IMG/VR virus record: IMGVR_UViG_3300003322_000571
Span: 124,001 to 188,000 of that record
Length of the DNA stretch: 64,000 bases
Reading direction: 5' to 3' (one strand)
This document shows positions 1 through 64,000 of the stretch, piece after piece (positions within the stretch are counted from its first letter, which is position 1; every line of letters starts with the position of its first letter). The position numbers and the translations under genes were made by a program. Under the pieces are notes generated by a model. It did no database searches and was not told the origin of the DNA. It saw nothing but the letters and a program-made list of their open reading frames with translations.

Positions 1-42
1 CGTGTTGTTCGCTGTGCCATGCTGTTTTGGATAGAATGCCAT
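1..42 (-). CDS. 5' end of a second tail fibre paralogue (runs off window)
   Basis: Reads MAFYPKQHGTANNT, nearly identical to the N-terminus of 42..1481; start overlaps upstream stop (TAATG). Confidence 0.7.
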   Translation of the reverse strand, partial: MAFYPKQHGTANNT

Positions 43-1481
43 TATACACCTTTAGATTCTAGTTGTGCAACTCGTGCACGTAGGTCTTGCACTTCCTTAA
101 CGAGAAGTGGTACGAGTTTGCTGAAATCGACACTCCACGGGTGTGTCTTCTCGTTGTCGCCACCAACCGTGACAGCTGCAGGAACCACGTCATACAGTTC
201 TTGTGCAATAAATCCGGTTACCACGCGACCGATGTCTTCCTTGAATTCGAAGTCGCGAACGCGCATGTTATCGAACTTGTCACCTTGACTAGGTGTATCG
301 ACAATGTTTGTCTTCAAACGTTCATCAGACGACGTATTGAATGCTACCGTTGTAGTAGAGTTCTGGTAGATGCCTCCGTTTTGTGTGCCGGAAGTGTTAT
401 AGCAAGCGAAGTGCCATCCTGTGCCTCCTACAGCTGAAGGATTTAGCTGGGACTGTACACCGTAGCCGAGGCCATCACCAAAGTTATCAATAAACAACGC
501 ACAATCAGCAGCCCCTGTCGAAGCAGACACGCTGAGTTTTGCATTTCCTGTACCGATGCTGGACGAACCCAATCGATTGACGATGAGATTGCCGGTATTG
601 GTCAATCGCATCCAGGCTGTTGCGGTCGAACCGGTATTGTTTGAACCACCTGCTCCATACCAGGCATGCGAACCATCACTAAAGACGTCATAGCTACCTG
701 TATTGGTCAGTGTAGATGATGGCACACGAACTGAAGTAGCATCCAACGTACCAGTAAAGTAATGGCCGATAAGGTTCCTCTGTGTCCATGTAGGTGCTCC
801 ATTGGTGGAGTCAATCGTGATCGCTAGGTTGGTCCGATCTCCTTGACGGAAAGAACGAATCGACCCGTTAACGACAAGTGCAGCACCAGAAGCAGCAGCA
901 GAGCCGATCACGACTTCGCCAACTGGCGTAACACGCATACGTTCCGTATTAGCCGTCGCAACCACCAAAGCTTGCGTGGAACCGTTCGCGTTAATCCAGC
1001 AAGTATTACTGCGGCTAAGGTGTGTAGAACCATACGAAGAGAGACGAAGCAGATTATCATTACCTGTAATTCGTGCTTCACAAAAGTCAACGTTGCTTGT
1101 CGACGTTGATGTGAAATTGACCGTTGTCGTGACAGCCGAAGAAACATCTAGTTTTCCGCTTGGTGAAGCTGTACCAATACCAACATTACCGCCGGACAAC
1201 ACAAATTGATTAGTACCAGCGACAAGTCCGTTCGTAGGCAAAATCAATGTACCTGTCATCGTGTCGCCGGCCTTCAGCACATAGTTTGAACCGACGGGAA
1301 CATCAACCCACGTCAAGTTACCTGCACCGTCTGTAACAAGTGCTTGGCCTGATGAACCGTTACTATTGGGGAATTTAAGCGTACGTGTCGTCGTTAGATT
1401 GCTAGAATCAAGACGCAGTTTGTTGAGACCGACATCAAACGTGTTGTTTGCTGTGCCGGCTTGTTTTGGATAGAAAGCCAT
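42..1481 (-). CDS. Tail fibre/receptor-binding protein with C-terminal intramolecular chaperone (peptidase S74)
   Basis: NVGIGTASP repeat, G/S/T-rich body, C-terminal SSDERLKTNI...GFIAQEL...VD.SKLVPLLVKEVQDL. Confidence 0.9.
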   Translation of the reverse strand: MAFYPKQAGTANNTFDVGLNKLRLDSSNLTTTRTLKFPNSNGSSGQALVTDGAGNLTWVDVPVGSNYVLKAGDTMTGTLILPTNGLVAGTNQFVLSGGNVGIGTASPSGKLDVSSAVTTTVNFTSTSTSNVDFCEARITGNDNLLRLSSYGSTHLSRSNTCWINANGSTQALVVATANTERMRVTPVGEVVIGSAAASGAALVVNGSIRSFRQGDRTNLAITIDSTNGAPTWTQRNLIGHYFTGTLDATSVRVPSSTLTNTGSYDVFSDGSHAWYGAGGSNNTGSTATAWMRLTNTGNLIVNRLGSSSIGTGNAKLSVSASTGAADCALFIDNFGDGLGYGVQSQLNPSAVGGTGWHFACYNTSGTQNGGIYQNSTTTVAFNTSSDERLKTNIVDTPSQGDKFDNMRVRDFEFKEDIGRVVTGFIAQELYDVVPAAVTVGGDNEKTHPWSVDFSKLVPLLVKEVQDLRARVAQLESKGV

Positions 1482-1541
1482 AAGTGCATCCTTTGAAGGA
1501 AAACTCTCTTCCTTGGCTGGTGAGAGAGCAGCGTGATCATT

Positions 1542-1550
1542 TATTTATCA
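1542..1550 (-). promoter_or_regulatory. T4-like late promoter candidate (TGATAAATA)
   Basis: TAAATA motif about 60 nt upstream of the tail fibre start. Confidence 0.45.
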
Positions 1551-1614
1551 CCCTGGAGTTGCCAAAGTTGTGCACTTGTTCTACGATCTAACAAACTCTT
1601 CTAAGAAGAACAAA

Positions 1615-2487
1615 ATGAGCAAAACGAAAAACATTCCAAACCTCGTCCACTACGACGAGAACACCAAAGGACGAGACTTTGTGGTCGGTGATCTACACGG
1701 ATGTGTTGAAGACCTACTGAAGGTTTTGTTGCTACTGAACTTCGATAGTTCGGTCGATCGCGTATTTTCTGTCGGTGACCTCGTTGACCGAGGCCCCAAC
1801 AGCATGAAGACAGCTGATCTTGTCTACGAAGATTGGTTCTTCGCCGTCAAAGGTAACCACGAAGAGCTGATGTACGAATCGATCCTTCGTGACAGTTATC
1901 AACACGTTGGCACGTGGGCGGCGAACGGTGGATTGTGGTCATACAACGAAGACAAGGCAGCACTCAAATCGATCTCGAAGAAGCTCGAGCAACTGCCGTA
2001 TGTGATCACAGTTGGTGAAGGCGCTAACAGGTTCAACATCGTTCACGGTGAACTAAAGTTCTTCGTCACAAACGACGAAGGTGCATACGAACGAGGTGAG
2101 AGCTTCTATAAGCGTGTACCCGTCACTGATGCGATCATTGATCAGTGGTTGTTTACACGCAGCCAAATGGACGATATGTTGTGGGGTCGTACGATCATCT
2201 CGAACGGCAATGAAGACATCAGCAAGGTCAAGCCACATGAGTTCTGGCATGACATGGAAAAGATGTCACTGACGTTTGTTGGTCATACACCTGTTGCTTA
2301 TCCTGTACAGGTACAACGTCAAGTGTACATTGACACAGGTGCTGTCTATCACCACACGAGTAAGAACCAAAGCGAACGTAACATGTTGACAGTCGCTTGC
2401 CCCACAGAAAAGAAGATTTACATGTACAACATGCTTTGGAAGACGATCACGTCGATTGGGTTTGACGAACTACAGGTGCTCGGATGA
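1615..2487 (+). CDS. Calcineurin-like metallophosphoesterase (Ser/Thr phosphatase, NinI/PphA-like)
   Basis: GDLHG, GDLVDRGP, GNHE, GHTP and IDTG motifs. Confidence 0.9.
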   Translation: MSKTKNIPNLVHYDENTKGRDFVVGDLHGCVEDLLKVLLLLNFDSSVDRVFSVGDLVDRGPNSMKTADLVYEDWFFAVKGNHEELMYESILRDSYQHVGTWAANGGLWSYNEDKAALKSISKKLEQLPYVITVGEGANRFNIVHGELKFFVTNDEGAYERGESFYKRVPVTDAIIDQWLFTRSQMDDMLWGRTIISNGNEDISKVKPHEFWHDMEKMSLTFVGHTPVAYPVQVQRQVYIDTGAVYHHTSKNQSERNMLTVACPTEKKIYMYNMLWKTITSIGFDELQVLG

Positions 2488-3095
2488 ACATCACATACAA
2501 CGTTAATCCGTTGAATACCACGATTGAGCTCGATGAAATGGAGACGGAAATCTTCCGTCTTAAGATCAAAATCAATGAGTTGCAAGACATTGCGTTCGAC
2601 GGATACTACTATTCACGTCCAGGACACGTTGATCTAGGCACTCTACGGAAGTATGTCGATCCGAAGTATTTCCTCAACGAAGATGTTGATGGTGGCAAGT
2701 CGAAGCTCGATCAACGAGTTGATGACCTTCTTGCCTACTACATTGACGATCTGAAAGATTCACACTGTGGTGATTGCACATGCATTCCATGTTCTTGCGG
2801 CAAGTGTATGGCAGAACAGTTGCTCGGGATTGATACGATTCCTCGCCTCGGAAAGCACGAAGCTTCGAAGATCAATTCCGCATTCAATAAGTCTGACGGA
2901 ACTATCGAAGGTGCTCTAGAGCATCTAAGGACGTATAATCCTGGTCCGTATGTTGACAAAGGGAATCCACACTGGTCAAAGGAAAAGCACGATTACTGGG
3001 CTCCTCAATGGATTGCACAAGCAGAACGTGCACATCGATGGCTGCTCGAGTATCGCGAGAGACATTTCCCACTATATAACTACGTAGTCAGATAA
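2484..3095 (+). CDS. Hypothetical protein with Cys cluster
   Basis: 203-aa ORF coupled to upstream gene; HCGDCTCIPCSCGKC. Confidence 0.75.
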   Translation: MNITYNVNPLNTTIELDEMETEIFRLKIKINELQDIAFDGYYYSRPGHVDLGTLRKYVDPKYFLNEDVDGGKSKLDQRVDDLLAYYIDDLKDSHCGDCTCIPCSCGKCMAEQLLGIDTIPRLGKHEASKINSAFNKSDGTIEGALEHLRTYNPGPYVDKGNPHWSKEKHDYWAPQWIAQAERAHRWLLEYRERHFPLYNYVVR

Positions 3096-3103
3096 AGGTT
3101 ATC

Positions 3104-3310
3104 ATGAATCAAATCTACGTAGTTGACCATCCTGTTGCGCTGGGAAAGCGCATTCGTGCACAACGTCCTTCGTGTGCCTGTAGAGGTGCAAAAATCGAAC
3201 AGGTTGAGGGAACAGTTGGAAAAGTGATCCACAACTCTAGTGGCTACTGGTACTACTTAACGGAACCAGGTGTAACTGTCAAAGGACAGTGGGTAGATAT
3301 GGTGTACTAA
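3104..3310 (+). CDS. Hypothetical protein
   Basis: ORF with RBS, operonic. Confidence 0.65.
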   Translation: MNQIYVVDHPVALGKRIRAQRPSCACRGAKIEQVEGTVGKVIHNSSGYWYYLTEPGVTVKGQWVDMVY

Positions 3311-3320
3311 GGAGGTACAA

Positions 3321-3917
3321 ATGGCACTTCATGCCGTAATGTTGGCAATGATAATCATTGCTCTGTGGCCAGTTCGTAGAGTATTCACGTACTATAAGTA
3401 TTTGTCTTATGCGCTCAACTTATCGGAAATGCCCGATGTCAAAGAGCGTTTGAAGGATAGCGTATTCAACAACAATATCCTCAAAGCATATCAGATTCGG
3501 CAAGTGCTGATCATGATTTTCCCTGTTGCTTTGCTGGGTCTATTGACGTTGACAGGTTTGATCTGGTGGACGCTTGACAGTAACTACGAACTTGCCGATT
3601 CGTATTTGTTCCTGTACGTGATCTCAATGACAGCTTACATGGCATTGACGTACAAGCTGAATCCAAGGCCTATTTGGTTGCTTAGGTGGATCAACATTCT
3701 GATGTCGACACGCACGACAATCAGGCTCGAGATCATCACCAGTATGTTTGAGCAACTCCAGCAAGTAATCGCTGCTACAAGTGACGAAGACCATGAAAAA
3801 TTGGCCGTACTCGCTCAGCAAGCCGGCCAATTGATTCAGTTAGGTGAGAATGCTGCGATCGAGCTTACTCAGTTGTCGGATGCATATGATCGTCTTACCG
3901 GGAAGCGCGCAACGTAA
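3321..3917 (+). CDS. Membrane protein
   Basis: GGAGG RBS; about three hydrophobic segments and a coiled C-terminus. Confidence 0.75.
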   Translation: MALHAVMLAMIIIALWPVRRVFTYYKYLSYALNLSEMPDVKERLKDSVFNNNILKAYQIRQVLIMIFPVALLGLLTLTGLIWWTLDSNYELADSYLFLYVISMTAYMALTYKLNPRPIWLLRWINILMSTRTTIRLEIITSMFEQLQQVIAATSDEDHEKLAVLAQQAGQLIQLGENAAIELTQLSDAYDRLTGKRAT

Positions 3918-4167
3918 TGCAAACAATCTCTTCGTACGGGAATACTTCAAGCATACCCGTCTGACGATCGGCTGTATGTCCCCACATCAACCAAGGATTG
4001 CCTTTGCTCTCAGCCCATTCCAACAATGCCGCAATTGCGGCATTTTTTCCGTCTGCGGGAATTGGAGAACTGTGATGATACTTGCCATCACGCGTCTGCA
4101 CTTGGAAAGTGAACGTCGTTGCAGTATCAATGATCTTGTTGTAAGAAGCTAGTTCTGAGAAGTACAT
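3895..4167 (-). CDS. Hypothetical protein
   Basis: Last gene of coupled leftward block. Confidence 0.65.
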   Translation of the reverse strand: MYFSELASYNKIIDTATTFTFQVQTRDGKYHHSSPIPADGKNAAIAALLEWAESKGNPWLMWGHTADRQTGMLEVFPYEEIVCITLRASR

Positions 4168-4766
4168 TACACTTTCCTCGCAATAATTTCGTCGTACAAG
4201 TTTTCACCGAACACAAACACATACGTTACACCGTTAACGCTATCGGGAGTGACAACGTGTTCAATGAACACTGTCCAATCAGCAGGATAGTTTAGTTTCG
4301 GCCACACGTTTGCATCCCGCATTGAGACAACGAGAACATACGTCGGACCATTACGGAACGGTTTGACACCGTCGGGCAACGTGCTGTTTGTATAGAACGA
4401 CAAGTTAAATGCGGCCTTCGTGTTGTTATACCAGATTCGACTTGGCAAATAGCCCCGAACATCGTCGCGATCAATCTTCGTTAGTATACCGTGAACAGGT
4501 GCTGTTTCACCGTTGGTGTTTTCCCATTCCATTGTTGTCATCACTGCATCATTGGTGACTCCGGAATCCTTGGACGTACGGAGCGACACAATCTGCATCG
4601 ACATCATCACTTCGTTCTTGACTTCTTCAAATGGAGGCATGAACGATTGTAGTTCAGCTTGACCGATATCATTGTCTTCGGTTGGCAAAGCGGCGCAAGG
4701 GCCATCATGGCCCGGTGCTCGAGTGCAATACCACCCTTCCGGTGGAACATTACATTTATCTGTCAT
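4167..4766 (-). CDS. Hypothetical protein with N-terminal Cys/His motif
   Basis: CNVPPEGWYCTRAPGHDGPCAA. Confidence 0.75.
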   Translation of the reverse strand: MTDKCNVPPEGWYCTRAPGHDGPCAALPTEDNDIGQAELQSFMPPFEEVKNEVMMSMQIVSLRTSKDSGVTNDAVMTTMEWENTNGETAPVHGILTKIDRDDVRGYLPSRIWYNNTKAAFNLSFYTNSTLPDGVKPFRNGPTYVLVVSMRDANVWPKLNYPADWTVFIEHVVTPDSVNGVTYVFVFGENLYDEIIARKV

Positions 4767-4983
4767 TATCTTCCTTTGTTGCTTGGTCTAGATATGTTTG
4801 GAGAACAGCAATCGTCTTGCTATAACGATCAGCATGGCTGTGTCGTTTGTTGGCAACAGCAGCTTTCTTGAAGTGTACAAGACGCGCAATGTCTTCCTTC
4901 AGCAACTTGATCGCCTTGTTGGACATCTCGCGGCCGTCGTAGAATTCATGTGCTGCCTGAACGGTAGTGATATGACCGCTCAT
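4756..4983 (-). CDS. Hypothetical protein
   Basis: Coupled ORF. Confidence 0.65.
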   Translation of the reverse strand: MSGHITTVQAAHEFYDGREMSNKAIKLLKEDIARLVHFKKAAVANKRHSHADRYSKTIAVLQTYLDQATKEDNDR

Positions 4984-5456
4984 TATTTGTCCAAGCCTTC
5001 CAGGCGATGTTGCATCGCCGTAAATGTTGTGATCAGCGAATCGATCAGGCTTTCAGGGCCTCCGCCTTCGCGGACACGGATAGTGTACCGGCACTTGTCC
5101 AGTAGAAACCGAATGTTCTCTTCAACAGTCGATCCGTCTTCAGCCGTCAGACCATCATTCTTGCCAACGACCTTGCACACACATCCGGGACTACCAATAG
5201 GCTTTGTCCAGAAGTTACAGTACGCAAGATGGCCATAGTTTGGCTGAGCTGCTTCCGTTGGATGTGCTTCCCACCACTTCGGTACAGGATCCATCGGACC
5301 TTTGTTAAAGTTCAACTTGCCAGCATACACTGCATCGTTGACGTCAGCAGACATCATCGTTCCAGGGCAGCAAGTAGGTAGTGATCCTTCTGCTCCTCCG
5401 CATACTTTGCAGTGGAGCAAACCGTCATCGCGGTCGTAGTAGGTGTGGGTACTCAA
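4983..5456 (-). CDS. Hypothetical Cys-containing protein
   Basis: HCKVCGGAEGSLPTCCPG motif. Confidence 0.7.
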   Translation of the reverse strand: MSTHTYYDRDDGLLHCKVCGGAEGSLPTCCPGTMMSADVNDAVYAGKLNFNKGPMDPVPKWWEAHPTEAAQPNYGHLAYCNFWTKPIGSPGCVCKVVGKNDGLTAEDGSTVEENIRFLLDKCRYTIRVREGGGPESLIDSLITTFTAMQHRLEGLDK

Positions 5457-5691
5457 TTTGAATCCAGTTTAAGAATTTGTTCAATGTTCGCTTGGCAGCT
5501 TCACGTTCAGGGTCAATCCGACGGTGGTACGTATCAAGTTGTTGAAGGTACAGAAGGTCTTGGCGAATACGTTCAACCATGATACGATCGACGAAATTTC
5601 CTCCGTACTTGTCAACAACTTGTTGAGACGTGACGGGATAATCACGATGATCTGTGATCGTTAACGGATTGCTAGGTAAAATTGGTTCCAT
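5425..5691 (-). CDS. Hypothetical protein
   Basis: GGAGG RBS, coupled. Confidence 0.65.
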   Translation of the reverse strand: MEPILPSNPLTITDHRDYPVTSQQVVDKYGGNFVDRIMVERIRQDLLYLQQLDTYHRRIDPEREAAKRTLNKFLNWIQIEYPHLLRPR

Positions 5692-5692
5692 C

Positions 5693-6364
5693 TCACCTCC
5701 CTACGTACCGCTCTGTCGACTCGAGCAACGACTCCAGACGTTCAAGTGCAAATTGCAGAAGGCGACGATTACCGAAGTCTGCAATCTTGATCGCAGTTTC
5801 CGTTGCACGGATGTCACGACGAATTTCTTCTCGAACGATCGGATGACCGAACGGAACGCGACTATCACCGTACTTCTCGCTGACGTCCTTTGAGCCATAC
5901 AGGCCAACGTTCGGTTCAAATTCCTTGAAAAACGCCTCACGTGCTTGTTCGTGCGGAATCTGCTTACCTTCGTCGATATCAAGAATGTACTGATACAGAC
6001 CCTGAGCTTCAGGTGACATCTTCTTCGTCACCCACTTGTTCAGTTTCAGCTTGAGCATGTCGCTGAACTGAGCAAATAGTTCTTCAACCGACAATTGTGG
6101 ATGTTCAACCTGCAGAATGTCGATCACTTGGAAGAACATGTCAGCAGATTCTTCAAGGACTGAACCAACGCCTTCCTTATCAGAAGCTACGTAGCCGTGA
6201 TTCTGCAGGACTGCTTCGCACAGTTCGCCTGCTTCCTCAACCATCTTTGTCGTCTTAACGAAGATTGGAAGTTGATTGTTATCACAACGGGAAACAGTAA
6301 CAGCGAGTGCAAGCGTGTTAACAATCTGTTCAGTCATAAAATCTTTCTTACTTGGCAATTCCAA
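5693..6364 (-). CDS. mazG: MazG-like nucleotide pyrophosphohydrolase
   Basis: KMVEEAGELCEAV...LEESADMFFQVIDIL (EExxE...EExxD). Confidence 0.8.
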   Translation of the reverse strand: MELPSKKDFMTEQIVNTLALAVTVSRCDNNQLPIFVKTTKMVEEAGELCEAVLQNHGYVASDKEGVGSVLEESADMFFQVIDILQVEHPQLSVEELFAQFSDMLKLKLNKWVTKKMSPEAQGLYQYILDIDEGKQIPHEQAREAFFKEFEPNVGLYGSKDVSEKYGDSRVPFGHPIVREEIRRDIRATETAIKIADFGNRRLLQFALERLESLLESTERYVGR

Positions 6365-6548
6365 CTAAACGGAACACCATCATCAACGAAACCCCAATGA
6401 CAGTGATCCACATAAACGGTGGACCAAAGTACATTGGAAATAACAAAACTGTATATGTCGACAAGAACATCAGGAACCGACGTGGTTCCTTCAAATTGTC
6501 ATACCATTCATTTGCCTTCTTGATCTTGTTCAGCATAGGCACCTCCAT
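6348..6548 (-). CDS. Small membrane protein
   Basis: Two hydrophobic helices. Confidence 0.65.
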   Translation of the reverse strand: MEVPMLNKIKKANEWYDNLKEPRRFLMFLSTYTVLLFPMYFGPPFMWITVIGVSLMMVFRLVGIAK

Positions 6549-6590
6549 AACGATGTCCTATCGTATCTAGTACCCTTACCGAAGACAAGG

Positions 6591-6881
6591 TCACTGGGTG
6601 TAAACACACTGAATGATATTGACGCCATTGATGGTTGTCGAAGTCCAGCTACACGTCGGTGGCTGACCTCGTTCGTACTTACTCATCTCAGCACACGACC
6701 AGCAGAGGACGAACAACCACATGCAACCGACGAAACATGTCCAGATGATCCGACTAAACGTGATGTCGTCATTCCGCTTGTAAGCCCGGACCAAGATCAG
6801 GTCAACGACAAACCACACGACAAACAAACTAGCCGTAGCAACGGCACCAGCAATAAAAGGATGCATACTGACCTCACCCAA
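6591..6881 (-). CDS. Small membrane protein
   Basis: Two hydrophobic helices. Confidence 0.65.
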   Translation of the reverse strand: MGEVSMHPFIAGAVATASLFVVWFVVDLILVRAYKRNDDITFSRIIWTCFVGCMWLFVLCWSCAEMSKYERGQPPTCSWTSTTINGVNIIQCVYTQ

Positions 6882-7041
6882 TAAACCAACTTCCGAACAC
6901 GATCCAGCAGATGATCATCAGACACACCCAAATAATGTTCGGATAGCCTTCGTTAGGATGTGTTCTCTTACACAACATGTCACCGAACAACCACAACAAG
7001 AACAGGATAATCGATCCTGCAATGAATACCAATACACCCAT
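6874..7041 (-). CDS. Small membrane protein (55 aa, not in ORF track)
   Basis: MGVLVFIAGSIILFLLWLFG...; fills the gap in the operon. Confidence 0.6.
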   Translation of the reverse strand: MGVLVFIAGSIILFLLWLFGDMLCKRTHPNEGYPNIIWVCLMIICWIVFGSWFIG

Positions 7042-7050
7042 ATTAACCCT

Positions 7051-7425
7051 TTATGTGCACAACGACTTCTTCAAGTCGCACTTGATTTGCTGAACAGGTT
7101 GTTCAACTGTCACCACTTGTGTCGGAAAGAACAACACTGCAAATGCAACGAACCCCAAAAGGTTACCTACCCTTGCCCACACAACATACTTCGTTGTCGT
7201 CAATACGACAGCCGTATCAAAAGCCCACCACATTAGTAGGCCAATGATACTAAGCACCCACATCGGCTGGCCATACAACGGATAGATCACACACGTTGCC
7301 ATTGACAGATAGAACACACCAATCAACGACATCGCAACCCGGTTGTTGTCACCATTGGTAAACGATTTCCAAATGCAGAACAATCCAATGATGACAACCG
7401 ATGTAACGGCAATCAGATATTGCAT
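7051..7425 (-). CDS. Membrane protein
   Basis: About four hydrophobic segments. Confidence 0.7.
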   Translation of the reverse strand: MQYLIAVTSVVIIGLFCIWKSFTNGDNNRVAMSLIGVFYLSMATCVIYPLYGQPMWVLSIIGLLMWWAFDTAVVLTTTKYVVWARVGNLLGFVAFAVLFFPTQVVTVEQPVQQIKCDLKKSLCT

Positions 7426-7426
7426 T

Positions 7427-7615
7427 TCAACCGCCGTATTGCAGCTTCAAATAGCACGTGATGCAAAACGCAATCAAACTGATCACGGTTGTTGCACAGT
7501 AGATCCAGAACATTGGCTTTTCTTCAGCAGTAGCCATTCTGTATACTCCGCCGACAACCAAGATCAGCAGAACGAAAGAAATCAAACCAAGTCCTGACAT
7601 TTTAGGGACCTCCAC
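7427..7615 (-). CDS. Small membrane protein
   Basis: Two hydrophobic helices. Confidence 0.6.
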   Translation of the reverse strand: MEVPKMSGLGLISFVLLILVVGGVYRMATAEEKPMFWIYCATTVISLIAFCITCYLKLQYGG

Positions 7616-7998
7616 GGTTCAAACAATCCGTACATATTTGCAATCCGGTGAGCAGACAGAGTGAACCAGTATACAAACCGTGTATCATCTCCGTTCTCCA
7701 TCTTTTGACGTGAGTAAGCTGTGTCATGTGCAAACTGCAACATCGCAACCATCTCGGAAATCCCGAGAGACATCACGTCAAACGCCGGTACCCTAGAACG
7801 AATCGCGTCGAACCGTTTCCCTTCGAACGACGAGTCGTACTGTTCATCTGGAATAAGATGACCGACAGCACATCGCAGATCGCCATGTCTGTACTTGCAT
7901 CCTTCCCCGTCAATCGCACTAGCCTTCCCTTGCCTCAACACCGCCGCTACGATATGGACAAACACCGTATCGTACTTCGCGTAGTTGAATGTGCTCAT
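7582..7998 (-). CDS. Tandem paralogue family A, copy 5
   Basis: QG..S...C.YR...CA.G.LI.D..Y...EG...LQ.AHD. Confidence 0.8.
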   Translation of the reverse strand: MSTFNYAKYDTVFVHIVAAVLRQGKASAIDGEGCKYRHGDLRCAVGHLIPDEQYDSSFEGKRFDAIRSRVPAFDVMSLGISEMVAMLQFAHDTAYSRQKMENGDDTRFVYWFTLSAHRIANMYGLFEPWRSLKCQDLV

Positions 7999-8496
7999 TT
8001 AGTTACCAAATTTCCATTCCAAGTTATATTTGTCTGCCACTGTGCTGGCGTATTCCAGGAATTTAGGAACGAAGACATCGTTTGTTCCAGATTCCATCTC
8101 AAAACGAGCTGCATAATCATGAGCAACTTGCAGTTCTTTTGCAAAGCTGTGGAACGACGAGTTGCTAGCTCCATGAGACTGCTTGTTCAGCACAGCAACT
8201 CGTCGTTCAAACTGGTTAGCCAGTTCTCGATGCTCCCTAGCAACAATATGAGATGCATCGTCAAGCAGTGCAGGTGCACTTCGACCTTCAAGATCACGAT
8301 AGTACAGCTCGTCAGGGAGAAGATGACCAACGGCACACATTGTGCCTTCGGGACCCCTGTACTTACAGCGGACACCGTCGGCGTCCTTAACAGCACTTCC
8401 TCTTCCCTGAGCGATCAATGCTTGAACGACGAAGTCAAACACTTCCTGGACAGTATTACACTGAAGCAAGCTCATTGTACATCTCCGTATTTCCAT
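7999..8496 (-). CDS. Tandem paralogue family A, copy 4
   Basis: Same motif set. Confidence 0.8.
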   Translation of the reverse strand: MEIRRCTMSLLQCNTVQEVFDFVVQALIAQGRGSAVKDADGVRCKYRGPEGTMCAVGHLLPDELYYRDLEGRSAPALLDDASHIVAREHRELANQFERRVAVLNKQSHGASNSSFHSFAKELQVAHDYAARFEMESGTNDVFVPKFLEYASTVADKYNLEWKFGN

Positions 8497-8912
8497 TCAA
8501 GGTTAAACTTTGAAGCAATTACCTTTGCTTCAACCTTGAACCACTCAACGAAATTAAGGTGCGTTGCTCGTGCAGTATCGTCGTGAGCGGTTTGAAGTTG
8601 GTCGATCAACTCAAGAAACTTGTCAAGATGATCATTTAAACCGGGACCAAATTGACTGAGGTGTTGTCCTGAGATCACTTCCGATGCGGGTCGCCCTTCC
8701 ATCGATGGATCATACAGATCATCTTTAATCAACCACCCCGCAGCACACTTGTTGCCAGACAGGTCTCGATACCTGCACGAATACGTTGTAAGCCACTTAA
8801 TGTAGAGACCGCTTCCACACCCCTGCGCAATCAAGCTGCTGACAACATGATCAAACGCGTCCTGCAGATTATTGATGTCTTTCAGATCCATTAGGTCCCT
8901 CCAAATTTCCAT
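8472..8912 (-). CDS. Tandem paralogue family A, copy 3
   Basis: Same motif set. Confidence 0.8.
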   Translation of the reverse strand: MEIWRDLMDLKDINNLQDAFDHVVSSLIAQGCGSGLYIKWLTTYSCRYRDLSGNKCAAGWLIKDDLYDPSMEGRPASEVISGQHLSQFGPGLNDHLDKFLELIDQLQTAHDDTARATHLNFVEWFKVEAKVIASKFNLEWKYGDVQ

Positions 8913-9313
8913 TTAAGGTTAAACGCTGCGGCGATTTTCTCTGCCTTCAGCTTAAACCCTTCAACGAAATCAATGCACGTTGCACAAGCTGTATCATCGT
9001 GCGCATTCTGCAACCCTTCAATCATTCCATGAAACTGTTCATATTCAGGACGAATGTACGGATACAGCCGCTCCTTCCAGAATTGAGTCTTAATCAACGT
9101 GCAGAATGCTGCATCTCCCTCAAACCCCTCACTATATTGATTATCGGGGATCAACCATCCTGCTGCACACTTGTTGCCATTCGAATCACGGTAACGGCAA
9201 CTGACGTTACTTGATTCGATCATATCAAAACTACCTCGCCCCTGTGCAATCAGATTGCTGACAACATAGTCAAACGCATCCTGAGTGCAACGAATATCTT
9301 CCAACTTCATCAC
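8891..9313 (-). CDS. Tandem paralogue family A, copy 2
   Basis: Same motif set. Confidence 0.8.
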   Translation of the reverse strand: MMKLEDIRCTQDAFDYVVSNLIAQGRGSFDMIESSNVSCRYRDSNGNKCAAGWLIPDNQYSEGFEGDAAFCTLIKTQFWKERLYPYIRPEYEQFHGMIEGLQNAHDDTACATCIDFVEGFKLKAEKIAAAFNLKWKFGGT

Positions 9314-9759
9314 ATGCTCCCGAAATTCCAGTTCAAATTGTGCTGGTAAGCAACTCCGTACGCCTTGATACGGAACCTGTCAACGAACTCACTATCTGGA
9401 TACATCACCTCTTCTATGTCGTCACTGAACATATCTTGCTCACAAATCGCATAATCATGCGCATGCTGCAAATACTGAATCATATTGACAACATCATCAG
9501 TCAACCTGAAATCCGCTAGCCACAACTGCGAAATCGCATAGAAGTTCTTCCCTTCCATCTCTAGCACATAACGGTCTTCAGGAATCAAATGACCAGCCGC
9601 ACACTTTTCACCAGACGGCATCCAGTACCTACACGCAATCTTGCGGTAGTTGCCATCTAGCTTAATATATGACCCTTTCTCTTGCTTCAGTAAACACGCA
9701 ACAGAATAGTCAAATACGGCCTGCTTGCTCTGAAAATCAACGTTCCTCAGCCCCATCAA
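9310..9759 (-). CDS. Tandem paralogue family A, copy 1
   Basis: Same motif set. Confidence 0.8.
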   Translation of the reverse strand: MMGLRNVDFQSKQAVFDYSVACLLKQEKGSYIKLDGNYRKIACRYWMPSGEKCAAGHLIPEDRYVLEMEGKNFYAISQLWLADFRLTDDVVNMIQYLQHAHDYAICEQDMFSDDIEEVMYPDSEFVDRFRIKAYGVAYQHNLNWNFGSM

Positions 9760-10096
9760 CTACCCCTGGCAACCGAATAACAACCAACGATTCCCGCCCG
9801 TAATGCCGATCAATCTTACTATGCGTCTGCGCCTGGAGCAACATCATCTCACTCATCCCGTAATACGCAGCATTCGCTTCCAGCTCAGCAAGATCATTGA
9901 TCACATCAATATCAAACGACAAGTCATACAAACACGACCCGTCACAATCACGCGAATGCGCAACAACATACAACCGCAACCCGCTACAGGTAACTTCAAC
10001 CAAAGCTCCTAGCGGAATGTCATGCACAACAGCAAGATTGTTCTGACGAACCGTCTTCCCGTTCGCCTCTACAACATCACCAACAATAACAGCCAT
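9737..10096 (-). CDS. Hypothetical protein
   Basis: First clear gene of the leftward block. Confidence 0.7.
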   Translation of the reverse strand: MAVIVGDVVEANGKTVRQNNLAVVHDIPLGALVEVTCSGLRLYVVAHSRDCDGSCLYDLSFDIDVINDLAELEANAAYYGMSEMMLLQAQTHSKIDRHYGRESLVVIRLPGVVDGAEER

Positions 10097-10376
10097 ATTT
10101 CGTCCCGTAAGTCAGTAATCACAGCAACGCCAAAATCCCCGCGAAGCAAGCAACTACAAACAAAAACATTTTTAGGTACGGCAACAATACCAGCAAGGTA
10201 CCTATTACCCGTAACAGGAACCGCAATCGTATCTAAACAGGTAAAAACCCACAACTAATCACCCTGCAGGGGATCATCACACACCACTACCTCCCCCGGG
10301 AAAGAAACACATACTTCCCGCTATATCCCATAGGGGAAAGCAACATAGATTACCTATAGAAGAGAACCACCCCAAC

Positions 10377-10505
10377 TACTAGTAACCTAGCGCTGCGCAC
10401 TAGTAAACCCCGCATCTTCGCAGGGAAAGAGCAATAAAACCTAACGGGGAGAACAGTACACCCCTATAGCAGAAGTACTAGTAACCTAGCGCTGCGCACT
10501 AGTAA
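10377..10505. repeat. 30-bp perfect direct repeat, two copies
   Basis: TACTAGTAACCTAGCGCTGCGCACTAGTAA at 10377-10406 and 10476-10505. Confidence 0.95.
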
Positions 10506-10722
10506 CCACATGAGGCGAACGATAGGGGAGACGATGATTTCTCCCTAGAGAAACGATCACAGGGGATCGTTGTGCAGGGGCACAAAAGCACCCTCGTTGT
10601 GATATATTGCGCACTAACACGTGTCTTACGGACTTTTCTGCCGGGTTTACTAGTAGACAACAGTGTTTTATTCTGTCTAAACGCCGTTTTGGTTAATTTT
10701 CGTGCGTTTGTCTACTGTTCCT

Positions 10723-10875
10723 GTGGGGAATAATCTACGGTTAACCTAGTGTTTAGGTGAAGATTATTGCGTGCTACTGCGGTGAGCAGGAAATTTTCGT
10801 GCGTAAACAGCGTGAAATCCCCGGGGAGGAGCTAAACATTCCCATGTTAGCTATGTAAGGTGGGGAATAATCTAC
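10723..10875. repeat. 16-bp direct repeat, two copies
   Basis: GTGGGGAATAATCTAC at 10723 and 10860; also AATTTTCGTGCGT at 10695 and 10792. Confidence 0.85.
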
Positions 10876-11225
10876 TGCTCTATTCCCTATAGAAGGAAGA
10901 ATCGTGCGTTGACTGTCTTCTCCCTATAGGGGAGGTATAGACGGTCGCAGTGTATCTCTCCCCCTATAGGGAGAAGTAGACCAACCGTGGTGATTGGTCA
11001 ATATGCTAGTGTGGTGACTTTTATCAGGTGGCAGCAGATTAGTCTCGGTAGTTGGTTAGACCAGTCGAGATGCTAGGTTACTGTGGTGAGTAGCCAACTG
11101 ATGAAAGTGACCTATTAATAGGCATAGGCGATCGACCGGCGGACACCGTTAGGTGAAATCAATCGGTGTGCTCTGTTGACTTTGGAAGACCGTACGATTT
11201 GGTAGGGTATAGGTAGGAGGTTGCG

Positions 11226-11254
11226 ATTATCTTACAGAGTGGGTGGAAGGTCAA
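11226..11254 (-). promoter_or_regulatory. Leftward sigma70-type promoter
   Basis: TTGACC-17-GATAAT on the minus strand. Confidence 0.6.
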
Positions 11255-11399
11255 CAGGGCGGTGTTGTGGTTACTGCTCTGCTGCGATTGTTGCATAATA
11301 GCTGGTAGTTGTCTATGGGAGCTAGATGGGGAAGACACCTATTGACTTTTTGTCGTAGGGAGTGATAATGAAGCGGGGTGGTGTGTGGCCGGTGTTTAT

Positions 11400-11487
11400 A
11401 AAGTTGTTGTCCGCTCTCACCGTCCATCCCCAGGTGTGCCTGTTCGAACGCATGTGTGTATTATCGCTGTTTTAGGGTGAAAGTCAA
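11400..11487 (-). ncRNA. Candidate sRNA family X copy 1 with promoter
   Basis: TTGACT-16-GATAAT then CATGCGTTCGA...GGGATGGACGGTGAGAGCG. Confidence 0.55.
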
Positions 11488-11550
11488 CGGGGCTGTTGAG
11501 TGAGTTGGGGTGCTTCTGCAATGTGTTGGTTTTATTGCAGGAGGTTGTTA

Positions 11551-11898
11551 ATGATTGTGACGAATGATGAGGGGTATTTGGTTGGTGATATTAAGGCTTC
11601 GATCGATTCGATTGTATCGTCTGTGCGTGGGAAGCCTGTAGTCGCTTCGTGGTTGGATAGTGTGTGGCCTGATGGGAAGCCGGTGACGTTTGCTGATTTT
11701 GATCCTGCTGTTGGTGATGTGCCGTGTTATCGGTATAGCGCTTGTATTGCAGGGGAGGGGTATGCTGCGTATGCGAAGCGGGTGGTAGAGGAGGTTAACG
11801 ATGTGCTCATTGTTGAGGACATTGTTACTGCGTCGCATGCTCGGCTGCATCCGTACAACGGTGGTTGGAAGTTGGAGTTGTATTTGCATCGCAAGTAA
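11551..11898 (+). CDS. Hypothetical protein, first gene of the rightward early region
   Basis: GGAGG RBS before ATG 11551. Confidence 0.7.
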   Translation: MIVTNDEGYLVGDIKASIDSIVSSVRGKPVVASWLDSVWPDGKPVTFADFDPAVGDVPCYRYSACIAGEGYAAYAKRVVEEVNDVLIVEDIVTASHARLHPYNGGWKLELYLHRK

Positions 11899-11922
11899 TT
11901 GTACGCGTGTTGTCGATTCTGC

Positions 11923-11951
11923 TTGACTTTCTTGCCTGAAGTGAGTATCGT
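11923..11951 (+). promoter_or_regulatory. Sigma70-type early promoter
   Basis: TTGACT-17-TATCGT. Confidence 0.55.
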
Positions 11952-11983
11952 TGCCTTATTGTAATAGCTAGCGGGAGCTAGAG

Positions 11984-12331
11984 ATGAAGCTTGCACCGAA
12001 GGATCCGTACGCTGCGATGTTGTTTGCGACTGTGCCTGGATGTCAGAACATTCGTTCTCGGAAGCAGATGACGGCGCAGGAGCTGAAGGCTCTCAGTCAT
12101 GAGGAGATTCCTCAACACTGGAAGAGGATTCAGAAGCTGGAGAAGCAGCTGAGCTCGCGTCAGCGGAAGATCGTTGATCGTTTGCTGCATGTGTATGCGA
12201 ACAATCTCGGTGCTGCTGAGGAGCTGGGGTTGCCGAAGCGGATGCAGAAGTTTCTCGAGGCGCATATCAATGCGTACTACATCGAGATGGCGATCGATCA
12301 TGATCGTCTGATGCTTGCCAACATGTACTGA
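11984..12331 (+). CDS. Hypothetical protein
   Basis: RBS plus upstream promoter. Confidence 0.75.
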   Translation: MKLAPKDPYAAMLFATVPGCQNIRSRKQMTAQELKALSHEEIPQHWKRIQKLEKQLSSRQRKIVDRLLHVYANNLGAAEELGLPKRMQKFLEAHINAYYIEMAIDHDRLMLANMY

Positions 12332-12338
12332 GGCAATC

Positions 12339-12536
12339 ATGGCACTCTCTGACGAACAGAAGACGCATATCGAGCAGGTCGTCACTTTGTTGAAGAGCGG
12401 CGAGCTGTCGTGGTATGACGTTGACATGGACGATATGTCTGACGACAAGCAGGCGTACTTCGATCAATTGCATGCGGTGTGGCAGGACGAAGCGATTCGT
12501 GGTCCTGCTTTTCTTGCAATGGTCAACAAGGGTTAA
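12339..12536 (+). CDS. Small acidic protein
   Basis: GAGG RBS. Confidence 0.7.
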   Translation: MALSDEQKTHIEQVVTLLKSGELSWYDVDMDDMSDDKQAYFDQLHAVWQDEAIRGPAFLAMVNKG

Positions 12537-12538
12537 TC

Positions 12539-12895
12539 ATGGCAGTATTTCAAGTGCGGCCGTCTTCGCATGACGGCCTAACAGGTAACTGGTCGGATCT
12601 GACGATGATTGCTGAATCGTTGGACGACATCAAGGCAGCGGTGTGTGCTCACCCTCGGGATGAGGAAGCGTACCGTCGTTGTCCTGCGTATGAGATCGCT
12701 GAGATCGTTCGCGGCTGGATCGGTCAAGGACCGATGCGGAATGGCACTCCGTACGATACGTGGGATGAGATTGACTTTGGCTTCATGTCGCTTGAGCATG
12801 ATGTGCTGAAGATCAGCTACTACACTGGCGGTCGTGGCCGTGATCATGAGATCGTTGAGCGGCGTGGTTATATCACGTTCATGCCGGGGAACTGA
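12539..12895 (+). CDS. Hypothetical protein
   Basis: Operonic ORF. Confidence 0.7.
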   Translation: MAVFQVRPSSHDGLTGNWSDLTMIAESLDDIKAAVCAHPRDEEAYRRCPAYEIAEIVRGWIGQGPMRNGTPYDTWDEIDFGFMSLEHDVLKISYYTGGRGRDHEIVERRGYITFMPGN

Positions 12896-12896
12896 T

Positions 12897-13175
12897 ATGT
12901 TCAAGTACACGTTCGATCCTGCATCGAAGTCCGCTCTCGATCATGAGAAGGCTTCGTACGTCGACGGTCCGTATCCGAAGGGTCGGAAGCCGTTCCCGGT
13001 TCGTCGTCTGCTTCAGCAGCAGATGGAGATCGCACATCGTCCTGGCGCTGATCGTATCTTGGACGCAGCGGTCAGCACTGTCTATTATTCCGACAAGAAA
13101 GTCAAGCATATTCCTGTGGAGGGCGTGCTGATTCCCGCGTTCGTTTTCAAGTGCGAGCCCGTTGCCAAGACGTGA
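12897..13175 (+). CDS. Hypothetical protein
   Basis: Operonic ORF. Confidence 0.7.
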   Translation: MFKYTFDPASKSALDHEKASYVDGPYPKGRKPFPVRRLLQQQMEIAHRPGADRILDAAVSTVYYSDKKVKHIPVEGVLIPAFVFKCEPVAKT

Positions 13176-13218
13176 CAGCTCGTTGATACTTGCCGTACTG
13201 AATTAATAGGAGCCAGCG

Positions 13219-13536
13219 ATGGACGTTCAACTGCATGACTGGGCGCACGCTTTCTTCGGTGTGCTCAAGCCGTTGCTGAAGCGTATCGACAAGACGGAGG
13301 ACGAAGCGATCTCTGATCTGATCTTCGGCGACGAAGGTCTGGTGATGCCGAAAGATGTCGTTGACATCTTCATTGTCCGCCTGGTCGACCAGAAGTTCGT
13401 CGAGTTTAATCCTGGAGATGAGACGGACCGTCGTGAGTACACCGATCCGTTGCATCCGCAACGTGGTCTGATGATCGTCGGACATCCGGAAGAGCCCGGT
13501 GTGTTCTGTGTGTCGTTCTTCAACTACGCACTGTGA
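13219..13536 (+). CDS. Hypothetical protein
   Basis: AGGAG RBS. Confidence 0.75.
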   Translation: MDVQLHDWAHAFFGVLKPLLKRIDKTEDEAISDLIFGDEGLVMPKDVVDIFIVRLVDQKFVEFNPGDETDRREYTDPLHPQRGLMIVGHPEEPGVFCVSFFNYAL

Positions 13537-13546
13537 TGTGACCTAG

Positions 13547-13575
13547 TTGACGTTTGGCAAAGAAAGCTGGATACT
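13547..13575 (+). promoter_or_regulatory. Sigma70-type promoter
   Basis: TTGACG-17-GATACT; short wobble hairpin AAGCTGG/CTGGCTT. Confidence 0.7.
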
Positions 13576-13605
13576 GGCTTCACTGTCTAAACAAAGGAGT
13601 CCGAG

Positions 13606-14364
13606 ATGGACATCTCTCCGAAGCTGCACAAGATGAACATCAACCACCGGTCGGCGGCTGCTGCTGTGCAGCACACGCGAGATTGGATCGAGGGGATTGT
13701 GGACGGCGACATCGTCGTCAACAACAAGGTGATCGTCGATCCCGCACCTCCGAGCCGTGATGTGATCGCCAACGCGGTCTACTTCGTCAACCATCTGCTC
13801 AGCACCGAGCTGACCACGCAACAACTGGTCGAGCACTACGAGTTGCACAAGACGGAGTCGCGGGCGAAAGCCGATTCGTGGGCGATCACGTTCGCACAGG
13901 CGATCGTCGAGCAACTGGTCAAGGCTGACTGTGTGCTGCTCGCTGGTTCGACCGCTGATCTGATCAAGATGGCGTGGGAACGCGCAACGAAGTCGATCAC
14001 GTGCGCCCGCTATCCCGAAGTGTTCTCGAAGGCAGAAGTCGCTTCGACCACTGGCGGTGAAGTCAAGGCTGTTTCCGACATGGTCGATGTCAAGGTCGAA
14101 GTGAAGGCCGATGGCAAGATCAAGAAGGGCGGCAAGGAGCAGCTGGCGATCGCATTGTACCAGAAGTACGTCGCGTCGCTCAACGGTGCACCGTACGTCA
14201 ACCAGGACTTCATCAAGATCCTCGTCGAAGAGGCTGGCATGACCAAGCCGGGTGCAACGACGTACAACTACAACATGAAGAAGAAGTTCGGTGGTCAGAT
14301 CGAGAAGCGTGCGGACGCTGAGCCGGTTCGCATGCTGGCAGCGCCCAAGAAGAAGGCTGCTTGA
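13606..14364 (+). CDS. Family B protein (C-terminal E.G.T..GA.TY helical domain)
   Basis: EEAGMTKPGATTYNYNMKK; strongly C/G-biased codons. Confidence 0.8.
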   Translation: MDISPKLHKMNINHRSAAAAVQHTRDWIEGIVDGDIVVNNKVIVDPAPPSRDVIANAVYFVNHLLSTELTTQQLVEHYELHKTESRAKADSWAITFAQAIVEQLVKADCVLLAGSTADLIKMAWERATKSITCARYPEVFSKAEVASTTGGEVKAVSDMVDVKVEVKADGKIKKGGKEQLAIALYQKYVASLNGAPYVNQDFIKILVEEAGMTKPGATTYNYNMKKKFGGQIEKRADAEPVRMLAAPKKKAA

Positions 14365-14368
14365 CCTG

Positions 14369-14411
14369 TTGATCAAAATGGTTAGTGAGGGGATGATCTC
14401 TTCACTAACCA
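14369..14411 (+). promoter_or_regulatory. Hairpin-centred promoter
   Basis: TTGATC-17-GATGAT; 14-bp stem 14379-14411 with 2 G-T pairs. Confidence 0.7.
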
Positions 14412-14430
14412 ACTACATCTGTTAGGAGAG

Positions 14431-14895
14431 GTGATGAAATATGTCGTCAGTGTCGCGATCAGCGACCAGATTCCTCATGTCAAGACCACTCTGGCGCGGT
14501 CGGGGATCATCGATGTTTCGTGCGAGCACCAGACCGCTAAGCGTGCAATGGATGATTTCGCCGCAGTGATGACGGCGATTGCTGATCATCCGGGTTCTGG
14601 TCCGTACTGGCAGGTCAACCCGATGCAAGTACTGGACGCGATCCTCAGTCCTCCGCAGGAGAACGAGCAATCGAACGTCAAGATCGAGTTCGAGGCACGT
14701 GACGCCAACGGTGGTCCCACGTTCTCGCTGATCACCGTGGCGCTGAAAAGCGAAGAAGGCGAGACGGCGAACACGACCAATTCGTGCATGCATGCGATGG
14801 CATGCAAGATGCTCGACGTGCTCGAAACCATGATCCACGGTGGTGACCTCCCGACTGAGGAAGCTTCGATCCCTGAAGGTGAAACGATTCACTGA
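14431..14895 (+). CDS. Hypothetical protein
   Basis: GGAGAGG RBS. Confidence 0.75.
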   Translation: MMKYVVSVAISDQIPHVKTTLARSGIIDVSCEHQTAKRAMDDFAAVMTAIADHPGSGPYWQVNPMQVLDAILSPPQENEQSNVKIEFEARDANGGPTFSLITVALKSEEGETANTTNSCMHAMACKMLDVLETMIHGGDLPTEEASIPEGETIH

Positions 14896-14897
14896 TC

Positions 14898-15179
14898 ATG
14901 ATCAAGCTGACCGTTAAGGCAGACTACAAACACCGCCCTCCGGCGGTGTTTTTCGTTACCGGTTACATCGACATGGTGTTCGTGAGCTGGAAGATCCTGT
15001 GGGCACTTACACGGGCTGCTTCCAAGCAGAAAGCGAACATTGTACAGGAAGGTGAGAGCGAAAGCTACGGAGTGCACACACTTCACTTCGTACAAAAGGA
15101 CGGGAACAATTCAACTCCGTTCATTAGCATTGATTTCGAAGAAGTTGACGAGGTCCCCGACGGTTGGGAGCCCACGTAG
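14898..15179 (+). CDS. Hypothetical protein
   Basis: Coupled ORF followed by terminator. Confidence 0.65.
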   Translation: MIKLTVKADYKHRPPAVFFVTGYIDMVFVSWKILWALTRAASKQKANIVQEGESESYGVHTLHFVQKDGNNSTPFISIDFEEVDEVPDGWEPT

Positions 15180-15195
15180 CACACAGCGCCCAGAC

Positions 15196-15228
15196 AAAAG
15201 CCCACCATTGTGTGGGCTTTTTCTTTTG
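15196..15228 (+). terminator. Intrinsic terminator
   Basis: AAAAGCCCAC/GTGGGCTTTT plus T tract. Confidence 0.85.
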
Positions 15229-15471
15229 CAGCTATACAAAAATGCTCCATTGGTTTGAATGCTTGCTCTGAAGACAAACGAGCAGAGACGGATGTCGTTT
15301 CTGCATGATAATGAAATTGTGTGAGCGCAGGAGTCGCTCGGGTCTGTGCGCGATAAGCGTGTCGTTAAGACGGTTTAAAGTGCTCTGTTGTCAAGACTCG
15401 ACAGATGACTGATAGTTCACTCACTGGTTCGGAAACGCAACCGCAGGGACACAAGCAAGAAACTGCTCCTG

Positions 15472-15500
15472 TTGACAAGTTACCCTGAATCAGAGATAGT
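15472..15500 (+). promoter_or_regulatory. Sigma70-type promoter
   Basis: TTGACA-17-GATAGT. Confidence 0.75.
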
Positions 15501-15551
15501 TACCGCACTGAATCAAGTTTCTCTCAACCACCTGTAACAAGGAGTTTCATC

Positions 15552-16196
15552 ATGACCCAAGCCCAAGCCGCTCTGTCGTCCGCCATCGCCCTCCTGGCCA
15601 ACACCGATGCGTTCCGCCCCGTGGCGGCCGACGCCGGTGAAGTCAAGGCGCTCGTCGGCGACAAGATCGTGTTCCTGACCGCCGACAAGAAGGAATCCGA
15701 CGTCCTGACCGTCGTGATGGTCAAAAAGAAGGTGACCAACACCGTGTCCGACGTGAACGGCGAGAAGATGAGCGTGCCGATGACGCACTTCGGCGCCGAC
15801 GACATCGAGCTGGAAGACGGCACGTTCATCCGCCTGGTCAAGTCGGTGATCCCGCCGAAGCCGGGCAAGAAGGGCCGCGGCCGCGTCGAAGGCGCGCCGA
15901 CCAAGGCTGACATCTGCCGCGGCCTGTTCATCGCCGCCCCGGATGCGCCGAAGGCCGTGATGTGCAAGCTGTTCCAGTCGGAAGCCGGCTGCACCCGGAT
16001 GGGCGCGAACACGTACTTCCTGTCGATCGCCAAGGCCTACGCGGCCGGCAAGCTGAAGGACCTCGTTCTGGACGAAGGCGTCGTCGCCCTCGTGAAGAAG
16101 GCGATCGAGGCGGCGCGCGCCGAAGCGGAAGCCCAGGCGGCGGAAGCGTCGGCCGAGACCACGACCGAGCAGTCGACCGAAGAAGCCTCCGCCTGA
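15552..16196 (+). CDS. Family B protein
   Basis: SEAGCTRMGANTYF; acidic Ala/Glu tail. Confidence 0.85.
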   Translation: MTQAQAALSSAIALLANTDAFRPVAADAGEVKALVGDKIVFLTADKKESDVLTVVMVKKKVTNTVSDVNGEKMSVPMTHFGADDIELEDGTFIRLVKSVIPPKPGKKGRGRVEGAPTKADICRGLFIAAPDAPKAVMCKLFQSEAGCTRMGANTYFLSIAKAYAAGKLKDLVLDEGVVALVKKAIEAARAEAEAQAAEASAETTTEQSTEEASA

Positions 16197-16278
16197 TCCT
16201 TGATCGGGTGAAGTGAGAGGGTAGGGGGCATAGCCCCCTTCCTTCGTTGTGTGCATCCACCATTCTACTAGTAAACAT

Positions 16279-16629
16279 ATGCCGATCCTCTCTCAAGATG
16301 AACTGGTGCAACTGATGGTTGCGAATCTGGAAGACGGTACGAAGGAGATCCGCTTCGGTGATCATCTCCGTCCCTATGGAATGATGGATGCGCTCGTGAT
16401 TCGTCGTATCCGCACACCCGCAGGAATCCAGTACTGCGTCCGTGAAACGTCGTACCGCGGCGAAGGCAGCGGCATCTACGACCACGGTGCCGTCGAGATT
16501 GCGAAGTGGGCACGCCGGATCGCTGAACGGTACATGAAACCGCATCAGTCTGTTGTTGTTCAAAAGGTTATCGCTGAAGCTCGTGGCCTCAATGAGCCGA
16601 GCTTCTACGTGACCGAATGCAACACCTGA
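16279..16629 (+). CDS. Hypothetical protein
   Basis: ORF from MPILSQ. Confidence 0.65.
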   Translation: MPILSQDELVQLMVANLEDGTKEIRFGDHLRPYGMMDALVIRRIRTPAGIQYCVRETSYRGEGSGIYDHGAVEIAKWARRIAERYMKPHQSVVVQKVIAEARGLNEPSFYVTECNT

Positions 16630-16895
16630 TCTTCTGCCACGACCGCCAGTACGGCGGTCTCGGTATCCAGTTCGTGATCACCCCGAACGATGTGTTCGAG
16701 GCGACAGGCGAGCTAGTTGCCCACACAGCCCTCCTCCCGGAGGGCTTTCGTCCGTCTCAGTCGTCGAGATGGAAGTACGTGCCCCCGTATGGTACAGCAC
16801 CTGAGTACGGAGTTCAACAGGGCGTGATCGAACTGATCGCTGCTGGAGTCAAATACTCCGAGGCCCTCGATCAATATGTCAACGGGACAACATGA
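16617..16895 (+). CDS. Hypothetical protein
   Basis: Coupled ORF. Confidence 0.6.
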   Translation: MQHLIFCHDRQYGGLGIQFVITPNDVFEATGELVAHTALLPEGFRPSQSSRWKYVPPYGTAPEYGVQQGVIELIAAGVKYSEALDQYVNGTT

Positions 16896-17002
16896 CTGCT
16901 AAACAAGCACTTGAGCGAGCTCGAATGGCTCGTGCTCGGTCGTACTACGTTGCACTGATGAAACAACTTGGTGTGCGCCAGTTGACGTTGTTCCTTGTTT
17001 GA
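16892..17002 (+). CDS. Small basic peptide (36 aa)
   Basis: ATGA overlap; MTAKQALERARMARARSYY... Confidence 0.45.
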   Translation: MTAKQALERARMARARSYYVALMKQLGVRQLTLFLV

Positions 17003-17033
17003 GGGTCTGGGTAAAAATACTCAAAAGTGACCC

Positions 17034-17076
17034 GTTGTTAAGTCACCTAGTTTTACATATAGTTGACTTCAACAAC
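17034..17076 (+). promoter_or_regulatory. Hairpin-enclosed promoter
   Basis: TTGTTA-17-TATAGT; GTTGTTAAGTCA/TGACTTCAACAAC arms. Confidence 0.6.
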
Positions 17077-17112
17077 TGAGGAAATGTTCCTCGCAACGAA
17101 AGGAGAGAGCAA

Positions 17113-17298
17113 ATGCGTCATCCCGCACAGGGCAAACCGAATCGTTCTGAAGAAGGACGTGCCCAACGTGCCGCTCGCCACGCCCGCGCTGGCCGCCTGC
17201 AAGAGGTGCGCAACCGCGAGCTGGAGGCCGCTGACGACGCATTCTCCGATGGTGATCACGAGGCCGATGTCTGGGCCGATGAGCACGAGCTCGCGTGA
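17113..17298 (+). CDS. Small hypothetical protein
   Basis: AAGGAGAG RBS. Confidence 0.7.
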   Translation: MRHPAQGKPNRSEEGRAQRAARHARAGRLQEVRNRELEAADDAFSDGDHEADVWADEHELA

Positions 17299-17309
17299 TC
17301 GTTTCTAGT

Positions 17310-17705
17310 GACCACTAGTAAACATTAAGCCGGGCTTCGTGAGGTGGCCCACCGATGCAGTAATCTTTTGTACGCTCAACATCAGATGACATACGGCATG
17401 AAGGTGCTCAAGTAGCACCTGGGAGGCGCGCCGGCCGGACATACCGCGCCGTGGCCGGCGCGCAACTCCCAAACCTGCACAGCGGCAAGCATTTCGCCCC
17501 GCAACCGACAACCAGTGAGTCACGACATAGTGCGTTACGCATAGGGCTTTTGACATGTGCCCGCCCCGAAGTCTAACCGATGGCCATAGGGTCGCTCGCC
17601 GGGATGAAAGCGAGCACACACTAACCAAGTGGTAACCGAGTGCGCTGGCGACCGGAATTGCTGGCGCATTCAACATTTCCAGACTTCGAATTCAGACTAG
17701 AAAGG
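17310..17705 (+). ncRNA. Structured non-coding RNA or long leader candidate
   Basis: Several strong stems (17402-17420, 17421-17470, 17638-17671 with 4 G-T pairs). Confidence 0.45.
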
Positions 17706-17710
17706 TCTAC

Positions 17711-17893
17711 ATGTCCCGCAATTCCAAGAACGCCAAGCGCCACATCGCCGAGAAGGCCGCCTCCACCCAGCGCGTGAAGGGCGACAAGGGCCCCACCAAG
17801 ACGACGCCGAAGCACGGCAAGAAGAAGGCGTGGTGGCAGCTGTTCCCGTCGTACGAGGCGTACATCAAGGGCGCCAAGAAGCAGAAGGACTAA
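17711..17893 (+). CDS. Small Lys-rich basic protein
   Basis: GPTKTTPKHGKKKAWWQ; strong codon bias. Confidence 0.8.
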   Translation: MSRNSKNAKRHIAEKAASTQRVKGDKGPTKTTPKHGKKKAWWQLFPSYEAYIKGAKKQKD

Positions 17894-17923
17894 GCGGTTC
17901 TCCGCACTGTCGCTGCAGACACT

Positions 17924-17950
17924 AAAGGGCTCAACAGAGCCCTTTTGTTT
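17924..17950. terminator. Bidirectional-type intrinsic terminator
   Basis: AAAGGGCTC-AACA-GAGCCCTTT. Confidence 0.8.
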
Positions 17951-18045
17951 TGTCCGCACTATAAGACAGTGAGGCGCTCTCGCCGTCCATCCCGCGTTAG
18001 CTTCGAATCATGTGGTGATTATATTCGAAAGAGGGTAAAAGTCAA
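17950..18045 (-). ncRNA. Candidate sRNA family X copy 2 with promoter
   Basis: TTGACT-16-TATAAT then CATGATTCGA...GGGATGGACGGCGAGAGCG, running into the terminator. Confidence 0.6.
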
Positions 18046-18079
18046 CGAGAGAATTTGCCGGGCGGCGGGGGCGCCCCCG

Positions 18080-18108
18080 TTGTCAACTTACTCTGGTTGT
18101 GTGATAGT
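18080..18108 (+). promoter_or_regulatory. Sigma70-type promoter
   Basis: TTGTCA-17-GATAGT. Confidence 0.65.
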
Positions 18109-18139
18109 TGACTCATCAGTTAACAACCACGAGAACAAA

Positions 18140-18445
18140 ATGACGTTCGAACAAGAGCTGTCGGTCATCGAACAACTGTTCGGTGTCAAGATCGAAATCC
18201 AAGCCGCGCCGGGTTCGCCTGTGTGGTACACCTTCAGTGGCCGACAGTTGACGGTCGAATGCATCGAGGGCATCATCACGCAGAACAGCGGGGTGCTTGA
18301 GTGGCAAGACCCGTTGTCGTGGCATTGCAACAACAACGACAATGTCGCGTACCTGGTGGTCAAGCTGACCGACACCGATGAAGATGTCGTGTATGATCGG
18401 CTGTTCGCGTTCGACTTGACCGACAACGAATTCCACATTGTCTGA
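18140..18445 (+). CDS. Hypothetical acidic protein
   Basis: ORF from MTFEQEL. Confidence 0.7.
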   Translation: MTFEQELSVIEQLFGVKIEIQAAPGSPVWYTFSGRQLTVECIEGIITQNSGVLEWQDPLSWHCNNNDNVAYLVVKLTDTDEDVVYDRLFAFDLTDNEFHIV

Positions 18446-18466
18446 CAACTGACCGGGGAGGTCAAC

Positions 18467-18736
18467 ATGTTCGCCTTCGCCTATGCGGTGTACAGCCGCA
18501 ATCAAGCCCAGCCTCCGCACATTGTTGTCGGTGGCAGTGGCATGGAGTGCGTCAACCGCATCAAGCCGTACATCGAACGCCTGCTCGAGGATGAGCACAA
18601 GGAACGTTTCGGTGGCAATGCAGTCAAGACCGCATACGAAGACCTCAAGCAGGTCGGCACGGTCGCTGAGCTGGAGGTGTTTCTCAGCCGGTGGCTGCCG
18701 TATCGCGGCATGCTGGTTTCCGACCAGATCAAGTAA
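18467..18736 (+). CDS. Hypothetical protein
   Basis: GGAGG RBS. Confidence 0.75.
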   Translation: MFAFAYAVYSRNQAQPPHIVVGGSGMECVNRIKPYIERLLEDEHKERFGGNAVKTAYEDLKQVGTVAELEVFLSRWLPYRGMLVSDQIK

Positions 18737-18898
18737 CGAGTGCCCTGTTGATCCCACGTGGGATCTTTGGGATAGTACACACATCGCGAGCGCAAACAAC
18801 AAAGCGCTTGCGAGACGGACAGAATCAAAACTGACCCGTTGTCCAGAAACGAAATTGTGGGATAGTAGACACATCCCAACGCAACCAGGAGAGATGAA

Positions 18899-19537
18899 AT
18901 GACCACGCTGATCCAAACCCTGTTCGCTGCCAACGAAGGCCGCACCGTCGAAGCGAACAACGACCAGAACAAGGGCATCTTCAAGGTCGCCAAGCTGGCC
19001 GACAAGATCGGCACGATGAAGAACGGCGACAAGGCCGAGTACGTCGTGCTGACGAACGAGAACGACGAAGCGGTCGTCATCATGCTCCACCCGAACGTCG
19101 CCAAGAGCCTGTTCGAGAAGGGCGAAGACGCCAAGACCGGCTACAAGATGGTGCCCGTCGAGACGACCGACGAGCAGACCGTCACGACCGCTGAAGTCGG
19201 TGGTGCCCCCGCGGAAGTGATCCTGGCGACGTCGGAAGGCGAAGTGCTCGCCGCTGTCCCCGCCGGCACGACCGAAGAAGCGTCCGCTGAAACGGCTCCG
19301 GAAGACAACGGTGCCGCCGAAGCGAGCACGGAAACGACCGAAGCTGCCGCGGAAGAGCCGAAGGAGCCGTCGAAGAAGGAGCTGACGATCGCTCTGGTGC
19401 ACGCCGGCTGGGATGCCAAGCTCGCGCGCAAGGACATCATCGCCAAGATGATCGCCGAAATCGGCATGAGCGGCCCCTGCGCGAACACGTACTACCAGAA
19501 CGTGAAGTCGGGCACCTGGGGCGGCCGTAAGGGCTAA
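18899..19537 (+). CDS. Family B protein
   Basis: AEIGMSGPCANTYYQNVK after an Ala/Glu/Thr linker. Confidence 0.85.
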   Translation: MTTLIQTLFAANEGRTVEANNDQNKGIFKVAKLADKIGTMKNGDKAEYVVLTNENDEAVVIMLHPNVAKSLFEKGEDAKTGYKMVPVETTDEQTVTTAEVGGAPAEVILATSEGEVLAAVPAGTTEEASAETAPEDNGAAEASTETTEAAAEEPKEPSKKELTIALVHAGWDAKLARKDIIAKMIAEIGMSGPCANTYYQNVKSGTWGGRKG

Positions 19538-19546
19538 TCCCCACGC

Positions 19547-19573
19547 CAAGAGGGCTTCGGCCCTCTTGCTTTG
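19547..19573 (+). terminator. Intrinsic terminator (UUCG loop)
   Basis: CAAGAGGGC-TTCG-GCCCTCTTG. Confidence 0.8.
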
Positions 19574-19626
19574 ACAAGCGTATTGGTATACAGTACGCTT
19601 ATCCAAGCAACTCTCAAGGACATATC

Positions 19627-19836
19627 ATGCCTTTGACGTGGTACATCGTTTTCTCGCTGCTGATGTCGTTCTGCGTGCTGTTCGCTTCGAAGCCGGGGAC
19701 GACTGGCATCCTGATCAAGCTCGCCGCCATCGTCCACATTGCGCTGTCGCTGTGGACTCTCCACCAAAACCACGACCTCGTCAAGCAAGCGCATCTCTTC
19801 GCTGAGAAGCTGCCGAGCGTCACGATCGAGAAGTGA
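19627..19836 (+). CDS. Small membrane protein
   Basis: Two hydrophobic helices; AAGGA RBS. Confidence 0.7.
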   Translation: MPLTWYIVFSLLMSFCVLFASKPGTTGILIKLAAIVHIALSLWTLHQNHDLVKQAHLFAEKLPSVTIEK

Positions 19837-19843
19837 GGGCAAC

Positions 19844-19999
19844 ATGCTCCCCGTCAAGATCAAACAGCCGCTGGAACGGCTCGAGAAGATGGTGCTCGTC
19901 AGCATCTACGAGGGCAAGCGTCTGCTCGGCTGGCGCTTGGTCAAAGCGCGCAAGACCGGCAACGAGTATCGCATTCCTCACGACTCACGTTGCAAGTGA
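19844..19999 (+). CDS. Small basic protein
   Basis: GAGG RBS. Confidence 0.55.
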   Translation: MLPVKIKQPLERLEKMVLVSIYEGKRLLGWRLVKARKTGNEYRIPHDSRCK

Positions 20000-20003
20000 T
20001 ACC

Positions 20004-20744
20004 ATGAACAACATCAAAGACATGCTCCAGTTCGACGGCGTGGCCGCTGCTGAGGATATGACCGGGCGCAGTGCTCGTTTCGACGAGAATACCGGTTTGT
20101 TGGCGCTCGCTCTGTCGGTAGCGCACAACGATGCGCTGTCCAAGGCTCTGGCGTCCGAGGACGACACGCAGTACAACAACAAGCTGACCAACTACCAGCG
20201 GATCATCACCAGCATGGGGTTCGAGCTCGCGCTGCGCACTCCGTTCGTCGGTCAGGCGTGGGGTGATGAGCCTGTACCGGATGAAGCGCAGTACATCTAC
20301 GCGCACCGTGCCGGCATGCTGCTGATCTTCGATACGTACGGAGGCGACAGCGTCAACTCCGCCAAGGTGTACTACGCGCACCGTCCTCACCAGCTCTCGA
20401 GCTGTCATTACAGCAGCGGTGGCTGGTACTCTGCAGAAGAATGGAAGGATTCACGTTATCCTTCTGACATGTGGTGGTTTGGCGATCACGATGCACGGGT
20501 CGCTCTCCGTCACACGATTCGGCGGCTGCACGATAGTGGGCAATTCCTGACTCCGTGGCCGAAGCCGCATAGCACGCGCAGCTCTCCGTCGGTCTGGATG
20601 TGCCATTACATGGACCACAAGAAGTTGGACAAGTTGGGCAGTCCGGAGTACAAGGAGGCGATCCGCAATGCGGAGGCCAGGCTCCATCAACTCCCGGATT
20701 GGGTCAAGGAGATGATTTCCCCGGTCCTTCCCGTCCAGGACTGA
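20004..20744 (+). CDS. Hypothetical protein
   Basis: Long ORF with phage-like codon use. Confidence 0.75.
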   Translation: MNNIKDMLQFDGVAAAEDMTGRSARFDENTGLLALALSVAHNDALSKALASEDDTQYNNKLTNYQRIITSMGFELALRTPFVGQAWGDEPVPDEAQYIYAHRAGMLLIFDTYGGDSVNSAKVYYAHRPHQLSSCHYSSGGWYSAEEWKDSRYPSDMWWFGDHDARVALRHTIRRLHDSGQFLTPWPKPHSTRSSPSVWMCHYMDHKKLDKLGSPEYKEAIRNAEARLHQLPDWVKEMISPVLPVQD

Positions 20745-20803
20745 CTCGACGACGAGGACGAAGATCAAGGGTGATATTACCCAGTTGATTTCCACAATGA
20801 GAC

Positions 20804-20830
20804 AGGGGAGCGTTAACGCTCCCCTTCCTA
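20804..20830 (+). terminator. Terminator-like hairpin
   Basis: AGGGGAGCG-TTAA-CGCTCCCCT. Confidence 0.65.
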
Positions 20831-20850
20831 TTACAACTGCAGAGGTCCTT

Positions 20851-21129
20851 GTGGAAGCAACACTTGACGAGAAGTTCGTCGGCACCGTGAGGTCGCCGAT
20901 TGAATCATTCTGGCAGGGTTGTACGCTGAAGAAGGCCGCTGATGCGGAGCACTTCTTTGACGTGCCGAATGTCGATGCGATAGGCTATTGCCTTGACCAC
21001 AACCACTTTTCCAGTCTGTCCCCAGAAGCAAAGCGGCTGATCCACCGTGTGATCGATATCTACGGCCGCCATGCTGTCTGCGATTATCTGGCTGACCACA
21101 TCAAGCTGGTCAAGCAGAAAACACACTGA
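20851..21129 (+). CDS. Hypothetical protein
   Basis: GAGG RBS, GTG start. Confidence 0.6.
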   Translation: MEATLDEKFVGTVRSPIESFWQGCTLKKAADAEHFFDVPNVDAIGYCLDHNHFSSLSPEAKRLIHRVIDIYGRHAVCDYLADHIKLVKQKTH

Positions 21130-21622
21130 TGTCCTGTTTGCACTTGTTGCACTGATACGCCTTGCCCTTGCGGGCTTGCGTATGCTGATAGTACGACAGT
21201 TGGTGCGACATACAGCCACAGTTCCACAGGTACGTCTTGACGGTTTTCGCCGTGTCGTACCTGTGCGTGATCTCAGCCTTCGCTTCGAATAGCTTCATCA
21301 TCGACTGCCATTCCCGTCCATGCTGGAAAGGGACGTTGCCGTTGATGTCTTGCACGATCAAGTGCGCCAGCTCATGCGGAACGCTGTTCGCGATGTACGC
21401 GTCAGTGTTGTCCCGCAGGTAAATCATGTTCAAATCGATCGTGCGCGTAGCGTATTCGGCGTAGCCTGCGCTCGCACCACGGATACGATACACGATATTC
21501 GGACGTTCGACAACGATGCGGAGCTCCCGCTCAGCGATCGCGATCAGGTTGTCAACGCGGGCATTGACCCGCTTTTGTAGTTCCAGCTTAGTCACATTTA
21601 ACTCCCTGGCGAACTGCCCCAT
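21110..21622 (-). CDS. sprT: SprT-like zinc metalloprotease
   Basis: PHELAH, HG.EW, C-terminal CGC...CNKC zinc motif. Confidence 0.85.
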   Translation of the reverse strand: MGQFARELNVTKLELQKRVNARVDNLIAIAERELRIVVERPNIVYRIRGASAGYAEYATRTIDLNMIYLRDNTDAYIANSVPHELAHLIVQDINGNVPFQHGREWQSMMKLFEAKAEITHRYDTAKTVKTYLWNCGCMSHQLSYYQHTQARKGKAYQCNKCKQDISVFSA

Positions 21623-21818
21623 TATTGTTATTGAGCAGGACGCAATGTAACGATGCAAATACGTGGTTTACGATGTGGTCTGTAAAAATAATTTGGTGTA
21701 TAACAACCAGTTCAATCGATGACGATGTCGCTAGCGAACGTTATTGACCAATGAAATAAAAGTTGCCGAAAGGGTGAAACAGCGTTGATCAAACCGCGTG
21801 GTTCAAGTAGCTGCCTCG

Positions 21819-21926
21819 TTGATCTTTACCCTAACTAGTCAGATAGTGTGCTTCATGCGATAGGGATTCGTTGTTGAGAAGCAGCTACAACTGCTAATCA
21901 ACATTCAAACGAGTTAGCGATCGCAT
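21819..21926 (+). promoter_or_regulatory. Promoter plus long hairpin 5' leader
   Basis: TTGATC-17-GATAGT; 72-nt four-segment hairpin 21855-21926. Confidence 0.65.
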
Positions 21927-21970
21927 CAGTCCTCTTCTTTTGTGTTCGTCAATCTTTGAAAGGAATCATC

Positions 21971-22426
21971 ATGAGCAACGTCACCGAAAAGGGCCTCATC
22001 GTTCTGAAGGCCGCTTCCAAGCACAACACGCGCGAGAAGATCGCCCGCCGCCTCGGCCAAAGCGTCGCCCAAGTCAACGGCGCCCTGACCGGTCTCAAGC
22101 GCAACGGCCTGATCGAGATCGATGCCGAAGGCGTGATCACCGTGACCCCCGACGCCGCTCCCTACCTGAGCAAGCGCGCCGGTGGCACCGCTGAACGCGC
22201 CACCCGCACCAACACGAAGATGGCCGCTGCGCGTCGCCTGTTCGACAAGTACGCGTCGAAGGAAGGTCGTGGCGGTCTGATCGCTCGCTTCATGAAGGAG
22301 ATCGGCCTGACCGAGAAGGGCGCGTCGACCTACTTCCAGACGATCCGTGTGCAGGCCGGTGTGCCGGCGGGCGCTTTCCAGCGTGCTCCGCGCAAGCCTT
22401 CGACCGTTTCGCGCAAGACGTCGTGA
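21971..22426 (+). CDS. Family B protein with N-terminal HTH
   Basis: REKIARRLGQSVAQVNGALTGLKRNGLI (winged-HTH-like) plus KEIGLTEKGASTYFQ. Confidence 0.8.
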   Translation: MSNVTEKGLIVLKAASKHNTREKIARRLGQSVAQVNGALTGLKRNGLIEIDAEGVITVTPDAAPYLSKRAGGTAERATRTNTKMAAARRLFDKYASKEGRGGLIARFMKEIGLTEKGASTYFQTIRVQAGVPAGAFQRAPRKPSTVSRKTS

Positions 22427-22446
22427 ACCCTCACCTCGTCCGCTGC

Positions 22447-22475
22447 AAGGGGAGCCATCGGCTCCCCTTTTTTAT
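22447..22475 (+). terminator. Intrinsic terminator
   Basis: AAGGGGAGCC/GGCTCCCCTT plus T tract. Confidence 0.85.
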
Positions 22476-22719
22476 TTGCTGCGTTCTCTCGTGACATGCT
22501 GTGTTGCTTATTGATTATTGAATCAGTGAACTGATTGTCATGATAAAGATTTCTAAACACAACGCATCCATGCAATTTTTGCTGCAAAAAGATGGTGGAG
22601 AAAACCCCCTAGCAGGCAAAAATTGCTAGACACTTTTATATAGAGCACCCGCTCTATCCTGTTGTCTTCTCGGACATCTGGTAGTATCATTCTCCCATCG
22701 TTAAACAAACGAGGCAGAC

Positions 22720-23073
22720 ATGGCCAAGATCGTTACGAAAGATTCCCTGCGAGACCTGCTGCTGAGCTCGCCTCAAGACAAGCAGGTCCGAATCATCGGT
22801 CGCGCTCTCGTTCGGATCATGGAGCGGCAAACGGAAGCCGAAAAGAGCCTGAAGATGACAACCGATTCGAACAACATCGGTTTCACCAGTGCAGATGCGA
22901 AGACGGGAACCAAGTCAGCGGAGTACTTCAAGCGGACTGGCCGTCTGATGCCGTTCGCGTTCGAGCGGTGGATCAGTGCTGACAGCACCGGCTATCCTCG
23001 GATCTGCCGCTACCATCGTCAACTCAACGAAGTCGCTGAGGCAAAAGCCGAAAGTGCCCAGTTGACTCTGTAA
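22720..23073 (+). CDS. Hypothetical protein
   Basis: GAGG RBS; N.IGFTSADA..G motif. Confidence 0.8.
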   Translation: MAKIVTKDSLRDLLLSSPQDKQVRIIGRALVRIMERQTEAEKSLKMTTDSNNIGFTSADAKTGTKSAEYFKRTGRLMPFAFERWISADSTGYPRICRYHRQLNEVAEAKAESAQLTL

Positions 23074-23098
23074 CCAAATGGGAGTATTATACTCCCAT
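23062..23098 (+). promoter_or_regulatory. Hairpin promoter class A
   Basis: TTGACT-17-TATTAT inside ATGGGAGTA-TTA-TACTCCCAT. Confidence 0.85.
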
Positions 23099-23116
23099 CA
23101 ATCAACGGAGTGCGAA

Positions 23117-23410
23117 ATGCAATTCTCGAAGGAACAGCTGATCTACATCGCGAGCAGCCTCGGCAACATGGACGTTGACTTCATGAAGCAGCTGGCGTGG
23201 GGAATGGTCGCCAATCACGCGGAAGTGATGGCGGAAATCTCCGAAAGCAGCGACATCCATACGCTGCCGAACACGAAGGACACCAAGGAACACGTCAAGG
23301 AGTACCTGTCCGACATGTTCCCGGAAATCCTCACGAAGCTGAAGGAGGAGATCGACGCGTGCCCGATCAACGTCAAGTACTCGTGGAGCGTCGACGTCAA
23401 GATGGAATGA
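23117..23410 (+). CDS. Acidic hypothetical protein
   Basis: GGAG RBS. Confidence 0.75.
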   Translation: MQFSKEQLIYIASSLGNMDVDFMKQLAWGMVANHAEVMAEISESSDIHTLPNTKDTKEHVKEYLSDMFPEILTKLKEEIDACPINVKYSWSVDVKME

Positions 23411-23527
23411 TGGACGGGGCCGGCTCAGGGGCAAGGGAGGGAGGAGGTGCCTGAGCGGTCAGGTGGCGATCCCGTCTCTCCCTGACCAGAGTCCGTCTAT
23501 AATACCGGAATCCATGCAGGAATGCAA
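23410..23527 (-). ncRNA. Candidate sRNA with anti-SD loop, with promoter
   Basis: TTGCAT-17-TATTAT; two 7-bp stems, loop CACCTCCTCCCTCCCTTGCC. Confidence 0.5.
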
Positions 23528-23639
23528 CGCCCATTAATAATGAGCTTGCAGTCCAGTATGGTATTGCTCTTTCTGTTGACTGTCTGATTTGTGCACTTAA
23601 TAATCTGCACAACTTAACAACCAACAGAAAGGGTCAATC

Positions 23640-23816
23640 ATGATCGTCGACAACTTCACGCGAGATATCCCCCAAGAAGACGAAAACCTGTCGCCGGCAC
23701 TGGGTGCGATGATGGGTGTGCTCGCCATGCCGCACCAGTACAGCCGTTTCGTCAACGACACGATGCTGTCGCTCAACATGCAGTGCCCGCAGTCTGCGCA
23801 CGTGATGGAAAAGTGA
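23640..23816 (+). CDS. Small hypothetical protein (58 aa)
   Basis: AAGGG RBS; fills the cassette. Confidence 0.6.
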   Translation: MIVDNFTRDIPQEDENLSPALGAMMGVLAMPHQYSRFVNDTMLSLNMQCPQSAHVMEK

Positions 23817-23820
23817 ACTG

Positions 23821-23858
23821 TTGACTTGTCGGCCGGATGGGAGTATTATGCTCCCATC
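23821..23858 (+). promoter_or_regulatory. Hairpin promoter class A
   Basis: TTGACT-17-TATTAT; GATGGGAGTA-TTA-TGCTCCCATC (T-G wobble). Confidence 0.85.
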
Positions 23859-23879
23859 GGTTAACAACCAGGAACACAA

Positions 23880-24275
23880 ATGTTCAAGACCACCCTGCAG
23901 AACATCCACGAAGTCGACGAGAGCGATTTCGGCTACGGACCGCACGTGTACGGCCTACTGCTCGAAGCGCAGGCCGAAGAGCTGGAAGTGACCGTCGTGC
24001 AACGTGTAATCGACAACGGCAACCCCGCGCACGACAATTACGACATCGTGCTCGATAACGGCCTGAAGGTCGATGCGGTGAGTGGTTACCACCTTGCCGA
24101 CATTCACAACTTCGTGGAGAATACGCACGAGTCGCAGTTCTGCCTCGCTGTGCAACATGGTGTCGATTTCGATCACGGTGTGTGGTCTGAACGGATCGAG
24201 TCCATGCTGCGCGATGCGGAGCAGAATCCGCATATTTCCATCTCGTACGAAACGACGTACGCCATTTCCAAGTGA
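23880..24275 (+). CDS. Acidic hypothetical protein
   Basis: AGGA RBS. Confidence 0.75.
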   Translation: MFKTTLQNIHEVDESDFGYGPHVYGLLLEAQAEELEVTVVQRVIDNGNPAHDNYDIVLDNGLKVDAVSGYHLADIHNFVENTHESQFCLAVQHGVDFDHGVWSERIESMLRDAEQNPHISISYETTYAISK

Positions 24276-24283
24276 AGGTCAAC

Positions 24284-24529
24284 ATGAAAAAGCACAACGG
24301 TTTCACGCTGATTGAACTGTTGATCGTTCTCGCGATCATCGGTATCCTGCTGGCAGTGGCGTTGCCTGCATGGCACAACTACCGCAACAACACCGCAGAA
24401 CCGAGCGGCCGCTACGGGCAGATCGGGCACGACCAGCCGCAAGCAGAATACGAATGCCGCGCTGGCGTTGTGATGAAACGCGACGGCAAGGCGCTGAAGT
24501 CGAGCAACGGCTCGATCGTGACCTGCTAA
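24284..24529 (+). CDS. Short type IV pilin-like protein
   Basis: MKKHNG/FTLIELLIVLAIIGILLAVALP prepilin motif with E5; C-terminal Cys pair. Confidence 0.9.
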   Translation: MKKHNGFTLIELLIVLAIIGILLAVALPAWHNYRNNTAEPSGRYGQIGHDQPQAEYECRAGVVMKRDGKALKSSNGSIVTC

Positions 24530-24549
24530 TACAAGTTACCTCCCTGTTT

Positions 24550-24590
24550 GGGCCGGGTTGAGCGCAAGCTCCCCGGCTCGTTTTTTATTC
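24550..24590 (+). terminator. Intrinsic terminator
   Basis: GGGCCGGG..GAGC-GCAA-GCTC-CCCGGCTC plus T tract. Confidence 0.8.
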
Positions 24591-24630
24591 CGAATCCAGC
24601 GCAGCAAACACACCTTCCCACTTTCCAAAT

Positions 24631-24659
24631 AGCATACGGCAAACTAGATGGTTTGGCAA
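24631..24659 (-). promoter_or_regulatory. Antisense sigma70-type promoter
   Basis: TTGCCA-17-TATGCT on the minus strand. Confidence 0.5.
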
Positions 24660-24725
24660 GTGTGGAAAGCCCTATTGTCCGTCTATCTCGTTTGGTGTAT
24701 ACTTGGTCATCAAGTGGAGATTTAG

Positions 24726-24851
24726 ATGCGACTCGTTGCTTACGTACTGATCCTTGGTTTTGCGTCGGGGTTGCTCGCACGCAATCCGTACATCGGTGCG
24801 TTGGCGGGAGTTGTGTGCTGGATCGTTGACACAATCATCAACAGGGAGTAA
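24726..24851 (+). CDS. Small membrane peptide (41 aa)
   Basis: GGAG RBS; MRLVAYVLILGFASGLLA... Confidence 0.55.
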   Translation: MRLVAYVLILGFASGLLARNPYIGALAGVVCWIVDTIINRE

Positions 24852-24853
24852 TC

Positions 24854-25048
24854 ATGGCACTCGTCATCACAATCATTTCCGCACTGATCCTTGTGATCGG
24901 CGGCATCGGTGCAATCGTTGGCGTTCTCGTTGGCGCAGCGTGGTGGGCGGGAGCGCTCACTGCGCTGATCAGCACGGTCGTGTTCATTATCATCCTGGTC
25001 GTCAGCCTGCTCGTGCTGGGATTCGCCAAGATGGACTCGTTGATCTGA
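24854..25048 (+). CDS. Very hydrophobic small membrane protein
   Basis: Two long TM helices. Confidence 0.75.
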   Translation: MALVITIISALILVIGGIGAIVGVLVGAAWWAGALTALISTVVFIIILVVSLLVLGFAKMDSLI

Positions 25049-25075
25049 ACAGCGAGACAGGTTACAATTGATCCC

Positions 25076-25327
25076 ATGAGTGGATATCTTGGTAACCCGG
25101 ACGCAGAGTCCGAACACGCACTGATCCTCGCTGAGAACGGGATCGATGCGGCACGTGCAATGTTGGCAGGTCCTGTTCTGGAAGACTGTCAGAACTGCGA
25201 TGAGCCGATCGATCCGAAGCGAGTCGCTGCGCTCCGTGCAAACGGCATGAAGTGCATGTACTGCATTATTTGCCAATCGAAGTTTGACGCTGCACCAAAG
25301 ATCAAAATGCTTGACCGCATCCTGTAA
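25076..25327 (+). CDS. TraR/DksA-type C4 zinc-finger protein
   Basis: CQNCDEPIDPKRVAA...CMYCIICQ; no DksA N-terminal extension. Confidence 0.85.
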   Translation: MSGYLGNPDAESEHALILAENGIDAARAMLAGPVLEDCQNCDEPIDPKRVAALRANGMKCMYCIICQSKFDAAPKIKMLDRIL

Positions 25328-25365
25328 GTGTGGGATAGTAGTCACATCAACAACTGAGGTGCAAC

Positions 25366-25626
25366 ATGCCTGCGATCAACATCTCCAACGAACTCGTCCG
25401 TGCCATCAATGCTGTGTGGGACTACATCGGTTCCGACTGCGAGCAGTGCGCCAATGAGTGCGGTGAAGAACTGACGAACGAGATGGCCATTGAGAGCTGC
25501 ATCGACGCCGATCGCCTGAAGACGAACGGTCACAAAGCTGCTGACAAGGAACTCCATGCGCTGATCGAGCAGCACGGTTACGGCCCCGTTGCCAAAGCCC
25601 TCGAGAAGAAGATCAGCCTGGCCTGA
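25366..25626 (+). CDS. Hypothetical protein
   Basis: GAGG RBS. Confidence 0.75.
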   Translation: MPAINISNELVRAINAVWDYIGSDCEQCANECGEELTNEMAIESCIDADRLKTNGHKAADKELHALIEQHGYGPVAKALEKKISLA

Positions 25627-25630
25627 TCTG

Positions 25631-25661
25631 TTGACAAAGCTAGTGTCCTACGGGACACTAG
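25631..25661 (+). promoter_or_regulatory. Hairpin promoter
   Basis: TTGACA-17-GACACT; CTAGTGTCC-TACG-GGACACTAG. Confidence 0.65.
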
Positions 25662-25691
25662 TAAACATCAACACAGTCACAGGTAAACATC

Positions 25692-25913
25692 ATGCCGATC
25701 ATCACTGCCCACGAGCTCGCTCGTCAACTGCTTGCGCAAGGCGACTACGAAGTGTGCTTGCTTGACGAAGGTGCAACGCACGGCTGGAGTATCGGCTCTG
25801 TTGTCTCTTGCCAAGGTCGGAGTGATGATTCCGAGCTGACGAAACCAATGGTCGTCATCACGATCGGCAACGGTCTGACGGAACTTCTTCCAAAACCGGA
25901 GCGTATGCAATGA
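25692..25913 (+). CDS. Hypothetical protein
   Basis: Cassette ORF. Confidence 0.7.
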   Translation: MPIITAHELARQLLAQGDYEVCLLDEGATHGWSIGSVVSCQGRSDDSELTKPMVVITIGNGLTELLPKPERMQ

Positions 25914-26212
25914 CAAGCGAAATGTTCAACAATGAGCCGACCGAGGAGCGGAAGGCGAAGCTTGAGCAGTTGCTCGGGCGGATGGAAGCTCCCGACGTGA
26001 TCGCGAAGCAATGTCAGATGTCGCACGCTGCGGTGTTCGCTCTGATCAACGCTCGGTCGTACACGGGGTTCAACAAGTGGTGGGCCCAGCAGGTCAGCGG
26101 CAGGCGTGCGATGCTGATCAACGACAAGTGGGCACTCGCAGAGGCTGCATATAGCGCAGGCCGTGAGGCACTCGCCGAAGAGATCGCGAAGTTGCGTGAT
26201 CAGCCGTTGTAA
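25910..26212 (+). CDS. Hypothetical protein
   Basis: Coupled ORF. Confidence 0.7.
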   Translation: MTSEMFNNEPTEERKAKLEQLLGRMEAPDVIAKQCQMSHAAVFALINARSYTGFNKWWAQQVSGRRAMLINDKWALAEAAYSAGREALAEEIAKLRDQPL

Positions 26213-26309
26213 TGTAGCAACTACAACACTCCAAAGGCAACAGGGCACTGCCCTGTTGCCTTCGCTGGTCAATTGTGCGATACTGGCTTCATTGTAATAA
26301 GGAGCTGAT

Positions 26310-26606
26310 ATGAGCCGACCGACGTCAGAAGAGATCCGCGCATTCGCTGCTCGTATGGAGCAGAACGACTTCTTTGAGCTCGTTGCTCATCATATGCTGT
26401 TCGTCGAGCAGGCGATCGCGACCGATGCGTTGGCAACAGAGCTCGACGCTGACGATACGTACAATCGCTCGTTGGCTCAGGAGCTGTTCCACGACCCAGA
26501 GTACCTCGCAAACTGCTGTGAGGCAACGCTGTCTGGCATGGGGTTTGAAGAAGCTGTCGTCGAGCAGCTGAAGCTGCTCGCTCCGTCGTACGTTCGGCCC
26601 CGTTGA
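26310..26606 (+). CDS. Acidic hypothetical protein
   Basis: AAGGAG RBS. Confidence 0.75.
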   Translation: MSRPTSEEIRAFAARMEQNDFFELVAHHMLFVEQAIATDALATELDADDTYNRSLAQELFHDPEYLANCCEATLSGMGFEEAVVEQLKLLAPSYVRPR

Positions 26607-26657
26607 TCAGTTTGGTCATTTGGGCGATACTGGACGCATTCAATCAAGGAGCGAGCT

Positions 26658-26983
26658 ATGAAGTACTGGAACGGCGTTGGCCGCCATCAGGCTGCGTACG
26701 ACGAGGTCAGCAAGCTGATCCCCGTCGAAGGTGCGTGCAATGACGCACAGACGACGAACAAGTCGCTCGACCTCCTGCGTCGTGCTACTACGATCTGTAC
26801 AACAACGGCCTGTGCAATCGCGCCAAGGAGTTCCGCACGATCTTCGGGTTTGGCGGTGAGAGTATCGCCAAGAACTTCGCAGATGTCAACGGGATGAACC
26901 TCCTTGACGAGAAGATGGATGTCCTGATCGAGAAGGCGTGCGTCGAACAAGGTCTCGCCCACTTGACATATCGCAAGAGCTGA
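26658..26983 (+). pseudogene. Frameshifted gene
   Basis: MKYWNG...LLRRA continues in the -1 frame from 26786 as YYDLYNNGLCNRAKEF... to TGA 26983. Confidence 0.65.
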
Positions 26984-27021
26984 GGGATACTGGCTTCACT
27001 GTCAACCACTGGAGAGCAAAC

Positions 27022-27315
27022 ATGGCGTACGTGATCTACAACGAAAAGACGTGCAAGCGATACGAGACCGAGCGTCGCACCGCGTCGTGGGCTCAGAAGG
27101 GCAGCGCCAAGAGCGTGCTGACCAAGGCGATCAAGAGCGGCGACATCAAGAACGGAGACGACTGGAAGGTCGGCACGTACGAAGAGTGGCAAGCGAACGA
27201 TCGCGACATCGAAGTGATCAGCGCGATGGACGGCAAGACCGTCTGCAAGATCAAGGCGAGCGAGAAGGGCAATCGCGTCAGCGACCCGAGCATGGAAGGT
27301 TACTGGACGATGTAA
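27022..27315 (+). CDS. Hypothetical protein
   Basis: GGAGAG RBS, own promoter TTGACA..GATACT. Confidence 0.8.
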   Translation: MAYVIYNEKTCKRYETERRTASWAQKGSAKSVLTKAIKSGDIKNGDDWKVGTYEEWQANDRDIEVISAMDGKTVCKIKASEKGNRVSDPSMEGYWTM

Positions 27316-27319
27316 GAAC

Positions 27320-27349
27320 AAGGAGCCTACGGGCTCCTTTTCGTTTTGT
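27320..27349. terminator. Bidirectional-type intrinsic terminator
   Basis: AAGGAGCC-TACG-GGCTCCTT plus T tract. Confidence 0.8.
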
Positions 27350-27446
27350 CAACTGGCAAAGTCGTTGTTCCGCTCTCGCTGTCCATCCCCAGGGTGCCTG
27401 ATCGAACGCATGCTGCTAGTATCGCATAGCTGTCCGTCGAAGTCAA
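27350..27446 (-). ncRNA. Candidate sRNA family X copy 3 with promoter
   Basis: TTGACT-17-GATACT then CATGCGTTCGA...GGGATGGACAGCGAGAGCG. Confidence 0.6.
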
Positions 27447-27449
27447 CTG

Positions 27450-27793
27450 TTGACAAGTTGGTTGTTTGGGCATATACTAGAACCATCTAATCGAGGATCA
27501 AAGACATGGACGTTCTAATCTTCCAAGGTGGTGAGTGCGTTACGGATGACCACCATGTTGTGATTGATGCATGGACCCAAGAAGCAATCGTCAAAGCATT
27601 GATTGAGCGTGAAGGGACTGACGAATGGCTCGAAGAGCAAGTAACTTTCCTTGAAGGAAACGTCACTGTACGTGATACGTTTGAATTTGTCAACGTCAAT
27701 ATGGCACAAATCGTGCTCGACGGGTACAACGGCGGAATGCTCTATATTATTCGTTGCTGACCCATTGACAAGTTGGTTGTTTGGGCATATACT
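27450..27793 (+). repeat. Identical 29-bp promoter duplicated
   Basis: TTGACAAGTTGGTTGTTTGGGCATATACT at 27450 and 27765. Confidence 0.9.
27506..27760 (+). CDS. Acidic small protein
   Basis: Cassette ORF. Confidence 0.75.
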   Translation: MDVLIFQGGECVTDDHHVVIDAWTQEAIVKALIEREGTDEWLEEQVTFLEGNVTVRDTFEFVNVNMAQIVLDGYNGGMLYIIRC

Positions 27794-27821
27794 GGCTTCA
27801 TTGATTCACAAAGGAGCAACC

Positions 27822-28064
27822 ATGTTTGGTCTGACGTTCGAACAAGTCAAGGCGATGTCCTCTGATCAAATCGCTGACGAAATCCTCCATAGCGACGAGA
27901 TGCAACGAGGCTACAGTGATGGCCACATGGACGCGCTGTTCGATGACGACCAAATCCTCAGCGAAAAGGATGCGTGCGAACAAGCAACGATCCGCAAGCA
28001 GCAAGAGGGCAACCATCCTGATTATCTCAAGGGCTATTGGGTTGGTCAAGTGTCGTTTGGCTGA
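27822..28064 (+). CDS. Acidic small protein
   Basis: AAGGAG RBS. Confidence 0.75.
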   Translation: MFGLTFEQVKAMSSDQIADEILHSDEMQRGYSDGHMDALFDDDQILSEKDACEQATIRKQQEGNHPDYLKGYWVGQVSFG

Positions 28065-28076
28065 ACGACTGCCCTG

Positions 28077-28114
28077 TTGACAAAGTGACCTGATGGGAGT
28101 ATTATACTCCCATC
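28077..28114 (+). promoter_or_regulatory. Hairpin promoter class A
   Basis: TTGACA-17-TATTAT; perfect 10-bp stem. Confidence 0.85.
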
Positions 28115-28136
28115 TTAAACGCATTGGAGAAACGAA

Positions 28137-28355
28137 ATGCCTCATCCGACACGAGCACAAGTTGAGAAGTTCCTCAACTACTACGAGCATGATCTCTCGG
28201 ACGAAGACGCAGCTGACCTCATCAACGAAGAGTATAGCGACCTCTATACTGATGACGAGATCGACAATGGTGCGATGGATCAACTGTTCGTGTACGTCGA
28301 CCACTATCGCAAACATGGTGTGTGGCCTGACGACTGTGTGCTCGCTGTTGCCTAA
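28137..28355 (+). CDS. Highly acidic small protein
   Basis: GGAG RBS; D/E-rich. Confidence 0.8.
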   Translation: MPHPTRAQVEKFLNYYEHDLSDEDAADLINEEYSDLYTDDEIDNGAMDQLFVYVDHYRKHGVWPDDCVLAVA

Positions 28356-28384
28356 GTGACCAAATGGGAGTATTATACTCCCAT
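28348..28384 (+). promoter_or_regulatory. Hairpin promoter class A
   Basis: TTGCCT-17-TATTAT. Confidence 0.8.
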
Positions 28385-28403
28385 CACTTACTGGAGAGCA
28401 GAC

Positions 28404-28547
28404 ATGAGCCACATCGCTACCCTCGAACGTCTACACGACGAAGCTGTTGCCTTCGGTGACGAAGAGGCAGCGGAGTTCTACTCCGAAGAGATCGACAACT
28501 ATTGGACGTGTCGCGAGGAAGAAGATCGTTTCGATCGCGACGCTTGA
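28404..28547 (+). CDS. Highly acidic peptide (47 aa)
   Basis: GGAGAG RBS. Confidence 0.75.
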   Translation: MSHIATLERLHDEAVAFGDEEAAEFYSEEIDNYWTCREEEDRFDRDA

Positions 28548-28551
28548 ACTG

Positions 28552-28589
28552 TTGTCTGTCTGACAATAAGATGGGATACTTATCCCATC
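28552..28589 (+). promoter_or_regulatory. Hairpin promoter
   Basis: TTGTCT-17-GATACT; GATGGGAT-ACTT-ATCCCATC. Confidence 0.8.
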
Positions 28590-28611
28590 TTAAACGCGCT
28601 GGAGAAGCGAA

Positions 28612-28941
28612 ATGGCACTGCAAGTTACGAAGTATTCGGTTGAACATTCGAAGTCGATGTCTTTTAACGACACTCGAACTGTGTTGTTCGTGTCGTCGTT
28701 CGATATTCATTCTATGCACATTACTGAACTGACGGGGACAATCGAAGAGATTGCGAAGTACATGATCGGTGTGTGGGCGTTCGGTGAAGATGGTGACTAC
28801 GAATACGATGAAGTTCAACAACTTCAGATCGATGAGTACTACAACGAACTCGCTGAAGAATACGAAGCTTGGGAGATTCTCGATGGTGTGATCGATATGA
28901 TCAACGGTGACGGAGTATATCAGTTGATCTACAAAAACTGA
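28612..28941 (+). CDS. Acidic protein, paralogue of 29001
   Basis: GTIEEIAKYM...INGDGVY. Confidence 0.8.
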   Translation: MALQVTKYSVEHSKSMSFNDTRTVLFVSSFDIHSMHITELTGTIEEIAKYMIGVWAFGEDGDYEYDEVQQLQIDEYYNELAEEYEAWEILDGVIDMINGDGVYQLIYKN

Positions 28942-28945
28942 CCTG

Positions 28946-28982
28946 TTGTCCAAATGACCAAATGGGAGTATTATACTCCCAT
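28946..28982 (+). promoter_or_regulatory. Hairpin promoter class A
   Basis: TTGTCC-17-TATTAT. Confidence 0.85.
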
Positions 28983-29000
28983 CAATCAACGGAGGCCCAA

Positions 29001-29351
29001 ATGGCTTTGAAAGTCGAAGACTACTATCCCGACCAAGGTAAGTGCAACGCTTCGTCGTTGCAAGACGACGTCAAGATCATCCTGACGATCACGCCGTGGG
29101 ATCGCGGTGGCGACACGTCGCCCGAGTACAAGCGCATCGAGGGCACGGTCGAAGAGGTCGTCAAGTACTTGCTCCTCCTCGGCAACTACGGTGGTGCGGA
29201 AAGCGTCGACGACCTCGAAGACGAGGACGAAGTCGAAGAGTTCAACGAAGATTTCAACGTTTTCGTCGCGAACAACGCTCCGCACAAGATCATCGACGCA
29301 ATCATCATTACCATCAACGGCGACGATGGTTACGAGGTAACGTACCTCTAA
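29001..29351 (+). CDS. Acidic protein, paralogue of 28612
   Basis: GTVEEVVKYL...INGDDGY. Confidence 0.8.
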   Translation: MALKVEDYYPDQGKCNASSLQDDVKIILTITPWDRGGDTSPEYKRIEGTVEEVVKYLLLLGNYGGAESVDDLEDEDEVEEFNEDFNVFVANNAPHKIIDAIIITINGDDGYEVTYL

Positions 29352-29368
29352 TCCGTCTTACGGACAAC

Positions 29369-29398
29369 AAAAAGCTCTCCTCGTGAGAGCTTTTTTAA
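29369..29398 (+). terminator. Intrinsic terminator
   Basis: AAAAAGCTCTC-CTCGT-GAGAGCTTTTT. Confidence 0.85.
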
Positions 29399-29487
29399 TT
29401 GCTCCTGTTGCCCAAACCCTATATTCGTGTATACTTGGCTTCATCGGTTAACACAACTCACACGAGTTTTTCAACAGGAGAGCTGAG

Positions 29488-30003
29488 ATGGATGCACGAG
29501 TCGTCGAGAGTGTTCTGGGCAACATCAAGGGCGCGACGTTCGTCGGCCTCGACACGGAAACGGTCGTCGATCTGAAGGGCGGCAAGAAGAACGAGATGCA
29601 GGGCCGCGTCACGAAGGTGATGACCGGCGCTCTCGTGCAAGTGTTCGCCCGCGGTGGCGAAGGCGGTGGCTACGAGAACAAGGTCAACCGTCGCCTCGAC
29701 AAGGAAGGCAAGGAAGTCGAGTTCGAAGTCGGTCCGCGTAAGTGGGGCACGCGTCTCGAAGGCAAGCCGTTCGTCGAGCACAAGGGTGAACTGTACCTCG
29801 AAGTCATCTTCGAGCGCCCGGGGGAATCCCACTACCTGCTGGACGGCAAACCGATCCAAGCTGCCGAAATCATCGGCCTCGACGAAGGCCCCGTGAAGGC
29901 TGGTGAACAGGGCGGCCTGGAAGACAAGGTCATCCTGCGCACGTTCAAGTTCGACAGCATCAAGGCGCTGCGCGTCAACAAGACGGAAGTCAAGGCGCGC
30001 TGA
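29488..30003 (+). CDS. Hypothetical phage protein (strong codon bias)
   Basis: Own promoter, RBS and terminator. Confidence 0.85.
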   Translation: MDARVVESVLGNIKGATFVGLDTETVVDLKGGKKNEMQGRVTKVMTGALVQVFARGGEGGGYENKVNRRLDKEGKEVEFEVGPRKWGTRLEGKPFVEHKGELYLEVIFERPGESHYLLDGKPIQAAEIIGLDEGPVKAGEQGGLEDKVILRTFKFDSIKALRVNKTEVKAR

Positions 30004-30020
30004 AAGTCAACAGCGCCAAC

Positions 30021-30050
30021 AAAGAGCCCACCTCGTGTGGGCTTTTTTAT
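30021..30050 (+). terminator. Intrinsic terminator
   Basis: AGCCCAC-CTCGT-GTGGGCT plus T tract. Confidence 0.85.
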
Positions 30051-30112
30051 TGCCCACTTGATCAATCGACATAGTTGTGTTATTATATCAGCATTGTCAA
30101 ACGGAGATCGAA

Positions 30113-30445
30113 ATGCCGCAAGTTGCCATCCAAGAATTTGGCGTTGAACAGTTGATCGAGGTTCTATCGAACGCCGGTTATGAGCACGACGCGACCGAGT
30201 TCAACGATTCGCTGATTCACTATTTCGGTGAGAAGGACAACCAGTACGTGTTCGCTGTGTCGTTCCTCAATACTGAGGACACGGGCGACGAGGGATTGTA
30301 CTACGTGACGACACTGTTCGTCGAGCGCGACGAAACCGGCCTGCTGTGCGGTGAGTGGGAAGGAAGGCCTTCCAAAGAAGACCTGACGAACGACCAAGTC
30401 ATTGCGTACTTCGACGGTCTCAAAGACCAAGCGTCGTACAAATAA
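30113..30445 (+). CDS. Acidic hypothetical protein
   Basis: GGAG RBS. Confidence 0.75.
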   Translation: MPQVAIQEFGVEQLIEVLSNAGYEHDATEFNDSLIHYFGEKDNQYVFAVSFLNTEDTGDEGLYYVTTLFVERDETGLLCGEWEGRPSKEDLTNDQVIAYFDGLKDQASYK

Positions 30446-30550
30446 TCGTCAAAGTCAACAGCTACAAAGAGTCCTGCAGAGATGTATGGGCTCTGTAGCT
30501 GTTTGGTTCGTTTGGTTGTATACTAGACGCACTGTCCAACGGAGATCAAC

Positions 30551-30757
30551 ATGTCGATTAAGCTCGCTCTAGTCCAGCACAACCGTCCTGGTTTCTATGT
30601 GACGTTGGTGGAAGTGCCCAGCACGTTTACACCTTCGCAAGAACTCCAGCTACGTTACGACGTTGCACGTGAGTTTGAAATGACCGACAACGACGGTGAG
30701 TTCCTCGTGATCGAGAACGGTAACGTGATCGATCGTCGTCAGATTCCTCGCTTCTAA
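30551..30757 (+). CDS. Small hypothetical protein
   Basis: GGAG RBS. Confidence 0.75.
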   Translation: MSIKLALVQHNRPGFYVTLVEVPSTFTPSQELQLRYDVAREFEMTDNDGEFLVIENGNVIDRRQIPRF

Positions 30758-30769
30758 CAGACTGCCCTA

Positions 30770-30807
30770 TTGACCAGAGATGCGTCTGGTGGGATACTGG
30801 ACGCATC
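30770..30807 (+). promoter_or_regulatory. Hairpin promoter class B
   Basis: TTGACC-17-GATACT; 12-bp stem with 2 G-T pairs. Confidence 0.85.
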
Positions 30808-30824
30808 CAATCAAGGAGCGACAA

Positions 30825-31091
30825 ATGCACACGACGCAACAAGAGTTCATTCAATTGACCGTGCTGATGGCGGTCGGCACTGGCCTGACGGGCACGAACC
30901 CCGTCCGCTACCTCAACCAACTGCTTCGTCAGAACCAGTGGTCGGAGGAGACCGATGTCGTCAAGCTGACGGTTGCTTTCCAACCGCAACTGAACTCGAT
31001 CCGTGTGCACGTCGATGCGATCGAGCGTACGATCACGTACTGGATCTCGATCAACATCGATACGCTCGCCGTCGAGTTCGACGTCAGCTGA
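30825..31091 (+). CDS. Hypothetical protein
   Basis: AAGGAG RBS. Confidence 0.75.
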   Translation: MHTTQQEFIQLTVLMAVGTGLTGTNPVRYLNQLLRQNQWSEETDVVKLTVAFQPQLNSIRVHVDAIERTITYWISINIDTLAVEFDVS

Positions 31092-31095
31092 CCTG

Positions 31096-31136
31096 TTGTT
31101 AGACGAGTGCGTTTGGGCGATACTAGACGCACTCGT
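31096..31136 (+). promoter_or_regulatory. Hairpin promoter class B
   Basis: TTGTTA-17-GATACT; 14-bp stem 31103-31136. Confidence 0.85.
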
Positions 31137-31154
31137 TCAACAAAGGAGTGCCAA

Positions 31155-31370
31155 ATGGCCAACACGCTTCCCAAGGAAATCCTCGAACAGCTCTCGTTCA
31201 TTCCCTTTCCCGAAGGTCTGGACTGTGAACAGGTGGGCGACTGGCTCGCGAGCGAAGGTGTGGATGGTGACGTGATCGTGCTCGAGACGGGTCTGGTCGT
31301 GCCGTTCGATAGCGTTGAATACACGGAAACGCTGCTCAAGAAGTGCGTCAAGTTCTTTAACGACGACTGA
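31155..31370 (+). CDS. Acidic small protein
   Basis: AAGGAG RBS. Confidence 0.75.
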   Translation: MANTLPKEILEQLSFIPFPEGLDCEQVGDWLASEGVDGDVIVLETGLVVPFDSVEYTETLLKKCVKFFNDD

Positions 31371-31459
31371 CGGACAAGATCAACAGGGGGCTTAGCCCCC
31401 TTGATTGAAGTGTCGTTGTGGTAGACGATAGCTCAATCAAAGTCACACAGGGATCGATC

Positions 31460-31681
31460 ATGAAGAAAGTTCCGAAGGACTACGCTGCGTTCCTCAAGCC
31501 GTACATCGATGCTCGAGTGCTGACGATCGAATCCGGATCGAAGCACAACAAGGCGGTTCGATCGGACGGTCGGTTCTGGGTGATCCCCAGCAGCCCGAGC
31601 GATCATCGCGGGTTCCTCAACTTCAAGAGCGATATCCGCCGGTTCGTCAGCCAAGCGCCGCAGCACCCCGTTGTCCAGTGA
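31460..31681 (+). CDS. HicA-like (dsRBD-fold) protein
   Basis: GSKHNK...PSSPSDHRGFLNFKSDIRRF. Confidence 0.65.
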   Translation: MKKVPKDYAAFLKPYIDARVLTIESGSKHNKAVRSDGRFWVIPSSPSDHRGFLNFKSDIRRFVSQAPQHPVVQ

Positions 31682-31711
31682 CGATCGTTGTGGGATAGTA
31701 CTCCCATCAAC
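31671..31711 (+). promoter_or_regulatory. Hairpin promoter
   Basis: TTGTCC-17-GATAGT; TGGGA/TCCCA stem. Confidence 0.8.
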
Positions 31712-31725
31712 AACTGGAGAGCAAC

Positions 31726-31914
31726 ATGCACACGGGCCACCACATCTCCAACTTCGTCCAGCGATTCGGCTGCACTGACGAGGTTATTGACGACGATCGG
31801 TTCATCGTTCTGTTCAACTGCATCGATGCTCCCGACCACATCGCGTGCGGTAGCGTGATCAACAACGGGCGTGATCAGCCTATCCAGAACTTCATCAGTC
31901 GCGACGATGAGTGA
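31726..31914 (+). CDS. Small hypothetical protein
   Basis: GGAGAG RBS. Confidence 0.7.
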   Translation: MHTGHHISNFVQRFGCTDEVIDDDRFIVLFNCIDAPDHIACGSVINNGRDQPIQNFISRDDE

Positions 31915-31918
31915 TCAG

Positions 31919-31959
31919 TTGACTTGAACGGCGGTTGGTGGGATAGTACTCCCATCAAC
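31919..31959 (+). promoter_or_regulatory. Hairpin promoter
   Basis: TTGACT-17-GATAGT; GTTGGTGGGA/TCCCATCAAC. Confidence 0.85.
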
Positions 31960-31973
31960 AACTGGAGAGCAAC

Positions 31974-32237
31974 ATGACTCTGTCGTACGAAGCCGCCAAG
32001 CAAGTGCAAATCGCCCTCGCCCTGCACGAGCGATATGTGCAGACGCTCGGCGCGGAGCAAGCGAAGGTGCAACTCGCAATCGGCTTCACGTGGCTTGCCG
32101 GCCACTATGTGACCGAAGCACCGCAAGCTGCTGACCTGCTGAACAAGGTCGGCGGTAGTGTCTTCTACGGATGCGGTAACGGTCAACGGAATTACGTCGA
32201 GATCAAGAACGACGTGTTCGTCACCGAAGTCCGTTGA
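31974..32237 (+). CDS. Hypothetical protein
   Basis: GGAGAG RBS. Confidence 0.75.
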   Translation: MTLSYEAAKQVQIALALHERYVQTLGAEQAKVQLAIGFTWLAGHYVTEAPQAADLLNKVGGSVFYGCGNGQRNYVEIKNDVFVTEVR

Positions 32238-32271
32238 CCTAAACATGGGATGGGAGTATGATACTCCCATC
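32234..32271 (+). promoter_or_regulatory. Hairpin promoter class A
   Basis: TTGACC-17-TATGAT; perfect 10-bp stem. Confidence 0.85.
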
Positions 32272-32294
32272 TTAACCGCACTGGAGGAACAACA

Positions 32295-32663
32295 ATGAAG
32301 AGCCAACAACCTCGACGCTCCGCTGGTGAAGGTCCTTGGATCGCGCTCGATGACATGCGCGCGTTCAAGCAGTTCCTCACCGACAACGGCTTCCAGTGGC
32401 GTGAGCATCCTGGCCTGAACAGCACCGGCTATCAAGTCCGCCACCAAGGGCACTGGATGGCGCTGCTGTGGAACAAGGGGTTCAAGCGGTTCACAGCAGA
32501 CCGTCGATTGTCGCTGATCGTCCAGTCGTTTGCAACGGAGAAGCCGAAGGATCAACGCGTTCCCGAGCTGCCGAAAGGCCCGATGGTCAAGTGCGTTCAC
32601 TGCGGCAACCTGTTCGAGCAGTACTTCGAGGGCGAAGACATGTGCGTTGACTGCGACGACTAA
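32295..32663 (+). CDS. Hypothetical protein with C-terminal C4 zinc ribbon
   Basis: CVHCGN...CVDC. Confidence 0.75.
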   Translation: MKSQQPRRSAGEGPWIALDDMRAFKQFLTDNGFQWREHPGLNSTGYQVRHQGHWMALLWNKGFKRFTADRRLSLIVQSFATEKPKDQRVPELPKGPMVKCVHCGNLFEQYFEGEDMCVDCDD

Positions 32664-32690
32664 TTGTGGGATAGTCGTCGCATAGTCAAC
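32646..32690 (+). promoter_or_regulatory. Hairpin promoter
   Basis: TTGACT-17-GATAGT; TGCGACGACTA/TAGTCGTCGCA plus GTTGAC/GTCAAC. Confidence 0.85.
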
Positions 32691-32701
32691 AGGAGTGCAC
32701 G

Positions 32702-32983
32702 ATGGAGTTCAAGATCACCGAGAAGACGGTTGAGATCCACGGCTACAAGGTCACGTGCAAGTGGACCGAAGAGCGAAATGCGATGTTCGGCCACAAGACG
32801 GGATCGGGATGGCTGCTGACGCGCACTCCGCTCGATAAGCACAGCGGCAAGACGAATGACACGTTGATCTACTGCGAGATCGGCGAGTACATGTGGGTGC
32901 CGAACGGCCGTGTTGGCACCACGAACGAGTCGGATCTGATTTCCGACAAGCGCCTGGAAGAAGTGCTGTGCACGTACTGGTGA
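32702..32983 (+). CDS. Hypothetical protein
   Basis: AGGAG RBS. Confidence 0.75.
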   Translation: MEFKITEKTVEIHGYKVTCKWTEERNAMFGHKTGSGWLLTRTPLDKHSGKTNDTLIYCEIGEYMWVPNGRVGTTNESDLISDKRLEEVLCTYW

Positions 32984-32984
32984 G

Positions 32985-33034
32985 CCGTTGACAAACAATC
33001 AGCTTGGTGGGATACTAAGCTCATTGTTCAACGG
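32985..33034 (+). promoter_or_regulatory. Hairpin promoter reaching the RBS
   Basis: TTGACA-17-GATACT; about 20-bp interrupted stem. Confidence 0.85.
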
Positions 33035-33042
33035 AGTACATC

Positions 33043-33336
33043 ATGTACGCATTCCTCTGCATCAATCCCGATCCCGCCAAGGACGGTGTTGCGATCCACC
33101 TGAGCGATGTCGCCTCGGTTGTTGCTTTCGAGCGCCTGTGGGAACGCATGAGCGACAAGATCCAGGACGAGTACAACTACGATCTGCCGGTCTTCGTCAA
33201 GGAAAGCGACGGCGAAACGCCGGTCGTCAACGTCAAGCCTGCGCAGTTCAAGCGCCTGTACATCGACAGCGTCGTGACGATGACTTTCGCTGGTTTCATC
33301 CAAGAAATCAACAAGTACATCGCCAGCCAAGAATGA
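33043..33336 (+). CDS. Hypothetical protein
   Basis: GGAG RBS. Confidence 0.75.
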   Translation: MYAFLCINPDPAKDGVAIHLSDVASVVAFERLWERMSDKIQDEYNYDLPVFVKESDGETPVVNVKPAQFKRLYIDSVVTMTFAGFIQEINKYIASQE

Positions 33337-33340
33337 CCAG

Positions 33341-33385
33341 TTGATCTTGGATCCGTTTGGTCAGATACTAGACGGATCTAATCAA
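33341..33385 (+). promoter_or_regulatory. Hairpin promoter class B
   Basis: TTGATC-17-GATACT; 15-bp stem, 3 G-T pairs. Confidence 0.85.
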
Positions 33386-33394
33386 GGAGTCAAC

Positions 33395-33700
33395 ATGTCC
33401 CGAATCGCTTTAGCTCACGGCTACATTGAGCAGCTGGTGGCAGGTGCTGAGATCGTGAGCACTCGCGAGACCGATCACGCTGTCGACTGCATGGTCGTGC
33501 ACCCGAAGCGAAAGATCGACCCGACCAGCTTTGCCCGCGCTGCGAAGAAGTACAGCCTGATCGTTGGTTGCACACCGAGTGCGAGCAACCGCAACAAGCT
33601 GATCGTCGCCTACATCACCGTGGCCGACCGCTCTGCCGAGCTGTGCGTCAAGGGCACGAATGAGGGCCCTGTGCACGTCGAAGTGCGCTTTAGGGGTTGA
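33395..33700 (+). CDS. Hypothetical protein
   Basis: AAGGAG RBS. Confidence 0.75.
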   Translation: MSRIALAHGYIEQLVAGAEIVSTRETDHAVDCMVVHPKRKIDPTSFARAAKKYSLIVGCTPSASNRNKLIVAYITVADRSAELCVKGTNEGPVHVEVRFRG

Positions 33701-33732
33701 CCTCAACTGCGTTCGGTGGGATACTGGACGCA
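33697..33732 (+). promoter_or_regulatory. Hairpin promoter class B
   Basis: TTGACC-17-GATACT; 10-bp stem, 2 G-T pairs. Confidence 0.8.
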
Positions 33733-33752
33733 TCCAATCAAAGGAGGCCATC

Positions 33753-33995
33753 ATGGTCAAGGTGATTCAAGTCGAAAGCGGTGTCGTTCGTCAGATGGAG
33801 TTCGAGCAGTTCAACAAGAGCACGATCCTTAGCCTGGTCAACGACGACTCGGACAACGTGTTCGAAGACAAGCACATCCATGTCGTCGAGCAGCCCGGCA
33901 TTGTCGCCTGTTCCGTTCTCCATGACAACGGCCTGGCGCTGGTGACGTTCATCGGTGACACCGCATCGTGGCAGGTCGGCCAGTTGACCGAGTGA
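33753..33995 (+). CDS. Hypothetical protein
   Basis: AAGGAGG RBS. Confidence 0.75.
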   Translation: MVKVIQVESGVVRQMEFEQFNKSTILSLVNDDSDNVFEDKHIHVVEQPGIVACSVLHDNGLALVTFIGDTASWQVGQLTE

Positions 33996-34019
33996 GCGGT
34001 TGGGAGTATCATACTCCCA
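33984..34019 (+). promoter_or_regulatory. Hairpin promoter class A
   Basis: TTGACC-17-TATCAT. Confidence 0.85.
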
Positions 34020-34038
34020 TCACTTCAAGGACCTCATC

Positions 34039-34251
34039 ATGAGTCTACCGCACATTGGCGTCGGAATGGACGTCTGCTTCCGCAGTAAGGTGTTCACTGC
34101 ACCTTACACGCCGCACTTTGACGCGTACAAGGGACACAAGTTCACCGTCGTTGCGATCCATCCTGGCGAACACGTTGCGCTCAAGTGTACGTCTGATCCA
34201 TCGCTGACCGTCAATGGACACGTTCACGCAGACGAGTTGAAGCGGCTGTGA
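34039..34251 (+). CDS. Small SH3/KOW-like hypothetical protein
   Basis: Beta-rich, VGMDV.F...FTVVAI. Confidence 0.65.
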   Translation: MSLPHIGVGMDVCFRSKVFTAPYTPHFDAYKGHKFTVVAIHPGEHVALKCTSDPSLTVNGHVHADELKRL

Positions 34252-34255
34252 CCTG

Positions 34256-34291
34256 TTGTCTTAGTAAGCGTTTGGGAGTACCATACTCCCA
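34256..34291 (+). promoter_or_regulatory. Hairpin promoter class A
   Basis: TTGTCT-17-TACCAT. Confidence 0.8.
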
Positions 34292-34309
34292 TCACTTCAA
34301 GGAGCCGAC

Positions 34310-34522
34310 ATGTTCTTCACGATGACGCCCGAACAAGAAGCAACGTTCAACCGAGTGTGCGAACGAGCTCGCCAGGCATCGCACGACGACTCGTGCACAC
34401 AGCACGTCAACATGCGTGTCCATCTTCGCGGGAACGAGATCCATGCGGAGTTCCTCGTCTCCGACTGGTACGACAGCGACTGCACAGTCCGTTCGTACGA
34501 CGACGGGCGGCTGAAGGACTGA
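34310..34522 (+). CDS. Small hypothetical protein
   Basis: AAGGAG RBS. Confidence 0.75.
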   Translation: MFFTMTPEQEATFNRVCERARQASHDDSCTQHVNMRVHLRGNEIHAEFLVSDWYDSDCTVRSYDDGRLKD

Positions 34523-34599
34523 GCGAAGAGGGCAGATGCCCTCTTGATCTGAGTGTTGTTCTAGGGGACAATACTCACATCATTTACGCTTACGGAATC

Positions 34600-34836
34600 A
34601 TGACCCTCGTTGTCGAAAATGTCAACGCGCTGATGACAGCGCCCGTCGAAGAAACGCAGATCGAACTGCACAGCGTCACTCTGACACTGCGTCGCACAAA
34701 CGGCCACAGCTTCTACCTGCAGGGGAAGATCGATGGCCGCATCGTTCATGTCCGAGACCGCAACACGCACGTTGCAACGTTCAGCCGCAATGAGCTCGTC
34801 CAGCGGCTGCTCGACGGCAATTACGAAATCGGTTGA
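34600..34836 (+). CDS. Small hypothetical protein
   Basis: Cassette ORF. Confidence 0.7.
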   Translation: MTLVVENVNALMTAPVEETQIELHSVTLTLRRTNGHSFYLQGKIDGRIVHVRDRNTHVATFSRNELVQRLLDGNYEIG

Positions 34837-34870
34837 CATCGCCGGTGATAGGTGGGATACTCACTTATCA
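34833..34870 (+). promoter_or_regulatory. Hairpin promoter
   Basis: TTGACA-17-GATACT; TGATAGGTGGG/CTCACTTATCA. Confidence 0.8.
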
Positions 34871-34885
34871 ATAGGGAGAGCAGGC

Positions 34886-35116
34886 ATGCGCAACTTTCTG
34901 TTCCGTATCGGCGATGCAGAGATGAAAAACGGCAAGTGGGCGGCGGTGATCGATTCGTATGCGACCCGCCCCAACGGTGAAGTGTCGCACAAGTCGTCGC
35001 GGATCACTTCCGCAGCGATCTTTGAGTCGGAGGTCGCTGCAATCGAGGGCGCTGATCGTGCTCTCGTCCACCTGGAAGCGACTGGTGAGTTCCCCAACCT
35101 TTGTGAGCCTTTCTGA
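34886..35116 (+). CDS. Small hypothetical protein
   Basis: GGGAGAG RBS. Confidence 0.7.
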   Translation: MRNFLFRIGDAEMKNGKWAAVIDSYATRPNGEVSHKSSRITSAAIFESEVAAIEGADRALVHLEATGEFPNLCEPF

Positions 35117-35391
35117 TGGACATCATTATCACCCAGCAGATCGCCACGCACAACGGCTGGACGGTCCGAATCAACCGCAACGCCGCTGGTCACTGGACGC
35201 TGCTGCGCAATGCGTCCCATCATCCGATGATTCCGCCGTTGACACAACAGCTGATCCAACGTGACGGGATGACGATGTGGGTCGGCATCATCGGTGAAGA
35301 AAAGAAGGCCGGCGACATCGTTGTCGTGGTCAGCTCGGAAGTGCTTGAGGACATCATCAAGCAGACGTGCGCCACTCCTCCCTCTCGTTGA
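35116..35391 (+). CDS. Hypothetical protein
   Basis: TGATG coupling. Confidence 0.65.
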   Translation: MDIIITQQIATHNGWTVRINRNAAGHWTLLRNASHHPMIPPLTQQLIQRDGMTMWVGIIGEEKKAGDIVVVVSSEVLEDIIKQTCATPPSR

Positions 35392-35429
35392 CCTTACGTG
35401 CAACTTGGTATACAATTACCACATTGCAC
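35388..35429 (+). promoter_or_regulatory. Hairpin promoter
   Basis: TTGACC-17-TACAAT; GTGCAA/TTGCAC plus TGGTA/TACCA. Confidence 0.75.
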
Positions 35430-35443
35430 AATAGGAGCCAACA

Positions 35444-35650
35444 ATGGCACACGTACTACCGGAACAACTGATTGATGAGCTGAAGAAGTCCGCTGCTCGT
35501 CAAACCGCTCGAGAGCAAGCAGGTGACTACCTGTTCATCGAGCGTGCCCACTTCGACAGCGACTTCGAAGCGACGTACGCAGGCGGCGTTGACGATGGTC
35601 ATACGATCGCAGCGCGCTCTGTGTTGACTGCGCTCGGCATCCAGTGGTGA
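35444..35650 (+). CDS. Small hypothetical protein
   Basis: AGGAG RBS. Confidence 0.7.
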   Translation: MAHVLPEQLIDELKKSAARQTAREQAGDYLFIERAHFDSDFEATYAGGVDDGHTIAARSVLTALGIQW

Positions 35651-35657
35651 AGTCAAC

Positions 35658-35927
35658 ATGATCGTCGTCATCCATGAAGACCAGTGCGAGCACCTCGCTG
35701 CACTGTCACACTACAACCACAACTACTACAAGCTGCCATTCAAGGTCAACGACTGCGACACCGTGTTCGCGTCGTACGACGGTGCTGACAACTTCAACGG
35801 CCACGAGCTCGGCAATATCGTCGACGGCAAGTTCGAGGTCAAATTCTACCTCCATACGTACGACAAAGATGATAGCACATTCATCTTCGACAGCAAAGAG
35901 CTGAGCGAGACGAACAAGTGGACGTGA
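35658..35927 (+). CDS. Hypothetical protein
   Basis: Operonic ORF. Confidence 0.7.
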   Translation: MIVVIHEDQCEHLAALSHYNHNYYKLPFKVNDCDTVFASYDGADNFNGHELGNIVDGKFEVKFYLHTYDKDDSTFIFDSKELSETNKWT

Positions 35928-35931
35928 CCTG

Positions 35932-35972
35932 TTGACATTGGTCAATTGTTACCTTATAGTTGTTGTAACAAT
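35932..35972 (+). promoter_or_regulatory. Hairpin promoter
   Basis: TTGACA-17-TATAGT; ATTGTTAC/GTAACAAT. Confidence 0.8.
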
Positions 35973-35987
35973 AAAAGGGGTAACTAA

Positions 35988-36287
35988 ATGGCAGTCGATT
36001 TTCTCAATCAGCCGCTGGAAGTCAACGCAGTCGTCATCATGACGCTGCCGAAGTATGCTGACATCTGCGTCGGTGTTGTCAAGAAGGTGACGCCGCAGCG
36101 AGTGCGTGTGGTCTACCGAGACCATAACGACTACGCCAGTGAGATTGTCGTCGAGCACGGCACGGTGATGGTGACTACGCACGAGGTCGCGCTCAAGCGG
36201 GCACGGTTCATTCGCCTGAAGGCGGTTGAAGCTGATCTGCTCAACCGTGCAGACATGAACGACGGCGATCTTCCGGCAGGGCGCTGA
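35988..36287 (+). CDS. Hypothetical protein
   Basis: Cassette ORF. Confidence 0.75.
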   Translation: MAVDFLNQPLEVNAVVIMTLPKYADICVGVVKKVTPQRVRVVYRDHNDYASEIVVEHGTVMVTTHEVALKRARFIRLKAVEADLLNRADMNDGDLPAGR

Positions 36288-36294
36288 TGCTCCG

Positions 36295-36348
36295 TTGATC
36301 TCGACCTCACACGGTGGGATAGTACTCCCATCATGTGAGGGAGATCAA
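36295..36348 (+). promoter_or_regulatory. Hairpin promoter sequestering the RBS
   Basis: TTGATC-17-GATAGT; stem runs from the -35 to the A of ATG 36348. Confidence 0.85.
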
Positions 36349-36677
36349 TGATGACTGTCGCAGCACCGTTCCATCCAGCAAAGCACGTCTACCAAAAAGA
36401 CGACCAAGTTGCCGTTGAGTATCAATACGGCCGGTGGTACTTTGGCACGATCCTATGGATCGAACAAGGCTTTGGCAACCTCAAGTTCGCTGTCGTCCGT
36501 CCCGACGATGATCGGTACATCGCGACGTTCGGTAGCAGCCGTGACATGAGCAACGGCTACAAGGGTTACATCTGCAACGACCCGCTGCTCAACCACATCG
36601 TCCCTCTCGAGCACTATGTGTGGGCGAGTGAGCTGACTGCACAGCAGCGGATGGAAGCGTACAAGCTGATTGCTTAA
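36348..36677 (+). CDS. Hypothetical protein
   Basis: GAGGGAG RBS. Confidence 0.75.
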   Translation: MMTVAAPFHPAKHVYQKDDQVAVEYQYGRWYFGTILWIEQGFGNLKFAVVRPDDDRYIATFGSSRDMSNGYKGYICNDPLLNHIVPLEHYVWASELTAQQRMEAYKLIA

Positions 36678-36762
36678 TTGTCAACATGTGGGCTATCAAC
36701 TGCCCACTGTTGACTTTCGTCGTGGGCGACGTTATGATCGAGTCATTGTACAGGAGGTAGAG

Positions 36763-37008
36763 ATGTCTCTCAAAGACGAGATCGAAGCAAAGCGCAAGGA
36801 GATTGCGGCGCTCGAGCAATCGATTGGCGATCGCAAGCGTGAGCTGACCGCACTGGAGAACAGCCGCGTCAAGTGTGCACATACGTTCTCCGCTGCCGTC
36901 CGTGGCTACGAACACGAAGGTGGTCACTGCACGAAGTGCGGGATCAATCAGCTCCACGCCGACACGCTTGCGTGGCAATATCGCACTGGCCGCCCGTTGA
37001 CGGCTTAA
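36763..37008 (+). CDS. Coiled-coil plus Cys/His motif protein
   Basis: GGAGG RBS; CAH...HCTKCG. Confidence 0.7.
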   Translation: MSLKDEIEAKRKEIAALEQSIGDRKRELTALENSRVKCAHTFSAAVRGYEHEGGHCTKCGINQLHADTLAWQYRTGRPLTA

Positions 37009-37028
37009 CATTTTTAAAGGACAATACT

Positions 37029-37460
37029 ATGTCGGTTCGACAACAAGCGATCGCTGACGTCAAGCTGTGCGAGCGAGTGACGGCGCGCGACGGTGAAGAC
37101 TCTGTCCGTCACTACATGGCGGCGTTCAAGAAGACGTTCGCTCCGCTCGTCAAGGCGGCGCTCGGCACGTCGATCGAGCATGACGACATCGAATCGCTCG
37201 AGATCGACAGCGCAGGTGACCTGTACATCCGCACGTCGTGGGTCAGCATGGGATGTGCTGACGGCAACACGTACATCCTCCCCGCTCACATCATCGACGC
37301 TGCCGATCCGTTGCATGCTGCGACTGTACATCATCTGAAGAAGCAAATCAACGATGCGCAGTCGTACGTCGCACACAAAGAGGCAGAACTGGAACGTGCC
37401 GAACGGTCGCTGGAAGAGCTGAAGAACAGCCTCGCACTTGTTCTCGAACAGAACAGTTGA
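37029..37460 (+). CDS. Family C paralogue
   Basis: LEID..GDLYI...W...G...Y.LP..I. Confidence 0.75.
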   Translation: MSVRQQAIADVKLCERVTARDGEDSVRHYMAAFKKTFAPLVKAALGTSIEHDDIESLEIDSAGDLYIRTSWVSMGCADGNTYILPAHIIDAADPLHAATVHHLKKQINDAQSYVAHKEAELERAERSLEELKNSLALVLEQNS

Positions 37461-37499
37461 CATCTAGTTGAGTGTGGTGTATGCTGCACTCAACTAGAT
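37457..37499 (+). promoter_or_regulatory. Hairpin promoter
   Basis: TTGACA-17-TATGCT; 16-bp stem with 2 G-T pairs. Confidence 0.85.
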
Positions 37500-37514
37500 C
37501 AATAGGGGCCTATC

Positions 37515-37775
37515 ATGGCATCGACTGCGGAGTACAAGTGCAAGAACGACGGCTGTGGCAAGATGTTCACAGCTCGTACTGCCGACCGCAAACGAGGATG
37601 GGCTCTGTTCTGCAGCAAGCGGTGCAAGGCGGTTGAGCAGGAGAAGCGGACAGGGCAGCACGCCGCGTATCAAGCTCGGCGCGATGCCGCTCACGCAAGC
37701 ACGTTCGATAGTGACTGGGAAGTCGCTATGGCTGACAATGAGGCGGGCTGGGACGGGCATAAGAACGCGTTCTGA
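37515..37775 (+). CDS. Small C4 zinc-finger-like protein
   Basis: CKNDGCGK.F...RGWALFCSKRC. Confidence 0.75.
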   Translation: MASTAEYKCKNDGCGKMFTARTADRKRGWALFCSKRCKAVEQEKRTGQHAAYQARRDAAHASTFDSDWEVAMADNEAGWDGHKNAF

Positions 37776-37832
37776 TCATTGACCTAAGTAAGGGTCAACG
37801 GTAACGTGTGCAGTTCTCAATAGGAGCTGCAT

Positions 37833-38051
37833 ATGTCTGAGTTTACCAGGTACACGATCGATTTCGCAACGACAAAGTTCACAACTGTCGCCATCTGTCT
37901 GACGGTTGTCTTGATGATGGCGTTCGTGTACGATATCTGCACTGCGAATGCAATCACGCAGTGTAAAGTCGTTGCTGCGACAACTCGCGTCTACGGTGAA
38001 GAGCAGCAATTGCGGACCGTTGAACAAATCCGTAAGTTGTGCGACCGTTGA
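37833..38051 (+). CDS. Small membrane-anchored protein
   Basis: TM plus C...EQI...C. Confidence 0.65.
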   Translation: MSEFTRYTIDFATTKFTTVAICLTVVLMMAFVYDICTANAITQCKVVAATTRVYGEEQQLRTVEQIRKLCDR

Positions 38052-38104
38052 TATCGCCTATAGGGTTAACCTAAAGTGTACAACATTACGGGTAAGGAGT
38101 CAAC

Positions 38105-38263
38105 ATGGAAATGAAGTGGTATTGCATTGCTGTCGCTGTAGTGATCTCCGTTGTCAGCATCAGTGAAGCTGTTGACAAGTGGCAGCACAATCAGTGCAAG
38201 ATCGAGCTCGCCAAGAGCACAACGAAGACCGCTGAACAGATTGAAGCTGTATGCGGCAAGTGA
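38105..38263 (+). CDS. Small membrane-anchored protein (52 aa)
   Basis: AAGGAG RBS; TM plus QCK...EQIEAVC. Confidence 0.65.
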   Translation: MEMKWYCIAVAVVISVVSISEAVDKWQHNQCKIELAKSTTKTAEQIEAVCGK

Positions 38264-38541
38264 ACACCGTCGTCGTCAATTCTGATGATCCGGATGACGG
38301 GTATTCGTATTCGTACATCGACGTCAGTGGTCAACAACATCCGATGTCTGATCAACAGGTCAGTCACTATCTGTTCGGTAGCCTGACTGAGGACCAACTT
38401 GCGCTCCACTTTGCCCGCGAGAAGGTCGCTAAGTCCGATCATCCTTCACTTGCTGAACTTCGTCAACGGCTGAAGGGCGTTCTGCCTGACGATGTGTCGG
38501 GTGTTGTCAAACGTCACCAAGTAGGTGACAATCATGCGTGA
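38251..38541 (+). CDS. Hypothetical protein
   Basis: Operonic ORF. Confidence 0.65.
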   Translation: MRQVNTVVVNSDDPDDGYSYSYIDVSGQQHPMSDQQVSHYLFGSLTEDQLALHFAREKVAKSDHPSLAELRQRLKGVLPDDVSGVVKRHQVGDNHA

Positions 38542-38782
38542 ACTTGGCCGAGGCGTTTCAGGGACGATTGAGTTCCAAGCTAAGCTCGTTGTCAATGACC
38601 TTCCGATGATCGGCAAGGCTGTTGAATATGCGCAGCGGGTCGATCCGTGGGCTCACTATAAGTTGTGCATGGTCTCTGGTACTGTGACAATCGGCAGCAC
38701 GAACTTCGAAGTGATCGACTATCTGAAGGGACTGTGCAAAATGAACACTACTCCTACACACAGCCAACAAGCAGGACAATAA
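38534..38782 (+). CDS. Hypothetical protein
   Basis: Operonic ORF. Confidence 0.65.
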   Translation: MRELGRGVSGTIEFQAKLVVNDLPMIGKAVEYAQRVDPWAHYKLCMVSGTVTIGSTNFEVIDYLKGLCKMNTTPTHSQQAGQ

Positions 38783-38784
38783 CA

Positions 38785-39093
38785 ATGGCATCGGACATTA
38801 TGACACCAATTACCATTCTAGACAACGAGTATCCTGGTTTCGAAGCCGCTGTTGACATTGAGCGGGACATCAGCGAGATGTGGATGGAACCAGAAGTAGT
38901 CGACATCCCCAGTGAGTATCAAGGGACGATTCGCGTCGTCGTTACGTACATTCCGGATGAAGCAGATCCACCATCACTGTTGAACATCGACCGTCTCCGT
39001 CATGCAATTGAAGGTCAAGTGCTTGGCCTAACTGCGAACATGACGCGTGAGCAGCGCCGTCATGTACTGCTTGCGATCGCGAACGGTGACTGA
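38785..39093 (+). CDS. Hypothetical protein
   Basis: Operonic ORF. Confidence 0.7.
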   Translation: MASDIMTPITILDNEYPGFEAAVDIERDISEMWMEPEVVDIPSEYQGTIRVVVTYIPDEADPPSLLNIDRLRHAIEGQVLGLTANMTREQRRHVLLAIANGD

Positions 39094-39094
39094 T

Positions 39095-39400
39095 ATGACT
39101 AACGGTGACGTACTAGATCAGATCATCGAACAGTTCACGGAAGATGTCAACAGGGCGATTAGCCATGCGAAGTTCTGGGTCGGTGTATGCAACACGAACG
39201 GGTCGATGCGAGACGTTGCTAATGCGATGGTTGCTGTCAACAAAGTAATCACTGTTGTCGATGACCTAATCATTGTGTGCCGGATTGGCAAGAAGCCTGT
39301 TCCGGAGATTGCGCTTGCCGCTGCACACAATGCTCATAATGAGTACGGTGAGCTAGTCTCACGGTTGTACCGCCTTGCAAGTGAGGCAAAGACGCAATAG
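39095..39400 (+). CDS. Hypothetical protein
   Basis: Operonic ORF. Confidence 0.7.
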   Translation: MTNGDVLDQIIEQFTEDVNRAISHAKFWVGVCNTNGSMRDVANAMVAVNKVITVVDDLIIVCRIGKKPVPEIALAAAHNAHNEYGELVSRLYRLASEAKTQ

Positions 39401-39429
39401 ATTGTTGCACAATTTTGGGTTATTAAAGA

Positions 39430-39464
39430 AGCTCCTGGTCAGTTAAAGACCAAGGAGCTTTTTG
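39430..39464 (+). terminator. Intrinsic terminator
   Basis: AAGCTCCTGGTC/GACCAAGGAGCTT plus T tract. Confidence 0.65.
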
Positions 39465-40046
39465 TTTATGAAAGATCACATCCAAGAAGAAGTGCTCAAG
39501 GCGATTCGCGGGGGCAAGTTGACAAGGGCTGAGCTGCTTGAAATGATTGAGAATGCGGACGTTACTGTTGACGACGAGCAGCAGTGGAGAGTCAGTGAGC
39601 ATGTGCCTGTTACACCACCGCGTCCACCGACTCCAGAAGAGATTGTCGCACAGCGTCTCAAGATGATCAACGATTCGATTGATGCGCTCCGCGTATATGC
39701 TGATCCGGATCTCAGTGAAATCAAAGCTCTGTTGAAGGAAGTCGCTGAAGCAGGTAAGCTGGGACCTACGGACGGATGGATTCAAGCACTTGAGATTCAC
39801 CACAACGATATGTTGTTTGTAGAGATTGCTTGGTCGTGTCGTGGCTACACGAATTCAATCCTGCATTATATTCCGATGAGCATCTTCCGTTCTGTTGACC
39901 ATGTTCGTGCTGCAAAGGTATACAGTGCATGTCAGCGTCGCGATGGTTACGAGGCTGAGCTGAAGATCGCTAAGTCGAACGTCGAACGGTACACGAGACT
40001 GATTGCTGAAGAGACAAAGTTGCTTGACGAGTTGGGAGAACAATGA
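39462..40046 (+). CDS. Family C paralogue (C-terminal domain)
   Basis: LEIHHNDMLFVEIAW..RG...YIP. Confidence 0.75.
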   Translation: MFMKDHIQEEVLKAIRGGKLTRAELLEMIENADVTVDDEQQWRVSEHVPVTPPRPPTPEEIVAQRLKMINDSIDALRVYADPDLSEIKALLKEVAEAGKLGPTDGWIQALEIHHNDMLFVEIAWSCRGYTNSILHYIPMSIFRSVDHVRAAKVYSACQRRDGYEAELKIAKSNVERYTRLIAEETKLLDELGEQ

Positions 40047-40477
40047 TGTCGCGTGAACTAATCAAACAAACAATCAGTCAACTGAACACATACCGTAGGC
40101 CAGACATTACTGCTTGTCAAAAGGAGATTGCTTGTGCGATCTATTGGGCAAAGCTAGGCAACATTGACAAAGAGATCATTGTTGACCTTGAGATCGATGA
40201 AGAAGATATTCTCCATGTGACAACGGAGTGGGGCAGCAAGGGAAGCGTGTGCGCTGATACGTACAAGCTACCGATGTACATCTTCGAAGCTCCGTGCCTG
40301 ATCACTGCATCTATGAAATACGGCCTTGAACTGAAGCTCGAGTACAGTCAGGACCAGCTTCAGATGTCCAAAGAGAATGTAGCACACTACGAGCAGGAAG
40401 TCAACAAATATACAAAGTGGCTGGACGAAGTGAACAACGACCGATATACCAAGTCAGTTGCTACGGGGAGCAAATAA
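40043..40477 (+). CDS. Family C paralogue
   Basis: LEIDEEDILHVTTEW..KG...YKLP. Confidence 0.75.
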   Translation: MMSRELIKQTISQLNTYRRPDITACQKEIACAIYWAKLGNIDKEIIVDLEIDEEDILHVTTEWGSKGSVCADTYKLPMYIFEAPCLITASMKYGLELKLEYSQDQLQMSKENVAHYEQEVNKYTKWLDEVNNDRYTKSVATGSK

Positions 40478-40650
40478 TGCCTAATAATCCACACGGTCAT
40501 TTGATCATGGACGAAGATGAGCTTATCTATGTCCGTCCAAGAGATCAACAAGAGTTTACGCTGACGAACTATCAGTATACGAATTACATGGCTGGCCTGA
40601 TGACTGTTGAGCAACTATTCAGCATCTACGAGAATATCGAAGTATGCTGA
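40477..40650 (+). CDS. Small hypothetical protein
   Basis: Coupled ORF. Confidence 0.6.
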   Translation: MPNNPHGHLIMDEDELIYVRPRDQQEFTLTNYQYTNYMAGLMTVEQLFSIYENIEVC

Positions 40651-40955
40651 TCGACCTAACTCAAACTCCCGAAGCTGTGCTCACAGTCAACGAAGACGAT
40701 GTCGTTACGTTCAACGGTGTTCAGTTCGTTGTCCACAGTTACAACGGACCGTTCAATGACAATTCGTACATCCACTTTGTCTCTGTTGACAGTGATTCAG
40801 TCGCACTGGCGAAAGCAGTAGTTGATCAACCGAAAGCTTCTTACGATCAACTGTACAAGCAGTTCATCAAACAGATCCGGATTGGACAGTATGCTGCAAA
40901 CTCTCGTCAAGAGTTTTATTCTGCGCTAAAAGACGGCACTGCGAGGATTGACTGA
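40644..40955 (+). CDS. Hypothetical protein
   Basis: N-terminus resembles 41337 ORF (ID...PE..LTV..DD.V). Confidence 0.7.
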   Translation: MLIDLTQTPEAVLTVNEDDVVTFNGVQFVVHSYNGPFNDNSYIHFVSVDSDSVALAKAVVDQPKASYDQLYKQFIKQIRIGQYAANSRQEFYSALKDGTARID

Positions 40956-41368
40956 TGGACAGTAGTTTCGATCAAATGTGGGATAAGGTCGGTCACGATC
41001 TGGGATGGTTCGATCATAACATGAGTCGTGACCGTCCGTACAATGGTCAGCCACATACTTCAACAGGCGTGCGAGGTTCTACAGAAGTCAAGGGGATTAC
41101 TTTCCGAGACCTGAGAGACTGTTTCATTCGCGCGTACATTCTCAGCCATAATCACCACCGTGACAACGGTCTAAATCGTGCTGAACCAAACGCAACGTTG
41201 CGTGATGAAGCAAACAAGGGTGAGCGAGCTGCACTGTGCGAGGATGACGTCTACAAGTTGAAAGGTAATGTTGACCCTATTGCAATCGCTCAAAATCTGT
41301 GTTGTGAAGTTGAAAAGATAATGGGAATCTTTCCTAATGTTCCACGTTTTGAGCACAGTGATGATTGA
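40955..41368 (+). CDS. Hypothetical protein
   Basis: Coupled ORF. Confidence 0.75.
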   Translation: MDSSFDQMWDKVGHDLGWFDHNMSRDRPYNGQPHTSTGVRGSTEVKGITFRDLRDCFIRAYILSHNHHRDNGLNRAEPNATLRDEANKGERAALCEDDVYKLKGNVDPIAIAQNLCCEVEKIMGIFPNVPRFEHSDD

Positions 41369-41678
41369 CGTCAAGCAATATCCTGAACATCTGTTGACCG
41401 TACAACAGGATGATCACGTTCTGTATGGTGAGCAAGAGATGGTTGTTTCATTTTTGCCGGTGCACCAAGGCGAAGATGAGCAAAAAATTTATTTGACGAC
41501 GGTCGAGAGTGACGTTGCAGGATACAACGATCTTGTATGGCAGTACCATCGTGGTGAGATTGATATCTATCCACAGTACAAAGTGATGATCAAGCACCTT
41601 CGTGTTGGTTATCCTTGTGCTATGTGCCGTCATGAGATGGTCGAAGCGATTCGAAATGGTCTTGCTGTGATTGGTTGA
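41337..41678 (+). CDS. Hypothetical protein
   Basis: Coupled ORF. Confidence 0.7.
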   Translation: MFHVLSTVMIDVKQYPEHLLTVQQDDHVLYGEQEMVVSFLPVHQGEDEQKIYLTTVESDVAGYNDLVWQYHRGEIDIYPQYKVMIKHLRVGYPCAMCRHEMVEAIRNGLAVIG

Positions 41679-41688
41679 GTTGACCCTG

Positions 41689-41725
41689 TTGACTTGGTTG
41701 AATAAATGGGTATTATTGTACCCAT
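41689..41725 (+). promoter_or_regulatory. Hairpin promoter
   Basis: TTGACT-16-TATTAT; ATGGGTA/TACCCAT. Confidence 0.7.
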
Positions 41726-41752
41726 CTTTTGACTGATCTAGGAGATCAAACC

Positions 41753-41944
41753 ATGAACGCTTCGCAACGCCGTATCGCCCGTCGTCACATCCTGTCGGTT
41801 CTGCCGGTCAAGTCTCAAGTCGTCGTTCCGACTGGCTCGATCGGTTCGGTCGTCGGTGTTGACAACAGCCAGAATGTCGTCGTCAAGCTGAAGAACAATT
41901 CGACGAAGACGTATCGTCAGCAACAACTGAAGCTGGCTGCGTGA
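41753..41944 (+). CDS. Small basic KOW/SH3-like protein
   Basis: AGGAG RBS. Confidence 0.7.
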   Translation: MNASQRRIARRHILSVLPVKSQVVVPTGSIGSVVGVDNSQNVVVKLKNNSTKTYRQQQLKLAA

Positions 41945-42201
41945 AACGTCTGCTGATCATCAGCATGCTATCGCTGGCGGGCCATGTGTCCGCCAGCGAC
42001 ACGTCGTTTGTTATTTCGACTAAGTGTGCCGGTGAATTGTGCACGATTACAATCAAAGCTAATGTCCGTGTAATTGTCACTGCGTCTTTGAACGGGCGTA
42101 CTGACAAGTTCACGTTAGCTGCTGGCGGAGTGTACGTTACGAAGTACAAGCCGTCAACGGAAGACAATGTTTCTGTATCGGTAGACAAGGGGAATGTATG
42201 A
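41941..42201 (+). CDS. Secreted/periplasmic small protein
   Basis: Signal peptide MKRLLIISMLSLAGHVSA. Confidence 0.7.
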   Translation: MKRLLIISMLSLAGHVSASDTSFVISTKCAGELCTITIKANVRVIVTASLNGRTDKFTLAAGGVYVTKYKPSTEDNVSVSVDKGNV

Positions 42202-42467
42202 GCAAGCTGATCAGCAAGTCGGAGTGGGAAATCATGTACTCCGACTTGCAGGGCCAGATGGCGTCGGTTGACTCATGGATGTACATTGGTCGTAAGTACA
42301 AAGACAAGTCTGCTGTCCGTAATGCCGCATTTGCTCTTGGCAAAGTCGCTGGATCATTGAAGGCGATCACCGGTTATCTGCGGTCGATCGGTGAACCTGT
42401 CCCTTCGCATGTGACGGAGATTTCCGACAAGTACGAAGACATGTGGACGGAAGTCGGTAGCTGGTAA
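42198..42467 (+). CDS. Hypothetical protein
   Basis: Coupled ORF. Confidence 0.7.
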   Translation: MSKLISKSEWEIMYSDLQGQMASVDSWMYIGRKYKDKSAVRNAAFALGKVAGSLKAITGYLRSIGEPVPSHVTEISDKYEDMWTEVGSW

Positions 42468-42475
42468 AGGAGCGG

Positions 42476-42504
42476 TTGAGATTATCTCGCAAACGTGGGA
42501 TAAT
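42476..42504 (+). promoter_or_regulatory. Hairpin promoter
   Basis: TTGAGA-17-GATAAT; ATTATCTCGC/GTGGGATAAT with 2 G-T pairs. Confidence 0.7.
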
Positions 42505-42539
42505 GTTCCGTTGTTTTGACCCGCCCATTAGGAGCAATA

Positions 42540-42842
42540 ATGTTTAACTGGCTAAAGCGTCTGTTCGACAAGCAGAACGATCAACAGATGCTCGACGGCG
42601 ATGCCCACCCTGTTCTTCGTGACTACGTCGTCATTCTCGGACAGTGCCCGAAGTGCGCTCTGGCGGTCGTCGAAGGGACTGAGAGCAATGTTGCGGTCGG
42701 CCCTGCGATTCACAAAGTGTGCCACACTGAGCTGCTTCGTGAGGCGACGAACGACGATCCAGAAATGATCATCATGATGTTGCGCGAACTGCGCGACTTT
42801 CGTAACAAAACCGGGATCACGCCGAATGTATCAGTGATATAA
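42540..42842 (+). CDS. Hypothetical protein (Cys/His motif)
   Basis: AGGAG RBS; CPKC...HKVC. Confidence 0.7.
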   Translation: MFNWLKRLFDKQNDQQMLDGDAHPVLRDYVVILGQCPKCALAVVEGTESNVAVGPAIHKVCHTELLREATNDDPEMIIMMLRELRDFRNKTGITPNVSVI

Positions 42843-42850
42843 GGATACCA

Positions 42851-43168
42851 ATGACGGAGAAGTATTGCATTTGCTGCGATAAGGAAGGACACTACACGAA
42901 CGAATGCTGGAGCACACACGGGCTGAATACGCCGTACGATCGGGAGATCGACCGGCTATGTCAGCTCGCTTCGTTTGTAGAGGGCCACACCAAACCGACG
43001 GGAGTCGTCACGGTGACAGGCTGGCCGTCATTGACGTCTAATAATCTCGAGAACAACGTCTATACGCCTCTGTATAGCTTGCCGCCTGGCAGGTGGAATG
43101 TATATGCATTGAGGCTTGCTGACGGTAACCCTGAACCGAAGCAACCAAACGGTAGGTTGATCAAATAA
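42851..43168 (+). CDS. Hypothetical protein with N-terminal zinc knuckle
   Basis: CICCDKEGHYTNEC (CX2CX4HX4C). Confidence 0.7.
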   Translation: MTEKYCICCDKEGHYTNECWSTHGLNTPYDREIDRLCQLASFVEGHTKPTGVVTVTGWPSLTSNNLENNVYTPLYSLPPGRWNVYALRLADGNPEPKQPNGRLIK

Positions 43169-43183
43169 GGGGTAGTTGCTACA

Positions 43184-43795
43184 GTGTTGACATTGGTTCA
43201 ACACTTGCTACTTACCCTTATGAACGTATCCAAAGCAACAACTGTTAGCCGCCTTCGCAAACTAGCGGACACCCTGTCAGACGTCGATCCAAAGTACTTC
43301 AACATTGATTCATGGTTGAAGATCAACGGAAGTCATCACCTGCACAGCAGTGATGAGGCGTTCCTTGGTCTAAACAGGAATGATATTGACGTTACCGAGG
43401 TCGTCAATAAGGCAAAGAAAAACGAATGTGGCGCCGCTGCTTGCGCGCTTGGTTGGGCATGTTCGATTCCATCGTTCAAGGAGGCGGGATTGATTATGCG
43501 TGCTCAGGCTGATTCCGATTCGTGGAACACGGTGAAACCTTCGTTGGTTGTTGGTGGCCGGGTAATCGCAACGGATTATGACGCTGGGGCGAGGTTCTTC
43601 GGTGTTAATGATGCAACGTCTGAATACCTGTTCGACCCCGATTCGTACGTAACTGAACCGTCCGCAAAACAAGTTGCGCGCCGGATCCGTGCGGTCGCGA
43701 ATAAAATCGAACAAGGTTTTGTGATTCGCGACGTTAACTATACATACGACTGCTTCAGCCGTGTGCGTGTCAACTACGTCAAACGAAAAGGTTAA
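43184..43795 (+). CDS. Tandem paralogue family D, copy 1
   Basis: RL.KLAD.L...FN...W...CG.AACA.GWA..IP.F...FFG...LF.P..Y...VA.RIR. Confidence 0.85.
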   Translation: MLTLVQHLLLTLMNVSKATTVSRLRKLADTLSDVDPKYFNIDSWLKINGSHHLHSSDEAFLGLNRNDIDVTEVVNKAKKNECGAAACALGWACSIPSFKEAGLIMRAQADSDSWNTVKPSLVVGGRVIATDYDAGARFFGVNDATSEYLFDPDSYVTEPSAKQVARRIRAVANKIEQGFVIRDVNYTYDCFSRVRVNYVKRKG

Positions 43796-43797
43796 TT

Positions 43798-44406
43798 ATG
43801 ACAACAATCGCTACAGCAATTCGCCGCCTAAACAAACTGGCGGACTTCCTGGACACAGTTCCACCTAAGCAATTCAACATCAATCGTTGGTTTGAAACGG
43901 ACGTTGAAGCTGATCACAAACTTCACTTGTACAAGAATAGCAAGAACGTTCCGGTCAAGCAATACATCGAGCGGAGGCACAAGGAGGACAATGAATGCGG
44001 AGCGGCTGCATGTGCTTTTGGCTGGGCTTGTACGATTCCGTCGTTCAAGAAGGCTGGTCTCAAGATGGTCGGCATGATTGGTGAATTTGAGCCACGGTAC
44101 ACGGCAAAAGATGGCCAGGTGTTCCACAATTTCTCCGCCGCTGAGCAATTCTTCGGTATCAACTACGAAACCGCTGAATACCTGTTTGATCCGACGTGCT
44201 ATATTGCACCTCCGTCTGCCAAGGGCGTTGCTCGCCGTATTCGAAGCGTCGTTGCTCAGCTTGAGAAGGGCAATGAGCTGACGTACTATTCGTCGCGTTA
44301 CGGTCACGATACACAGCGGCGCGGTCGCATTGTGACGAAGTACACGAAGATTCAAACATCTAACAAGTCGAAGGAAGACGTCGATGGCATCAATTGGTAC
44401 TGGTAA
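43798..44406 (+). CDS. Tandem paralogue family D, copy 2
   Basis: Same motif set. Confidence 0.85.
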   Translation: MTTIATAIRRLNKLADFLDTVPPKQFNINRWFETDVEADHKLHLYKNSKNVPVKQYIERRHKEDNECGAAACAFGWACTIPSFKKAGLKMVGMIGEFEPRYTAKDGQVFHNFSAAEQFFGINYETAEYLFDPTCYIAPPSAKGVARRIRSVVAQLEKGNELTYYSSRYGHDTQRRGRIVTKYTKIQTSNKSKEDVDGINWYW

Positions 44407-44986
44407 TAAGCGACTGCTGAAGCTGGCGGATTTTCTTCAGACTGTTCCCGAGGAAAGCTTCAACTTGGACAATTGGTTGGAGCACCAAGAAGGGTACAAG
44501 CTGACTGCCGTACAAGAGAAGTTCCGTGAACAGCATCGAACGAATGCACAAAATGTGATTGATAAGAAGGGTGTTGACCTTCTTAATATCGACGTTGAAA
44601 GCCTAACGACACCTCAATGCGGGTTCGCAGCTTGTGCAGTTGGGTGGGCATGTGCAATTCCAGCGTTCCGCAAGGCTGGTCTCCGCATGCGGACTACACA
44701 TCAAACGTCACTCAACTTTTACCCAACACTTGTTGTCAAGGAAGAACATCCTTCAGAATGGCCTCAAGGATTTGATGCTGTTAATCAATTCTTCGGTCTT
44801 TCAAACGATGCGTCTGAGTACATGTTCAATCCGTGTGGTTATATCAACCCACCGTCAGCCAAGCAAGTTGCCAAACGTATTCGTGCGTTCGTTGCAAAGC
44901 GAGAACAAGGATACGACTTGTTCAACTTTGAGGTAGAAACAAACCGCGTCCGTGCGAAGTATTCCAAGAGCAAAGGTTCGAAATGA
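44384..44986 (+). CDS. Tandem paralogue family D, copy 3
   Basis: Same motif set. Confidence 0.85.
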   Translation: MASIGTGNKRLLKLADFLQTVPEESFNLDNWLEHQEGYKLTAVQEKFREQHRTNAQNVIDKKGVDLLNIDVESLTTPQCGFAACAVGWACAIPAFRKAGLRMRTTHQTSLNFYPTLVVKEEHPSEWPQGFDAVNQFFGLSNDASEYMFNPCGYINPPSAKQVAKRIRAFVAKREQGYDLFNFEVETNRVRAKYSKSKGSK

Positions 44987-45462
44987 GTGAACGCCAACTA
45001 GATGTAAGTAACCGCCGTCTACTTAAGCTGGCCGAGCACCTTGATACGATTCCCGTAGAAGCGTTCAACATCCACCACTGGGTTAGTCTCAACGAAAAAG
45101 ATACCGTCTGGGCGCCTGAAGTTAAAAAACTGGAACAGTACGATAGTATTTCTGAAGGCGTACTGGCCAACGTCGAATGTGGATTTGCAGCTTGTGCTGT
45201 TGGTCATGCTTCAAGCATCAAGGAATTCCAGCAGGAAGGTTTCCGTATGCTGCATGATGAGGAATTCGGTCCTATCTATCCGTCGTACAGAGGTCGACAT
45301 AGTTTTGCCGCTGTCAATCTGTTCTTTGGTTTGGATGATGAAGAAGCACAGATGCTGTTTCAATCAACTGGCTACGGGACTAGAAATGTAACACCGTATG
45401 ATGTTGCGAAACAGATTCGCACGTTTGTCAATACACGGACAGAATATAACGGCGAGTATTGA
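44983..45462 (+). CDS. Tandem paralogue family D, copy 4
   Basis: Same motif set. Confidence 0.85.
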   Translation: MSERQLDVSNRRLLKLAEHLDTIPVEAFNIHHWVSLNEKDTVWAPEVKKLEQYDSISEGVLANVECGFAACAVGHASSIKEFQQEGFRMLHDEEFGPIYPSYRGRHSFAAVNLFFGLDDEEAQMLFQSTGYGTRNVTPYDVAKQIRTFVNTRTEYNGEY

Positions 45463-45469
45463 TCGCTTG

Positions 45470-45520
45470 TTGTGAATGAAATAAGGTGAGAGTATCATGA
45501 CTCTCACCTTTTCTTTTATT
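45470..45520 (+). promoter_or_regulatory. Promoter embedded in a terminator-like hairpin
   Basis: TTGTGA-17-TATCAT; AAGGTGAGAGT/ACTCTCACCTT followed by TTCTTTTATT. Confidence 0.75.
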
Positions 45521-45531
45521 AGGTAACTGAA

Positions 45532-45801
45532 ATGCCTCGTCATCTTGAAGTCAATGTTTCTACGATTGGTCATTTGGATCTTCGTGAGTACAAGCCGGAG
45601 CCTTGTGTGTACGGCGGGTTCAGGATTCCGTCCCGGTTCTTCCGTGAAGGGGCTGACCAACTGACACGGGAACAGTTTGCAGAGATGCTCGTTCGTGAAT
45701 TCGAAGCTGGTATTCAGCGCTTGGAGGATGAAGTCAACGAGTATCACGCCAATGCCGGACGTGAACTGGTCAAGTTGCCATTTAGCTACAAACAATCATG
45801 A
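45532..45801 (+). CDS. Hypothetical protein
   Basis: ORF after promoter. Confidence 0.7.
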   Translation: MPRHLEVNVSTIGHLDLREYKPEPCVYGGFRIPSRFFREGADQLTREQFAEMLVREFEAGIQRLEDEVNEYHANAGRELVKLPFSYKQS

Positions 45802-46160
45802 GTCTAGTCACTTATACTGCTGCTCAAGCGAAGCGTGATTACTCACAGTCAACAGCGGCAATTAGACAAGCTGTTCGTGAAATCGAGCAGATCATTGCAC
45901 AAGCTGCAAATGACGGAAAAGCATCAGTCGAAGTTCATTCACTGAAGCACAACAATGAATTTGTCCACTACCATCTTCCGACATACACGTGTTTGCAGAT
46001 GTCAGAAGCGTCCGCTGCTATTGTTGATGCTTTCAAAGCAGCTGGTTACCGCTGCGGATTTGTCCGCGATGAAGGTTACATTCCAGCCAGTCGCGCAGGT
46101 GAATGCAACGAAGAACAATATCGTCTCCACCGCTGGGTGTTGACATTTTACTGGGATTAA
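45798..46160 (+). CDS. Hypothetical protein
   Basis: Coupled ORF. Confidence 0.7.
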   Translation: MSLVTYTAAQAKRDYSQSTAAIRQAVREIEQIIAQAANDGKASVEVHSLKHNNEFVHYHLPTYTCLQMSEASAAIVDAFKAAGYRCGFVRDEGYIPASRAGECNEEQYRLHRWVLTFYWD

Positions 46161-46163
46161 TAC

Positions 46164-46880
46164 ATGAGTCACAATGATAAGCGAAGCGTCCATACCGACG
46201 CTCTAGAAACCCTCGGCACAATCATTTCTGATAGTGAGAAGCGAGACGCAATCCACCTAGCTGTCGAACCGATCGAAGCGGGTGAAATGCTCGTTCCTGG
46301 TCAAGACGTTGGTATCGCCTATGGTAAGGCGTTCCACCGTGGTGTTAACCATGTTGGTATCGTTGATCCGTTCCTCAAGGTCGCCGTCAGGCCTGGTCAG
46401 AAGTTCTGGCTAGTTGTTTATCCGCGGAAGATCACATCGCTTCGTCATGTGTGGACACATCCCGACTTTGCAGAAGTTCCGGAGGTCGCCGCCGTGCAAG
46501 CCCCTTTCGTCGAACCCAATCCGGAGGTTCCCGCCGTTAAAGCGACAACTCCTCGGAAGCGAAAGTCGCAAGCACGCATCAACGATGAAGTAGCCGTCCC
46601 GCCAGAGCTAAACGATCCAAGGGTTGCTGCTGATCTATGGCTACGTAATTATGCTGGCCTCGTTGATGCTGACTATGACGAGATGATGTACGTTGCTCAA
46701 CAACACTACAATTACACGATCGGACTGTCGAAAAGTTGGCCTGACTATCTTATCGACGGTGGTAAGTGGGAAGGTGAAAGTGTGCCAAGCGAGTTTTGGG
46801 ATCATTTCGTTGTGTTGAAGGGCCTTGAACCACTAGCAGACGACGTGTGGAAGCCGTCGTTCTTTAGCTGCAGCTGCTGA
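46164..46880 (+). CDS. Conserved phage hypothetical protein
   Basis: RDAIHLAV...GIVDPFL...ITSLRHVWTHP. Confidence 0.8.
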   Translation: MSHNDKRSVHTDALETLGTIISDSEKRDAIHLAVEPIEAGEMLVPGQDVGIAYGKAFHRGVNHVGIVDPFLKVAVRPGQKFWLVVYPRKITSLRHVWTHPDFAEVPEVAAVQAPFVEPNPEVPAVKATTPRKRKSQARINDEVAVPPELNDPRVAADLWLRNYAGLVDADYDEMMYVAQQHYNYTIGLSKSWPDYLIDGGKWEGESVPSEFWDHFVVLKGLEPLADDVWKPSFFSCSC

Positions 46881-46881
46881 T

Positions 46882-47265
46882 ATGAGAACACCGAAACCAA
46901 ACCTTGGTGTCCTGTACCGGTACGACTACACTGCTTATTTCAATGGTGCATACGACATGAACGGTGAAATGTACAGGGTAGGACCACCTAAGCCGGTTAT
47001 TCACTGTGACAAGTTCAGGATTGTCAAAGTCACTCCGAAAGGAAACTGGATTGACGTTCATGGCAAACGGAAGTTTGTTCTGGGAACAGCACAAAAGCAG
47101 TATGCTTGTAGGACTCAGGAAGAAGCTCTCGTGTCATTCAAAGCACGGAAAGAGCGACATCTGAGTATTCTCCAACAGAAGATGAATGAACTCGAACGAG
47201 TGCTCGAGTTGGCAGAAACCGCTGATAAACTGGAAGCGAGGCAAACATGGTGGTCCAATACGTAA
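46882..47265 (+). CDS. Hypothetical protein
   Basis: VKVTPKG.WI motif. Confidence 0.75.
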   Translation: MRTPKPNLGVLYRYDYTAYFNGAYDMNGEMYRVGPPKPVIHCDKFRIVKVTPKGNWIDVHGKRKFVLGTAQKQYACRTQEEALVSFKARKERHLSILQQKMNELERVLELAETADKLEARQTWWSNT

Positions 47266-47687
47266 TTGTCAAATACGCAGATGAAGTATACGATACCGCT
47301 GGTACGTTCAAACACGGTGCTTTTGCTGATGCGAGCGCTCACGACACGTACACAGGACGAAAGCTTCATTGCAAGACGGTATACGACACTGAGCAAGAAG
47401 CACAAGTGAAGTGTGATGAGATGCGTAAGTTTAACCCTCACGGATACTACGCAGTCAAGCGAGTCCTCGACTTGTATGACCTCACTGATCGCATTGCACG
47501 TTTGGAAACTATTGTAGAAGCCGCTAATGCGATTGCATCGCATTTTACGACTTGCGAACAGCAGCGTGGAGAACTGTATCCAGAAACGTGTCGCAATCCA
47601 ATCAACAACAGTGTGATTCCAAACGCTGTGATGATTCCGATTGCGATGCTACGGAAGTTGCAACAGGCAACGAACCAGACCCAATAA
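47247..47687 (+). CDS. Hypothetical protein
   Basis: Coupled ORF. Confidence 0.7.
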   Translation: MVVQYVIVKYADEVYDTAGTFKHGAFADASAHDTYTGRKLHCKTVYDTEQEAQVKCDEMRKFNPHGYYAVKRVLDLYDLTDRIARLETIVEAANAIASHFTTCEQQRGELYPETCRNPINNSVIPNAVMIPIAMLRKLQQATNQTQ

Positions 47688-47720
47688 CAAAACTGAGATA
47701 TTAAGGTAACAACCTACAGG

Positions 47721-47750
47721 ATAGCCGCCTGAGCGCGGCTACTTTCTCTG
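47721..47750 (+). terminator. Terminator-like hairpin
   Basis: TAGCCGC-CTGAGC-GCGGCTA plus CTTTCTCT. Confidence 0.55.
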
Positions 47751-47754
47751 CAAC

Positions 47755-48030
47755 AAAAGATTAGTCCGTGAAACACCGGGCGCAAAATGGCATACGGAGG
47801 TCGCAAAAGCGATATACGGTTCGTCAGGCGGCTTGCAGCGCATAGGACGATAAACGGCAGCGGAACAAGAGGTCAATCTCTCCGCCGGCTGAAGCAACAA
47901 TATTGACTAACCATTGAAATGGCGGCGGAGACACGGCTCTGCTTGTTACCGGCTGTGCCTAACTTCGCTTTGCATAAAAGCTGGGAGCTTCCCGGCTATA
48001 CCTCCATCGTTTGCATGCACATGTGGTTAA
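47755..48030 (+). ncRNA. Structured non-coding RNA candidate
   Basis: About 280 nt ORF-free, at least 6 hairpins, G-T pairs favour the + strand. Confidence 0.4.
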
Positions 48031-48064
48031 ATTGTACATTTTGTGTGTTTTATAAGGAGCTACC

Positions 48065-48274
48065 ATGTGGCTTATGATTGCCTTGTTTGTTGTCATTGCG
48101 GTACTGACGCTGTTCGCATTCATTACTGACAACCAGTCGCATACGTATACCAGTGAGTTGATTTGCCGTGCCCTGTGTGTATGCGCAATAGTCGCGTACT
48201 TTAATGTCTGGGCTGGCTTTGCCAGTGTCGTCTTGACGTATATCTACTTTAGGTTTGTGAGGAAATATGATTGA
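48065..48274 (+). CDS. Small membrane protein
   Basis: AAGGAG RBS; hydrophobic. Confidence 0.7.
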   Translation: MWLMIALFVVIAVLTLFAFITDNQSHTYTSELICRALCVCAIVAYFNVWAGFASVVLTYIYFRFVRKYD

Positions 48275-48467
48275 TGTGATTGCGCAGATTCTTCTGCTGA
48301 CAACGATTATGATGGTCGTTCTTGGATTCGTTTTCAGGGACAGTGACTACAAGCGATGGGCTGCTTATTGCTTTGTTCCAGGTATTTTGCTGTACCTGTT
48401 TGGCTTCTACTTGACGGTGCTGATCTTTGGTGTGTACGCACTGGTCAAGTACTTTGACAAGAGGTGA
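48267..48467 (+). CDS. Small membrane protein
   Basis: Hydrophobic, coupled. Confidence 0.7.
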   Translation: MIDVIAQILLLTTIMMVVLGFVFRDSDYKRWAAYCFVPGILLYLFGFYLTVLIFGVYALVKYFDKR

Positions 48468-48470
48468 AGT

Positions 48471-48680
48471 ATGATCGCCGTTAACGACTTAGTTTCACTT
48501 TTGTTGGTTGTAGGCGGCGTATGTGCCTTCTTCATCGGCCTGTTCTCCATTCACACGCAAACATTGATTTGGGGCGTCCGAGGGGTATTGACAGGGATTC
48601 TGTTGTGCACTGTCGGTTTCTCGATTACTTGTGTGATCCTCTTTGTGTACTACGTGTATCAGTGGTTTGACTCACGTTGA
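48471..48680 (+). CDS. Small membrane protein
   Basis: Hydrophobic, coupled. Confidence 0.7.
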   Translation: MIAVNDLVSLLLVVGGVCAFFIGLFSIHTQTLIWGVRGVLTGILLCTVGFSITCVILFVYYVYQWFDSR

Positions 48681-48739
48681 CGCGTATAGGGTTAGGTTAC
48701 ATAGTTGACTGGTAACTTTTAACTGAGGTTGTCTAACCC

Positions 48740-48991
48740 ATGCGTACTGATTTCGCCGATGAGCACAAAGACTACAACCGTTTCGAATTCGCTGGTCAAG
48801 CTGTTTGGGCTGAGAAGGATCTGGAAGCGAAGCGGGACTTGTTCATCAAGACGATGGTCGATAAGTTTGCCTACCCAAAGAAAGCAGACCAATTCCGTCA
48901 GAAAGCAATCAAAACGACGAATCCGACCGTGATCGACAAGATGGTTGGTGATTTGATCTTGCTGCAGAGCGGCGATAAGGTGATTCGATGA
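48740..48991 (+). CDS. Hypothetical protein
   Basis: GAGG RBS, upstream promoter TTGACG..CATAGT. Confidence 0.75.
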   Translation: MRTDFADEHKDYNRFEFAGQAVWAEKDLEAKRDLFIKTMVDKFAYPKKADQFRQKAIKTTNPTVIDKMVGDLILLQSGDKVIR

Positions 48992-49572
48992 ACAAGTTTC
49001 ACGTCCAACCGATCACGGAAACTGACAAAACGATAGTTGGCCAGATTGCTCACCTCGAGCAAGTCGCAACACGTGTCGATCAGGCGATGGTGATTATGTC
49101 TAAACTGGGAATTGAATTGGCTCAATTCCCAGAGATGTTCAACGAGCTTGTTAAGCGGTACGTTGAACTCCAACCGAAACAACGACCAGCATCTCCTGGT
49201 CATCTGAACCATTGCAATCTCAACTTCCCAGCAACGATCGATTCTGTTGACGATTACTGTTCGTGTCAGTTTCACACGGTTGTCGCATTCCCGAGTGATC
49301 ATGTGTTTACGAGAAGGGAGAACGGCGAAGCCCTGCGTAAGCAATGGCACCTTGATGGTCGAGATACTAACGATGAAATCGTCATTGTTCAGATTCCTGA
49401 CACGATGTACACTATTTCTTCGTCGTTTTTCATCGGGTTGTTTGCTGACTCCCTGCGTAAGATGGGTCGTGAGCGGTTCAAGGAAAAATACAGGTTCGTC
49501 GGTTCGTCCAAAACAGATACGATCCAAGACGTGCTGAATGTTCACATTCAGACGACACTTCGCTGGATATAA
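48988..49572 (+). CDS. Protein with C-terminal STAS-like (DUF4325-type) domain
   Basis: GEALRK...IVIVQIPD..YTISSSFFIGLF..S...G...F..KY.F. Confidence 0.6.
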   Translation: MNKFHVQPITETDKTIVGQIAHLEQVATRVDQAMVIMSKLGIELAQFPEMFNELVKRYVELQPKQRPASPGHLNHCNLNFPATIDSVDDYCSCQFHTVVAFPSDHVFTRRENGEALRKQWHLDGRDTNDEIVIVQIPDTMYTISSSFFIGLFADSLRKMGRERFKEKYRFVGSSKTDTIQDVLNVHIQTTLRWI

Positions 49573-49573
49573 T

Positions 49574-49798
49574 ATGAAATACACACAATATACTCTCATC
49601 GTTGAGGGAGATGATGAGGATGTCTTCGTCGCTCAAATCAACGAGAAAATTCAACAAGGATGGCAACCGATTGGCGGTGTTGCTGCTTCGAACGGTTTTC
49701 TGCTGCAGGCCATGGGTCTGCCCGAACAAACAACTTTGATCACAGAGGTCGGCAATGATCTACACGCAAGTCAACTCGCAGCCTCTAGCCACCACTGA
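49574..49798 (+). CDS. DUF1737-like small protein
   Basis: FVAQINEKIQQGWQPIGGV...QAM. Confidence 0.65.
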   Translation: MKYTQYTLIVEGDDEDVFVAQINEKIQQGWQPIGGVAASNGFLLQAMGLPEQTTLITEVGNDLHASQLAASSHH

Positions 49799-50099
49799 GT
49801 ACGAGGCACTGATCCAGCAGTTCACCGAGAAGTTCTTCTTCGACTTCATGGAATACGGCAAGGGCGGAATCAAGCGCGTTAGTGAAGACTTCATCGACAC
49901 AATCGAGGCGTGGTACAAGGCTCGTTATCCTGAGTATGCAAACACAAACATCTCAACTGCGGATCACAAGCGGACAACGCTGTACATCATGCAAGAGATC
50001 GTCAATGCGTTGATCACTCAAGGGACAGGTGGCATCAAATCTGTGTGCTACAGCTCCACGTCGTATGTGTTTAGTATGTTGAAGGGCTCCGTACAATGA
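49755..50099 (+). CDS. Hypothetical protein
   Basis: Coupled ORF. Confidence 0.65.
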   Translation: MIYTQVNSQPLATTEYEALIQQFTEKFFFDFMEYGKGGIKRVSEDFIDTIEAWYKARYPEYANTNISTADHKRTTLYIMQEIVNALITQGTGGIKSVCYSSTSYVFSMLKGSVQ

Positions 50100-50371
50100 A
50101 ACCGGTTATTCCTCTTCATTTGTTTCATAACGACCGTCCAAACGAACTTTGGATTGACAGTATCGAGTTGCAACAATATGCTGGATGGAAGTCGGGTTTC
50201 ATTGTCGAGATGCATGATTCAGCACTCGCTGAGGCGACTTTCACCTCTGCGGAAACGAAAGCTGGTGGTCAGCAACTGAAGTTTGAACTGTTGTCGACGA
50301 CCGTAATTACAATCTGGCACACACCCAACGCACGTATGGGGTGGGTGTCTTCCGATGATATTGCAAGATGA
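50096..50371 (+). CDS. Hypothetical protein
   Basis: Coupled ORF. Confidence 0.65.
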   Translation: MKPVIPLHLFHNDRPNELWIDSIELQQYAGWKSGFIVEMHDSALAEATFTSAETKAGGQQLKFELLSTTVITIWHTPNARMGWVSSDDIAR

Positions 50372-50643
50372 ACGTATACCAAACTGAATCAGTCCGCCTG
50401 ATGGAAGAAGTCTTCGATATTGATTACTTCGTTGAGACGTTCTTCTTTGTTTTGAAGATGAACGCTATGACGGTCGACGGAATTCGCAAAGGTAAATTTT
50501 CGAACACCAAGCTGCTCACACTGTGGAATCGTTTTTGGGAATATCTTCCGGACACTGAAAGCATTCGAACGTTGACGTTCTTCCATCTGTGTGATATGTG
50601 CGACGGTACATATGATCCAGAAGACGACACTGATATTGGGTGA
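50368..50643 (+). CDS. Hypothetical protein
   Basis: Coupled ORF. Confidence 0.7.
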   Translation: MNVYQTESVRLMEEVFDIDYFVETFFFVLKMNAMTVDGIRKGKFSNTKLLTLWNRFWEYLPDTESIRTLTFFHLCDMCDGTYDPEDDTDIG

Positions 50644-50658
50644 TGGAGGAGTCGTAAC

Positions 50659-51087
50659 ATGACAAAGATGTATATTCCTCAGCTGCGGGACAAGATCCAA
50701 TTGACTGCTGATTGGACATTCAAATTGTACTGTGAGTCGCGCAATAGTTCGTTGTTCGAAGAAACAGATATCCGGCAGAAGCAACAAGCAGCGTGGCAAC
50801 GGTACCGAGACATTGAAGATCAAATCCAACAACTGGGTGGGAAGTATTCAGTAACTCAGGACCTACGAGACCAGTGTAAACAAGCGTATCATGATGCATA
50901 TCATGTTTACGTTGACTACACGTTCCCTGTCGGCACAGTCTTGTCGATCGACCGGATCTACATCAAGAACGGTCAGACGGATTACAATAGTGTGACGTTC
51001 CGCTTGGTTGATCCGTATCGCAAGGGCGTCCGGTTCTGGGCGAAACTCGCTGATGTTAACACGATCGAATTCGACCTCTTACCCTGA
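50659..51087 (+). CDS. Hypothetical protein
   Basis: GGAGG RBS; W.F.L..E.RN...GT.L.IDRIYI...S.TF...RFWAKL.D.N. Confidence 0.8.
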   Translation: MTKMYIPQLRDKIQLTADWTFKLYCESRNSSLFEETDIRQKQQAAWQRYRDIEDQIQQLGGKYSVTQDLRDQCKQAYHDAYHVYVDYTFPVGTVLSIDRIYIKNGQTDYNSVTFRLVDPYRKGVRFWAKLADVNTIEFDLLP

Positions 51088-51153
51088 GGTCTGAGTGTTG
51101 ACACCCATGGCTGACGTTCCTATAGTGGAGTTGTTCATTTAAGGAGAACAGTC

Positions 51154-51279
51154 ATGGAATACGTAACGTTGATTCTGTTGGTGATCGTCGGTATTGGTGG
51201 TGGTTTGGCTTTCCGTCAACATCGCCGCACTACACGGCAAGAGCCGTTCAAGACGCAGCTGCACGACAGCCGCAAGTAA
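51154..51279 (+). CDS. Single-TM peptide (41 aa)
   Basis: AAGGAG RBS, own promoter. Confidence 0.6.
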   Translation: MEYVTLILLVIVGIGGGLAFRQHRRTTRQEPFKTQLHDSRK

Positions 51280-51288
51280 AGGATTTGT

Positions 51289-52047
51289 ATGACGAAGTCG
51301 ACGTTCGGCTTTCACAAACTAATTGGCGCAACGATCAAAACCGTTGTTTCAGATGGCGTTGGCGACGTTATCACCCTGATCGACACAGACGGTGTCAAGT
51401 ATCGTGTGTTGGTCGAAGGTGATGGATTGGTGTCTCTTACCAAGAAGTCACCTCGTAAGCCTCGCGCGAAGAAATCTGGTCTTTCTGACGACTGGCCGGT
51501 GCCTAAGGGGCCGAGTCATCCTAGCGTCAAGGAGATCGCTGAGTTCAATAAACTAAACGAACGTCTGATTGAAGTTAAGAAGTCGTTCCCTGCTTGGCCT
51601 TATCCGACCAAAGAGCAGTATGAAGTACGATCGGAAGAGCGTTCTTCGATAGCCAAGGAGCTGAAGAAGAATAAGAAGCTGTGGAAGAAGCACAAAGCAC
51701 AACAGCATTCTGCTGACACTCTATCACAGTCGTCGCTTAACTTGCACTATGTGTCGATCCATGTGATCGAGAAGGTGCTTAAGCCGATCGTTGCTAGCCG
51801 TTTGCACTTCGAAGAACGGAAGATCGTCCCGCATACGTTGATCTTCAAGGATTCGATCACAGACGAACTTGATCGCGTTGAGTTTTTGATGGCGGTTGAA
51901 GATGCGTTTGGACTCGAACTACCTGATACCTGGTTGACTGAGAACTACGACAACGTGAAGTTCGAACGTTTCGTCACCGAGCTTCATGTTCGGTTGAATA
52001 GCAAGTTGTTCGTTGAAACACGCAAGTATGTCCCCGGACTGCGGTAA
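51289..52047 (+). CDS. Lys-rich protein with C-terminal acyl-carrier-protein-like domain
   Basis: DSITDELDRVEFLMAVEDAFGLELPD matches ACP helix II, with Glu at the Ser site. Confidence 0.65.
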   Translation: MTKSTFGFHKLIGATIKTVVSDGVGDVITLIDTDGVKYRVLVEGDGLVSLTKKSPRKPRAKKSGLSDDWPVPKGPSHPSVKEIAEFNKLNERLIEVKKSFPAWPYPTKEQYEVRSEERSSIAKELKKNKKLWKKHKAQQHSADTLSQSSLNLHYVSIHVIEKVLKPIVASRLHFEERKIVPHTLIFKDSITDELDRVEFLMAVEDAFGLELPDTWLTENYDNVKFERFVTELHVRLNSKLFVETRKYVPGLR

Positions 52048-52068
52048 TTAGGCGATTTAAGTAGTACT

Positions 52069-52098
52069 ACGGGAGCTACACGCTCCCGTTTTTATTTG
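52069..52098 (+). terminator. Intrinsic terminator
   Basis: ACGGGAGC/GCTCCCGT plus T tract. Confidence 0.75.
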
Positions 52099-52353
52099 AG
52101 GTTTTGTATGTTGATGACACAATACACGTACTTGCTGTGGCAAGATGACCGTGGAACACACATCAAACTGATGCATAAAGAACTGCAAGAGAAAGTCAAG
52201 CATTTCTTCATCGCTGGACAGCGAGATCCTGGTCCAATTCATTCCCATATGCGCAGCCTTACTGATGAACTGTGTGACGGATTCTTCCCTGATCCAAACC
52301 GTCGTAAGAAGAAAGAGAAGAAGCCAAAAGAGGAAACTGTTGAGGTCAAATAA
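52096..52353 (+). CDS. Hypothetical protein, basic tail
   Basis: ORF. Confidence 0.6.
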   Translation: MRFCMLMTQYTYLLWQDDRGTHIKLMHKELQEKVKHFFIAGQRDPGPIHSHMRSLTDELCDGFFPDPNRRKKKEKKPKEETVEVK

Positions 52354-52385
52354 CTTGCCACTATAATTGCGGTAAGTTAAATCTC

Positions 52386-52691
52386 TTGGAGTTGGTCGTG
52401 AATCGTCTTCCGATGGTCGGTGATATTGTTCGTACGTCGTGCGGGGTTGATCAATTGGTAGTTAGCGTCGATAACAAAGTGCCGCAGAGCAACGACTTTG
52501 TTTTTAACACGGTTCCGTTCATGGACGACATGCCGATGTCAAAACTGAACCACAATGCCTACCACATTTCTTTCGACCGCAAGACGGTCGTTGGTGGACG
52601 TAGTGTCATCCTGAAAGACCTTGAGTTCATCAACAGCGCAAAGATCAAAGAAACAAAGACGGACTATGTGTTTGTCAAATACAATAAGTGA
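52386..52691 (+). CDS. Hypothetical protein
   Basis: Downstream of hairpin promoter 52340-52379. Confidence 0.65.
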   Translation: MELVVNRLPMVGDIVRTSCGVDQLVVSVDNKVPQSNDFVFNTVPFMDDMPMSKLNHNAYHISFDRKTVVGGRSVILKDLEFINSAKIKETKTDYVFVKYNK

Positions 52692-52699
52692 GGTAGCTT

Positions 52700-53137
52700 T
52701 TGGGACGAGTTAACCATCAGCAGATTCAGCAAGGGAACGTTCCGTCGTTCATTAAATTGCTGAGCATGCAAATGACTACGGGTAGCGGATACCTGACAGT
52801 TGGAAGTATCCTCGAGGGGATGTCCGATGTTGATTTGATGCAGATTCTTCGCTTTGCTGATCAACTTGGCGAAGAGAACGATGAGTATGCATCGATTGTA
52901 ATGGTAATCCTGACAATCCTGATGTTACAGGCAGACGGAAGTGACGATCCAACAGATCTGGAAACGATCCACACAGCATTGAACCAAATTGTCAATCTGT
53001 TTGCATGGGAATACCTTGCACGCAAAGGACGAATGAAGATGCATTACCAGAACATTACTCTGTCGCCTGACGCTGACAACCGAGTGATCGCTGAAGTTAT
53101 TGACCCCAAAGGGATTGAAGATGATCTTGAAGACTAA
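52700..53137 (+). CDS. Hypothetical protein
   Basis: GAGG RBS. Confidence 0.7.
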   Translation: MGRVNHQQIQQGNVPSFIKLLSMQMTTGSGYLTVGSILEGMSDVDLMQILRFADQLGEENDEYASIVMVILTILMLQADGSDDPTDLETIHTALNQIVNLFAWEYLARKGRMKMHYQNITLSPDADNRVIAEVIDPKGIEDDLED

Positions 53138-53567
53138 TTCGTGGCACTACCGTCTTGCATCAAAGTATGCACACATGGACGAACGACCTCACGATTTCTG
53201 CTCATACGCGCGCAAAGTGTTGCAGGGTGGCATTCTCGCACTGATGCTTGCTCTCGTTGGAGCAGCAGTCTTGTTCTTTTATGTGTACCTAGGTGCGCAG
53301 CTAGTTGCCGCTTACGTTTCGGGCGTCTGGATGCTTGAATGGTACTCCGATGCTGTATGGGGTGCTGTGTGGGAAACTGTTACACTCGGCAGCATCGCCG
53401 CGTACATCGGATACCAAATCTGGGATCAGAACACGTATCAAGCACGATTGGAGAAGAAGCGAGCTGCCTTGAAGGCGAACGGCGGCGTGGCTCGTCAGCC
53501 AGGATTCTTTACCATGTTGTACCGCACGATCCGTGAAAAGACGTGCTTCACTGTGACCTACAAATGA
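53121..53567 (+). CDS. Membrane protein
   Basis: Two to three TM segments. Confidence 0.75.
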   Translation: MILKTNSWHYRLASKYAHMDERPHDFCSYARKVLQGGILALMLALVGAAVLFFYVYLGAQLVAAYVSGVWMLEWYSDAVWGAVWETVTLGSIAAYIGYQIWDQNTYQARLEKKRAALKANGGVARQPGFFTMLYRTIREKTCFTVTYK

Positions 53568-54118
53568 TTGAACTTATCGACAAGATCAAGGACGTCCGTT
53601 CGTATATTCGGAATCGTTTCATCACGAAGTCTCACGCTGTTATTACGTCCCTCAAGAAGGGATCGTGGCACGAGTGTGAAGAGCTGATGTTGCATTCGAA
53701 CTTCCAGATTCTTGTCGATTATGTAGAAGTCCAGTGTGCTTGGATGCACATTACCAGTGATCCTGGTAGGCAACACTTGAAGAAGTACGGCTATCCAACG
53801 AACAGTTGGTCACCTGTGTCGTGGGTTCGTAAGATGTTGTGGCGGAACCGTGAAGCAGGTATCGCTCGTCTCCGCTACGAATCGGAAGTGATGGATCAGA
53901 ACTTCTCTGACCAACACACCAAAGGTGGCGATTACGCCCGCGAGCAACTTGAGTTGTATCTTTGGTGGACTGATATCTACCCTGCTCGCCCTGATCCGTA
54001 CGACTTGTATGAATGGTCCGACTATACGAAGATTGGCGTGCTGGAGAAGCAGTATGCCGATGAAGAAAACGAAAACTTGATCCGTCTGATCAAGATCCGT
54101 AACACGATGTGGACGTAA
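53564..54118 (+). CDS. Conserved phage hypothetical protein
   Basis: F..LVD.VE...A.M...LYLWW...P.R.DP...LI.LIKIR..MWT. Confidence 0.8.
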   Translation: MIELIDKIKDVRSYIRNRFITKSHAVITSLKKGSWHECEELMLHSNFQILVDYVEVQCAWMHITSDPGRQHLKKYGYPTNSWSPVSWVRKMLWRNREAGIARLRYESEVMDQNFSDQHTKGGDYAREQLELYLWWTDIYPARPDPYDLYEWSDYTKIGVLEKQYADEENENLIRLIKIRNTMWT

Positions 54119-54369
54119 TGACCCCATTTGATATTGCTGCGATTGAGGGTGACAAGATCCTCAAGATCACCGTCAACAGTGAGCGACACCTGACAATTCA
54201 CGGCGAAAAGTTCACATTTCAGTTGACGAACATGATCGATCAGACTGACAGTGACCAGATTCCGGTCTTCAATGTTCGTACAACTGAAAACCGAAGTGGC
54301 CCTCGACCTCGCGTTAAGGCGCCTGAAAAGTCAGCAACCATTTTTGAGTTCAAGAGGAAAAACGAATGA
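54109..54369 (+). CDS. Hypothetical protein
   Basis: Coupled ORF. Confidence 0.6.
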   Translation: MDVMTPFDIAAIEGDKILKITVNSERHLTIHGEKFTFQLTNMIDQTDSDQIPVFNVRTTENRSGPRPRVKAPEKSATIFEFKRKNE

Positions 54370-54788
54370 CAAAGCCAAAGAATCCTGTGACGATGACTCG
54401 TGATCAGGCGTTCCAGAAGACGATCGACATCATTACGAACGGATTCGATGCAACTGCGATCGCTCAGGCTCTCGCAAAAGCAAATCCTGTGTTGTTCGTT
54501 GAACTGCACGCCAAAACGGTTGCACAATCGACCTTTGTAGCGACCAACTTGTCGGCCGATCATTTCTTCGTGGTTGATCAAATTCGTGACGGTAGTATCG
54601 TTACTGCGATCAAGAAGCTTCGTGAAATGACTGGCTTCGGCCTCAAGCATGCAAAGGACGTTGTCGACCACGTTCGTGGTACTCTCGACCCGACGGCTGA
54701 TGGATCGTCGTACCGTCTAGACGCTGAACAGCAGGCTGTGTACGAACAATTGGTTATCGCTGGTCGTCAACGTTACGCTGCTGCCTAA
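54366..54788 (+). CDS. Protein with ribosomal bL12 C-terminal-like domain
   Basis: IVTAIKKLREMTGFGLKHAKDVVD. Confidence 0.75.
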   Translation: MTKPKNPVTMTRDQAFQKTIDIITNGFDATAIAQALAKANPVLFVELHAKTVAQSTFVATNLSADHFFVVDQIRDGSIVTAIKKLREMTGFGLKHAKDVVDHVRGTLDPTADGSSYRLDAEQQAVYEQLVIAGRQRYAAA

Positions 54789-54796
54789 CTGTTACT

Positions 54797-54804
54797 AATA
54801 AATA
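54797..54804 (+). promoter_or_regulatory. Late promoter candidate (AATAAATA)
   Basis: Upstream of the MKLFE gene. Confidence 0.5.
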
Positions 54805-54835
54805 GTTTCACGCTTAGTATCTGAAGGAGATAAGC

Positions 54836-55192
54836 ATGAAACTATTCGAAATGGCAAAACCAAAGGTTTGCGAAAAGTGCGGTAAGACGATGTCAAAGAA
54901 CCACTACTGGTACAAGGGTGGTTGGAAGTGCAGCGACAAGATGGGGACAAAGCCTCGTAAGCCTAAGGACGGTTCGGAAGCACCGGCTAAGGCAGAGAAG
55001 AAAGAGTCTCCTCCGCAACGCGTCGAGCGTAAGGATGTTCCGGAGACGGATCACACACGTGAGATGAAGAAGAAAATGGCTGCTGCAAACGAAGAAGCAG
55101 CTAAGAAGCGCGATATGGAATTCTACAAGAAAATGGAAAAACAAAAGCGCAAGGACGACGGCGGTATTGCAGACGAGCACAACGAAGATTAA
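54836..55192 (+). CDS. Lys/Glu-rich late protein with CxxC motif
   Basis: MKLFEMAKPKVCEKCG; AAGGAG RBS. Confidence 0.75.
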   Translation: MKLFEMAKPKVCEKCGKTMSKNHYWYKGGWKCSDKMGTKPRKPKDGSEAPAKAEKKESPPQRVERKDVPETDHTREMKKKMAAANEEAAKKRDMEFYKKMEKQKRKDDGGIADEHNED

Positions 55193-55239
55193 TCGTTGAG
55201 TAACCAAAGGGTTAGCTAAGAATATGGCAGCAAGGCAAC

Positions 55240-55662
55240 TTGACTGCCATTTCTTTTATGCTTGACGATTATATGACTAAAGCAGCAAATGCTGCATTTG
55301 AGTCGTTCGTTCAAAGCTTCGACGATTTCCTCGCAGGATCATTTCCCAATCTCTGGATATACGGAGACGACATCATTTCCGTGTATGTTCGCAAAGGGAA
55401 GAGGTTTATTAACGGAGGTTGGTTCACGTGCTTTGACATTGGAACGATCACAATCAATGAACAATACCAAGGCAACGGTATTGGTATAAAGGTGATTGAC
55501 TATTTGCACAGCAATCATCCGTATAGAGCAACGCTAGTTGAGAGTATCCTGAATCAACGTCTATACGACAGATTGAAGAGGGAGCATTGGAATGATGTCC
55601 AAAATAGTGTACCCCCTTCTTTGTTCAAACTGAAGCCGCTGAAACACGGAGAACAACTGTAA
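55240..55662 (+). CDS. GNAT-family acetyltransferase-like protein
   Basis: IGTITINEQYQGNGIG motif A. Confidence 0.65.
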   Translation: MTAISFMLDDYMTKAANAAFESFVQSFDDFLAGSFPNLWIYGDDIISVYVRKGKRFINGGWFTCFDIGTITINEQYQGNGIGIKVIDYLHSNHPYRATLVESILNQRLYDRLKREHWNDVQNSVPPSLFKLKPLKHGEQL

Positions 55663-55663
55663 G

Positions 55664-55714
55664 TTGACCTTTTGTTTACTATGTGATATGCTTCTCCTGA
55701 TTAAATAGGAGAAG
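55664..55714 (+). promoter_or_regulatory. Promoter with RBS-sequestering hairpin
   Basis: TTGACC-17-TATGCT; CTTCTCCT/AGGAGAAG. Confidence 0.75.
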
Positions 55715-55716
55715 TA

Positions 55717-55974
55717 ATGCATATGGTGTATTGGACCGTGTGGTCCGACGGTGAAGCAACAGCGCTTCAAAAAGATTTCGACAACAGCCAGCTTAAGCAG
55801 GCTCTTGATTTCTGCAAATCGCTGCGCAAGCGAATTGACCTTGGCGAACCGCTTGGTTTCGTCACAATGGCAACGGAGGATCCCAACATGGTTGGGAAAA
55901 TGGGCGTAGACTCCATTGTCGATGGTATGTGCCCTGATGGTGTCCCGTACACATGGAAAAAGCGTCGCATCTGA
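55717..55974 (+). CDS. Conserved hypothetical protein
   Basis: FVTMATEDPNMVGKMGVDSI.DG.CPDG..YTWKKRR. Confidence 0.8.
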   Translation: MHMVYWTVWSDGEATALQKDFDNSQLKQALDFCKSLRKRIDLGEPLGFVTMATEDPNMVGKMGVDSIVDGMCPDGVPYTWKKRRI

Positions 55975-56178
55975 TCGAATTCCAACAGAAGGTCGTTGAT
56001 ACGTTGAATCAAGCAACGAACGACCTCGATATTGCTTTCACAGAAGGCTGGAATCCTATTGTCCCGCCGATGCCAATGACGTTTGGTCAAGTCCAATTCT
56101 TAAAATCAGGTACGACGGAAATGATGACGATCCGTCATCCAACGTCATGGTATTATATGTTATACAGATGGAGAACAG

Positions 56179-56523
56179 ATGAAAAGAGTAACGGAGAAGA
56201 CTGACTTCTATTTGTCGAAGTACGAGCTAGAAGGCTCTTTTGATGATGTTGTTGCCAGTATTCGTGCAGTTGAAAAACAAGCACTCGATGCATATCACGA
56301 AATGTGCTACGACCATCTTAATCCGGAGTTTTACTTTGATTGGGAACCTGCAGAAGACGGTGGTGATGTGTTAACGCTGTACGTTAAACGCGACGAACTA
56401 CACCACGAAGCGCTTGTTCGTATTATGGAAGAGCAAGCACGTCAAGCAGATTTCGAGAAGTACGAACAAGAGCTATACTTGAGACTACATGAAAAATACG
56501 GAAAAGTACTCCGTGAACAATGA
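56179..56523 (+). CDS. Hypothetical acidic protein
   Basis: GGAG RBS. Confidence 0.7.
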   Translation: MKRVTEKTDFYLSKYELEGSFDDVVASIRAVEKQALDAYHEMCYDHLNPEFYFDWEPAEDGGDVLTLYVKRDELHHEALVRIMEEQARQADFEKYEQELYLRLHEKYGKVLREQ

Positions 56524-56528
56524 GCAAT

Positions 56529-56553
56529 AAGCCGGTTTGACCGGCTTTTTTTG
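56529..56553 (+). terminator. Intrinsic terminator
   Basis: AAGCCGGT/ACCGGCTT plus T tract. Confidence 0.85.
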
Positions 56554-56606
56554 TTGTTCGGTATTGGGTTCATTGTTACAATGTTGGTTCTTTACAGGAG
56601 TATTCT

Positions 56607-56780
56607 ATGCAAGTGTACGAATCGAATCTTTCAGCTGCTTTGTCAGTCGCAATTGCAGAACGCCGTAAGGTAGAAGCTCAACTTGGATATACGGGCGACT
56701 CAGCGTTTGTTGCTGGTCTCGTACAAGTGCTAGAGGCATTCGAGCGCGGTGAACACATTGAAATCGTTCGAGGAGCCTAA
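56607..56780 (+). CDS. Small hypothetical protein (57 aa)
   Basis: AGGAG RBS; MQVYESNLSAAL... Confidence 0.6.
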   Translation: MQVYESNLSAALSVAIAERRKVEAQLGYTGDSAFVAGLVQVLEAFERGEHIEIVRGA

Positions 56781-56845
56781 TATGACGCTCGACGATCTGT
56801 ATCCACAACGAAAGATTTGCCGTCTCCTGCAACGACCTTCACAAT

Positions 56846-57715
56846 ATGAACAACATCAACGACATTCCTCTTCAAACGACCAGCAACCTACTCAACGCGT
56901 TCCCGTCCAATCTCCAGAAGAGAGATCCGTGGCCACGAAAGGTTCCTGTTGGTATTGAGGTGGAAGTTCCTTGGCGTGGTTATTTTCCGGATTTGTGGGT
57001 AGACGGGTTTCCAAATGTAGATGAAGAAACTCTTGCACGAATCACTGAGGAATGCACTAAGCGTGAGGAAACACTTATTCCTAAGCTGCGTAAAACGCAA
57101 GAATGTGGCGTGAAACGAGGTGCTGACAAGTACTGGGAATTCGCATTCGATCCTGTCACAGATGTTCGTATCACGTGCGACCATGTTGAGATTCTCCGTC
57201 AGCATAATCTGATTCCTGAAGGGCCGCATTCTTTACACATTACGTTTGGTGGCTTGCGAGCTACTCGTGACATGCATTACGTTGCAATGATTCTCGAGTG
57301 TTTTGCTTGTTCTCCTGAGCGAATTTTGTCGGGATTCCATCCAACGAGCGAAGCACAATCTGTTGGGTGGGCTCGTAAGGGATTTGCTGGTCTATTTGAA
57401 AAGACAGGTTCTCATGATCTTTTGCACGGATATCAATACGGTTGTGAGATCCGGCTACTGACCCTACCACAGACAGACGATGAATTGTTCTATCTGCTCG
57501 ACATTGGTCAGTGTTTTGCCGTACTTGCATTGAACAAAGATCCAATGTGGACGAGGATTCGTGATACGTTGAAAATGATTCTGTTGAAGAACGGACTTCC
57601 AGATGAGAACTGGAAGAAGCCACATATTAACCCTGAACTGTGGAAGGATGTTGCTGAAAAGTGGCCTGCAGTTCAAGCCAAGGTTGTAGACTTCATCTCT
57701 GACGTCTACCCTTAA
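56846..57715 (+). CDS. Putative amidoligase (GS/GCS2-fold)
   Basis: VGIEVEV...WEF...HITFG...CEIR pattern. Confidence 0.55.
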   Translation: MNNINDIPLQTTSNLLNAFPSNLQKRDPWPRKVPVGIEVEVPWRGYFPDLWVDGFPNVDEETLARITEECTKREETLIPKLRKTQECGVKRGADKYWEFAFDPVTDVRITCDHVEILRQHNLIPEGPHSLHITFGGLRATRDMHYVAMILECFACSPERILSGFHPTSEAQSVGWARKGFAGLFEKTGSHDLLHGYQYGCEIRLLTLPQTDDELFYLLDIGQCFAVLALNKDPMWTRIRDTLKMILLKNGLPDENWKKPHINPELWKDVAEKWPAVQAKVVDFISDVYP

Positions 57716-57742
57716 TGACTAGCCTATATACTGGAGTAATGG

Positions 57743-58003
57743 ATGGAAACCACCAAGACGGATTTGATTGCCATTGTTGAGAGCGTATGGGGCGTTCAAC
57801 CGATGGAAGTGGTTGAGGAGTTGTTGTTTTCAACGACAGCTTTTCCATTCGCTCCGGTTGAGAAGATTGCAGTCCAGTTGAAAGAGTACTTCGACCGAAG
57901 CGGTGGTAATCCCGGTAAAGCGATCAATCTTGCGTACGAAGATTTTGATAGGGAATGGGAAGAATACAAAGCGAGGGAGAAGGAAAATGAAGAATCGAGT
58001 TAG
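57743..58003 (+). CDS. Hypothetical protein
   Basis: GGAG RBS; LF.TTAFPF. Confidence 0.75.
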   Translation: METTKTDLIAIVESVWGVQPMEVVEELLFSTTAFPFAPVEKIAVQLKEYFDRSGGNPGKAINLAYEDFDREWEEYKAREKENEESS

Positions 58004-58106
58004 GGAAAAGTTTGGATTGGTGTTCGTGATCGCAGTTGTTATTGCGTCGTGTGCAGCCGCATACGTATCAGCCCTGCATTAATTGCCGTATTTGTTTGGG
58101 TGACAA

Positions 58107-58114
58107 TATAAATA
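58107..58114 (+). promoter_or_regulatory. T4 gp55-type late promoter (TATAAATA)
   Basis: Perfect consensus 27 nt upstream of ATG 58142. Confidence 0.65.
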
Positions 58115-58141
58115 TGCCCAACAAATATAGGAACACCAATC

Positions 58142-58444
58142 ATGGAATTTCTGAGGGAACTGCTAAGCGAGAGTAAGAAGGACAAGAATAAAGCTCCTGT
58201 CCTTAAGATGTTGCCAATCAAGTCATTCGTGGCTGGTAATATGGTTACGTCTAATCCAGAAGATGATGAGTGTGAATCTGTGACAGAAGGTAAAGACAAA
58301 GTGAAAGTACCGGTTTCAAAGCCACGCGCCAAGGACATCAACGATGCTCTCGTTCACACGAAGAGTGGTCGCCACTATGATCCAAAGCGTGATTATGTCC
58401 GCGCGAAGGAGAAGTCGCGTAGCCGTAAGGAAATGCAAGACTAA
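58142..58444 (+). CDS. Basic late (possibly virion) protein
   Basis: MEFLRELLSE start; late promoter. Confidence 0.75.
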   Translation: MEFLRELLSESKKDKNKAPVLKMLPIKSFVAGNMVTSNPEDDECESVTEGKDKVKVPVSKPRAKDINDALVHTKSGRHYDPKRDYVRAKEKSRSRKEMQD

Positions 58445-58453
58445 ACCCTTTAG

Positions 58454-58507
58454 TTGAACAACTAAACAACCCTCAGTATAGTGTATGCAAGTACATTACT
58501 GAGGGTT
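58454..58507 (+). promoter_or_regulatory. Promoter with RBS-sequestering hairpin
   Basis: TTGAAC-17-TATAGT; AACCCTCAGTA/TACTGAGGGTT covers the GAGGG RBS. Confidence 0.75.
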
Positions 58508-58513
58508 TCCTTT

Positions 58514-58942
58514 ATGCGAGCTTACTCGTTCACTAACTTCTATCTGTCGTCGATCCAGCAAGGTATCCAACCCGCTCATGCGATCGTCGAAATGTTTGTC
58601 AAGTACAAGAACCATGTGCAGGAAAGCAAACACTTGTTTGATTGGGCAACCAATCACAAGACGATGATTTGCTTGAACGGTGGTACTTCTGCCGACATTC
58701 GTGATCTGTACTTCGAATTGATACACGTTGCTGAAGCATTGCAATTGCCGTACAGTCCGTTCAATGAAGACGAAGCATCTCTGGACGGAGCATTGACGTC
58801 CGTGGCGATCATCGTTCCTGAGAAAATTTACATGGAAGCTGCTGAGATGCGTGATCGCGATTACGATCCGACGACTTCTTTGCTGAATCCAGCTGAAACA
58901 CAGCTTGCTAAAATCCTGAATCGCTATAGCTTGGCCAAATAA
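58514..58942 (+). CDS. Peptidyl-tRNA hydrolase PTH2-like protein
   Basis: HKTMICLNGG...LPY..F.ED...L.GALTSVAI.VP. Confidence 0.55.
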   Translation: MRAYSFTNFYLSSIQQGIQPAHAIVEMFVKYKNHVQESKHLFDWATNHKTMICLNGGTSADIRDLYFELIHVAEALQLPYSPFNEDEASLDGALTSVAIIVPEKIYMEAAEMRDRDYDPTTSLLNPAETQLAKILNRYSLAK

Positions 58943-58943
58943 C

Positions 58944-59309
58944 ATGAATAAGAAACAATACATCTGGGTTACGTTCCAAAAAGAAGGTCTTCATCTCTAT
59001 CCTGCGGCTGCACATGATCCGAAGCTCGCCTCTGTCGATTTCCTCGGAGTACTGCATCGTCACATTTTCCACTTCCGTGTTGAACTGGAAGTGATGCATG
59101 ATGACCGCGATATTGAATTCATTATGTTCAAGCGCGAATTGGAAAAACTGTACACCGAGGAAACTTTGAAGCTGAACCACAAGTCATGCGAAATGATCAG
59201 TGATGACCTCGCTCAGTACATTCGTAAAAACTATCCTGACCGCGAAATCATCATTGAAGTCGCGGAAGACGGTGAAAATGGATCGCGTACGATCTATCCA
59301 AAGGACTAA
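58944..59309 (+). CDS. queD: QueD-like (6-carboxytetrahydropterin synthase/T-fold) protein
   Basis: H.YP.A...LG..HRH.FHF.V...V.HDDRDIEFI.FKR...SCEMI..DL. Confidence 0.75.
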   Translation: MNKKQYIWVTFQKEGLHLYPAAAHDPKLASVDFLGVLHRHIFHFRVELEVMHDDRDIEFIMFKRELEKLYTEETLKLNHKSCEMISDDLAQYIRKNYPDREIIIEVAEDGENGSRTIYPKD

Positions 59310-59310
59310 T

Positions 59311-59820
59311 ATGCCAACCCTCCACGGGCATCCCGCACCACAACGACTATTCGGTGAAGTGTTTCAATTTGAAGCGGACATCACAACCGTAACTGGTGGC
59401 CTGATTTGTCATGGCGTTAACTGCCAAGGTAAAATGGGATCTGGCGTTGCTTTGGCGATTCGAAAGAAGTGGCCACAGGTAGCAGAAGGCTATTTTGAAC
59501 ACATTAAGGTCAACGGGACGGGCGAACAGAACCTCGGAATGGTTAACTTCGTCAAGATTACCGATGAACTACATGTTGCCAACTGCTTTACGCAGAACTT
59601 CTACGGTTACGACGGTAAGAAGTATGCTGACGTCAGTGCAATTGCGATGTCGTTGGATCGTGCATTCAACTTTGCATATCACAATGACCTTGCAGTGTAT
59701 CTGCCTGAAATTGGTGGTCTCCGTGGTGGTTTGAACTTCCAAGAAGAAGTGTTGCCAACAATCTTCGAACTATCGAGGTACTACCATACGACTGCTAACG
59801 TCTTGACGTTTAGGGAGTAA
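59311..59820 (+). CDS. Macrodomain (Appr-1''-p processing) protein
   Basis: ADI...ICHGVNCQGKMGSGVA.AI..KWP...ANCFTQ...IGGLRGGL. Confidence 0.9.
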   Translation: MPTLHGHPAPQRLFGEVFQFEADITTVTGGLICHGVNCQGKMGSGVALAIRKKWPQVAEGYFEHIKVNGTGEQNLGMVNFVKITDELHVANCFTQNFYGYDGKKYADVSAIAMSLDRAFNFAYHNDLAVYLPEIGGLRGGLNFQEEVLPTIFELSRYYHTTANVLTFRE

Positions 59821-59823
59821 CGA

Positions 59824-60096
59824 ATGCATATCCCTAAATTGACAGGACCGTTGGAATCTAGTTTGATTGGACGTAAAGTCAAACTCAAGATTTCGATTAT
59901 CGAATATCCCTCTGGTCGCAAGTACGAGAGGTATGAAGTCGACGATCCACAGTTTGTTGCTGACGCAAAAGCTGAACATGGTGATGGTGTAACTATTATG
60001 CCACCTGGTACAGCAAGTGACGGTTCTGTCCGGCTAGGTCGTGTTAGGATTTGGATCCAAAAGAACGGTAAAGTTGATAGTGTTGTAAGAGGGTAA
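59824..60096 (+). CDS. Hypothetical protein (I78-inhibitor-like C-terminus)
   Basis: RIMPPG-like TIMPPG...D....RVRI......V..V..G. Confidence 0.6.
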   Translation: MHIPKLTGPLESSLIGRKVKLKISIIEYPSGRKYERYEVDDPQFVADAKAEHGDGVTIMPPGTASDGSVRLGRVRIWIQKNGKVDSVVRG

Positions 60097-60099
60097 TTG

Positions 60100-60128
60100 T
60101 TGATCGAACGAAAGTTCGCATATATAGT
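60100..60128 (+). promoter_or_regulatory. tRNA promoter
   Basis: TTGATC-17-TATAGT. Confidence 0.7.
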
Positions 60129-60170
60129 TATCTACATTGCTGAGGACGACTGGACTCAGCAATGTCCAGC

Positions 60171-60242
60171 GGGGGATTAGTATAGCTGGGAAAACACCGC
60201 CCTTGCAAGGCGAAGTCACCGGTTCGACCCCGGTATCCTCCA
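60171..60242 (+). tRNA. tRNA-Ala(UGC), CCA not encoded
   Basis: Acceptor GGGGGAT/ATCCTCC with G3-U70, loop CTTGCAA, T-arm ACCGG-TTCGACC-CCGGT. Confidence 0.92.
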
Positions 60243-60392
60243 CAGTATCTCAAGAAGGCCTGTTAGTACGTGCTCTAAGCGTCTTCTTTCACTGACTCGC
60301 ATAGAATGCAGAGAAACATCACGTAAATGTCTCTGTAGACCACTAGCGAAAGTCGTTTAGTCGATGGTTACGGTGCAAGCCCGGAACAAAAT

Positions 60393-60466
60393 CGGAGTAT
60401 AGCGCAGCCTGGTAGCGCAACTGCTTTGGGAGCAGTGGGTCGGGAGTTCGAATCTCTCTACTCCGA
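60393..60466 (+). tRNA. tRNA-Pro(UGG), CCA not encoded
   Basis: CGGAGTA/TACTCCG acceptor, loop TTTGGGA, GTTCGAATC T-loop. Confidence 0.95.
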
Positions 60467-60492
60467 CATAATATAACACAGCGAGATTGTAC

Positions 60493-60945
60493 ATGAAGTA
60501 CACTGGTGCTCTCCTCTTCACTGCGCTTGTTCTTGGCGTAGTTCTCTTCGTCGGTCCCGCACCAATGCCTGAGTATTCCAGGCCAGGCAAGCCAACCCCT
60601 CCCACCTCCGCAACTCCATCTGAAAGTGATCAGTTTATTGCTTTGTGTTCTGGCCTTGATGTGTCAGATGAAGCAGTAAAGCTACTCGGCTTGTCGAATT
60701 GCCTTGGTCGTCTGCGTGGTTTTGTTGATGGTCATCAGCTGACTGTTCAACTGATGAAGTCCAAGGACAGGATGTGGTGCGTTGACGCTGATGTCAAGGA
60801 CAAAGAGGTGTTCGATGCTGTGATTGATTGGGCAGTTGAAAACCCTAAGCAGGTCAGCGAAATTACTCGTGATTTCGAAGGAATCAACGCTGCGACCGCA
60901 ATTGCGATTCGTGCGATCCATCACAAGTTTCCCTGCAAGGTGTAG
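60493..60945 (+). CDS. Exported Rap1a-like (T6SS amidase immunity fold) protein
   Basis: Signal/TM; CLGRLRGFVDG...WC...VIDWAVENP...AI..KFPC. Confidence 0.65.
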   Translation: MKYTGALLFTALVLGVVLFVGPAPMPEYSRPGKPTPPTSATPSESDQFIALCSGLDVSDEAVKLLGLSNCLGRLRGFVDGHQLTVQLMKSKDRMWCVDADVKDKEVFDAVIDWAVENPKQVSEITRDFEGINAATAIAIRAIHHKFPCKV

Positions 60946-60947
60946 TA

Positions 60948-61289
60948 ATGAGCAATCTCAACCCACAAGCATCTGACCTGAAGGTCTATACCGCTTACAA
61001 CCGGCTTGATCGCAGCCAAAGCCTGATGGTTGTTGCTGCTGAAGATGTCGAAGCGAAGTTTAAGGTACTTGACAAGATTGGCTACTGGATCGTTGAAGAT
61101 ACAAACGACCGTAAGCGTTGGAATCTTGTCGATGCTGATGATATTTCGATCGTCGAAGCTGCTTTGAAAAGTGCTGATTTGGAAGACGCGTACAATGAAG
61201 CCTTGGGATTGATTTCGTGGACGGTTACTGAACCTACAGAATTGATCGGCGGATCTCTCGGCGCTGGTTTTGGACTGGAAGAACAATGA
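60948..61289 (+). CDS. Hypothetical acidic protein
   Basis: Coupled ORF. Confidence 0.7.
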   Translation: MSNLNPQASDLKVYTAYNRLDRSQSLMVVAAEDVEAKFKVLDKIGYWIVEDTNDRKRWNLVDADDISIVEAALKSADLEDAYNEALGLISWTVTEPTELIGGSLGAGFGLEEQ

Positions 61290-61531
61290 GTATCACAGAA
61301 CAACTCGCAGCGATTGCTGAAGTAACCGACGACGTTATTATTCGGTCGTTGCTGGAAACTCGCAAGATTAATCCCGAACTGTACCCCGATGATCAGGAAT
61401 TTCTGATCATCGTCATTCAATGCTTGGCACTGAATGCACAAATCACAAGATCATCACTGGTTGATTACGTAAAGAACCTCCGTCCGGAAGCTTATTACAT
61501 CAACCAACAGAACGAACAAAACTGGACATAA
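61286..61531 (+). CDS. Hypothetical protein
   Basis: Coupled ORF. Confidence 0.7.
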   Translation: MSITEQLAAIAEVTDDVIIRSLLETRKINPELYPDDQEFLIIVIQCLALNAQITRSSLVDYVKNLRPEAYYINQQNEQNWT

Positions 61532-61541
61532 GGAATAGAAT

Positions 61542-62129
61542 ATGAAACTGACGTTGCGCCAAGCTCACAAGATCGTTGACAAGATCAACGCACGACTCGT
61601 CGAAGTTAACGTAGATGCAAACCCGACGCTGTCGGCGTATAACATCACCGATCCGGCGGTTGCTTTGGACGAAGCTAAGAAGGCGTTCGAAGCTGAACTC
61701 GGCCGATACATGTCGTTGATCGCCGCCCGTTCGTTCATTCGTGCACAAGTCGCGTACGCAAACGCACATGAAGTCGACACGCTGGTTGCTCGCCGTAAGG
61801 CTTCGCTCGATATCATCGCGAAGTACCGTTCGGTCAAGGAATCGTACAACGAACGTGCTCTGGCAACGCCTGAAGCACTTGGTGCAAAGGTTAATGCAGT
61901 TCTTGAAGCTGCAAAGACAACGACGTCGCTGTACGGGTCGACTGACCAAATCACGGTCAGCGTGATGGACAAGCAGTACGTCGCTGATCTGGACGACAAG
62001 ATCCAGAGCCTGCAGTTGACGATCGAAGCGATCGAAGATCAACTGACGACGGCAAACGCCAGCACGACGATCGAACTGCAAGAAGACGTTCGTCTCGTCC
62101 TGGTTAACGAGAAGATTTTGGGAGAGTGA
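61542..62129 (+). CDS. Coiled-coil hypothetical protein
   Basis: AAGGA RBS; strong codon bias. Confidence 0.8.
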   Translation: MKLTLRQAHKIVDKINARLVEVNVDANPTLSAYNITDPAVALDEAKKAFEAELGRYMSLIAARSFIRAQVAYANAHEVDTLVARRKASLDIIAKYRSVKESYNERALATPEALGAKVNAVLEAAKTTTSLYGSTDQITVSVMDKQYVADLDDKIQSLQLTIEAIEDQLTTANASTTIELQEDVRLVLVNEKILGE

Positions 62130-62368
62130 TCTCACACGCGAAGTGGACCAGCTTCGAATCGAGGACTACAGCGTTTTTCTTTCGCAAGAAAGAACAACAA
62201 CCACCTTAATGGCAACTGGTCTCTTGTTATACGTGCGCTAATTACACCCTGTTTGTTGGATTGATGGATAGTCGTACGTTCTCAGGCCTCTAATTGTTAG
62301 ATTGTGCAATTGTTTGATTGTCAGAAATTGTACCTTCTTTCGTTGTCTACCACTTCGCACCTGATGTA

Positions 62369-62398
62369 AAAAGCCGGCTAAACACCGGCTTTTCTTAT
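62369..62398 (+). terminator. Intrinsic terminator
   Basis: AAAAGCCGG/CCGGCTTTT. Confidence 0.75.
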
Positions 62399-62408
62399 TG
62401 GAGAAAAC

Positions 62409-63161
62409 ATGTCACACCTTTCATTTGTTTCGTACACTGGTGCGGACGATAACACAAACGTAGAAGCACTTGCACGTTTTGTCGAAGGAAACTCACCTAC
62501 GCCTCTTTCCAAAAACGTTGAGATTGCATTGCTGTACTTCCCGGAAAAGGAAGGTCAGAACCGTAATCCAACAAAGAATAAGCGGCTTGAGATCATTGAA
62601 GCGCTTCCAAGGCACAATCTTGCAGTCCATCTCTGCGGTGAGCAAGTGTTTCGACAGATTCTCGAAAACGACAAAGATGTGTTCGATGAACTCGATCAGT
62701 ATAGTCGCATTCAGTTGAACATCAATGCTCGGAAACAGTTGTTTACGCCGCAGGAAGTCGAAGATGTGTATTACACATTGTGGAACCGTGATTATCAATT
62801 GATCTTGCAACACCACGAGAGCACACGATTCATTGTTGAAGATTTTGCGTACTCTCGTTTCCGTACGGGGTATAACGTTCCGCACATTTTGTTTGATACA
62901 TCTCGCGGAAAGGGAATTGCACCTGAAATCGTGCCGCATCCTTTGCCGTGGTTGTCGTGCGGTTACGCCGGCGGTCTTAACAAAGACAACATTGCAACTG
63001 TGCGTTGTGATGTCGAAGCAATCTATCAACACATTGAGAACAGTATTACGAGCTACATTGGTGAATTTTGGATGGATCTGGAAACGGGTGCTCGAACCAA
63101 TAACGAATTTGACCTTGACGTTTGCCAACAAATCCAGGATGCTGTCAGCATTACAAAATAA
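62409..63161 (+). CDS. TIM-barrel protein, phosphoribosylanthranilate-isomerase-like
   Basis: TGAD...HLCG...RIQLN...LFD.S.G.G...GYAGGL..DN...W.D.E.G.R. Confidence 0.65.
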   Translation: MSHLSFVSYTGADDNTNVEALARFVEGNSPTPLSKNVEIALLYFPEKEGQNRNPTKNKRLEIIEALPRHNLAVHLCGEQVFRQILENDKDVFDELDQYSRIQLNINARKQLFTPQEVEDVYYTLWNRDYQLILQHHESTRFIVEDFAYSRFRTGYNVPHILFDTSRGKGIAPEIVPHPLPWLSCGYAGGLNKDNIATVRCDVEAIYQHIENSITSYIGEFWMDLETGARTNNEFDLDVCQQIQDAVSITK

Positions 63162-63176
63162 GAGGGAAGACCCGTA

Positions 63177-63740
63177 ATGCTATTCGCCATTTCAGGTTCA
63201 CAAGGAACCGGTAAGAGCACATTGCTGAACGCACTTAACTACCCGACTATCGAGCGAAAAACGTCTCGTTCGATTCTTGCGGATTGGGGTGTGACGCTTT
63301 CGCAAGTAAATAACGACCGACCGCTAACGATCAAATTTCAAGACGAAATCCTGCTACGCAAAGTACAGGATGAAAAAGATGCGGTCGACTCGAGTGAAAT
63401 CTACTTCACCGAACGCACATATGCCGATCTGTTTGTTTATGCGCTTGTTGCAATTGGCAAGGATAACGAATACAGTGATTGGCTCGATGATTATTACCAT
63501 CGCTGTGCGGAAGCACAAAAATCGTACCAACGTGTGTTCTATCTAACCGGTGGTCATTTTCGCCCTGTAAACGACGGTGTTCGCGCTATCAACCAGCATT
63601 ACAGCAAGATGGTTGATATGACGATGCTCGAATACACGAAGCGGATGTTTGACCTAGGTGGTGGACTTCAATTCATTGATACGCCTGATATCAATGAGCG
63701 CGTACGATTGGTCCAGCAACAAGTTCAAATCCAACAATAA
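63177..63740 (+). CDS. P-loop nucleotide kinase (AAA_28/NadR-like)
   Basis: ISGSQGTGKSTLL, FTERT..D. Confidence 0.85.
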   Translation: MLFAISGSQGTGKSTLLNALNYPTIERKTSRSILADWGVTLSQVNNDRPLTIKFQDEILLRKVQDEKDAVDSSEIYFTERTYADLFVYALVAIGKDNEYSDWLDDYYHRCAEAQKSYQRVFYLTGGHFRPVNDGVRAINQHYSKMVDMTMLEYTKRMFDLGGGLQFIDTPDINERVRLVQQQVQIQQ

Positions 63741-63755
63741 GAGAAACGTTTTTAT

Positions 63756-64000
63756 ATGTCCAATAACGAAGGTAAGTACCTGAAGCAAGCTGGCGGCCGA
63801 CTGTTCCGCTTTAATGATTACTCGAAGCACATGCCTCACCTCAAGTTCGAGTATGACGAGGACTACTACCCTGAAGATAGCGATCTGCCAGATCCACAGA
63901 TTGATCCGTTCATCCCTGGTCTTCGTGTCGAACTAAACAAGGTCGGCGTTAACGGCGTCCATCTTCCTATCAAGTTCCTCCGTCGGGACGGTACGGTGCA
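63756..64000 (+). CDS. folE2: GTP cyclohydrolase I type FolE2 (5' part)
   Basis: DLPDPQ...LNKVGVNGVHLPI matches the FolE2 N-terminus; runs off window. Confidence 0.75.
   Translation, partial: MSNNEGKYLKQAGGRLFRFNDYSKHMPHLKFEYDEDYYPEDSDLPDPQIDPFIPGLRVELNKVGVNGVHLPIKFLRRDGTV

What the first reader, a model, noticed from the sequence alone, without database searches (positions are those of the whole stretch)
17310..17710. 400-nt highly structured RNA in front of a small Lys-rich protein
Seen: AGGTGCT/AGCACCT; GGGAG-GCGCGCCGGCC/GGCCGGCGCGC-CTCCC; GCTCGC/GCGAGC; a 14-bp stem with four G-T pairs (17638-17671); and AGAC/GTCT enclosing the AAAGG RBS. It matches no tRNA, tmRNA or RNase P signature that I can see. 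Inference: a novel ncRNA or cis-regulatory leader, possibly bound by the basic 60-aa product (RNP or autoregulation).
Basis: partly seen in the sequence, partly recalled or inferred. Interest (0 to 1): 0.6.

Follow-up and report, generated by a model that had tools for sequence, protein, structure and literature searches.

The report
Structured mRNA leader with conserved pseudoknot
The 412-base gap in this 350-kb phage genome is a real, conserved, folded RNA leader in front of a small basic protein gene, built around a 36-base pseudoknot that matches no Rfam family and recurs in seven other uncultured phage lineages; its function is untested.

Summary
The region (17299-17710) is non-coding. 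It folds better than shuffles, with z = -3.5 on the + strand.

Relatives show selection for structure. In the closest lineage (L018/L019) the large GC hairpin carries 4 compensatory double changes and the 14-bp hairpin carries 3.

Only a 36-nt kernel (17543-17578) is shared widely. It is an H-type pseudoknot found in 8 phage lineages, always directly upstream of a homologue of the 60-aa protein (ORF-B). Both helices covary: 92.7% of cells are paired, against 34-38% when the partners are slid.

In five lineages a sigma-70-like promoter sits at the start of the gap, and a terminator follows ORF-B where one could be checked. The element is therefore best read as a long 5' UTR, not a free-standing RNA gene. 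Many ORF-B homologues lack it.

There is no Rfam match in any of the six lineages searched. ORF-B matches no Pfam, PHROG, NCBIfam or PDB entry and is predicted to be disordered.

The most likely role is a translational operator, possibly autogenous. That is inference. No RNA reads could be obtained. I file it as a new member of a known kind.

The parts
17035..17063 (+). Sigma-70-like promoter (TTGTTA-17-TATAGT) upstream of ORF-A. It is the likely start of the transcript that carries ORF-A, the leader and ORF-B in this phage.
   Evidence: 9 of 12. The same box is found in L018 at 496-524. It shares ATAGTTGACT with the next promoter at 18080-18108.
17113..17298 (+). ORF-A, 61 aa, arginine-rich, with the motif R..RL..VRxRE. 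It is conserved upstream of the leader in 6 of 8 lineages and was not seen where the leader is absent.
   Evidence: tblastn found no ORF-A in leader-less loci. No Pfam or PDB relative.
17299..17542 (+). 5' domain of the leader, shared only with L018/L019. It holds hairpin 17301-17323, a conserved block 17350-17400, hairpin 17402-17420 and the large GC hairpin 17421-17470.
   Evidence: Alignment A2 and RNAalifold show 4 double compensatory changes in the GC hairpin, and a U-A to U-G change in the first hairpin. Identity to L018 is 85-90% outside the hairpins. There is a decayed promoter remnant: GTGACC here, against TTGACC-17-GATAGT at the same place in L020 and L044.
17543..17578 (+). Conserved kernel, an H-type pseudoknot. 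S1 pairs 17544-17547 with 17559-17562. S2 pairs 17552-17554 with 17571-17573, plus 17550 with 17575. The loops are conserved: UGACAnGn and GCC[CA][CA][GA]AA.
   Evidence: Covariance model R1 scores 49 bits here and 40-58 bits in 7 other lineages. It is single-copy in the 350-kb genome.
17594..17615 (+). Hairpin directly 3' of the pseudoknot: GCTCGC, a loop starting CGGGA, then GCGAGC.
   Evidence: L020 has CGCTAC, a loop starting CGGGA, then GTAGCG at the same place, that is different stem letters with the same loop start. Type-B lineages have a CCTCGG...TTAGAGG hairpin here whose inner stem covaries: GCAT/ATGT, GCACA/TGTGT, GTAGT/ACTAT.
17638..17671 (+). 14-bp hairpin with four G-U pairs. It can form only on the + strand RNA.
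   Evidence: L018/L019 carry a different hairpin at this place. RNAalifold counts 3 double and 2 wobble changes.
17681..17688 (+). AGACTTCG, an 8-bp alternative partner for 17567-17574 (CGAAGTCT). That segment overlaps the 3' strand of pseudoknot helix S2, so the two pairings exclude each other.
   Evidence: It is part of the minimum-free-energy fold. The duplex is better than shuffles here (p = 0.008), in L019 (p = 0.04) and in L028 (p = 0.002), but not in the 5 other lineages. It is lineage-specific at best.
17694..17708 (+). Small hairpin AGAC/GTCT that holds the Shine-Dalgarno sequence (GAAAGG, 17700-17705) in its loop and 3' arm. The start codon is at 17711.
   Evidence: It is identical in L018/L019, so there is no covariation test.
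17711..17893 (+). ORF-B, 60 aa, Lys-rich, with a conserved N-terminus MSRNSKNA and the motif GP..T.PKHGKKKAWWQ. This is the gene the leader precedes.
   Evidence: Homologues are. GC3 is 0.97. No Pfam, PHROG, NCBIfam or PDB match. The ESM Atlas model has pLDDT 0.43.
17924..17945 (+). Intrinsic terminator that ends the ORF-B transcript.
   Evidence: 9-bp stem followed by a T run. It is conserved in L018. Equivalent terminators follow ORF-B in L028 and L073.

Best explanation
The gap 17299-17710 is the long, folded 5' untranslated leader of the mRNA for ORF-B, a small basic protein of a 350-kb phage. Its conserved kernel is a 36-nt H-type pseudoknot (17543-17578), followed by a hairpin. The remaining hairpins are lineage-specific.

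Shown:
- The region is non-coding.
- Its hairpins are kept by compensatory substitutions.
- The kernel recurs in 8 divergent phage lineages, only in front of ORF-B homologues.
- Both pseudoknot helices covary, while the loop sequences are nearly invariant.
- Promoter-like and terminator-like sites bracket leader plus ORF-B as one unit in relatives.

Inferred:
- The pseudoknot is a recognition site for a trans-acting factor that sets ORF-B translation or mRNA life.
- The most economical candidate is ORF-B itself, that is autogenous control like T4 gene 32 or ribosomal-protein leaders.
- In this phage, binding could shift the balance between pseudoknot helix S2 and the alternative helix 17567-17574 / 17681-17688, which lies 10 nt upstream of the ribosome-binding hairpin.

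The confidence of 0.6 is for 'cis-acting structured leader with a functional pseudoknot'. I put autoregulation by ORF-B specifically at about 0.3.
For: Non-coding:
- The only long frame is the minus-strand one at 17305-17676. Its GC by codon position is flat (0.60, 0.54, 0.60), whereas neighbouring genes have GC3 of 0.6-0.97. It has no family hits.

Structure:
- z = -3.5.
- Four G-U pairs in the 14-bp stem, and U-A to U-G changes, fit only the + strand.
- Window against L018/L019 shows 10 pairs with double compensatory change. Divergence is concentrated in the hairpins (50-62% identity), while the rest is 85-94% identical. For comparison, third codon positions of the flanking ORFs are 82-85% identical.

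Kernel:
- R1 scores 40-58 bits in window, L018/19, L020, L024/25, L027-36, L044/53, L073 and L084.
- 92.7% of cells are paired, against 34-38% when slid. The covariation score is 0.285 against 0.089 +/- 0.025 in shuffles, with 0 of 500 shuffles as high.
- S1 pairs vary as GC/AU and as CG/GU/AU. S2 pair 13-38 is GC in 6 sequences, CG in 3 and UA in 2.

Linkage:
- Two lineages (L044/L053, L084) were found by a DNA pattern alone, and L073 by a pattern built partly on type-B sequence downstream of the kernel. All three again lie directly upstream of an ORF-B homologue.

Transcription unit:
- Promoter-like sites sit at the start of the gap in L028 (11 of 12), L084 (11 of 12), and L044, L024 and L020 (9 of 12 each).
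- Terminators follow ORF-B.

Precedent:
- The T4 gene 32 operator is a 5' pseudoknot that acts as the nucleation site for its own product (PMC535899).
Against: - There is no transcript evidence.
- The window itself has no good promoter between ORF-A and the leader. Cotranscription from 17035-17063 is assumed.
- The sample is small: 8 lineages and 11 distinct kernel sequences, so the covariation statistics are modest. Only 3 of 10 pairs show double changes, and 28 of 500 shuffles reach that count.
- S2 is weak in the window: 3 bp, a U-U mismatch, then 1 bp. L018 carries a G-to-A change that breaks one S2 pair.
- The pseudoknot lies 90-200 nt from the start codon, depending on the lineage, so how it reaches the ribosome-binding site is unclear.
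- The alternative-helix switch is not conserved across the family.
- Loop-to-start-codon pairing is no better than chance.
- About 13 ORF-B lineages have no leader at all, so ORF-B does not need it.
- Nothing here tests protein binding.
Confidence: 0.6

Rival explanations
1. A free-standing stable non-coding RNA. It would be processed out of the transcript, work in trans, and perhaps form an RNP with ORF-B or ORF-A. Its position before ORF-B would reflect co-expression rather than cis control.
For: - The loop sequences are highly conserved, as in RNAs recognised by partners.
- The 5' domain is 85-90% identical between the window and L018, as high as coding DNA.
- ORF-A, an arginine-rich helix like RNA-binding peptides, co-occurs with the element in 6 of 8 lineages and was not seen without it.
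Against: - No terminator or processing signal separates the element from ORF-B.
- The promoter-leader-ORF-B-terminator layout is monocistronic in L028, L084 and L073.
- The element never occurs away from ORF-B and is single-copy.
- L020 and L084 lack ORF-A.
Confidence: 0.12
2. A riboswitch. The pseudoknot would be an aptamer for a small molecule or ion, with an architecture like the preQ1-I or SAM-II class, and would control ORF-B.
For: - It is a compact H-type pseudoknot with covarying stems and near-invariant loop and junction nucleotides, with an A-rich third loop. From general knowledge, that is the typical signature of pseudoknot aptamers.
- In most promoter-bearing lineages it lies about 30-50 nt from the predicted transcript start (L073 by eye); in L020 it lies about 190 nt downstream.
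Against: - No Rfam riboswitch model matches, even at permissive E-values, in the six lineages searched.
- The controlled gene is a small disordered basic protein with no metabolic or transport role.
- The ribosome-binding site is 90-200 nt away and is not part of the pseudoknot.
- No conserved expression platform was found.
Confidence: 0.1
3. A leader peptide. A short upstream reading frame starts at the ATG inside the kernel (17555) and encodes MCPPRS..., 26 aa here. The Pro-Pro-Arg stretch would stall ribosomes and so control the downstream fold or ORF-B translation.
For: - The ATG is present in 5 of 8 lineages: window, L018/19, L028 group, L044 and L073.
- The variable positions of loop 3 read in that frame as CCC/CCA (Pro) and CGA/AGA/AAA (Arg/Arg/Lys), that is synonymous or conservative changes.
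Against: - The ATG is AAG in L024 and L084, and ACG in L020. L024 and L073 are close relatives that differ at exactly this codon, yet the rest of the kernel is kept.
- The peptide's length and C-terminus are not conserved (13, 18, 20 and 26 aa), and a 1-nt indel shifts the frame between the window and L018.
- The changes that alter codons 2 and 3 are matched by compensating changes in S1a, which lies outside the frame.
- There is no well-spaced ribosome-binding site.
Confidence: 0.06
4. A passive element. It would be a 5' structure that only protects the mRNA from decay, or a DNA-level feature such as an origin, operator or recombination scar, with no specific regulatory recognition.
For: - GC-rich hairpins of similar sequence (GCGCCGGCC/GGCCGGCGC) occur at different places in different leaders, upstream of the kernel here and downstream in L073.
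- The 5' domain folds equally well on both strands.
- A perfect palindrome, CTAGTG-AC-CACTAG, sits at 17305-17318 and could be a protein operator on DNA.
Against: - G-U pairs and wobble-preserving changes are strand-specific.
- Loop nucleotides of the kernel are conserved across phages of 44-57% GC, which a generic stabiliser would not need.
- There are no iterons or AT-rich unwinding region, and the element is single-copy.
Confidence: 0.08

Closest known systems
Translational operator of phage T4/RB69 gene 32 mRNA (5' pseudoknot recognised by gp32)
   Same: - It is a phage mRNA leader with a compact pseudoknot towards its 5' end, upstream of the ribosome-binding site.
- The gene encodes a nucleic-acid-binding protein that represses its own mRNA (PMC535899).
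- The pseudoknot is likewise present in some relatives and absent in others.
   Different: - The T4 pseudoknot is about 28 nt and is followed by an unstructured region of more than 40 nt with UUAAA repeats, which gp32 coats cooperatively. Here the interval to the ribosome-binding site is 90-200 nt of hairpins.
- There is no sequence likeness.
- ORF-B is a 60-aa disordered basic protein, not an OB-fold single-strand-binding protein.
- Binding is untested.
Autoregulatory leaders of bacterial ribosomal-protein operons (for example the S15 and S4 pseudoknots)
   Same: - Small basic RNA-binding proteins are controlled by structured, often pseudoknotted, 5' leaders of their own mRNA.
- Such leaders are narrowly distributed and often missing from Rfam (PMC3616713, PMC5100602; listed, abstracts only).
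   Different: - In those systems the pseudoknot includes or abuts the start site. Here it does not, and loop-to-start pairing is at chance level.
- ORF-A and ORF-B show no detectable likeness to S21, Sra or any other ribosomal protein.
H-type pseudoknot riboswitch aptamers (preQ1-I, SAM-II and similar)
   Same: The order of elements is the same: stem 1, short U-rich loop, stem 2, short loop, stem 1, A-rich loop, stem 2. The size is similar, about 36-41 nt. This comparison rests on general knowledge of those classes.
   Different: - No Rfam model matches.
- The ribosome-binding site is not within the pseudoknot.
- The downstream gene has no link to any metabolite.

Membership tests
Any Rfam 15 family (tRNA, tmRNA, RNase P, 6S, group I/II introns, riboswitches, GOLLD/ROOL/HEARO and others) | A covariance-model score at or near the family's gathering threshold | tested here: not met
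   The gathering search of the whole window returned only two tRNAs, near 60.2-60.4 kb. The permissive search of 16900-18150 returned only chance-level snoRNA and miRNA hits outside the element. The same holds for relatives L018, L024, L028, L044 and L020.
Cis-regulatory 5' leader (translational operator) | Lies on the same transcript as the regulated gene, on the same strand, between the promoter and the start codon | tested here: inconclusive
   Promoter-like sites sit at the start of the gap in 5 relatives, and terminators follow ORF-B. The G-U pairs fix the + strand. These are consensus matches only, the window lacks its own promoter there, and no reads were available.
Cis-regulatory 5' leader (translational operator) | Conserved association with one gene family | tested here: met
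   All 8 lineages with the kernel have it directly upstream of an ORF-B homologue. Three lineages were found by DNA patterns rather than through ORF-B. The kernel is absent elsewhere in the 350-kb genome.
Cis-regulatory 5' leader (translational operator) | Structure maintained by covariation | tested here: met
   double compensatory changes in S1, S2, the GC hairpin and the 14-bp hairpin. Slid-partner controls give 34-38% paired cells, against 92.7% for the proposed structure.
Cis-regulatory 5' leader (translational operator) | A trans-acting factor, here proposed to be ORF-B, binds and changes expression | not testable with these tools
   No tool for RNA-protein binding was available. Only indirect facts exist: ORF-B is basic and its model has pLDDT 0.43.
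Group I intron splitting one gene into ORF-A and ORF-B | The flanking ORFs are halves of one protein, and an intron core (P3-P7, G-binding site) is present | tested here: not met
   ORF-B is a complete gene with its own conserved MSRNSKNA start in more than 20 loci that have unrelated upstream genes. There is no Intron_gpI hit. ORF-A and ORF-B show no likeness to any single known protein.
Riboswitch | Match to a known aptamer class, or a gene context pointing to a ligand | tested here: not met
   There are no Rfam matches. The downstream gene has no metabolic annotation. Ligand binding itself cannot be tested here.

The most novel reading that the evidence does not exclude
The kernel is a new class of phage riboregulator. 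The pseudoknot would mimic the natural RNA target of a previously unrecognised family of small basic phage proteins (ORF-B). That target may be a tRNA or rRNA feature, because ORF-B sits beside the CCA-adding enzyme gene in five other lineages. Alternatively, it could be a new aptamer that senses a host factor. Either reading would point to the function of a protein family that occurs in many uncultured phages, several with genomes above 300 kb.
Probability: 0.15. Interest if true: 0.7.

Novelty: new member of a known kind. Interest (0 to 1): 0.5.

Why it matters
Large phages carry many small genes of unknown function, and little is known about how they are controlled after transcription. This is a compact RNA motif supported by covariation and tied to one such gene family. 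It gives a concrete handle: a 36-nt pseudoknot that can be mutated, probed and used as bait. If ORF-B binds it, the motif would show what kind of RNA this widespread basic protein recognises. Even if it is only a leader, it is a candidate new RNA family, with 8 lineages for a seed alignment.

Tried and rejected
1. Minus-strand 123-aa ORF (17305-17676) as a real gene: rejected. GC by codon position is flat and there are no family hits.
2. Remnant of the CCA-adding enzyme gene, which precedes ORF-B in other phages: rejected. tblastn finds nothing in the gap, and the phage has an intact copy elsewhere.
3. Repeated element or promoter class: rejected. The region and the kernel are single-copy in the 350-kb genome.
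4. ORF-A as an S21-like protein and ORF-B as an Sra/S22-like protein: these were likenesses recalled from memory and were not confirmed by Pfam, NCBIfam or PDB profile searches.
5. Split gene plus intron: rejected (see the membership test).
6. Pairing of the kernel loop (GACAUGU) with the start-codon region (ACAUGUC): complementary by eye in 3-4 lineages, but no better than shuffles.
7. A family-wide alternative helix for the S2 3' strand: significant only in the window/L019 and L028.
8. Pairing between the candidate minus-strand small RNA and the leader: the site is not kept in L018.
9. Alignment of whole leaders across distant lineages: only S1 is recovered, so no family-wide model of the 3' hairpins could be built.
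10. Exact-word scans and most hits were chance matches. They score 29 bits or less with R1 and have no ORF-B.
11. INPHARED phage records: no DNA or protein match.

Full report
**Setting**

The window is bases 124001-188000 of a 350,089-bp viral record with direct terminal repeats. It is a tailed phage, with a tail-fibre protein and a NinI-like phosphatase nearby. The finding lies in a stretch of many small + strand genes. That stretch (about 11.5-38 kb) has a higher GC content, about 0.55, than the rest of the window, about 0.46-0.49.

**The observation**

The gap runs from the stop codon of a 61-aa ORF (ORF-A, 17113-17298) to the start of the 60-aa Lys-rich ORF (ORF-B, 17711-17893).

- The whole gap on the + strand folds to -154.2 kcal/mol, z = -3.5 against dinucleotide shuffles. 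The minus strand gives z = -2.0.
- By halves, the 3' half prefers the + strand (z = -2.6 against -1.3). The 5' half does not (z = -2.8 against -3.0).
- Rfam finds nothing, even at E <= 10. ARAGORN finds only two distant tRNAs.
- The one long frame in the gap, on the minus strand (123 aa), has flat GC by codon position, unlike the real genes around it, and no family hits.

**Relatives**

Nine viral-contig loci with ORF-B homologues (L002-L010) have no long leader. In four of them ORF-B follows a CCA-adding enzyme gene, and L038 shows the same arrangement.

The word-based protein search gave closer homologues. Their contigs showed the same architecture in L018/L019: ORF-A, a 401-nt gap, then ORF-B at 84% identity. 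L020 has a 463-nt gap.

Window against L018/L019:
- The leader is 77% identical overall.
- The divergence sits in the two big hairpins (50-62% identity). The rest is 85-94% identical.
- For comparison, third codon positions of ORF-A and ORF-B are 82-85% identical.
- RNAalifold finds 10 pairs with changes on both sides that keep the pair.
  - Four are in the GC hairpin: GGGAG/CTCCC becomes GGAGA/TCTCC, and GCGCGCC/GGCGCGC becomes GCGCACC/GGTGCGC.
  - Three are in the 14-bp hairpin, which is replaced by a different hairpin.
- Single-side changes are U-A to U-G or C-G to U-G. Those work only on the + strand.

**The shared kernel**

Reading the upstream regions of further ORF-B homologues showed one block common to all leaders. 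In the window it is 17543-17578: GGGC, then UUU-UGAC-AUGU, then GCCC, then GCCCCGAA, then GUC.

- A degenerate pattern for this block found L044/L053 in metagenome contigs.
- Two other patterns found L073 and L084 in viral contigs.
- In each case an ORF-B homologue starts 90-200 nt downstream.
- Covariance model R1 scores the eight lineages at 40-58 bits.
- R1 scores pattern-selected chance hits at 29 bits or less. It finds nothing in the ORF-B loci without a leader.

I counted pairs for a pseudoknot in which S1 pairs columns 1-5 with 22-26 and S2 pairs columns 13-17 with 34-38:
- 92.7% of cells are paired, against 34-38% when the partners are slid by 1-3 columns.
- The covariation score is 0.285 against 0.089 +/- 0.025 in shuffles (0 of 500 as high).
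- S1 pair 3-24 is G-C in 10 sequences and A-U in L020.
- S1 pair 5-22 is C-G in 8, G-U in 2 and A-U in 1 (the L028/L029 group).
- S2 pair 13-38 is G-C in 6, C-G in 3 (L018, L019, L084) and U-A in 2 (window, L020).

The loops barely vary. The sample is small, and S2 in the window is only GAC/GUC plus one more pair across a U-U mismatch. I treat S1 as established and S2 as probable.

A hairpin follows the pseudoknot in every lineage:
- CCUCGG...UUAGAGG with a covarying inner stem in L028, L044 and L084. The same outer stem encloses a larger insert in L024 and L073.
- A hairpin whose loop starts CGGGA in the window, L018 and L020, with different stem letters.

Beyond that point the leaders cannot be aligned.

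**Transcription unit**

The consensus scan puts a sigma-70-like promoter at the very start of the gap in five relatives:
- L028: TTGACA-17-TAGAAT, 11 of 12.
- L084: TTGACA-17-TACAAT, 11 of 12.
- L044 and L020: TTGACC-17-GATAGT.
- L024: TTGATC-16-TATGAT.

L073 has TTGATC-17-TAGGAT, which scores 8 of 12 and falls below the tool's cut-off. The same box is repeated in front of its ORF-A.

The window and L018 have only a decayed remnant at that position: GTGACC, with GATAGG in L018. They probably rely on the promoter in front of ORF-A, at 17035-17063.

Terminators follow ORF-B in the window, L018, L028 and L073. So the element is best read as a 5' UTR. In most promoter-bearing lineages the pseudoknot lies about 30-50 nt from the predicted transcript start; in L020 it lies about 190 nt downstream.

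**Mechanism**

What is shown is a structured, conserved, gene-linked leader. How it acts is inference.

In the window, the segment 17567-17574 (the end of loop 3 plus the S2 3' strand) can instead pair with 17681-17688. That site is 10 nt upstream of the small hairpin that holds the ribosome-binding site. The duplex is better than shuffles here and in L028, but not in five other lineages. A switch between the two pairings is therefore possible here but is not a family feature.

Pairing of the kernel loop with the start-codon region is at chance level.

ORF-B is basic, is predicted to be disordered (pLDDT 0.43) and has no known relatives. By analogy with T4 gene 32 and the ribosomal-protein leaders, the simplest model is that ORF-B, or ORF-A, binds the pseudoknot and limits its own synthesis.

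ORF-A is an arginine-rich helix that co-occurs with the element in 6 of 8 lineages. Two lineages have the element without ORF-A (L020, L084). About 13 ORF-B lineages have neither.

**The upstream frame**

The kernel contains an ATG (17555) that opens MCPPRS... in five lineages. Three lineages have AAG or ACG there while keeping the kernel. The peptide tails differ, and the codon-changing substitutions are compensated in S1a, outside the frame. I therefore rank this reading low.

**Verdict**

The RNP or autoregulation half is plausible but untested.

The element is a new RNA family of a familiar kind. No transcript data could be obtained.

Noticed in passing
window 17921-18047, minus strand: A candidate small RNA gene convergent with ORF-B. 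A near-consensus promoter, TTGACT-16-TATAAT, lies on the minus strand at 18045->18018 (11 of 12) and is also present in L018. The stretch 17925-18047 is about 97% identical between the window and L018, higher than the flanking ORFs (84-86%). The transcript would be about 90 nt and end at the shared hairpin 17924-17945. Its fold gives z = -2.9.
   Followed up: partly
window 17113-17298 (ORF-A) and its homologues in L018, L024, L028, L044, L073: A small arginine-rich protein with the motif R..RL..VRxRE travels with the leader in 6 of 8 lineages and was not seen next to leader-less ORF-B genes. It has no Pfam or PDB relative. It could be a second RNA-binding partner.
   Followed up: partly
L005, L007, L008, L009, L038 (loci of ORF-B homologues): In five other phage lineages ORF-B lies directly after a CCA-adding enzyme (PolyA_pol) gene. 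A Metallophos phosphatase is also often nearby. In this phage the CCA-adding enzyme is about 118 kb away, at genome position 22954-23316.
   Followed up: partly
window about 11500-38000: This block of about 26 kb has GC 0.51-0.60 in most 1-kb bins, against 0.44-0.50 in the rest of the window. It is made of many small + strand ORFs with their own promoter-like and terminator-like sites.
   Followed up: no
window 17059-17068, 18104-18113, 48701-48710: The exact 10-mer ATAGTTGACT overlaps the -10 box of promoter-like sites at the first two places. Its count in the window is not above chance (5 matches with up to 1 mismatch, against 3.1 expected).
   Followed up: partly
window 60171-60243 and 60393-60467: Two phage-encoded tRNA genes, tRNA-Ala(UGC) and tRNA-Pro(UGG).
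   Followed up: no
window 17421-17470; L073 9497-9530: Very similar GC-rich hairpins (GCGCCGGCC...GGCCGGCGC) occur upstream of the kernel in the window and downstream of it in L073. The hairpin may be a movable module within these leaders.
   Followed up: no

What the first reader, a model, noticed from the sequence alone, without database searches (positions are those of the whole stretch)
23062..37502. Array of about 30 promoter-RBS-single-ORF cassettes bounded by repeated elements
Seen: the (GA)TGGGAGTA-NNN-TACTCCCA(TC) element or its TGGGA-TAGTAC-TCCCA variant recurs at 23078, 23836, 28092, 28364, 28570, 28962, 31687, 31934, 32249, 34001, 34273 and 36315. A 29-bp promoter is duplicated exactly (27450, 27765), and the CAACTGGAGAGCAACATG leader is repeated. 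Each unit carries one 50-130 aa ORF, and the -35 often overlaps the previous stop codon. Established: PeSL promoter stem-loop cassettes mediate modular shuffling in T4-type phages. Inference: a recombinogenic gene-cassette array (a phage analogue of an integron array) for turning over anti-defence genes.
Basis: partly seen in the sequence, partly recalled or inferred. Interest (0 to 1): 0.72.

Follow-up and report, generated by a model that had tools for sequence, protein, structure and literature searches.

The report
Shuffling promoter-hairpin cassettes in jumbo phage
A 25-kb stretch of a 350-kb root-metagenome phage holds about 65 tiny genes, nearly every one behind its own host-type promoter with a built-in hairpin. 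Close relatives differ by whole promoter-plus-gene units cut at those promoters, which is the modular shuffling known from T4-type phages but with a new promoter layout.

Summary
The palindrome TGGGAGTA-N3-TACTCCCA and its variants occur 13 times, only at window 22.7-36.3 kb of a complete 350-kb jumbo phage genome (0 expected by chance). It is not a boundary element. It is an inverted repeat that straddles the -10 box of sigma70-type promoters.

About 44 such promoters stand in tandem from 13.2 to 38.1 kb, each driving 1-3 small, mostly orphan ORFs. Other promoters have the same geometry with different, compensating arm sequences, and two relatives share the design.

Cassette turnover is shown by comparison:
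- Relatives at 95-98% nucleotide identity lack single cassettes, with junctions at the -10 core (GATACTGG), inside the exact 29-bp repeat, or at a 5-bp CTGAC at stop codons.
- One segment is replaced, from the leader of one gene to the next start codon.
- A relative at about 70% amino-acid identity shows two swaps of neighbouring cassettes, seven or eight unique cassettes, a hybrid promoter and a promoter-only indel.

The genome has no integrase or Y1 transposase, only a RecA/UvsX-like gene. No anti-defence function could be assigned to the cargo.

Best reading: a PeSL-like hyperplastic early region shuffled by short-homology recombination at promoter modules. The hairpin probably replaces a separate intercistronic RNA hairpin. 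This is a new variant of a known kind.

The parts
13180..38100 (+). Whole array: about 65 small + strand genes with about 44 tandem sigma70-type promoters. GC is 54-57% and GC3 0.73, against 0.49 in the rest of the genome.
23062..23116 (+). Class A promoter module: -35, palindrome TGGGAGTA-TTA-TACTCCCA around the -10 TATTAT, then the leader ATCAATCAACGGAG. Conserved at the orthologous place in relative L045.
23821..23879 (+). Class A promoter module with one G.T position in the stem. Orthologous copy in L045.
28077..28136 (+). Class A promoter module (10-bp stem, 3-nt loop).
28348..28403 (+). Class A promoter module.
28553..28611 (+). Variant palindrome (TGGGATA-CT-TATCCCA) in a promoter module that shares its leader with 28077 and 32234.
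28946..29000 (+). Class A promoter module. About 37 nt are identical to the module at 23062.
32234..32294 (+). Class A promoter module before gene 32295. Absent at this place in the 97% relative (another gene overlaps the ATG there) and in L018 (a different promoter).
33984..34038 (+). Class A promoter module. A 47-nt promoter-only indel relative to L018, where the two flanking genes overlap (ATGA). Present in the 97% relative.
34256..34309 (+). Class A promoter module (loop CCA) before gene 34310, a window-specific cassette.
31671..31728 (+). Class B promoter module. First copy of the exact 39-bp repeat (31690-31728). The 97% relative diverges after 31712, inside this leader.
31919..31976 (+). 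Class B promoter module. Second copy of the exact 39-bp repeat (31938-31976). The two copies flank ORF 31726-31914, which is absent from L018.
36295..36347 (+). Class B core nested in a second, outer 7-bp inverted repeat.
30770..30824 (+). GATACT-class promoter with arms GATGCGTC/GACGCATC around the -10. Representative of the modules at 31096, 32647, 32988, 33341, 33697, 34833 and 37457, whose arms differ but stay complementary.
27450..27793 (+). Exact 29-bp repeat (-35 to -10) at 27450 and 27765, flanking cassette 27506-27760. The 95-97% relative L044 has one copy and lacks the 315-bp unit.
26634..26985 (+). 352-bp cassette (gene 26658, frameshifted here) absent from L044. The junction is the shared GATACTGG of two neighbouring -10 boxes, which leaves a hybrid promoter.
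31088..31366 (+). 279-bp cassette (promoter plus ORF 31155-31370) absent from the 97% relative in two runs. 5-bp CTGAC microhomology at the two stop codons. In L018 the homologue lies on the other side of gene 30825.
31713..32292 (+). Segment replaced by unrelated sequence in the 97% relative. It runs from just after the ribosome-binding site of one module to 2 nt before the ATG of gene 32295.
27320..27339 (+). Canonical intrinsic terminator. Others lie at 29367-29395, 30019-30047, 31385-31401 and 34526-34545. Promoters that follow such hairpins lack the hairpin around the -10.
24284..24529 (+). Cargo example: 81-aa protein with a type IV pilin N-terminal methylation motif.
25076..25327 (+). 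Cargo example: 83-aa DksA/TraR-like zinc-finger protein.

Best explanation
This is the hyperplastic early-gene region of an uncultivated jumbo phage. It is built from compact regulatory modules of about 55-60 bp: the previous stop codon at or just before a TTGAC -35, a 17-nt spacer, an (extended) -10, and an A/T-rich leader with a GGAG ribosome-binding site. Each module drives one to three small ORFs.

Hairpin: an inverted repeat with one arm in the spacer and one arm just after the -10 is part of the module. Transcripts that read through from upstream promoters would carry it as an RNA hairpin between cistrons. I infer that it does the job that a separate terminator-type hairpin does in the longer intergenic regions, that is, a 3'-end barrier, weak terminator or insulator for the upstream message.

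Shuffling: almost all modules share the same short blocks (-35 with the stop codon, the TGGGATACT-type -10 core, the leader). The phage's general recombination system (a RecA/UvsX-like gene is present, no site-specific recombinase) can therefore cross over between modules. The results are single-cassette deletions and insertions, replacements, swaps of neighbours and hybrid promoters.

Status of each step:
- Shown: the architecture, its conservation with compensatory changes, and cassette-level differences with junctions inside the modules.
- Inferred: use by host RNA polymerase, early timing, the RNA-level role of the hairpin, and the recombination pathway.
For: Promoters:
- 56 sigma70-like sites against 10.6 +/- 3.0 expected.
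- Genome-wide, such sites followed by a ribosome-binding site and start codon peak at 24 per 10 kb in the array.

Hairpin:
- Native spacer/-10/downstream segments fold at -11.5 kcal/mol, against -6.9 for chimeras of left and right halves from different promoters (n=44, p=3e-6).
- The same holds in relatives L018 (-14.0 vs -7.8, p=8e-4) and L021 (-14.7 vs -8.9, p=3e-6), whose arm sequences are quite different.
- In 11 promoters from three genomes, 83% of cells pair against 69% in shuffles (0/500) and 28-38% when the partners are slid. 11 of 16 pairs change on both sides.
- Promoters that abut the previous stop codon have strong hairpins (-14.7), while those preceded by a separate spacer, usually holding a terminator hairpin, do not (-6.8; p=7e-5).

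Shuffling, at nucleotide resolution:
- L044 (95-97% identical) lacks 26634-26985 with the junction at GATACTGG, and lacks the unit between the 29-bp repeats at 27450/27765.
- The soil relative (95-99% identical) skips 31088-31366 at CTGAC in two runs, and replaces 31713-32292.

Shuffling, at gene level:
- L018 swaps 31155/30825 and 32702/33043, lacks 31726, 34310 and 35444, and has four ORFs of its own.
- L018 has a hybrid promoter and a promoter-only indel.
- L045 has an extra cassette flanked by a TTGATCT(G/A)A repeat.
- The junctions (5-29 bp) are shorter than the assembler's 31-letter words, and L018/L019 are independent assemblies that are 99.97% identical. Misassembly is therefore unlikely.

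Recombination genes: RecA/UvsX-like present, integrase and Y1 transposase absent.

Cargo: the ORFs are unrelated to one another apart from one pair.
Against: - No transcript data exist (all holders are metagenomic DNA runs), so promoter use, timing and read-through are inferred from consensus only.
- The hairpins around the -10 are not followed by a T-tract and are not called as terminators.
- The test meant to separate RNA from DNA pairing is neutral. Outside the conserved core there are 3 G.T and 3 A.C mismatches. The sense-over-antisense stability comes mainly from G.U pairs inside the shared -10 core.
- Breakpoints in intergenic modules could partly reflect survival of rearrangements that keep ORFs intact.
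- One junction has only 5 bp of homology, which fits illegitimate rather than homologous recombination.
- Circles or active recombination were not observed. The source run is held only as contigs, and its apparent joints are cross-matches between similar modules.
Confidence: 0.6

Rival explanations
1. DNA-level hairpin promoters. The inverted repeat extrudes as a cruciform, or as a hairpin on one strand, and presents the -10 single-stranded. This would make these promoters supercoil-dependent or the target of a special polymerase or factor, as with the hairpin promoters of phage N4 virion RNA polymerase.
For: - Class A stems are perfect, 8-10 bp with a 3-nt loop.
- Stems outside the core are almost purely Watson-Crick (150 WC against 8 other) with no excess of G.T over A.C.
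- The right arm lies upstream of the predicted start, so a promoter's own transcript does not contain the hairpin.
Against: - Clear -35/-10 consensus at a 17-nt spacing, far above chance.
- Loop sizes vary from 3 to about 15 nt.
- The hairpin is dispensable when a separate upstream hairpin exists, which a promoter-melting role does not predict.
- No T7-like polymerase domain was found, although that control search was silent and the result is weak. No sigma region 4 was found.
- The 3,239-aa ORF matches a virion structural family, not a polymerase.
Confidence: 0.15
2. Ordinary early promoters with no special recombination role. The modules are alike only because they are promoters, and the differences between relatives are generic illegitimate or short-homology events filtered by selection. 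On this view the hairpin is an unrelated feature.
For: - Junction homologies are short (5-8 bp in two of four mapped events).
- No dedicated recombinase.
- No circles were seen.
Against: - All mapped junctions (four at nucleotide level, about ten at gene level) fall in modules that make up roughly a fifth of the sequence.
- Two window-specific or variable cassettes are flanked by exact 29-bp and 39-bp repeats.
- Hybrid promoters join a left half and a right half exactly at the -10.
Confidence: 0.15
3. Integron-like site-specific system. The hairpins act as folded recombination sites (attC-like) for a recombinase that excises and inserts cassettes.
For: - Structure is conserved with variable sequence, as in attC sites.
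- Indels have single-cassette granularity.
Against: - No tyrosine recombinase and no Y1/HUH transposase in a complete genome.
- Junctions lie at -35/stop, at the -10 core, in the leader or at the ATG, not at one fixed position in the hairpin.
- Every cassette carries its own promoter.
Confidence: 0.04
4. The class A palindrome is an operator for a dimeric phage or host regulator that switches off a subset of early promoters.
For: It is a perfect 19-bp palindrome centred on the -10 and repeated 9-10 times with near-identical sequence.
Against: - Most other promoters have the same geometry with unrelated arm sequences, and these co-vary. A sequence-specific operator does not predict this.
- No regulator was identified.
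Confidence: 0.06

Closest known systems
PeSL (promoter-early stem-loop) cassettes of T4-type phages (Arbiol et al. 2010, PMC2839356; Comeau et al. 2014, PMC4122927)
   Same: - Strong sigma70-like promoter plus stem-loop plus Shine-Dalgarno, forming a small repeated intergenic module in regions rich in orphan ORFs.
- Indels, replacements and displacements between close relatives are bounded by the modules.
- Crossovers map between the -10 and the ATG.
- No dedicated recombinase.
   Different: - In PeSLs the stem-loop lies just upstream of the promoter and is an effective terminator. Here, in the compact modules, it straddles the -10 and has no T-tract.
- The phage is not T4-type. Its nearest deposited kin, by a conserved virion protein, are XacN1, Xoo-sp13 and RAS14 at 36-37% identity.
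- Density is higher, with about 44 promoters in 25 kb.
- Mini-circles were not tested.
Integron cassette arrays
   Same: Tandem single-gene cassettes separated by imperfect palindromes whose structure, not sequence, is conserved. Turnover happens cassette by cassette.
   Different: No IntI-type integrase. Cassettes each carry a promoter instead of sharing Pc. Junctions lie at several positions. The array sits in a lytic-type jumbo phage genome.
Morons of lambdoid phages (promoter-gene-terminator units inserted between genes)
   Same: Self-contained transcription units that appear as indels between relatives. Here, 31088-31366 starts at its own -35 and ends at its own stop codon.
   Different: Morons are isolated insertions. 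Here they form a continuous array with shared modules that overlap the neighbouring stop codon.
Hairpin promoters of phage N4 virion RNA polymerase
   Same: Short perfect stem with a 3-nt loop centred near position -11 (class A).
   Different: N4 promoters lack sigma70 -35/-10 elements and need a giant virion polymerase. Here the sigma70 consensus is strong and no such polymerase was found.
Intercistronic REP-type or stabiliser hairpins in bacterial operons (from my own knowledge)
   Same: GC-rich hairpins without a T-tract between cistrons that can protect upstream mRNA. This is the role I infer here.
   Different: REP elements are separate from promoters and are spread over the host chromosome. 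This palindrome is absent from bacterial genomes beyond chance (9 singletons in 596 Gb).

Membership tests
PeSL regulatory cassettes | Sigma70-like early promoter in each module | tested here: met
   Consensus only: 56 sites against 10.6 expected; aligned modules. No transcript data.
PeSL regulatory cassettes | Stem-loop just upstream of the promoter, acting as a terminator | tested here: not met
   In 20-25 compact modules the stem-loop encloses the -10 and has no T-tract. About 12-20 longer intergenic regions do have the PeSL-like upstream hairpin.
PeSL regulatory cassettes | Clustered in hyperplastic regions with small orphan ORFs | tested here: met
   65 genes in 25 kb. Pfam hits for 1 of 46, and one tested protein has no homologue among 5.8 billion proteins. 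Only a minority are shared with the more distant relative L021.
PeSL regulatory cassettes | Indels and exchanges between close relatives bounded by the modules | tested here: met
PeSL regulatory cassettes | Formation of mini-circles by recombination between neighbouring modules | not testable with these tools
   Only assembled contigs of the source run are held. Inverse PCR or raw long reads are needed.
Integron | IntI-type tyrosine recombinase | tested here: not met
   PF00589 has no match in the complete genome, while the control rang in 14 of 14 genomes.
Integron | attC sites with conserved core sites at the 3' end of promoterless cassettes | tested here: not met
   Each cassette has its own promoter, and the hairpin lies in the promoter at the 5' side of the ORF. 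No attC model was available, so the core-site motif itself was not scored.
N4-type hairpin promoters | Giant virion RNA polymerase with a T7-like catalytic domain | tested here: inconclusive
   PF00940 found nothing, but its control rang nowhere. The 3,239-aa ORF matches phrog_10938, a virion structural protein.
N4-type hairpin promoters | Promoter defined by the hairpin, without -35/-10 hexamers | tested here: not met
   TTGAC-17-TATTAT/GATACT is present in nearly all modules.
Intrinsic terminators | GC-rich stem followed by a T-tract | tested here: not met
   The hairpins around the -10 are followed by sequences such as ATCAATCAA and are not called by the scan. Separate canonical terminators exist at 27320, 29367 and 30019.

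The most novel reading that the evidence does not exclude
The hairpin that encloses the -10 box defines a previously undescribed bifunctional element in which one 40-nt stretch is both a promoter on DNA and an intercistronic structure on read-through RNA (or a cruciform switch). In addition, the class A palindromic version would be a mobile promoter that can insert on its own between coupled genes and so create new transcription units. Three observations suggest this: the 47-nt promoter-only indel at 33996-34046; class A copies at non-orthologous places in the window and in L018; and orthologous class A copies at two other sites in L045.
Probability: 0.2. Interest if true: 0.75.

Novelty: new variant of a known kind. 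Interest (0 to 1): 0.55.

Why it matters
- It extends promoter-mediated modular shuffling, so far documented only in T4-type phages, to an unrelated clade of soil and root jumbo phages. It does so with junctions mapped to the base in natural populations.
- It shows a more compact module in which the hairpin and the promoter overlap. That gives a clean system for asking what such hairpins do and how short a homology phage recombination needs.
- The array is a ready-made list of about 65 early orphan genes that turn over quickly. These are the class of genes in which host-takeover and counter-defence functions are usually found, but none is identified here.

Tried and rejected
- **Close relatives in deposited phages.** Megablast and blastn of the array found nothing except a 54-nt pilin N-terminus match to Xanthomonas phages BUDD and X1. 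tblastn of gene 32295 found nothing.
- **Exact scans for the palindrome.** IMG/VR and JGI metagenome contigs gave 0 hits. Bacterial genomes gave 9 singletons, which is chance level.
- **57% relatives in IMG/VR (L007-L013).** None holds the palindrome.
- **XacN1 and RAS14.** They have dispersed consensus promoters, not such an array. Their downstream arms were not examined.
- **Homologues of gene 29488 (L014-L017) and of gene 32295 in other phages (L020, L040-L043).** They lie in ordinary, mostly coupled gene runs.
- **Rfam.** No family matched.
- **G.T versus A.C mismatch test.** Meant to decide between RNA and DNA pairing; uninformative at 3 against 3.
- **Apparent joints in the source run.** The pairs 32290>34001 and 33741>31000 are cross-matches of similar modules elsewhere in the array, not rearrangements.
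- **Protein atlas searches.** Two cargo proteins gave only unnamed clusters.
- **Cluster look-ups.** 30 array proteins yielded only the relatives already found.
- **P0033.** The contig of this 55% homologue could not be fetched.
- **Not used.** Structure prediction and complex prediction, because no binding claim is made.

Full report
**Context**

The window is bases 124,001-188,000 of a single 350,089-bp contig. IMG/VR classes the contig as a complete virus with direct terminal repeats.

- It encodes tail, baseplate, neck, topoisomerase and ligase proteins.
- A conserved 982-aa virion protein is 36-37% identical to proteins of Xanthomonas phages XacN1 and Xoo-sp13 and of Stenotrophomonas phages RAS14 and CM1.
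- The only run that holds the region in full is a root metagenome.

**The observation**

- The palindrome TGGGAGTA-N3-TACTCCCA has 9 sites with up to 2 mismatches, against 0 expected.
- With the two variants there are 13 sites, all between 22,679 and 36,315 and nowhere else in the genome.
- The 29-bp and 39-bp exact repeats are real.
- Sigma70-like sites are fivefold enriched (56 against 10.6 +/- 3.0).

**What the element is**

I aligned the 95 nt upstream of every called gene. This shows a repeated module:

- the previous stop codon in or just before a TTGAC -35 (19 of 35 cases);
- a 17-nt spacer;
- a -10 of the TATTAT or (TG)GGATACT type;
- a leader such as ATCAATCAAGGAG, with the ATG 24-32 nt after the -10.

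The palindrome is the spacer end plus the -10 plus the first bases after it. It is therefore part of the promoter and not a boundary between cassettes. Genome-wide the density peaks here.

**The hairpin is a selected feature, not only a repeat**

- Other promoters have different arms in the same place, for example GATGCGTC/GACGCATC at 30,770 and GATCCGT/ACGGATC at 33,341.
- Native segments fold much better than chimeras that combine the left half of one promoter with the right half of another: -11.5 against -6.9 kcal/mol, p=3e-6.
- Two relatives recovered through homologues of gene 32295 have the same design with yet other arms, such as GAGGAG/CTCCTC and TGAGGG/CCCTCA. The relatives are L018/L019 (60-89% amino-acid identity) and the more distant L021-L024. 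The same statistics hold there.
- On an ungapped alignment of 11 promoters from the three genomes, 83% of cells pair against 69% in shuffles (0/500) and 28-38% when partners are slid. 11 of 16 pairs change on both sides.

**What the hairpin may do**

The right arm ends about where transcription should start. A promoter's own RNA therefore lacks the hairpin, and only read-through RNA from upstream promoters would contain it.

- Nearly every non-coupled intergenic region has one strong hairpin. In short gaps (38-72 nt) it encloses the -10. In long gaps it is a separate terminator-like hairpin upstream of or overlapping the -35, and the promoter then lacks its own.
- Promoters that abut the previous stop codon fold at -14.7 kcal/mol and the others at -6.8 (p=7e-5).
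- This mutual exclusion is my main reason to place the function on the upstream transcript, as a barrier, weak terminator or insulator, rather than on promoter melting.

This reading remains an inference:

- There is no T-tract after the hairpins.
- The G.T against A.C test is neutral.
- The greater stability of the sense strand rests on G.U pairs inside the shared -10 core.

**Cassette turnover, close relatives**

A soil metagenome holds a relative at 95-99% identity.

- In two of its runs a contig skips 31,088-31,366. This is exactly one promoter-plus-ORF unit, and the 5-bp CTGAC at the two stop codons is shared by both sides.
- The same relative follows the window to 31,712 (inside the leader, after the GGAG region begins) and then continues into a different ORF. 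It rejoins the window at 32,293, two bases before the ATG of gene 32295, where another gene's stop overlaps that ATG.
- Elsewhere the order 32295-32702-33043-33395-33753-34039 is the same as in the window, and contigs bridge those promoters.

A second close relative, L044, is 95.5-97.2% identical.

- It lacks 26,634-26,985. The two flanks overlap by GATACTGG, the -10 boxes of two neighbouring promoters, which leaves a hybrid promoter.
- It has one copy of the 29-bp repeat where the window has two, and so lacks cassette 27506.
- Upstream of 26,238, at a terminator hairpin, identity collapses to a divergent allele of gene 25910.
- The cassette lost from L044 is frameshifted in the window.

**Cassette turnover, more distant relative**

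The comparison uses L018 and L045.

- Two pairs of neighbours are in the opposite order (31155/30825 and 32702/33043).
- Three window cassettes are missing: 31726 (the one between the 39-bp repeats), 34310 and 35444.
- Five ORFs are unique to the relative.
- The promoter between the homologues of 32295 and 33043 joins the left half of the window's 32702 promoter to the right half of its 33043 promoter.
- The class A module at 33,984 is a 47-nt indel between two genes that overlap in L018.
- An extra L045 cassette is flanked by a repeat of the -35 plus stop codon.
- Class A modules are orthologous at 23,079 and 23,838 but not at 32,251, 34,001 or 34,273. L018 carries two at other places.

**Reliability**

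The junction homologies (5-29 bp) are below the assembler's word length. L018 and L019 come from two samples and agree at 99.97%. The skip at 31,088 is seen in two runs. Assembly artefacts are therefore unlikely.

**Machinery and cargo**

- The genome has no tyrosine recombinase and no Y1 transposase, but it has a RecA/UvsX-like gene.
- Cargo ORFs are unrelated to each other except 28612/29001.
- Only a pilin-like N-terminus, a DksA/TraR-like zinc finger and PHROG families of unknown function were recognised. Two atlas searches gave nothing usable.
- An anti-defence role is therefore possible but unsupported.

**Comparison and verdict**

The system works like the PeSL cassettes of T4-type phages but fails one defining feature, the position and terminator nature of the stem-loop. 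It also lies in an unrelated phage clade. It is not an integron, and it is unlikely to be an N4-type promoter set. I rate it a new variant of a known kind.

Noticed in passing
window 13200-38300 versus the rest of the genome: Array genes have GC 0.57 and GC3 0.73, against 0.48 and 0.49 for all other genes. The array of relative L021 is also GC-richer than its flank (0.56 against 0.51). Possible causes are host-like codon use for early genes or a foreign origin.
   Followed up: partly
whole genome (G000); window 60171-60467: ARAGORN finds 56 tRNA genes, among them two with anticodon CTA (amber-reading) at genome 332868 and 344214, and one odd 4-base anticodon call. No recoding was assumed or tested.
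   Followed up: no
window 24284-24529: 81-aa early protein with a type IV pilin N-terminal methylation motif (PF07963, 3.9e-11). The only DNA-level match of the array to deposited phages is this motif, in Xanthomonas phages BUDD and X1. It could interfere with host pili.
   Followed up: partly
window 26658-26983: Gene 26658 looks frameshifted. Its N-terminal part stops at 26897, and a second frame, open from 26744, runs to a stop at 26983 in the next promoter. This is the cassette missing from relative L044.
   Followed up: partly
window 43220-45462 and 7999-9621 (- strand): Two tandem families of four paralogous genes each, at 30-50% identity, outside the array.
   Followed up: no
window 21110-21595 (- strand): The only clear minus-strand gene inside the + strand block. 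Its homologue in relative L046 carries a SprT-like domain.
   Followed up: no
L021 8744-9193; L020 159-974; L043 9185-10642: Relatives and other phages that carry the gene 32295 homologue encode an SmpB-like protein (L021), a SIR2-domain protein nearby (L020) and a TnpB/IS605 OrfB (L043). The 32295 N-terminal domain occurs in many unrelated phage contexts.
   Followed up: no
L016 2735-2800: A distant phage contig found through gene 29488 has a consensus promoter whose -10 is enclosed by a 12-bp inverted repeat. The design may therefore reach beyond this clade.
   Followed up: no
window 10100-11550: Divergent junction between a minus-strand gene block and the long plus-strand block. It is a 1.4-kb stretch in which no gene was called.
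   Followed up: no
window 41753, 45532, 58514: Downstream of the array, in the lower-GC part, a few hairpins that enclose -10-like boxes carry T-tracts and look like ordinary terminators.
   Followed up: no
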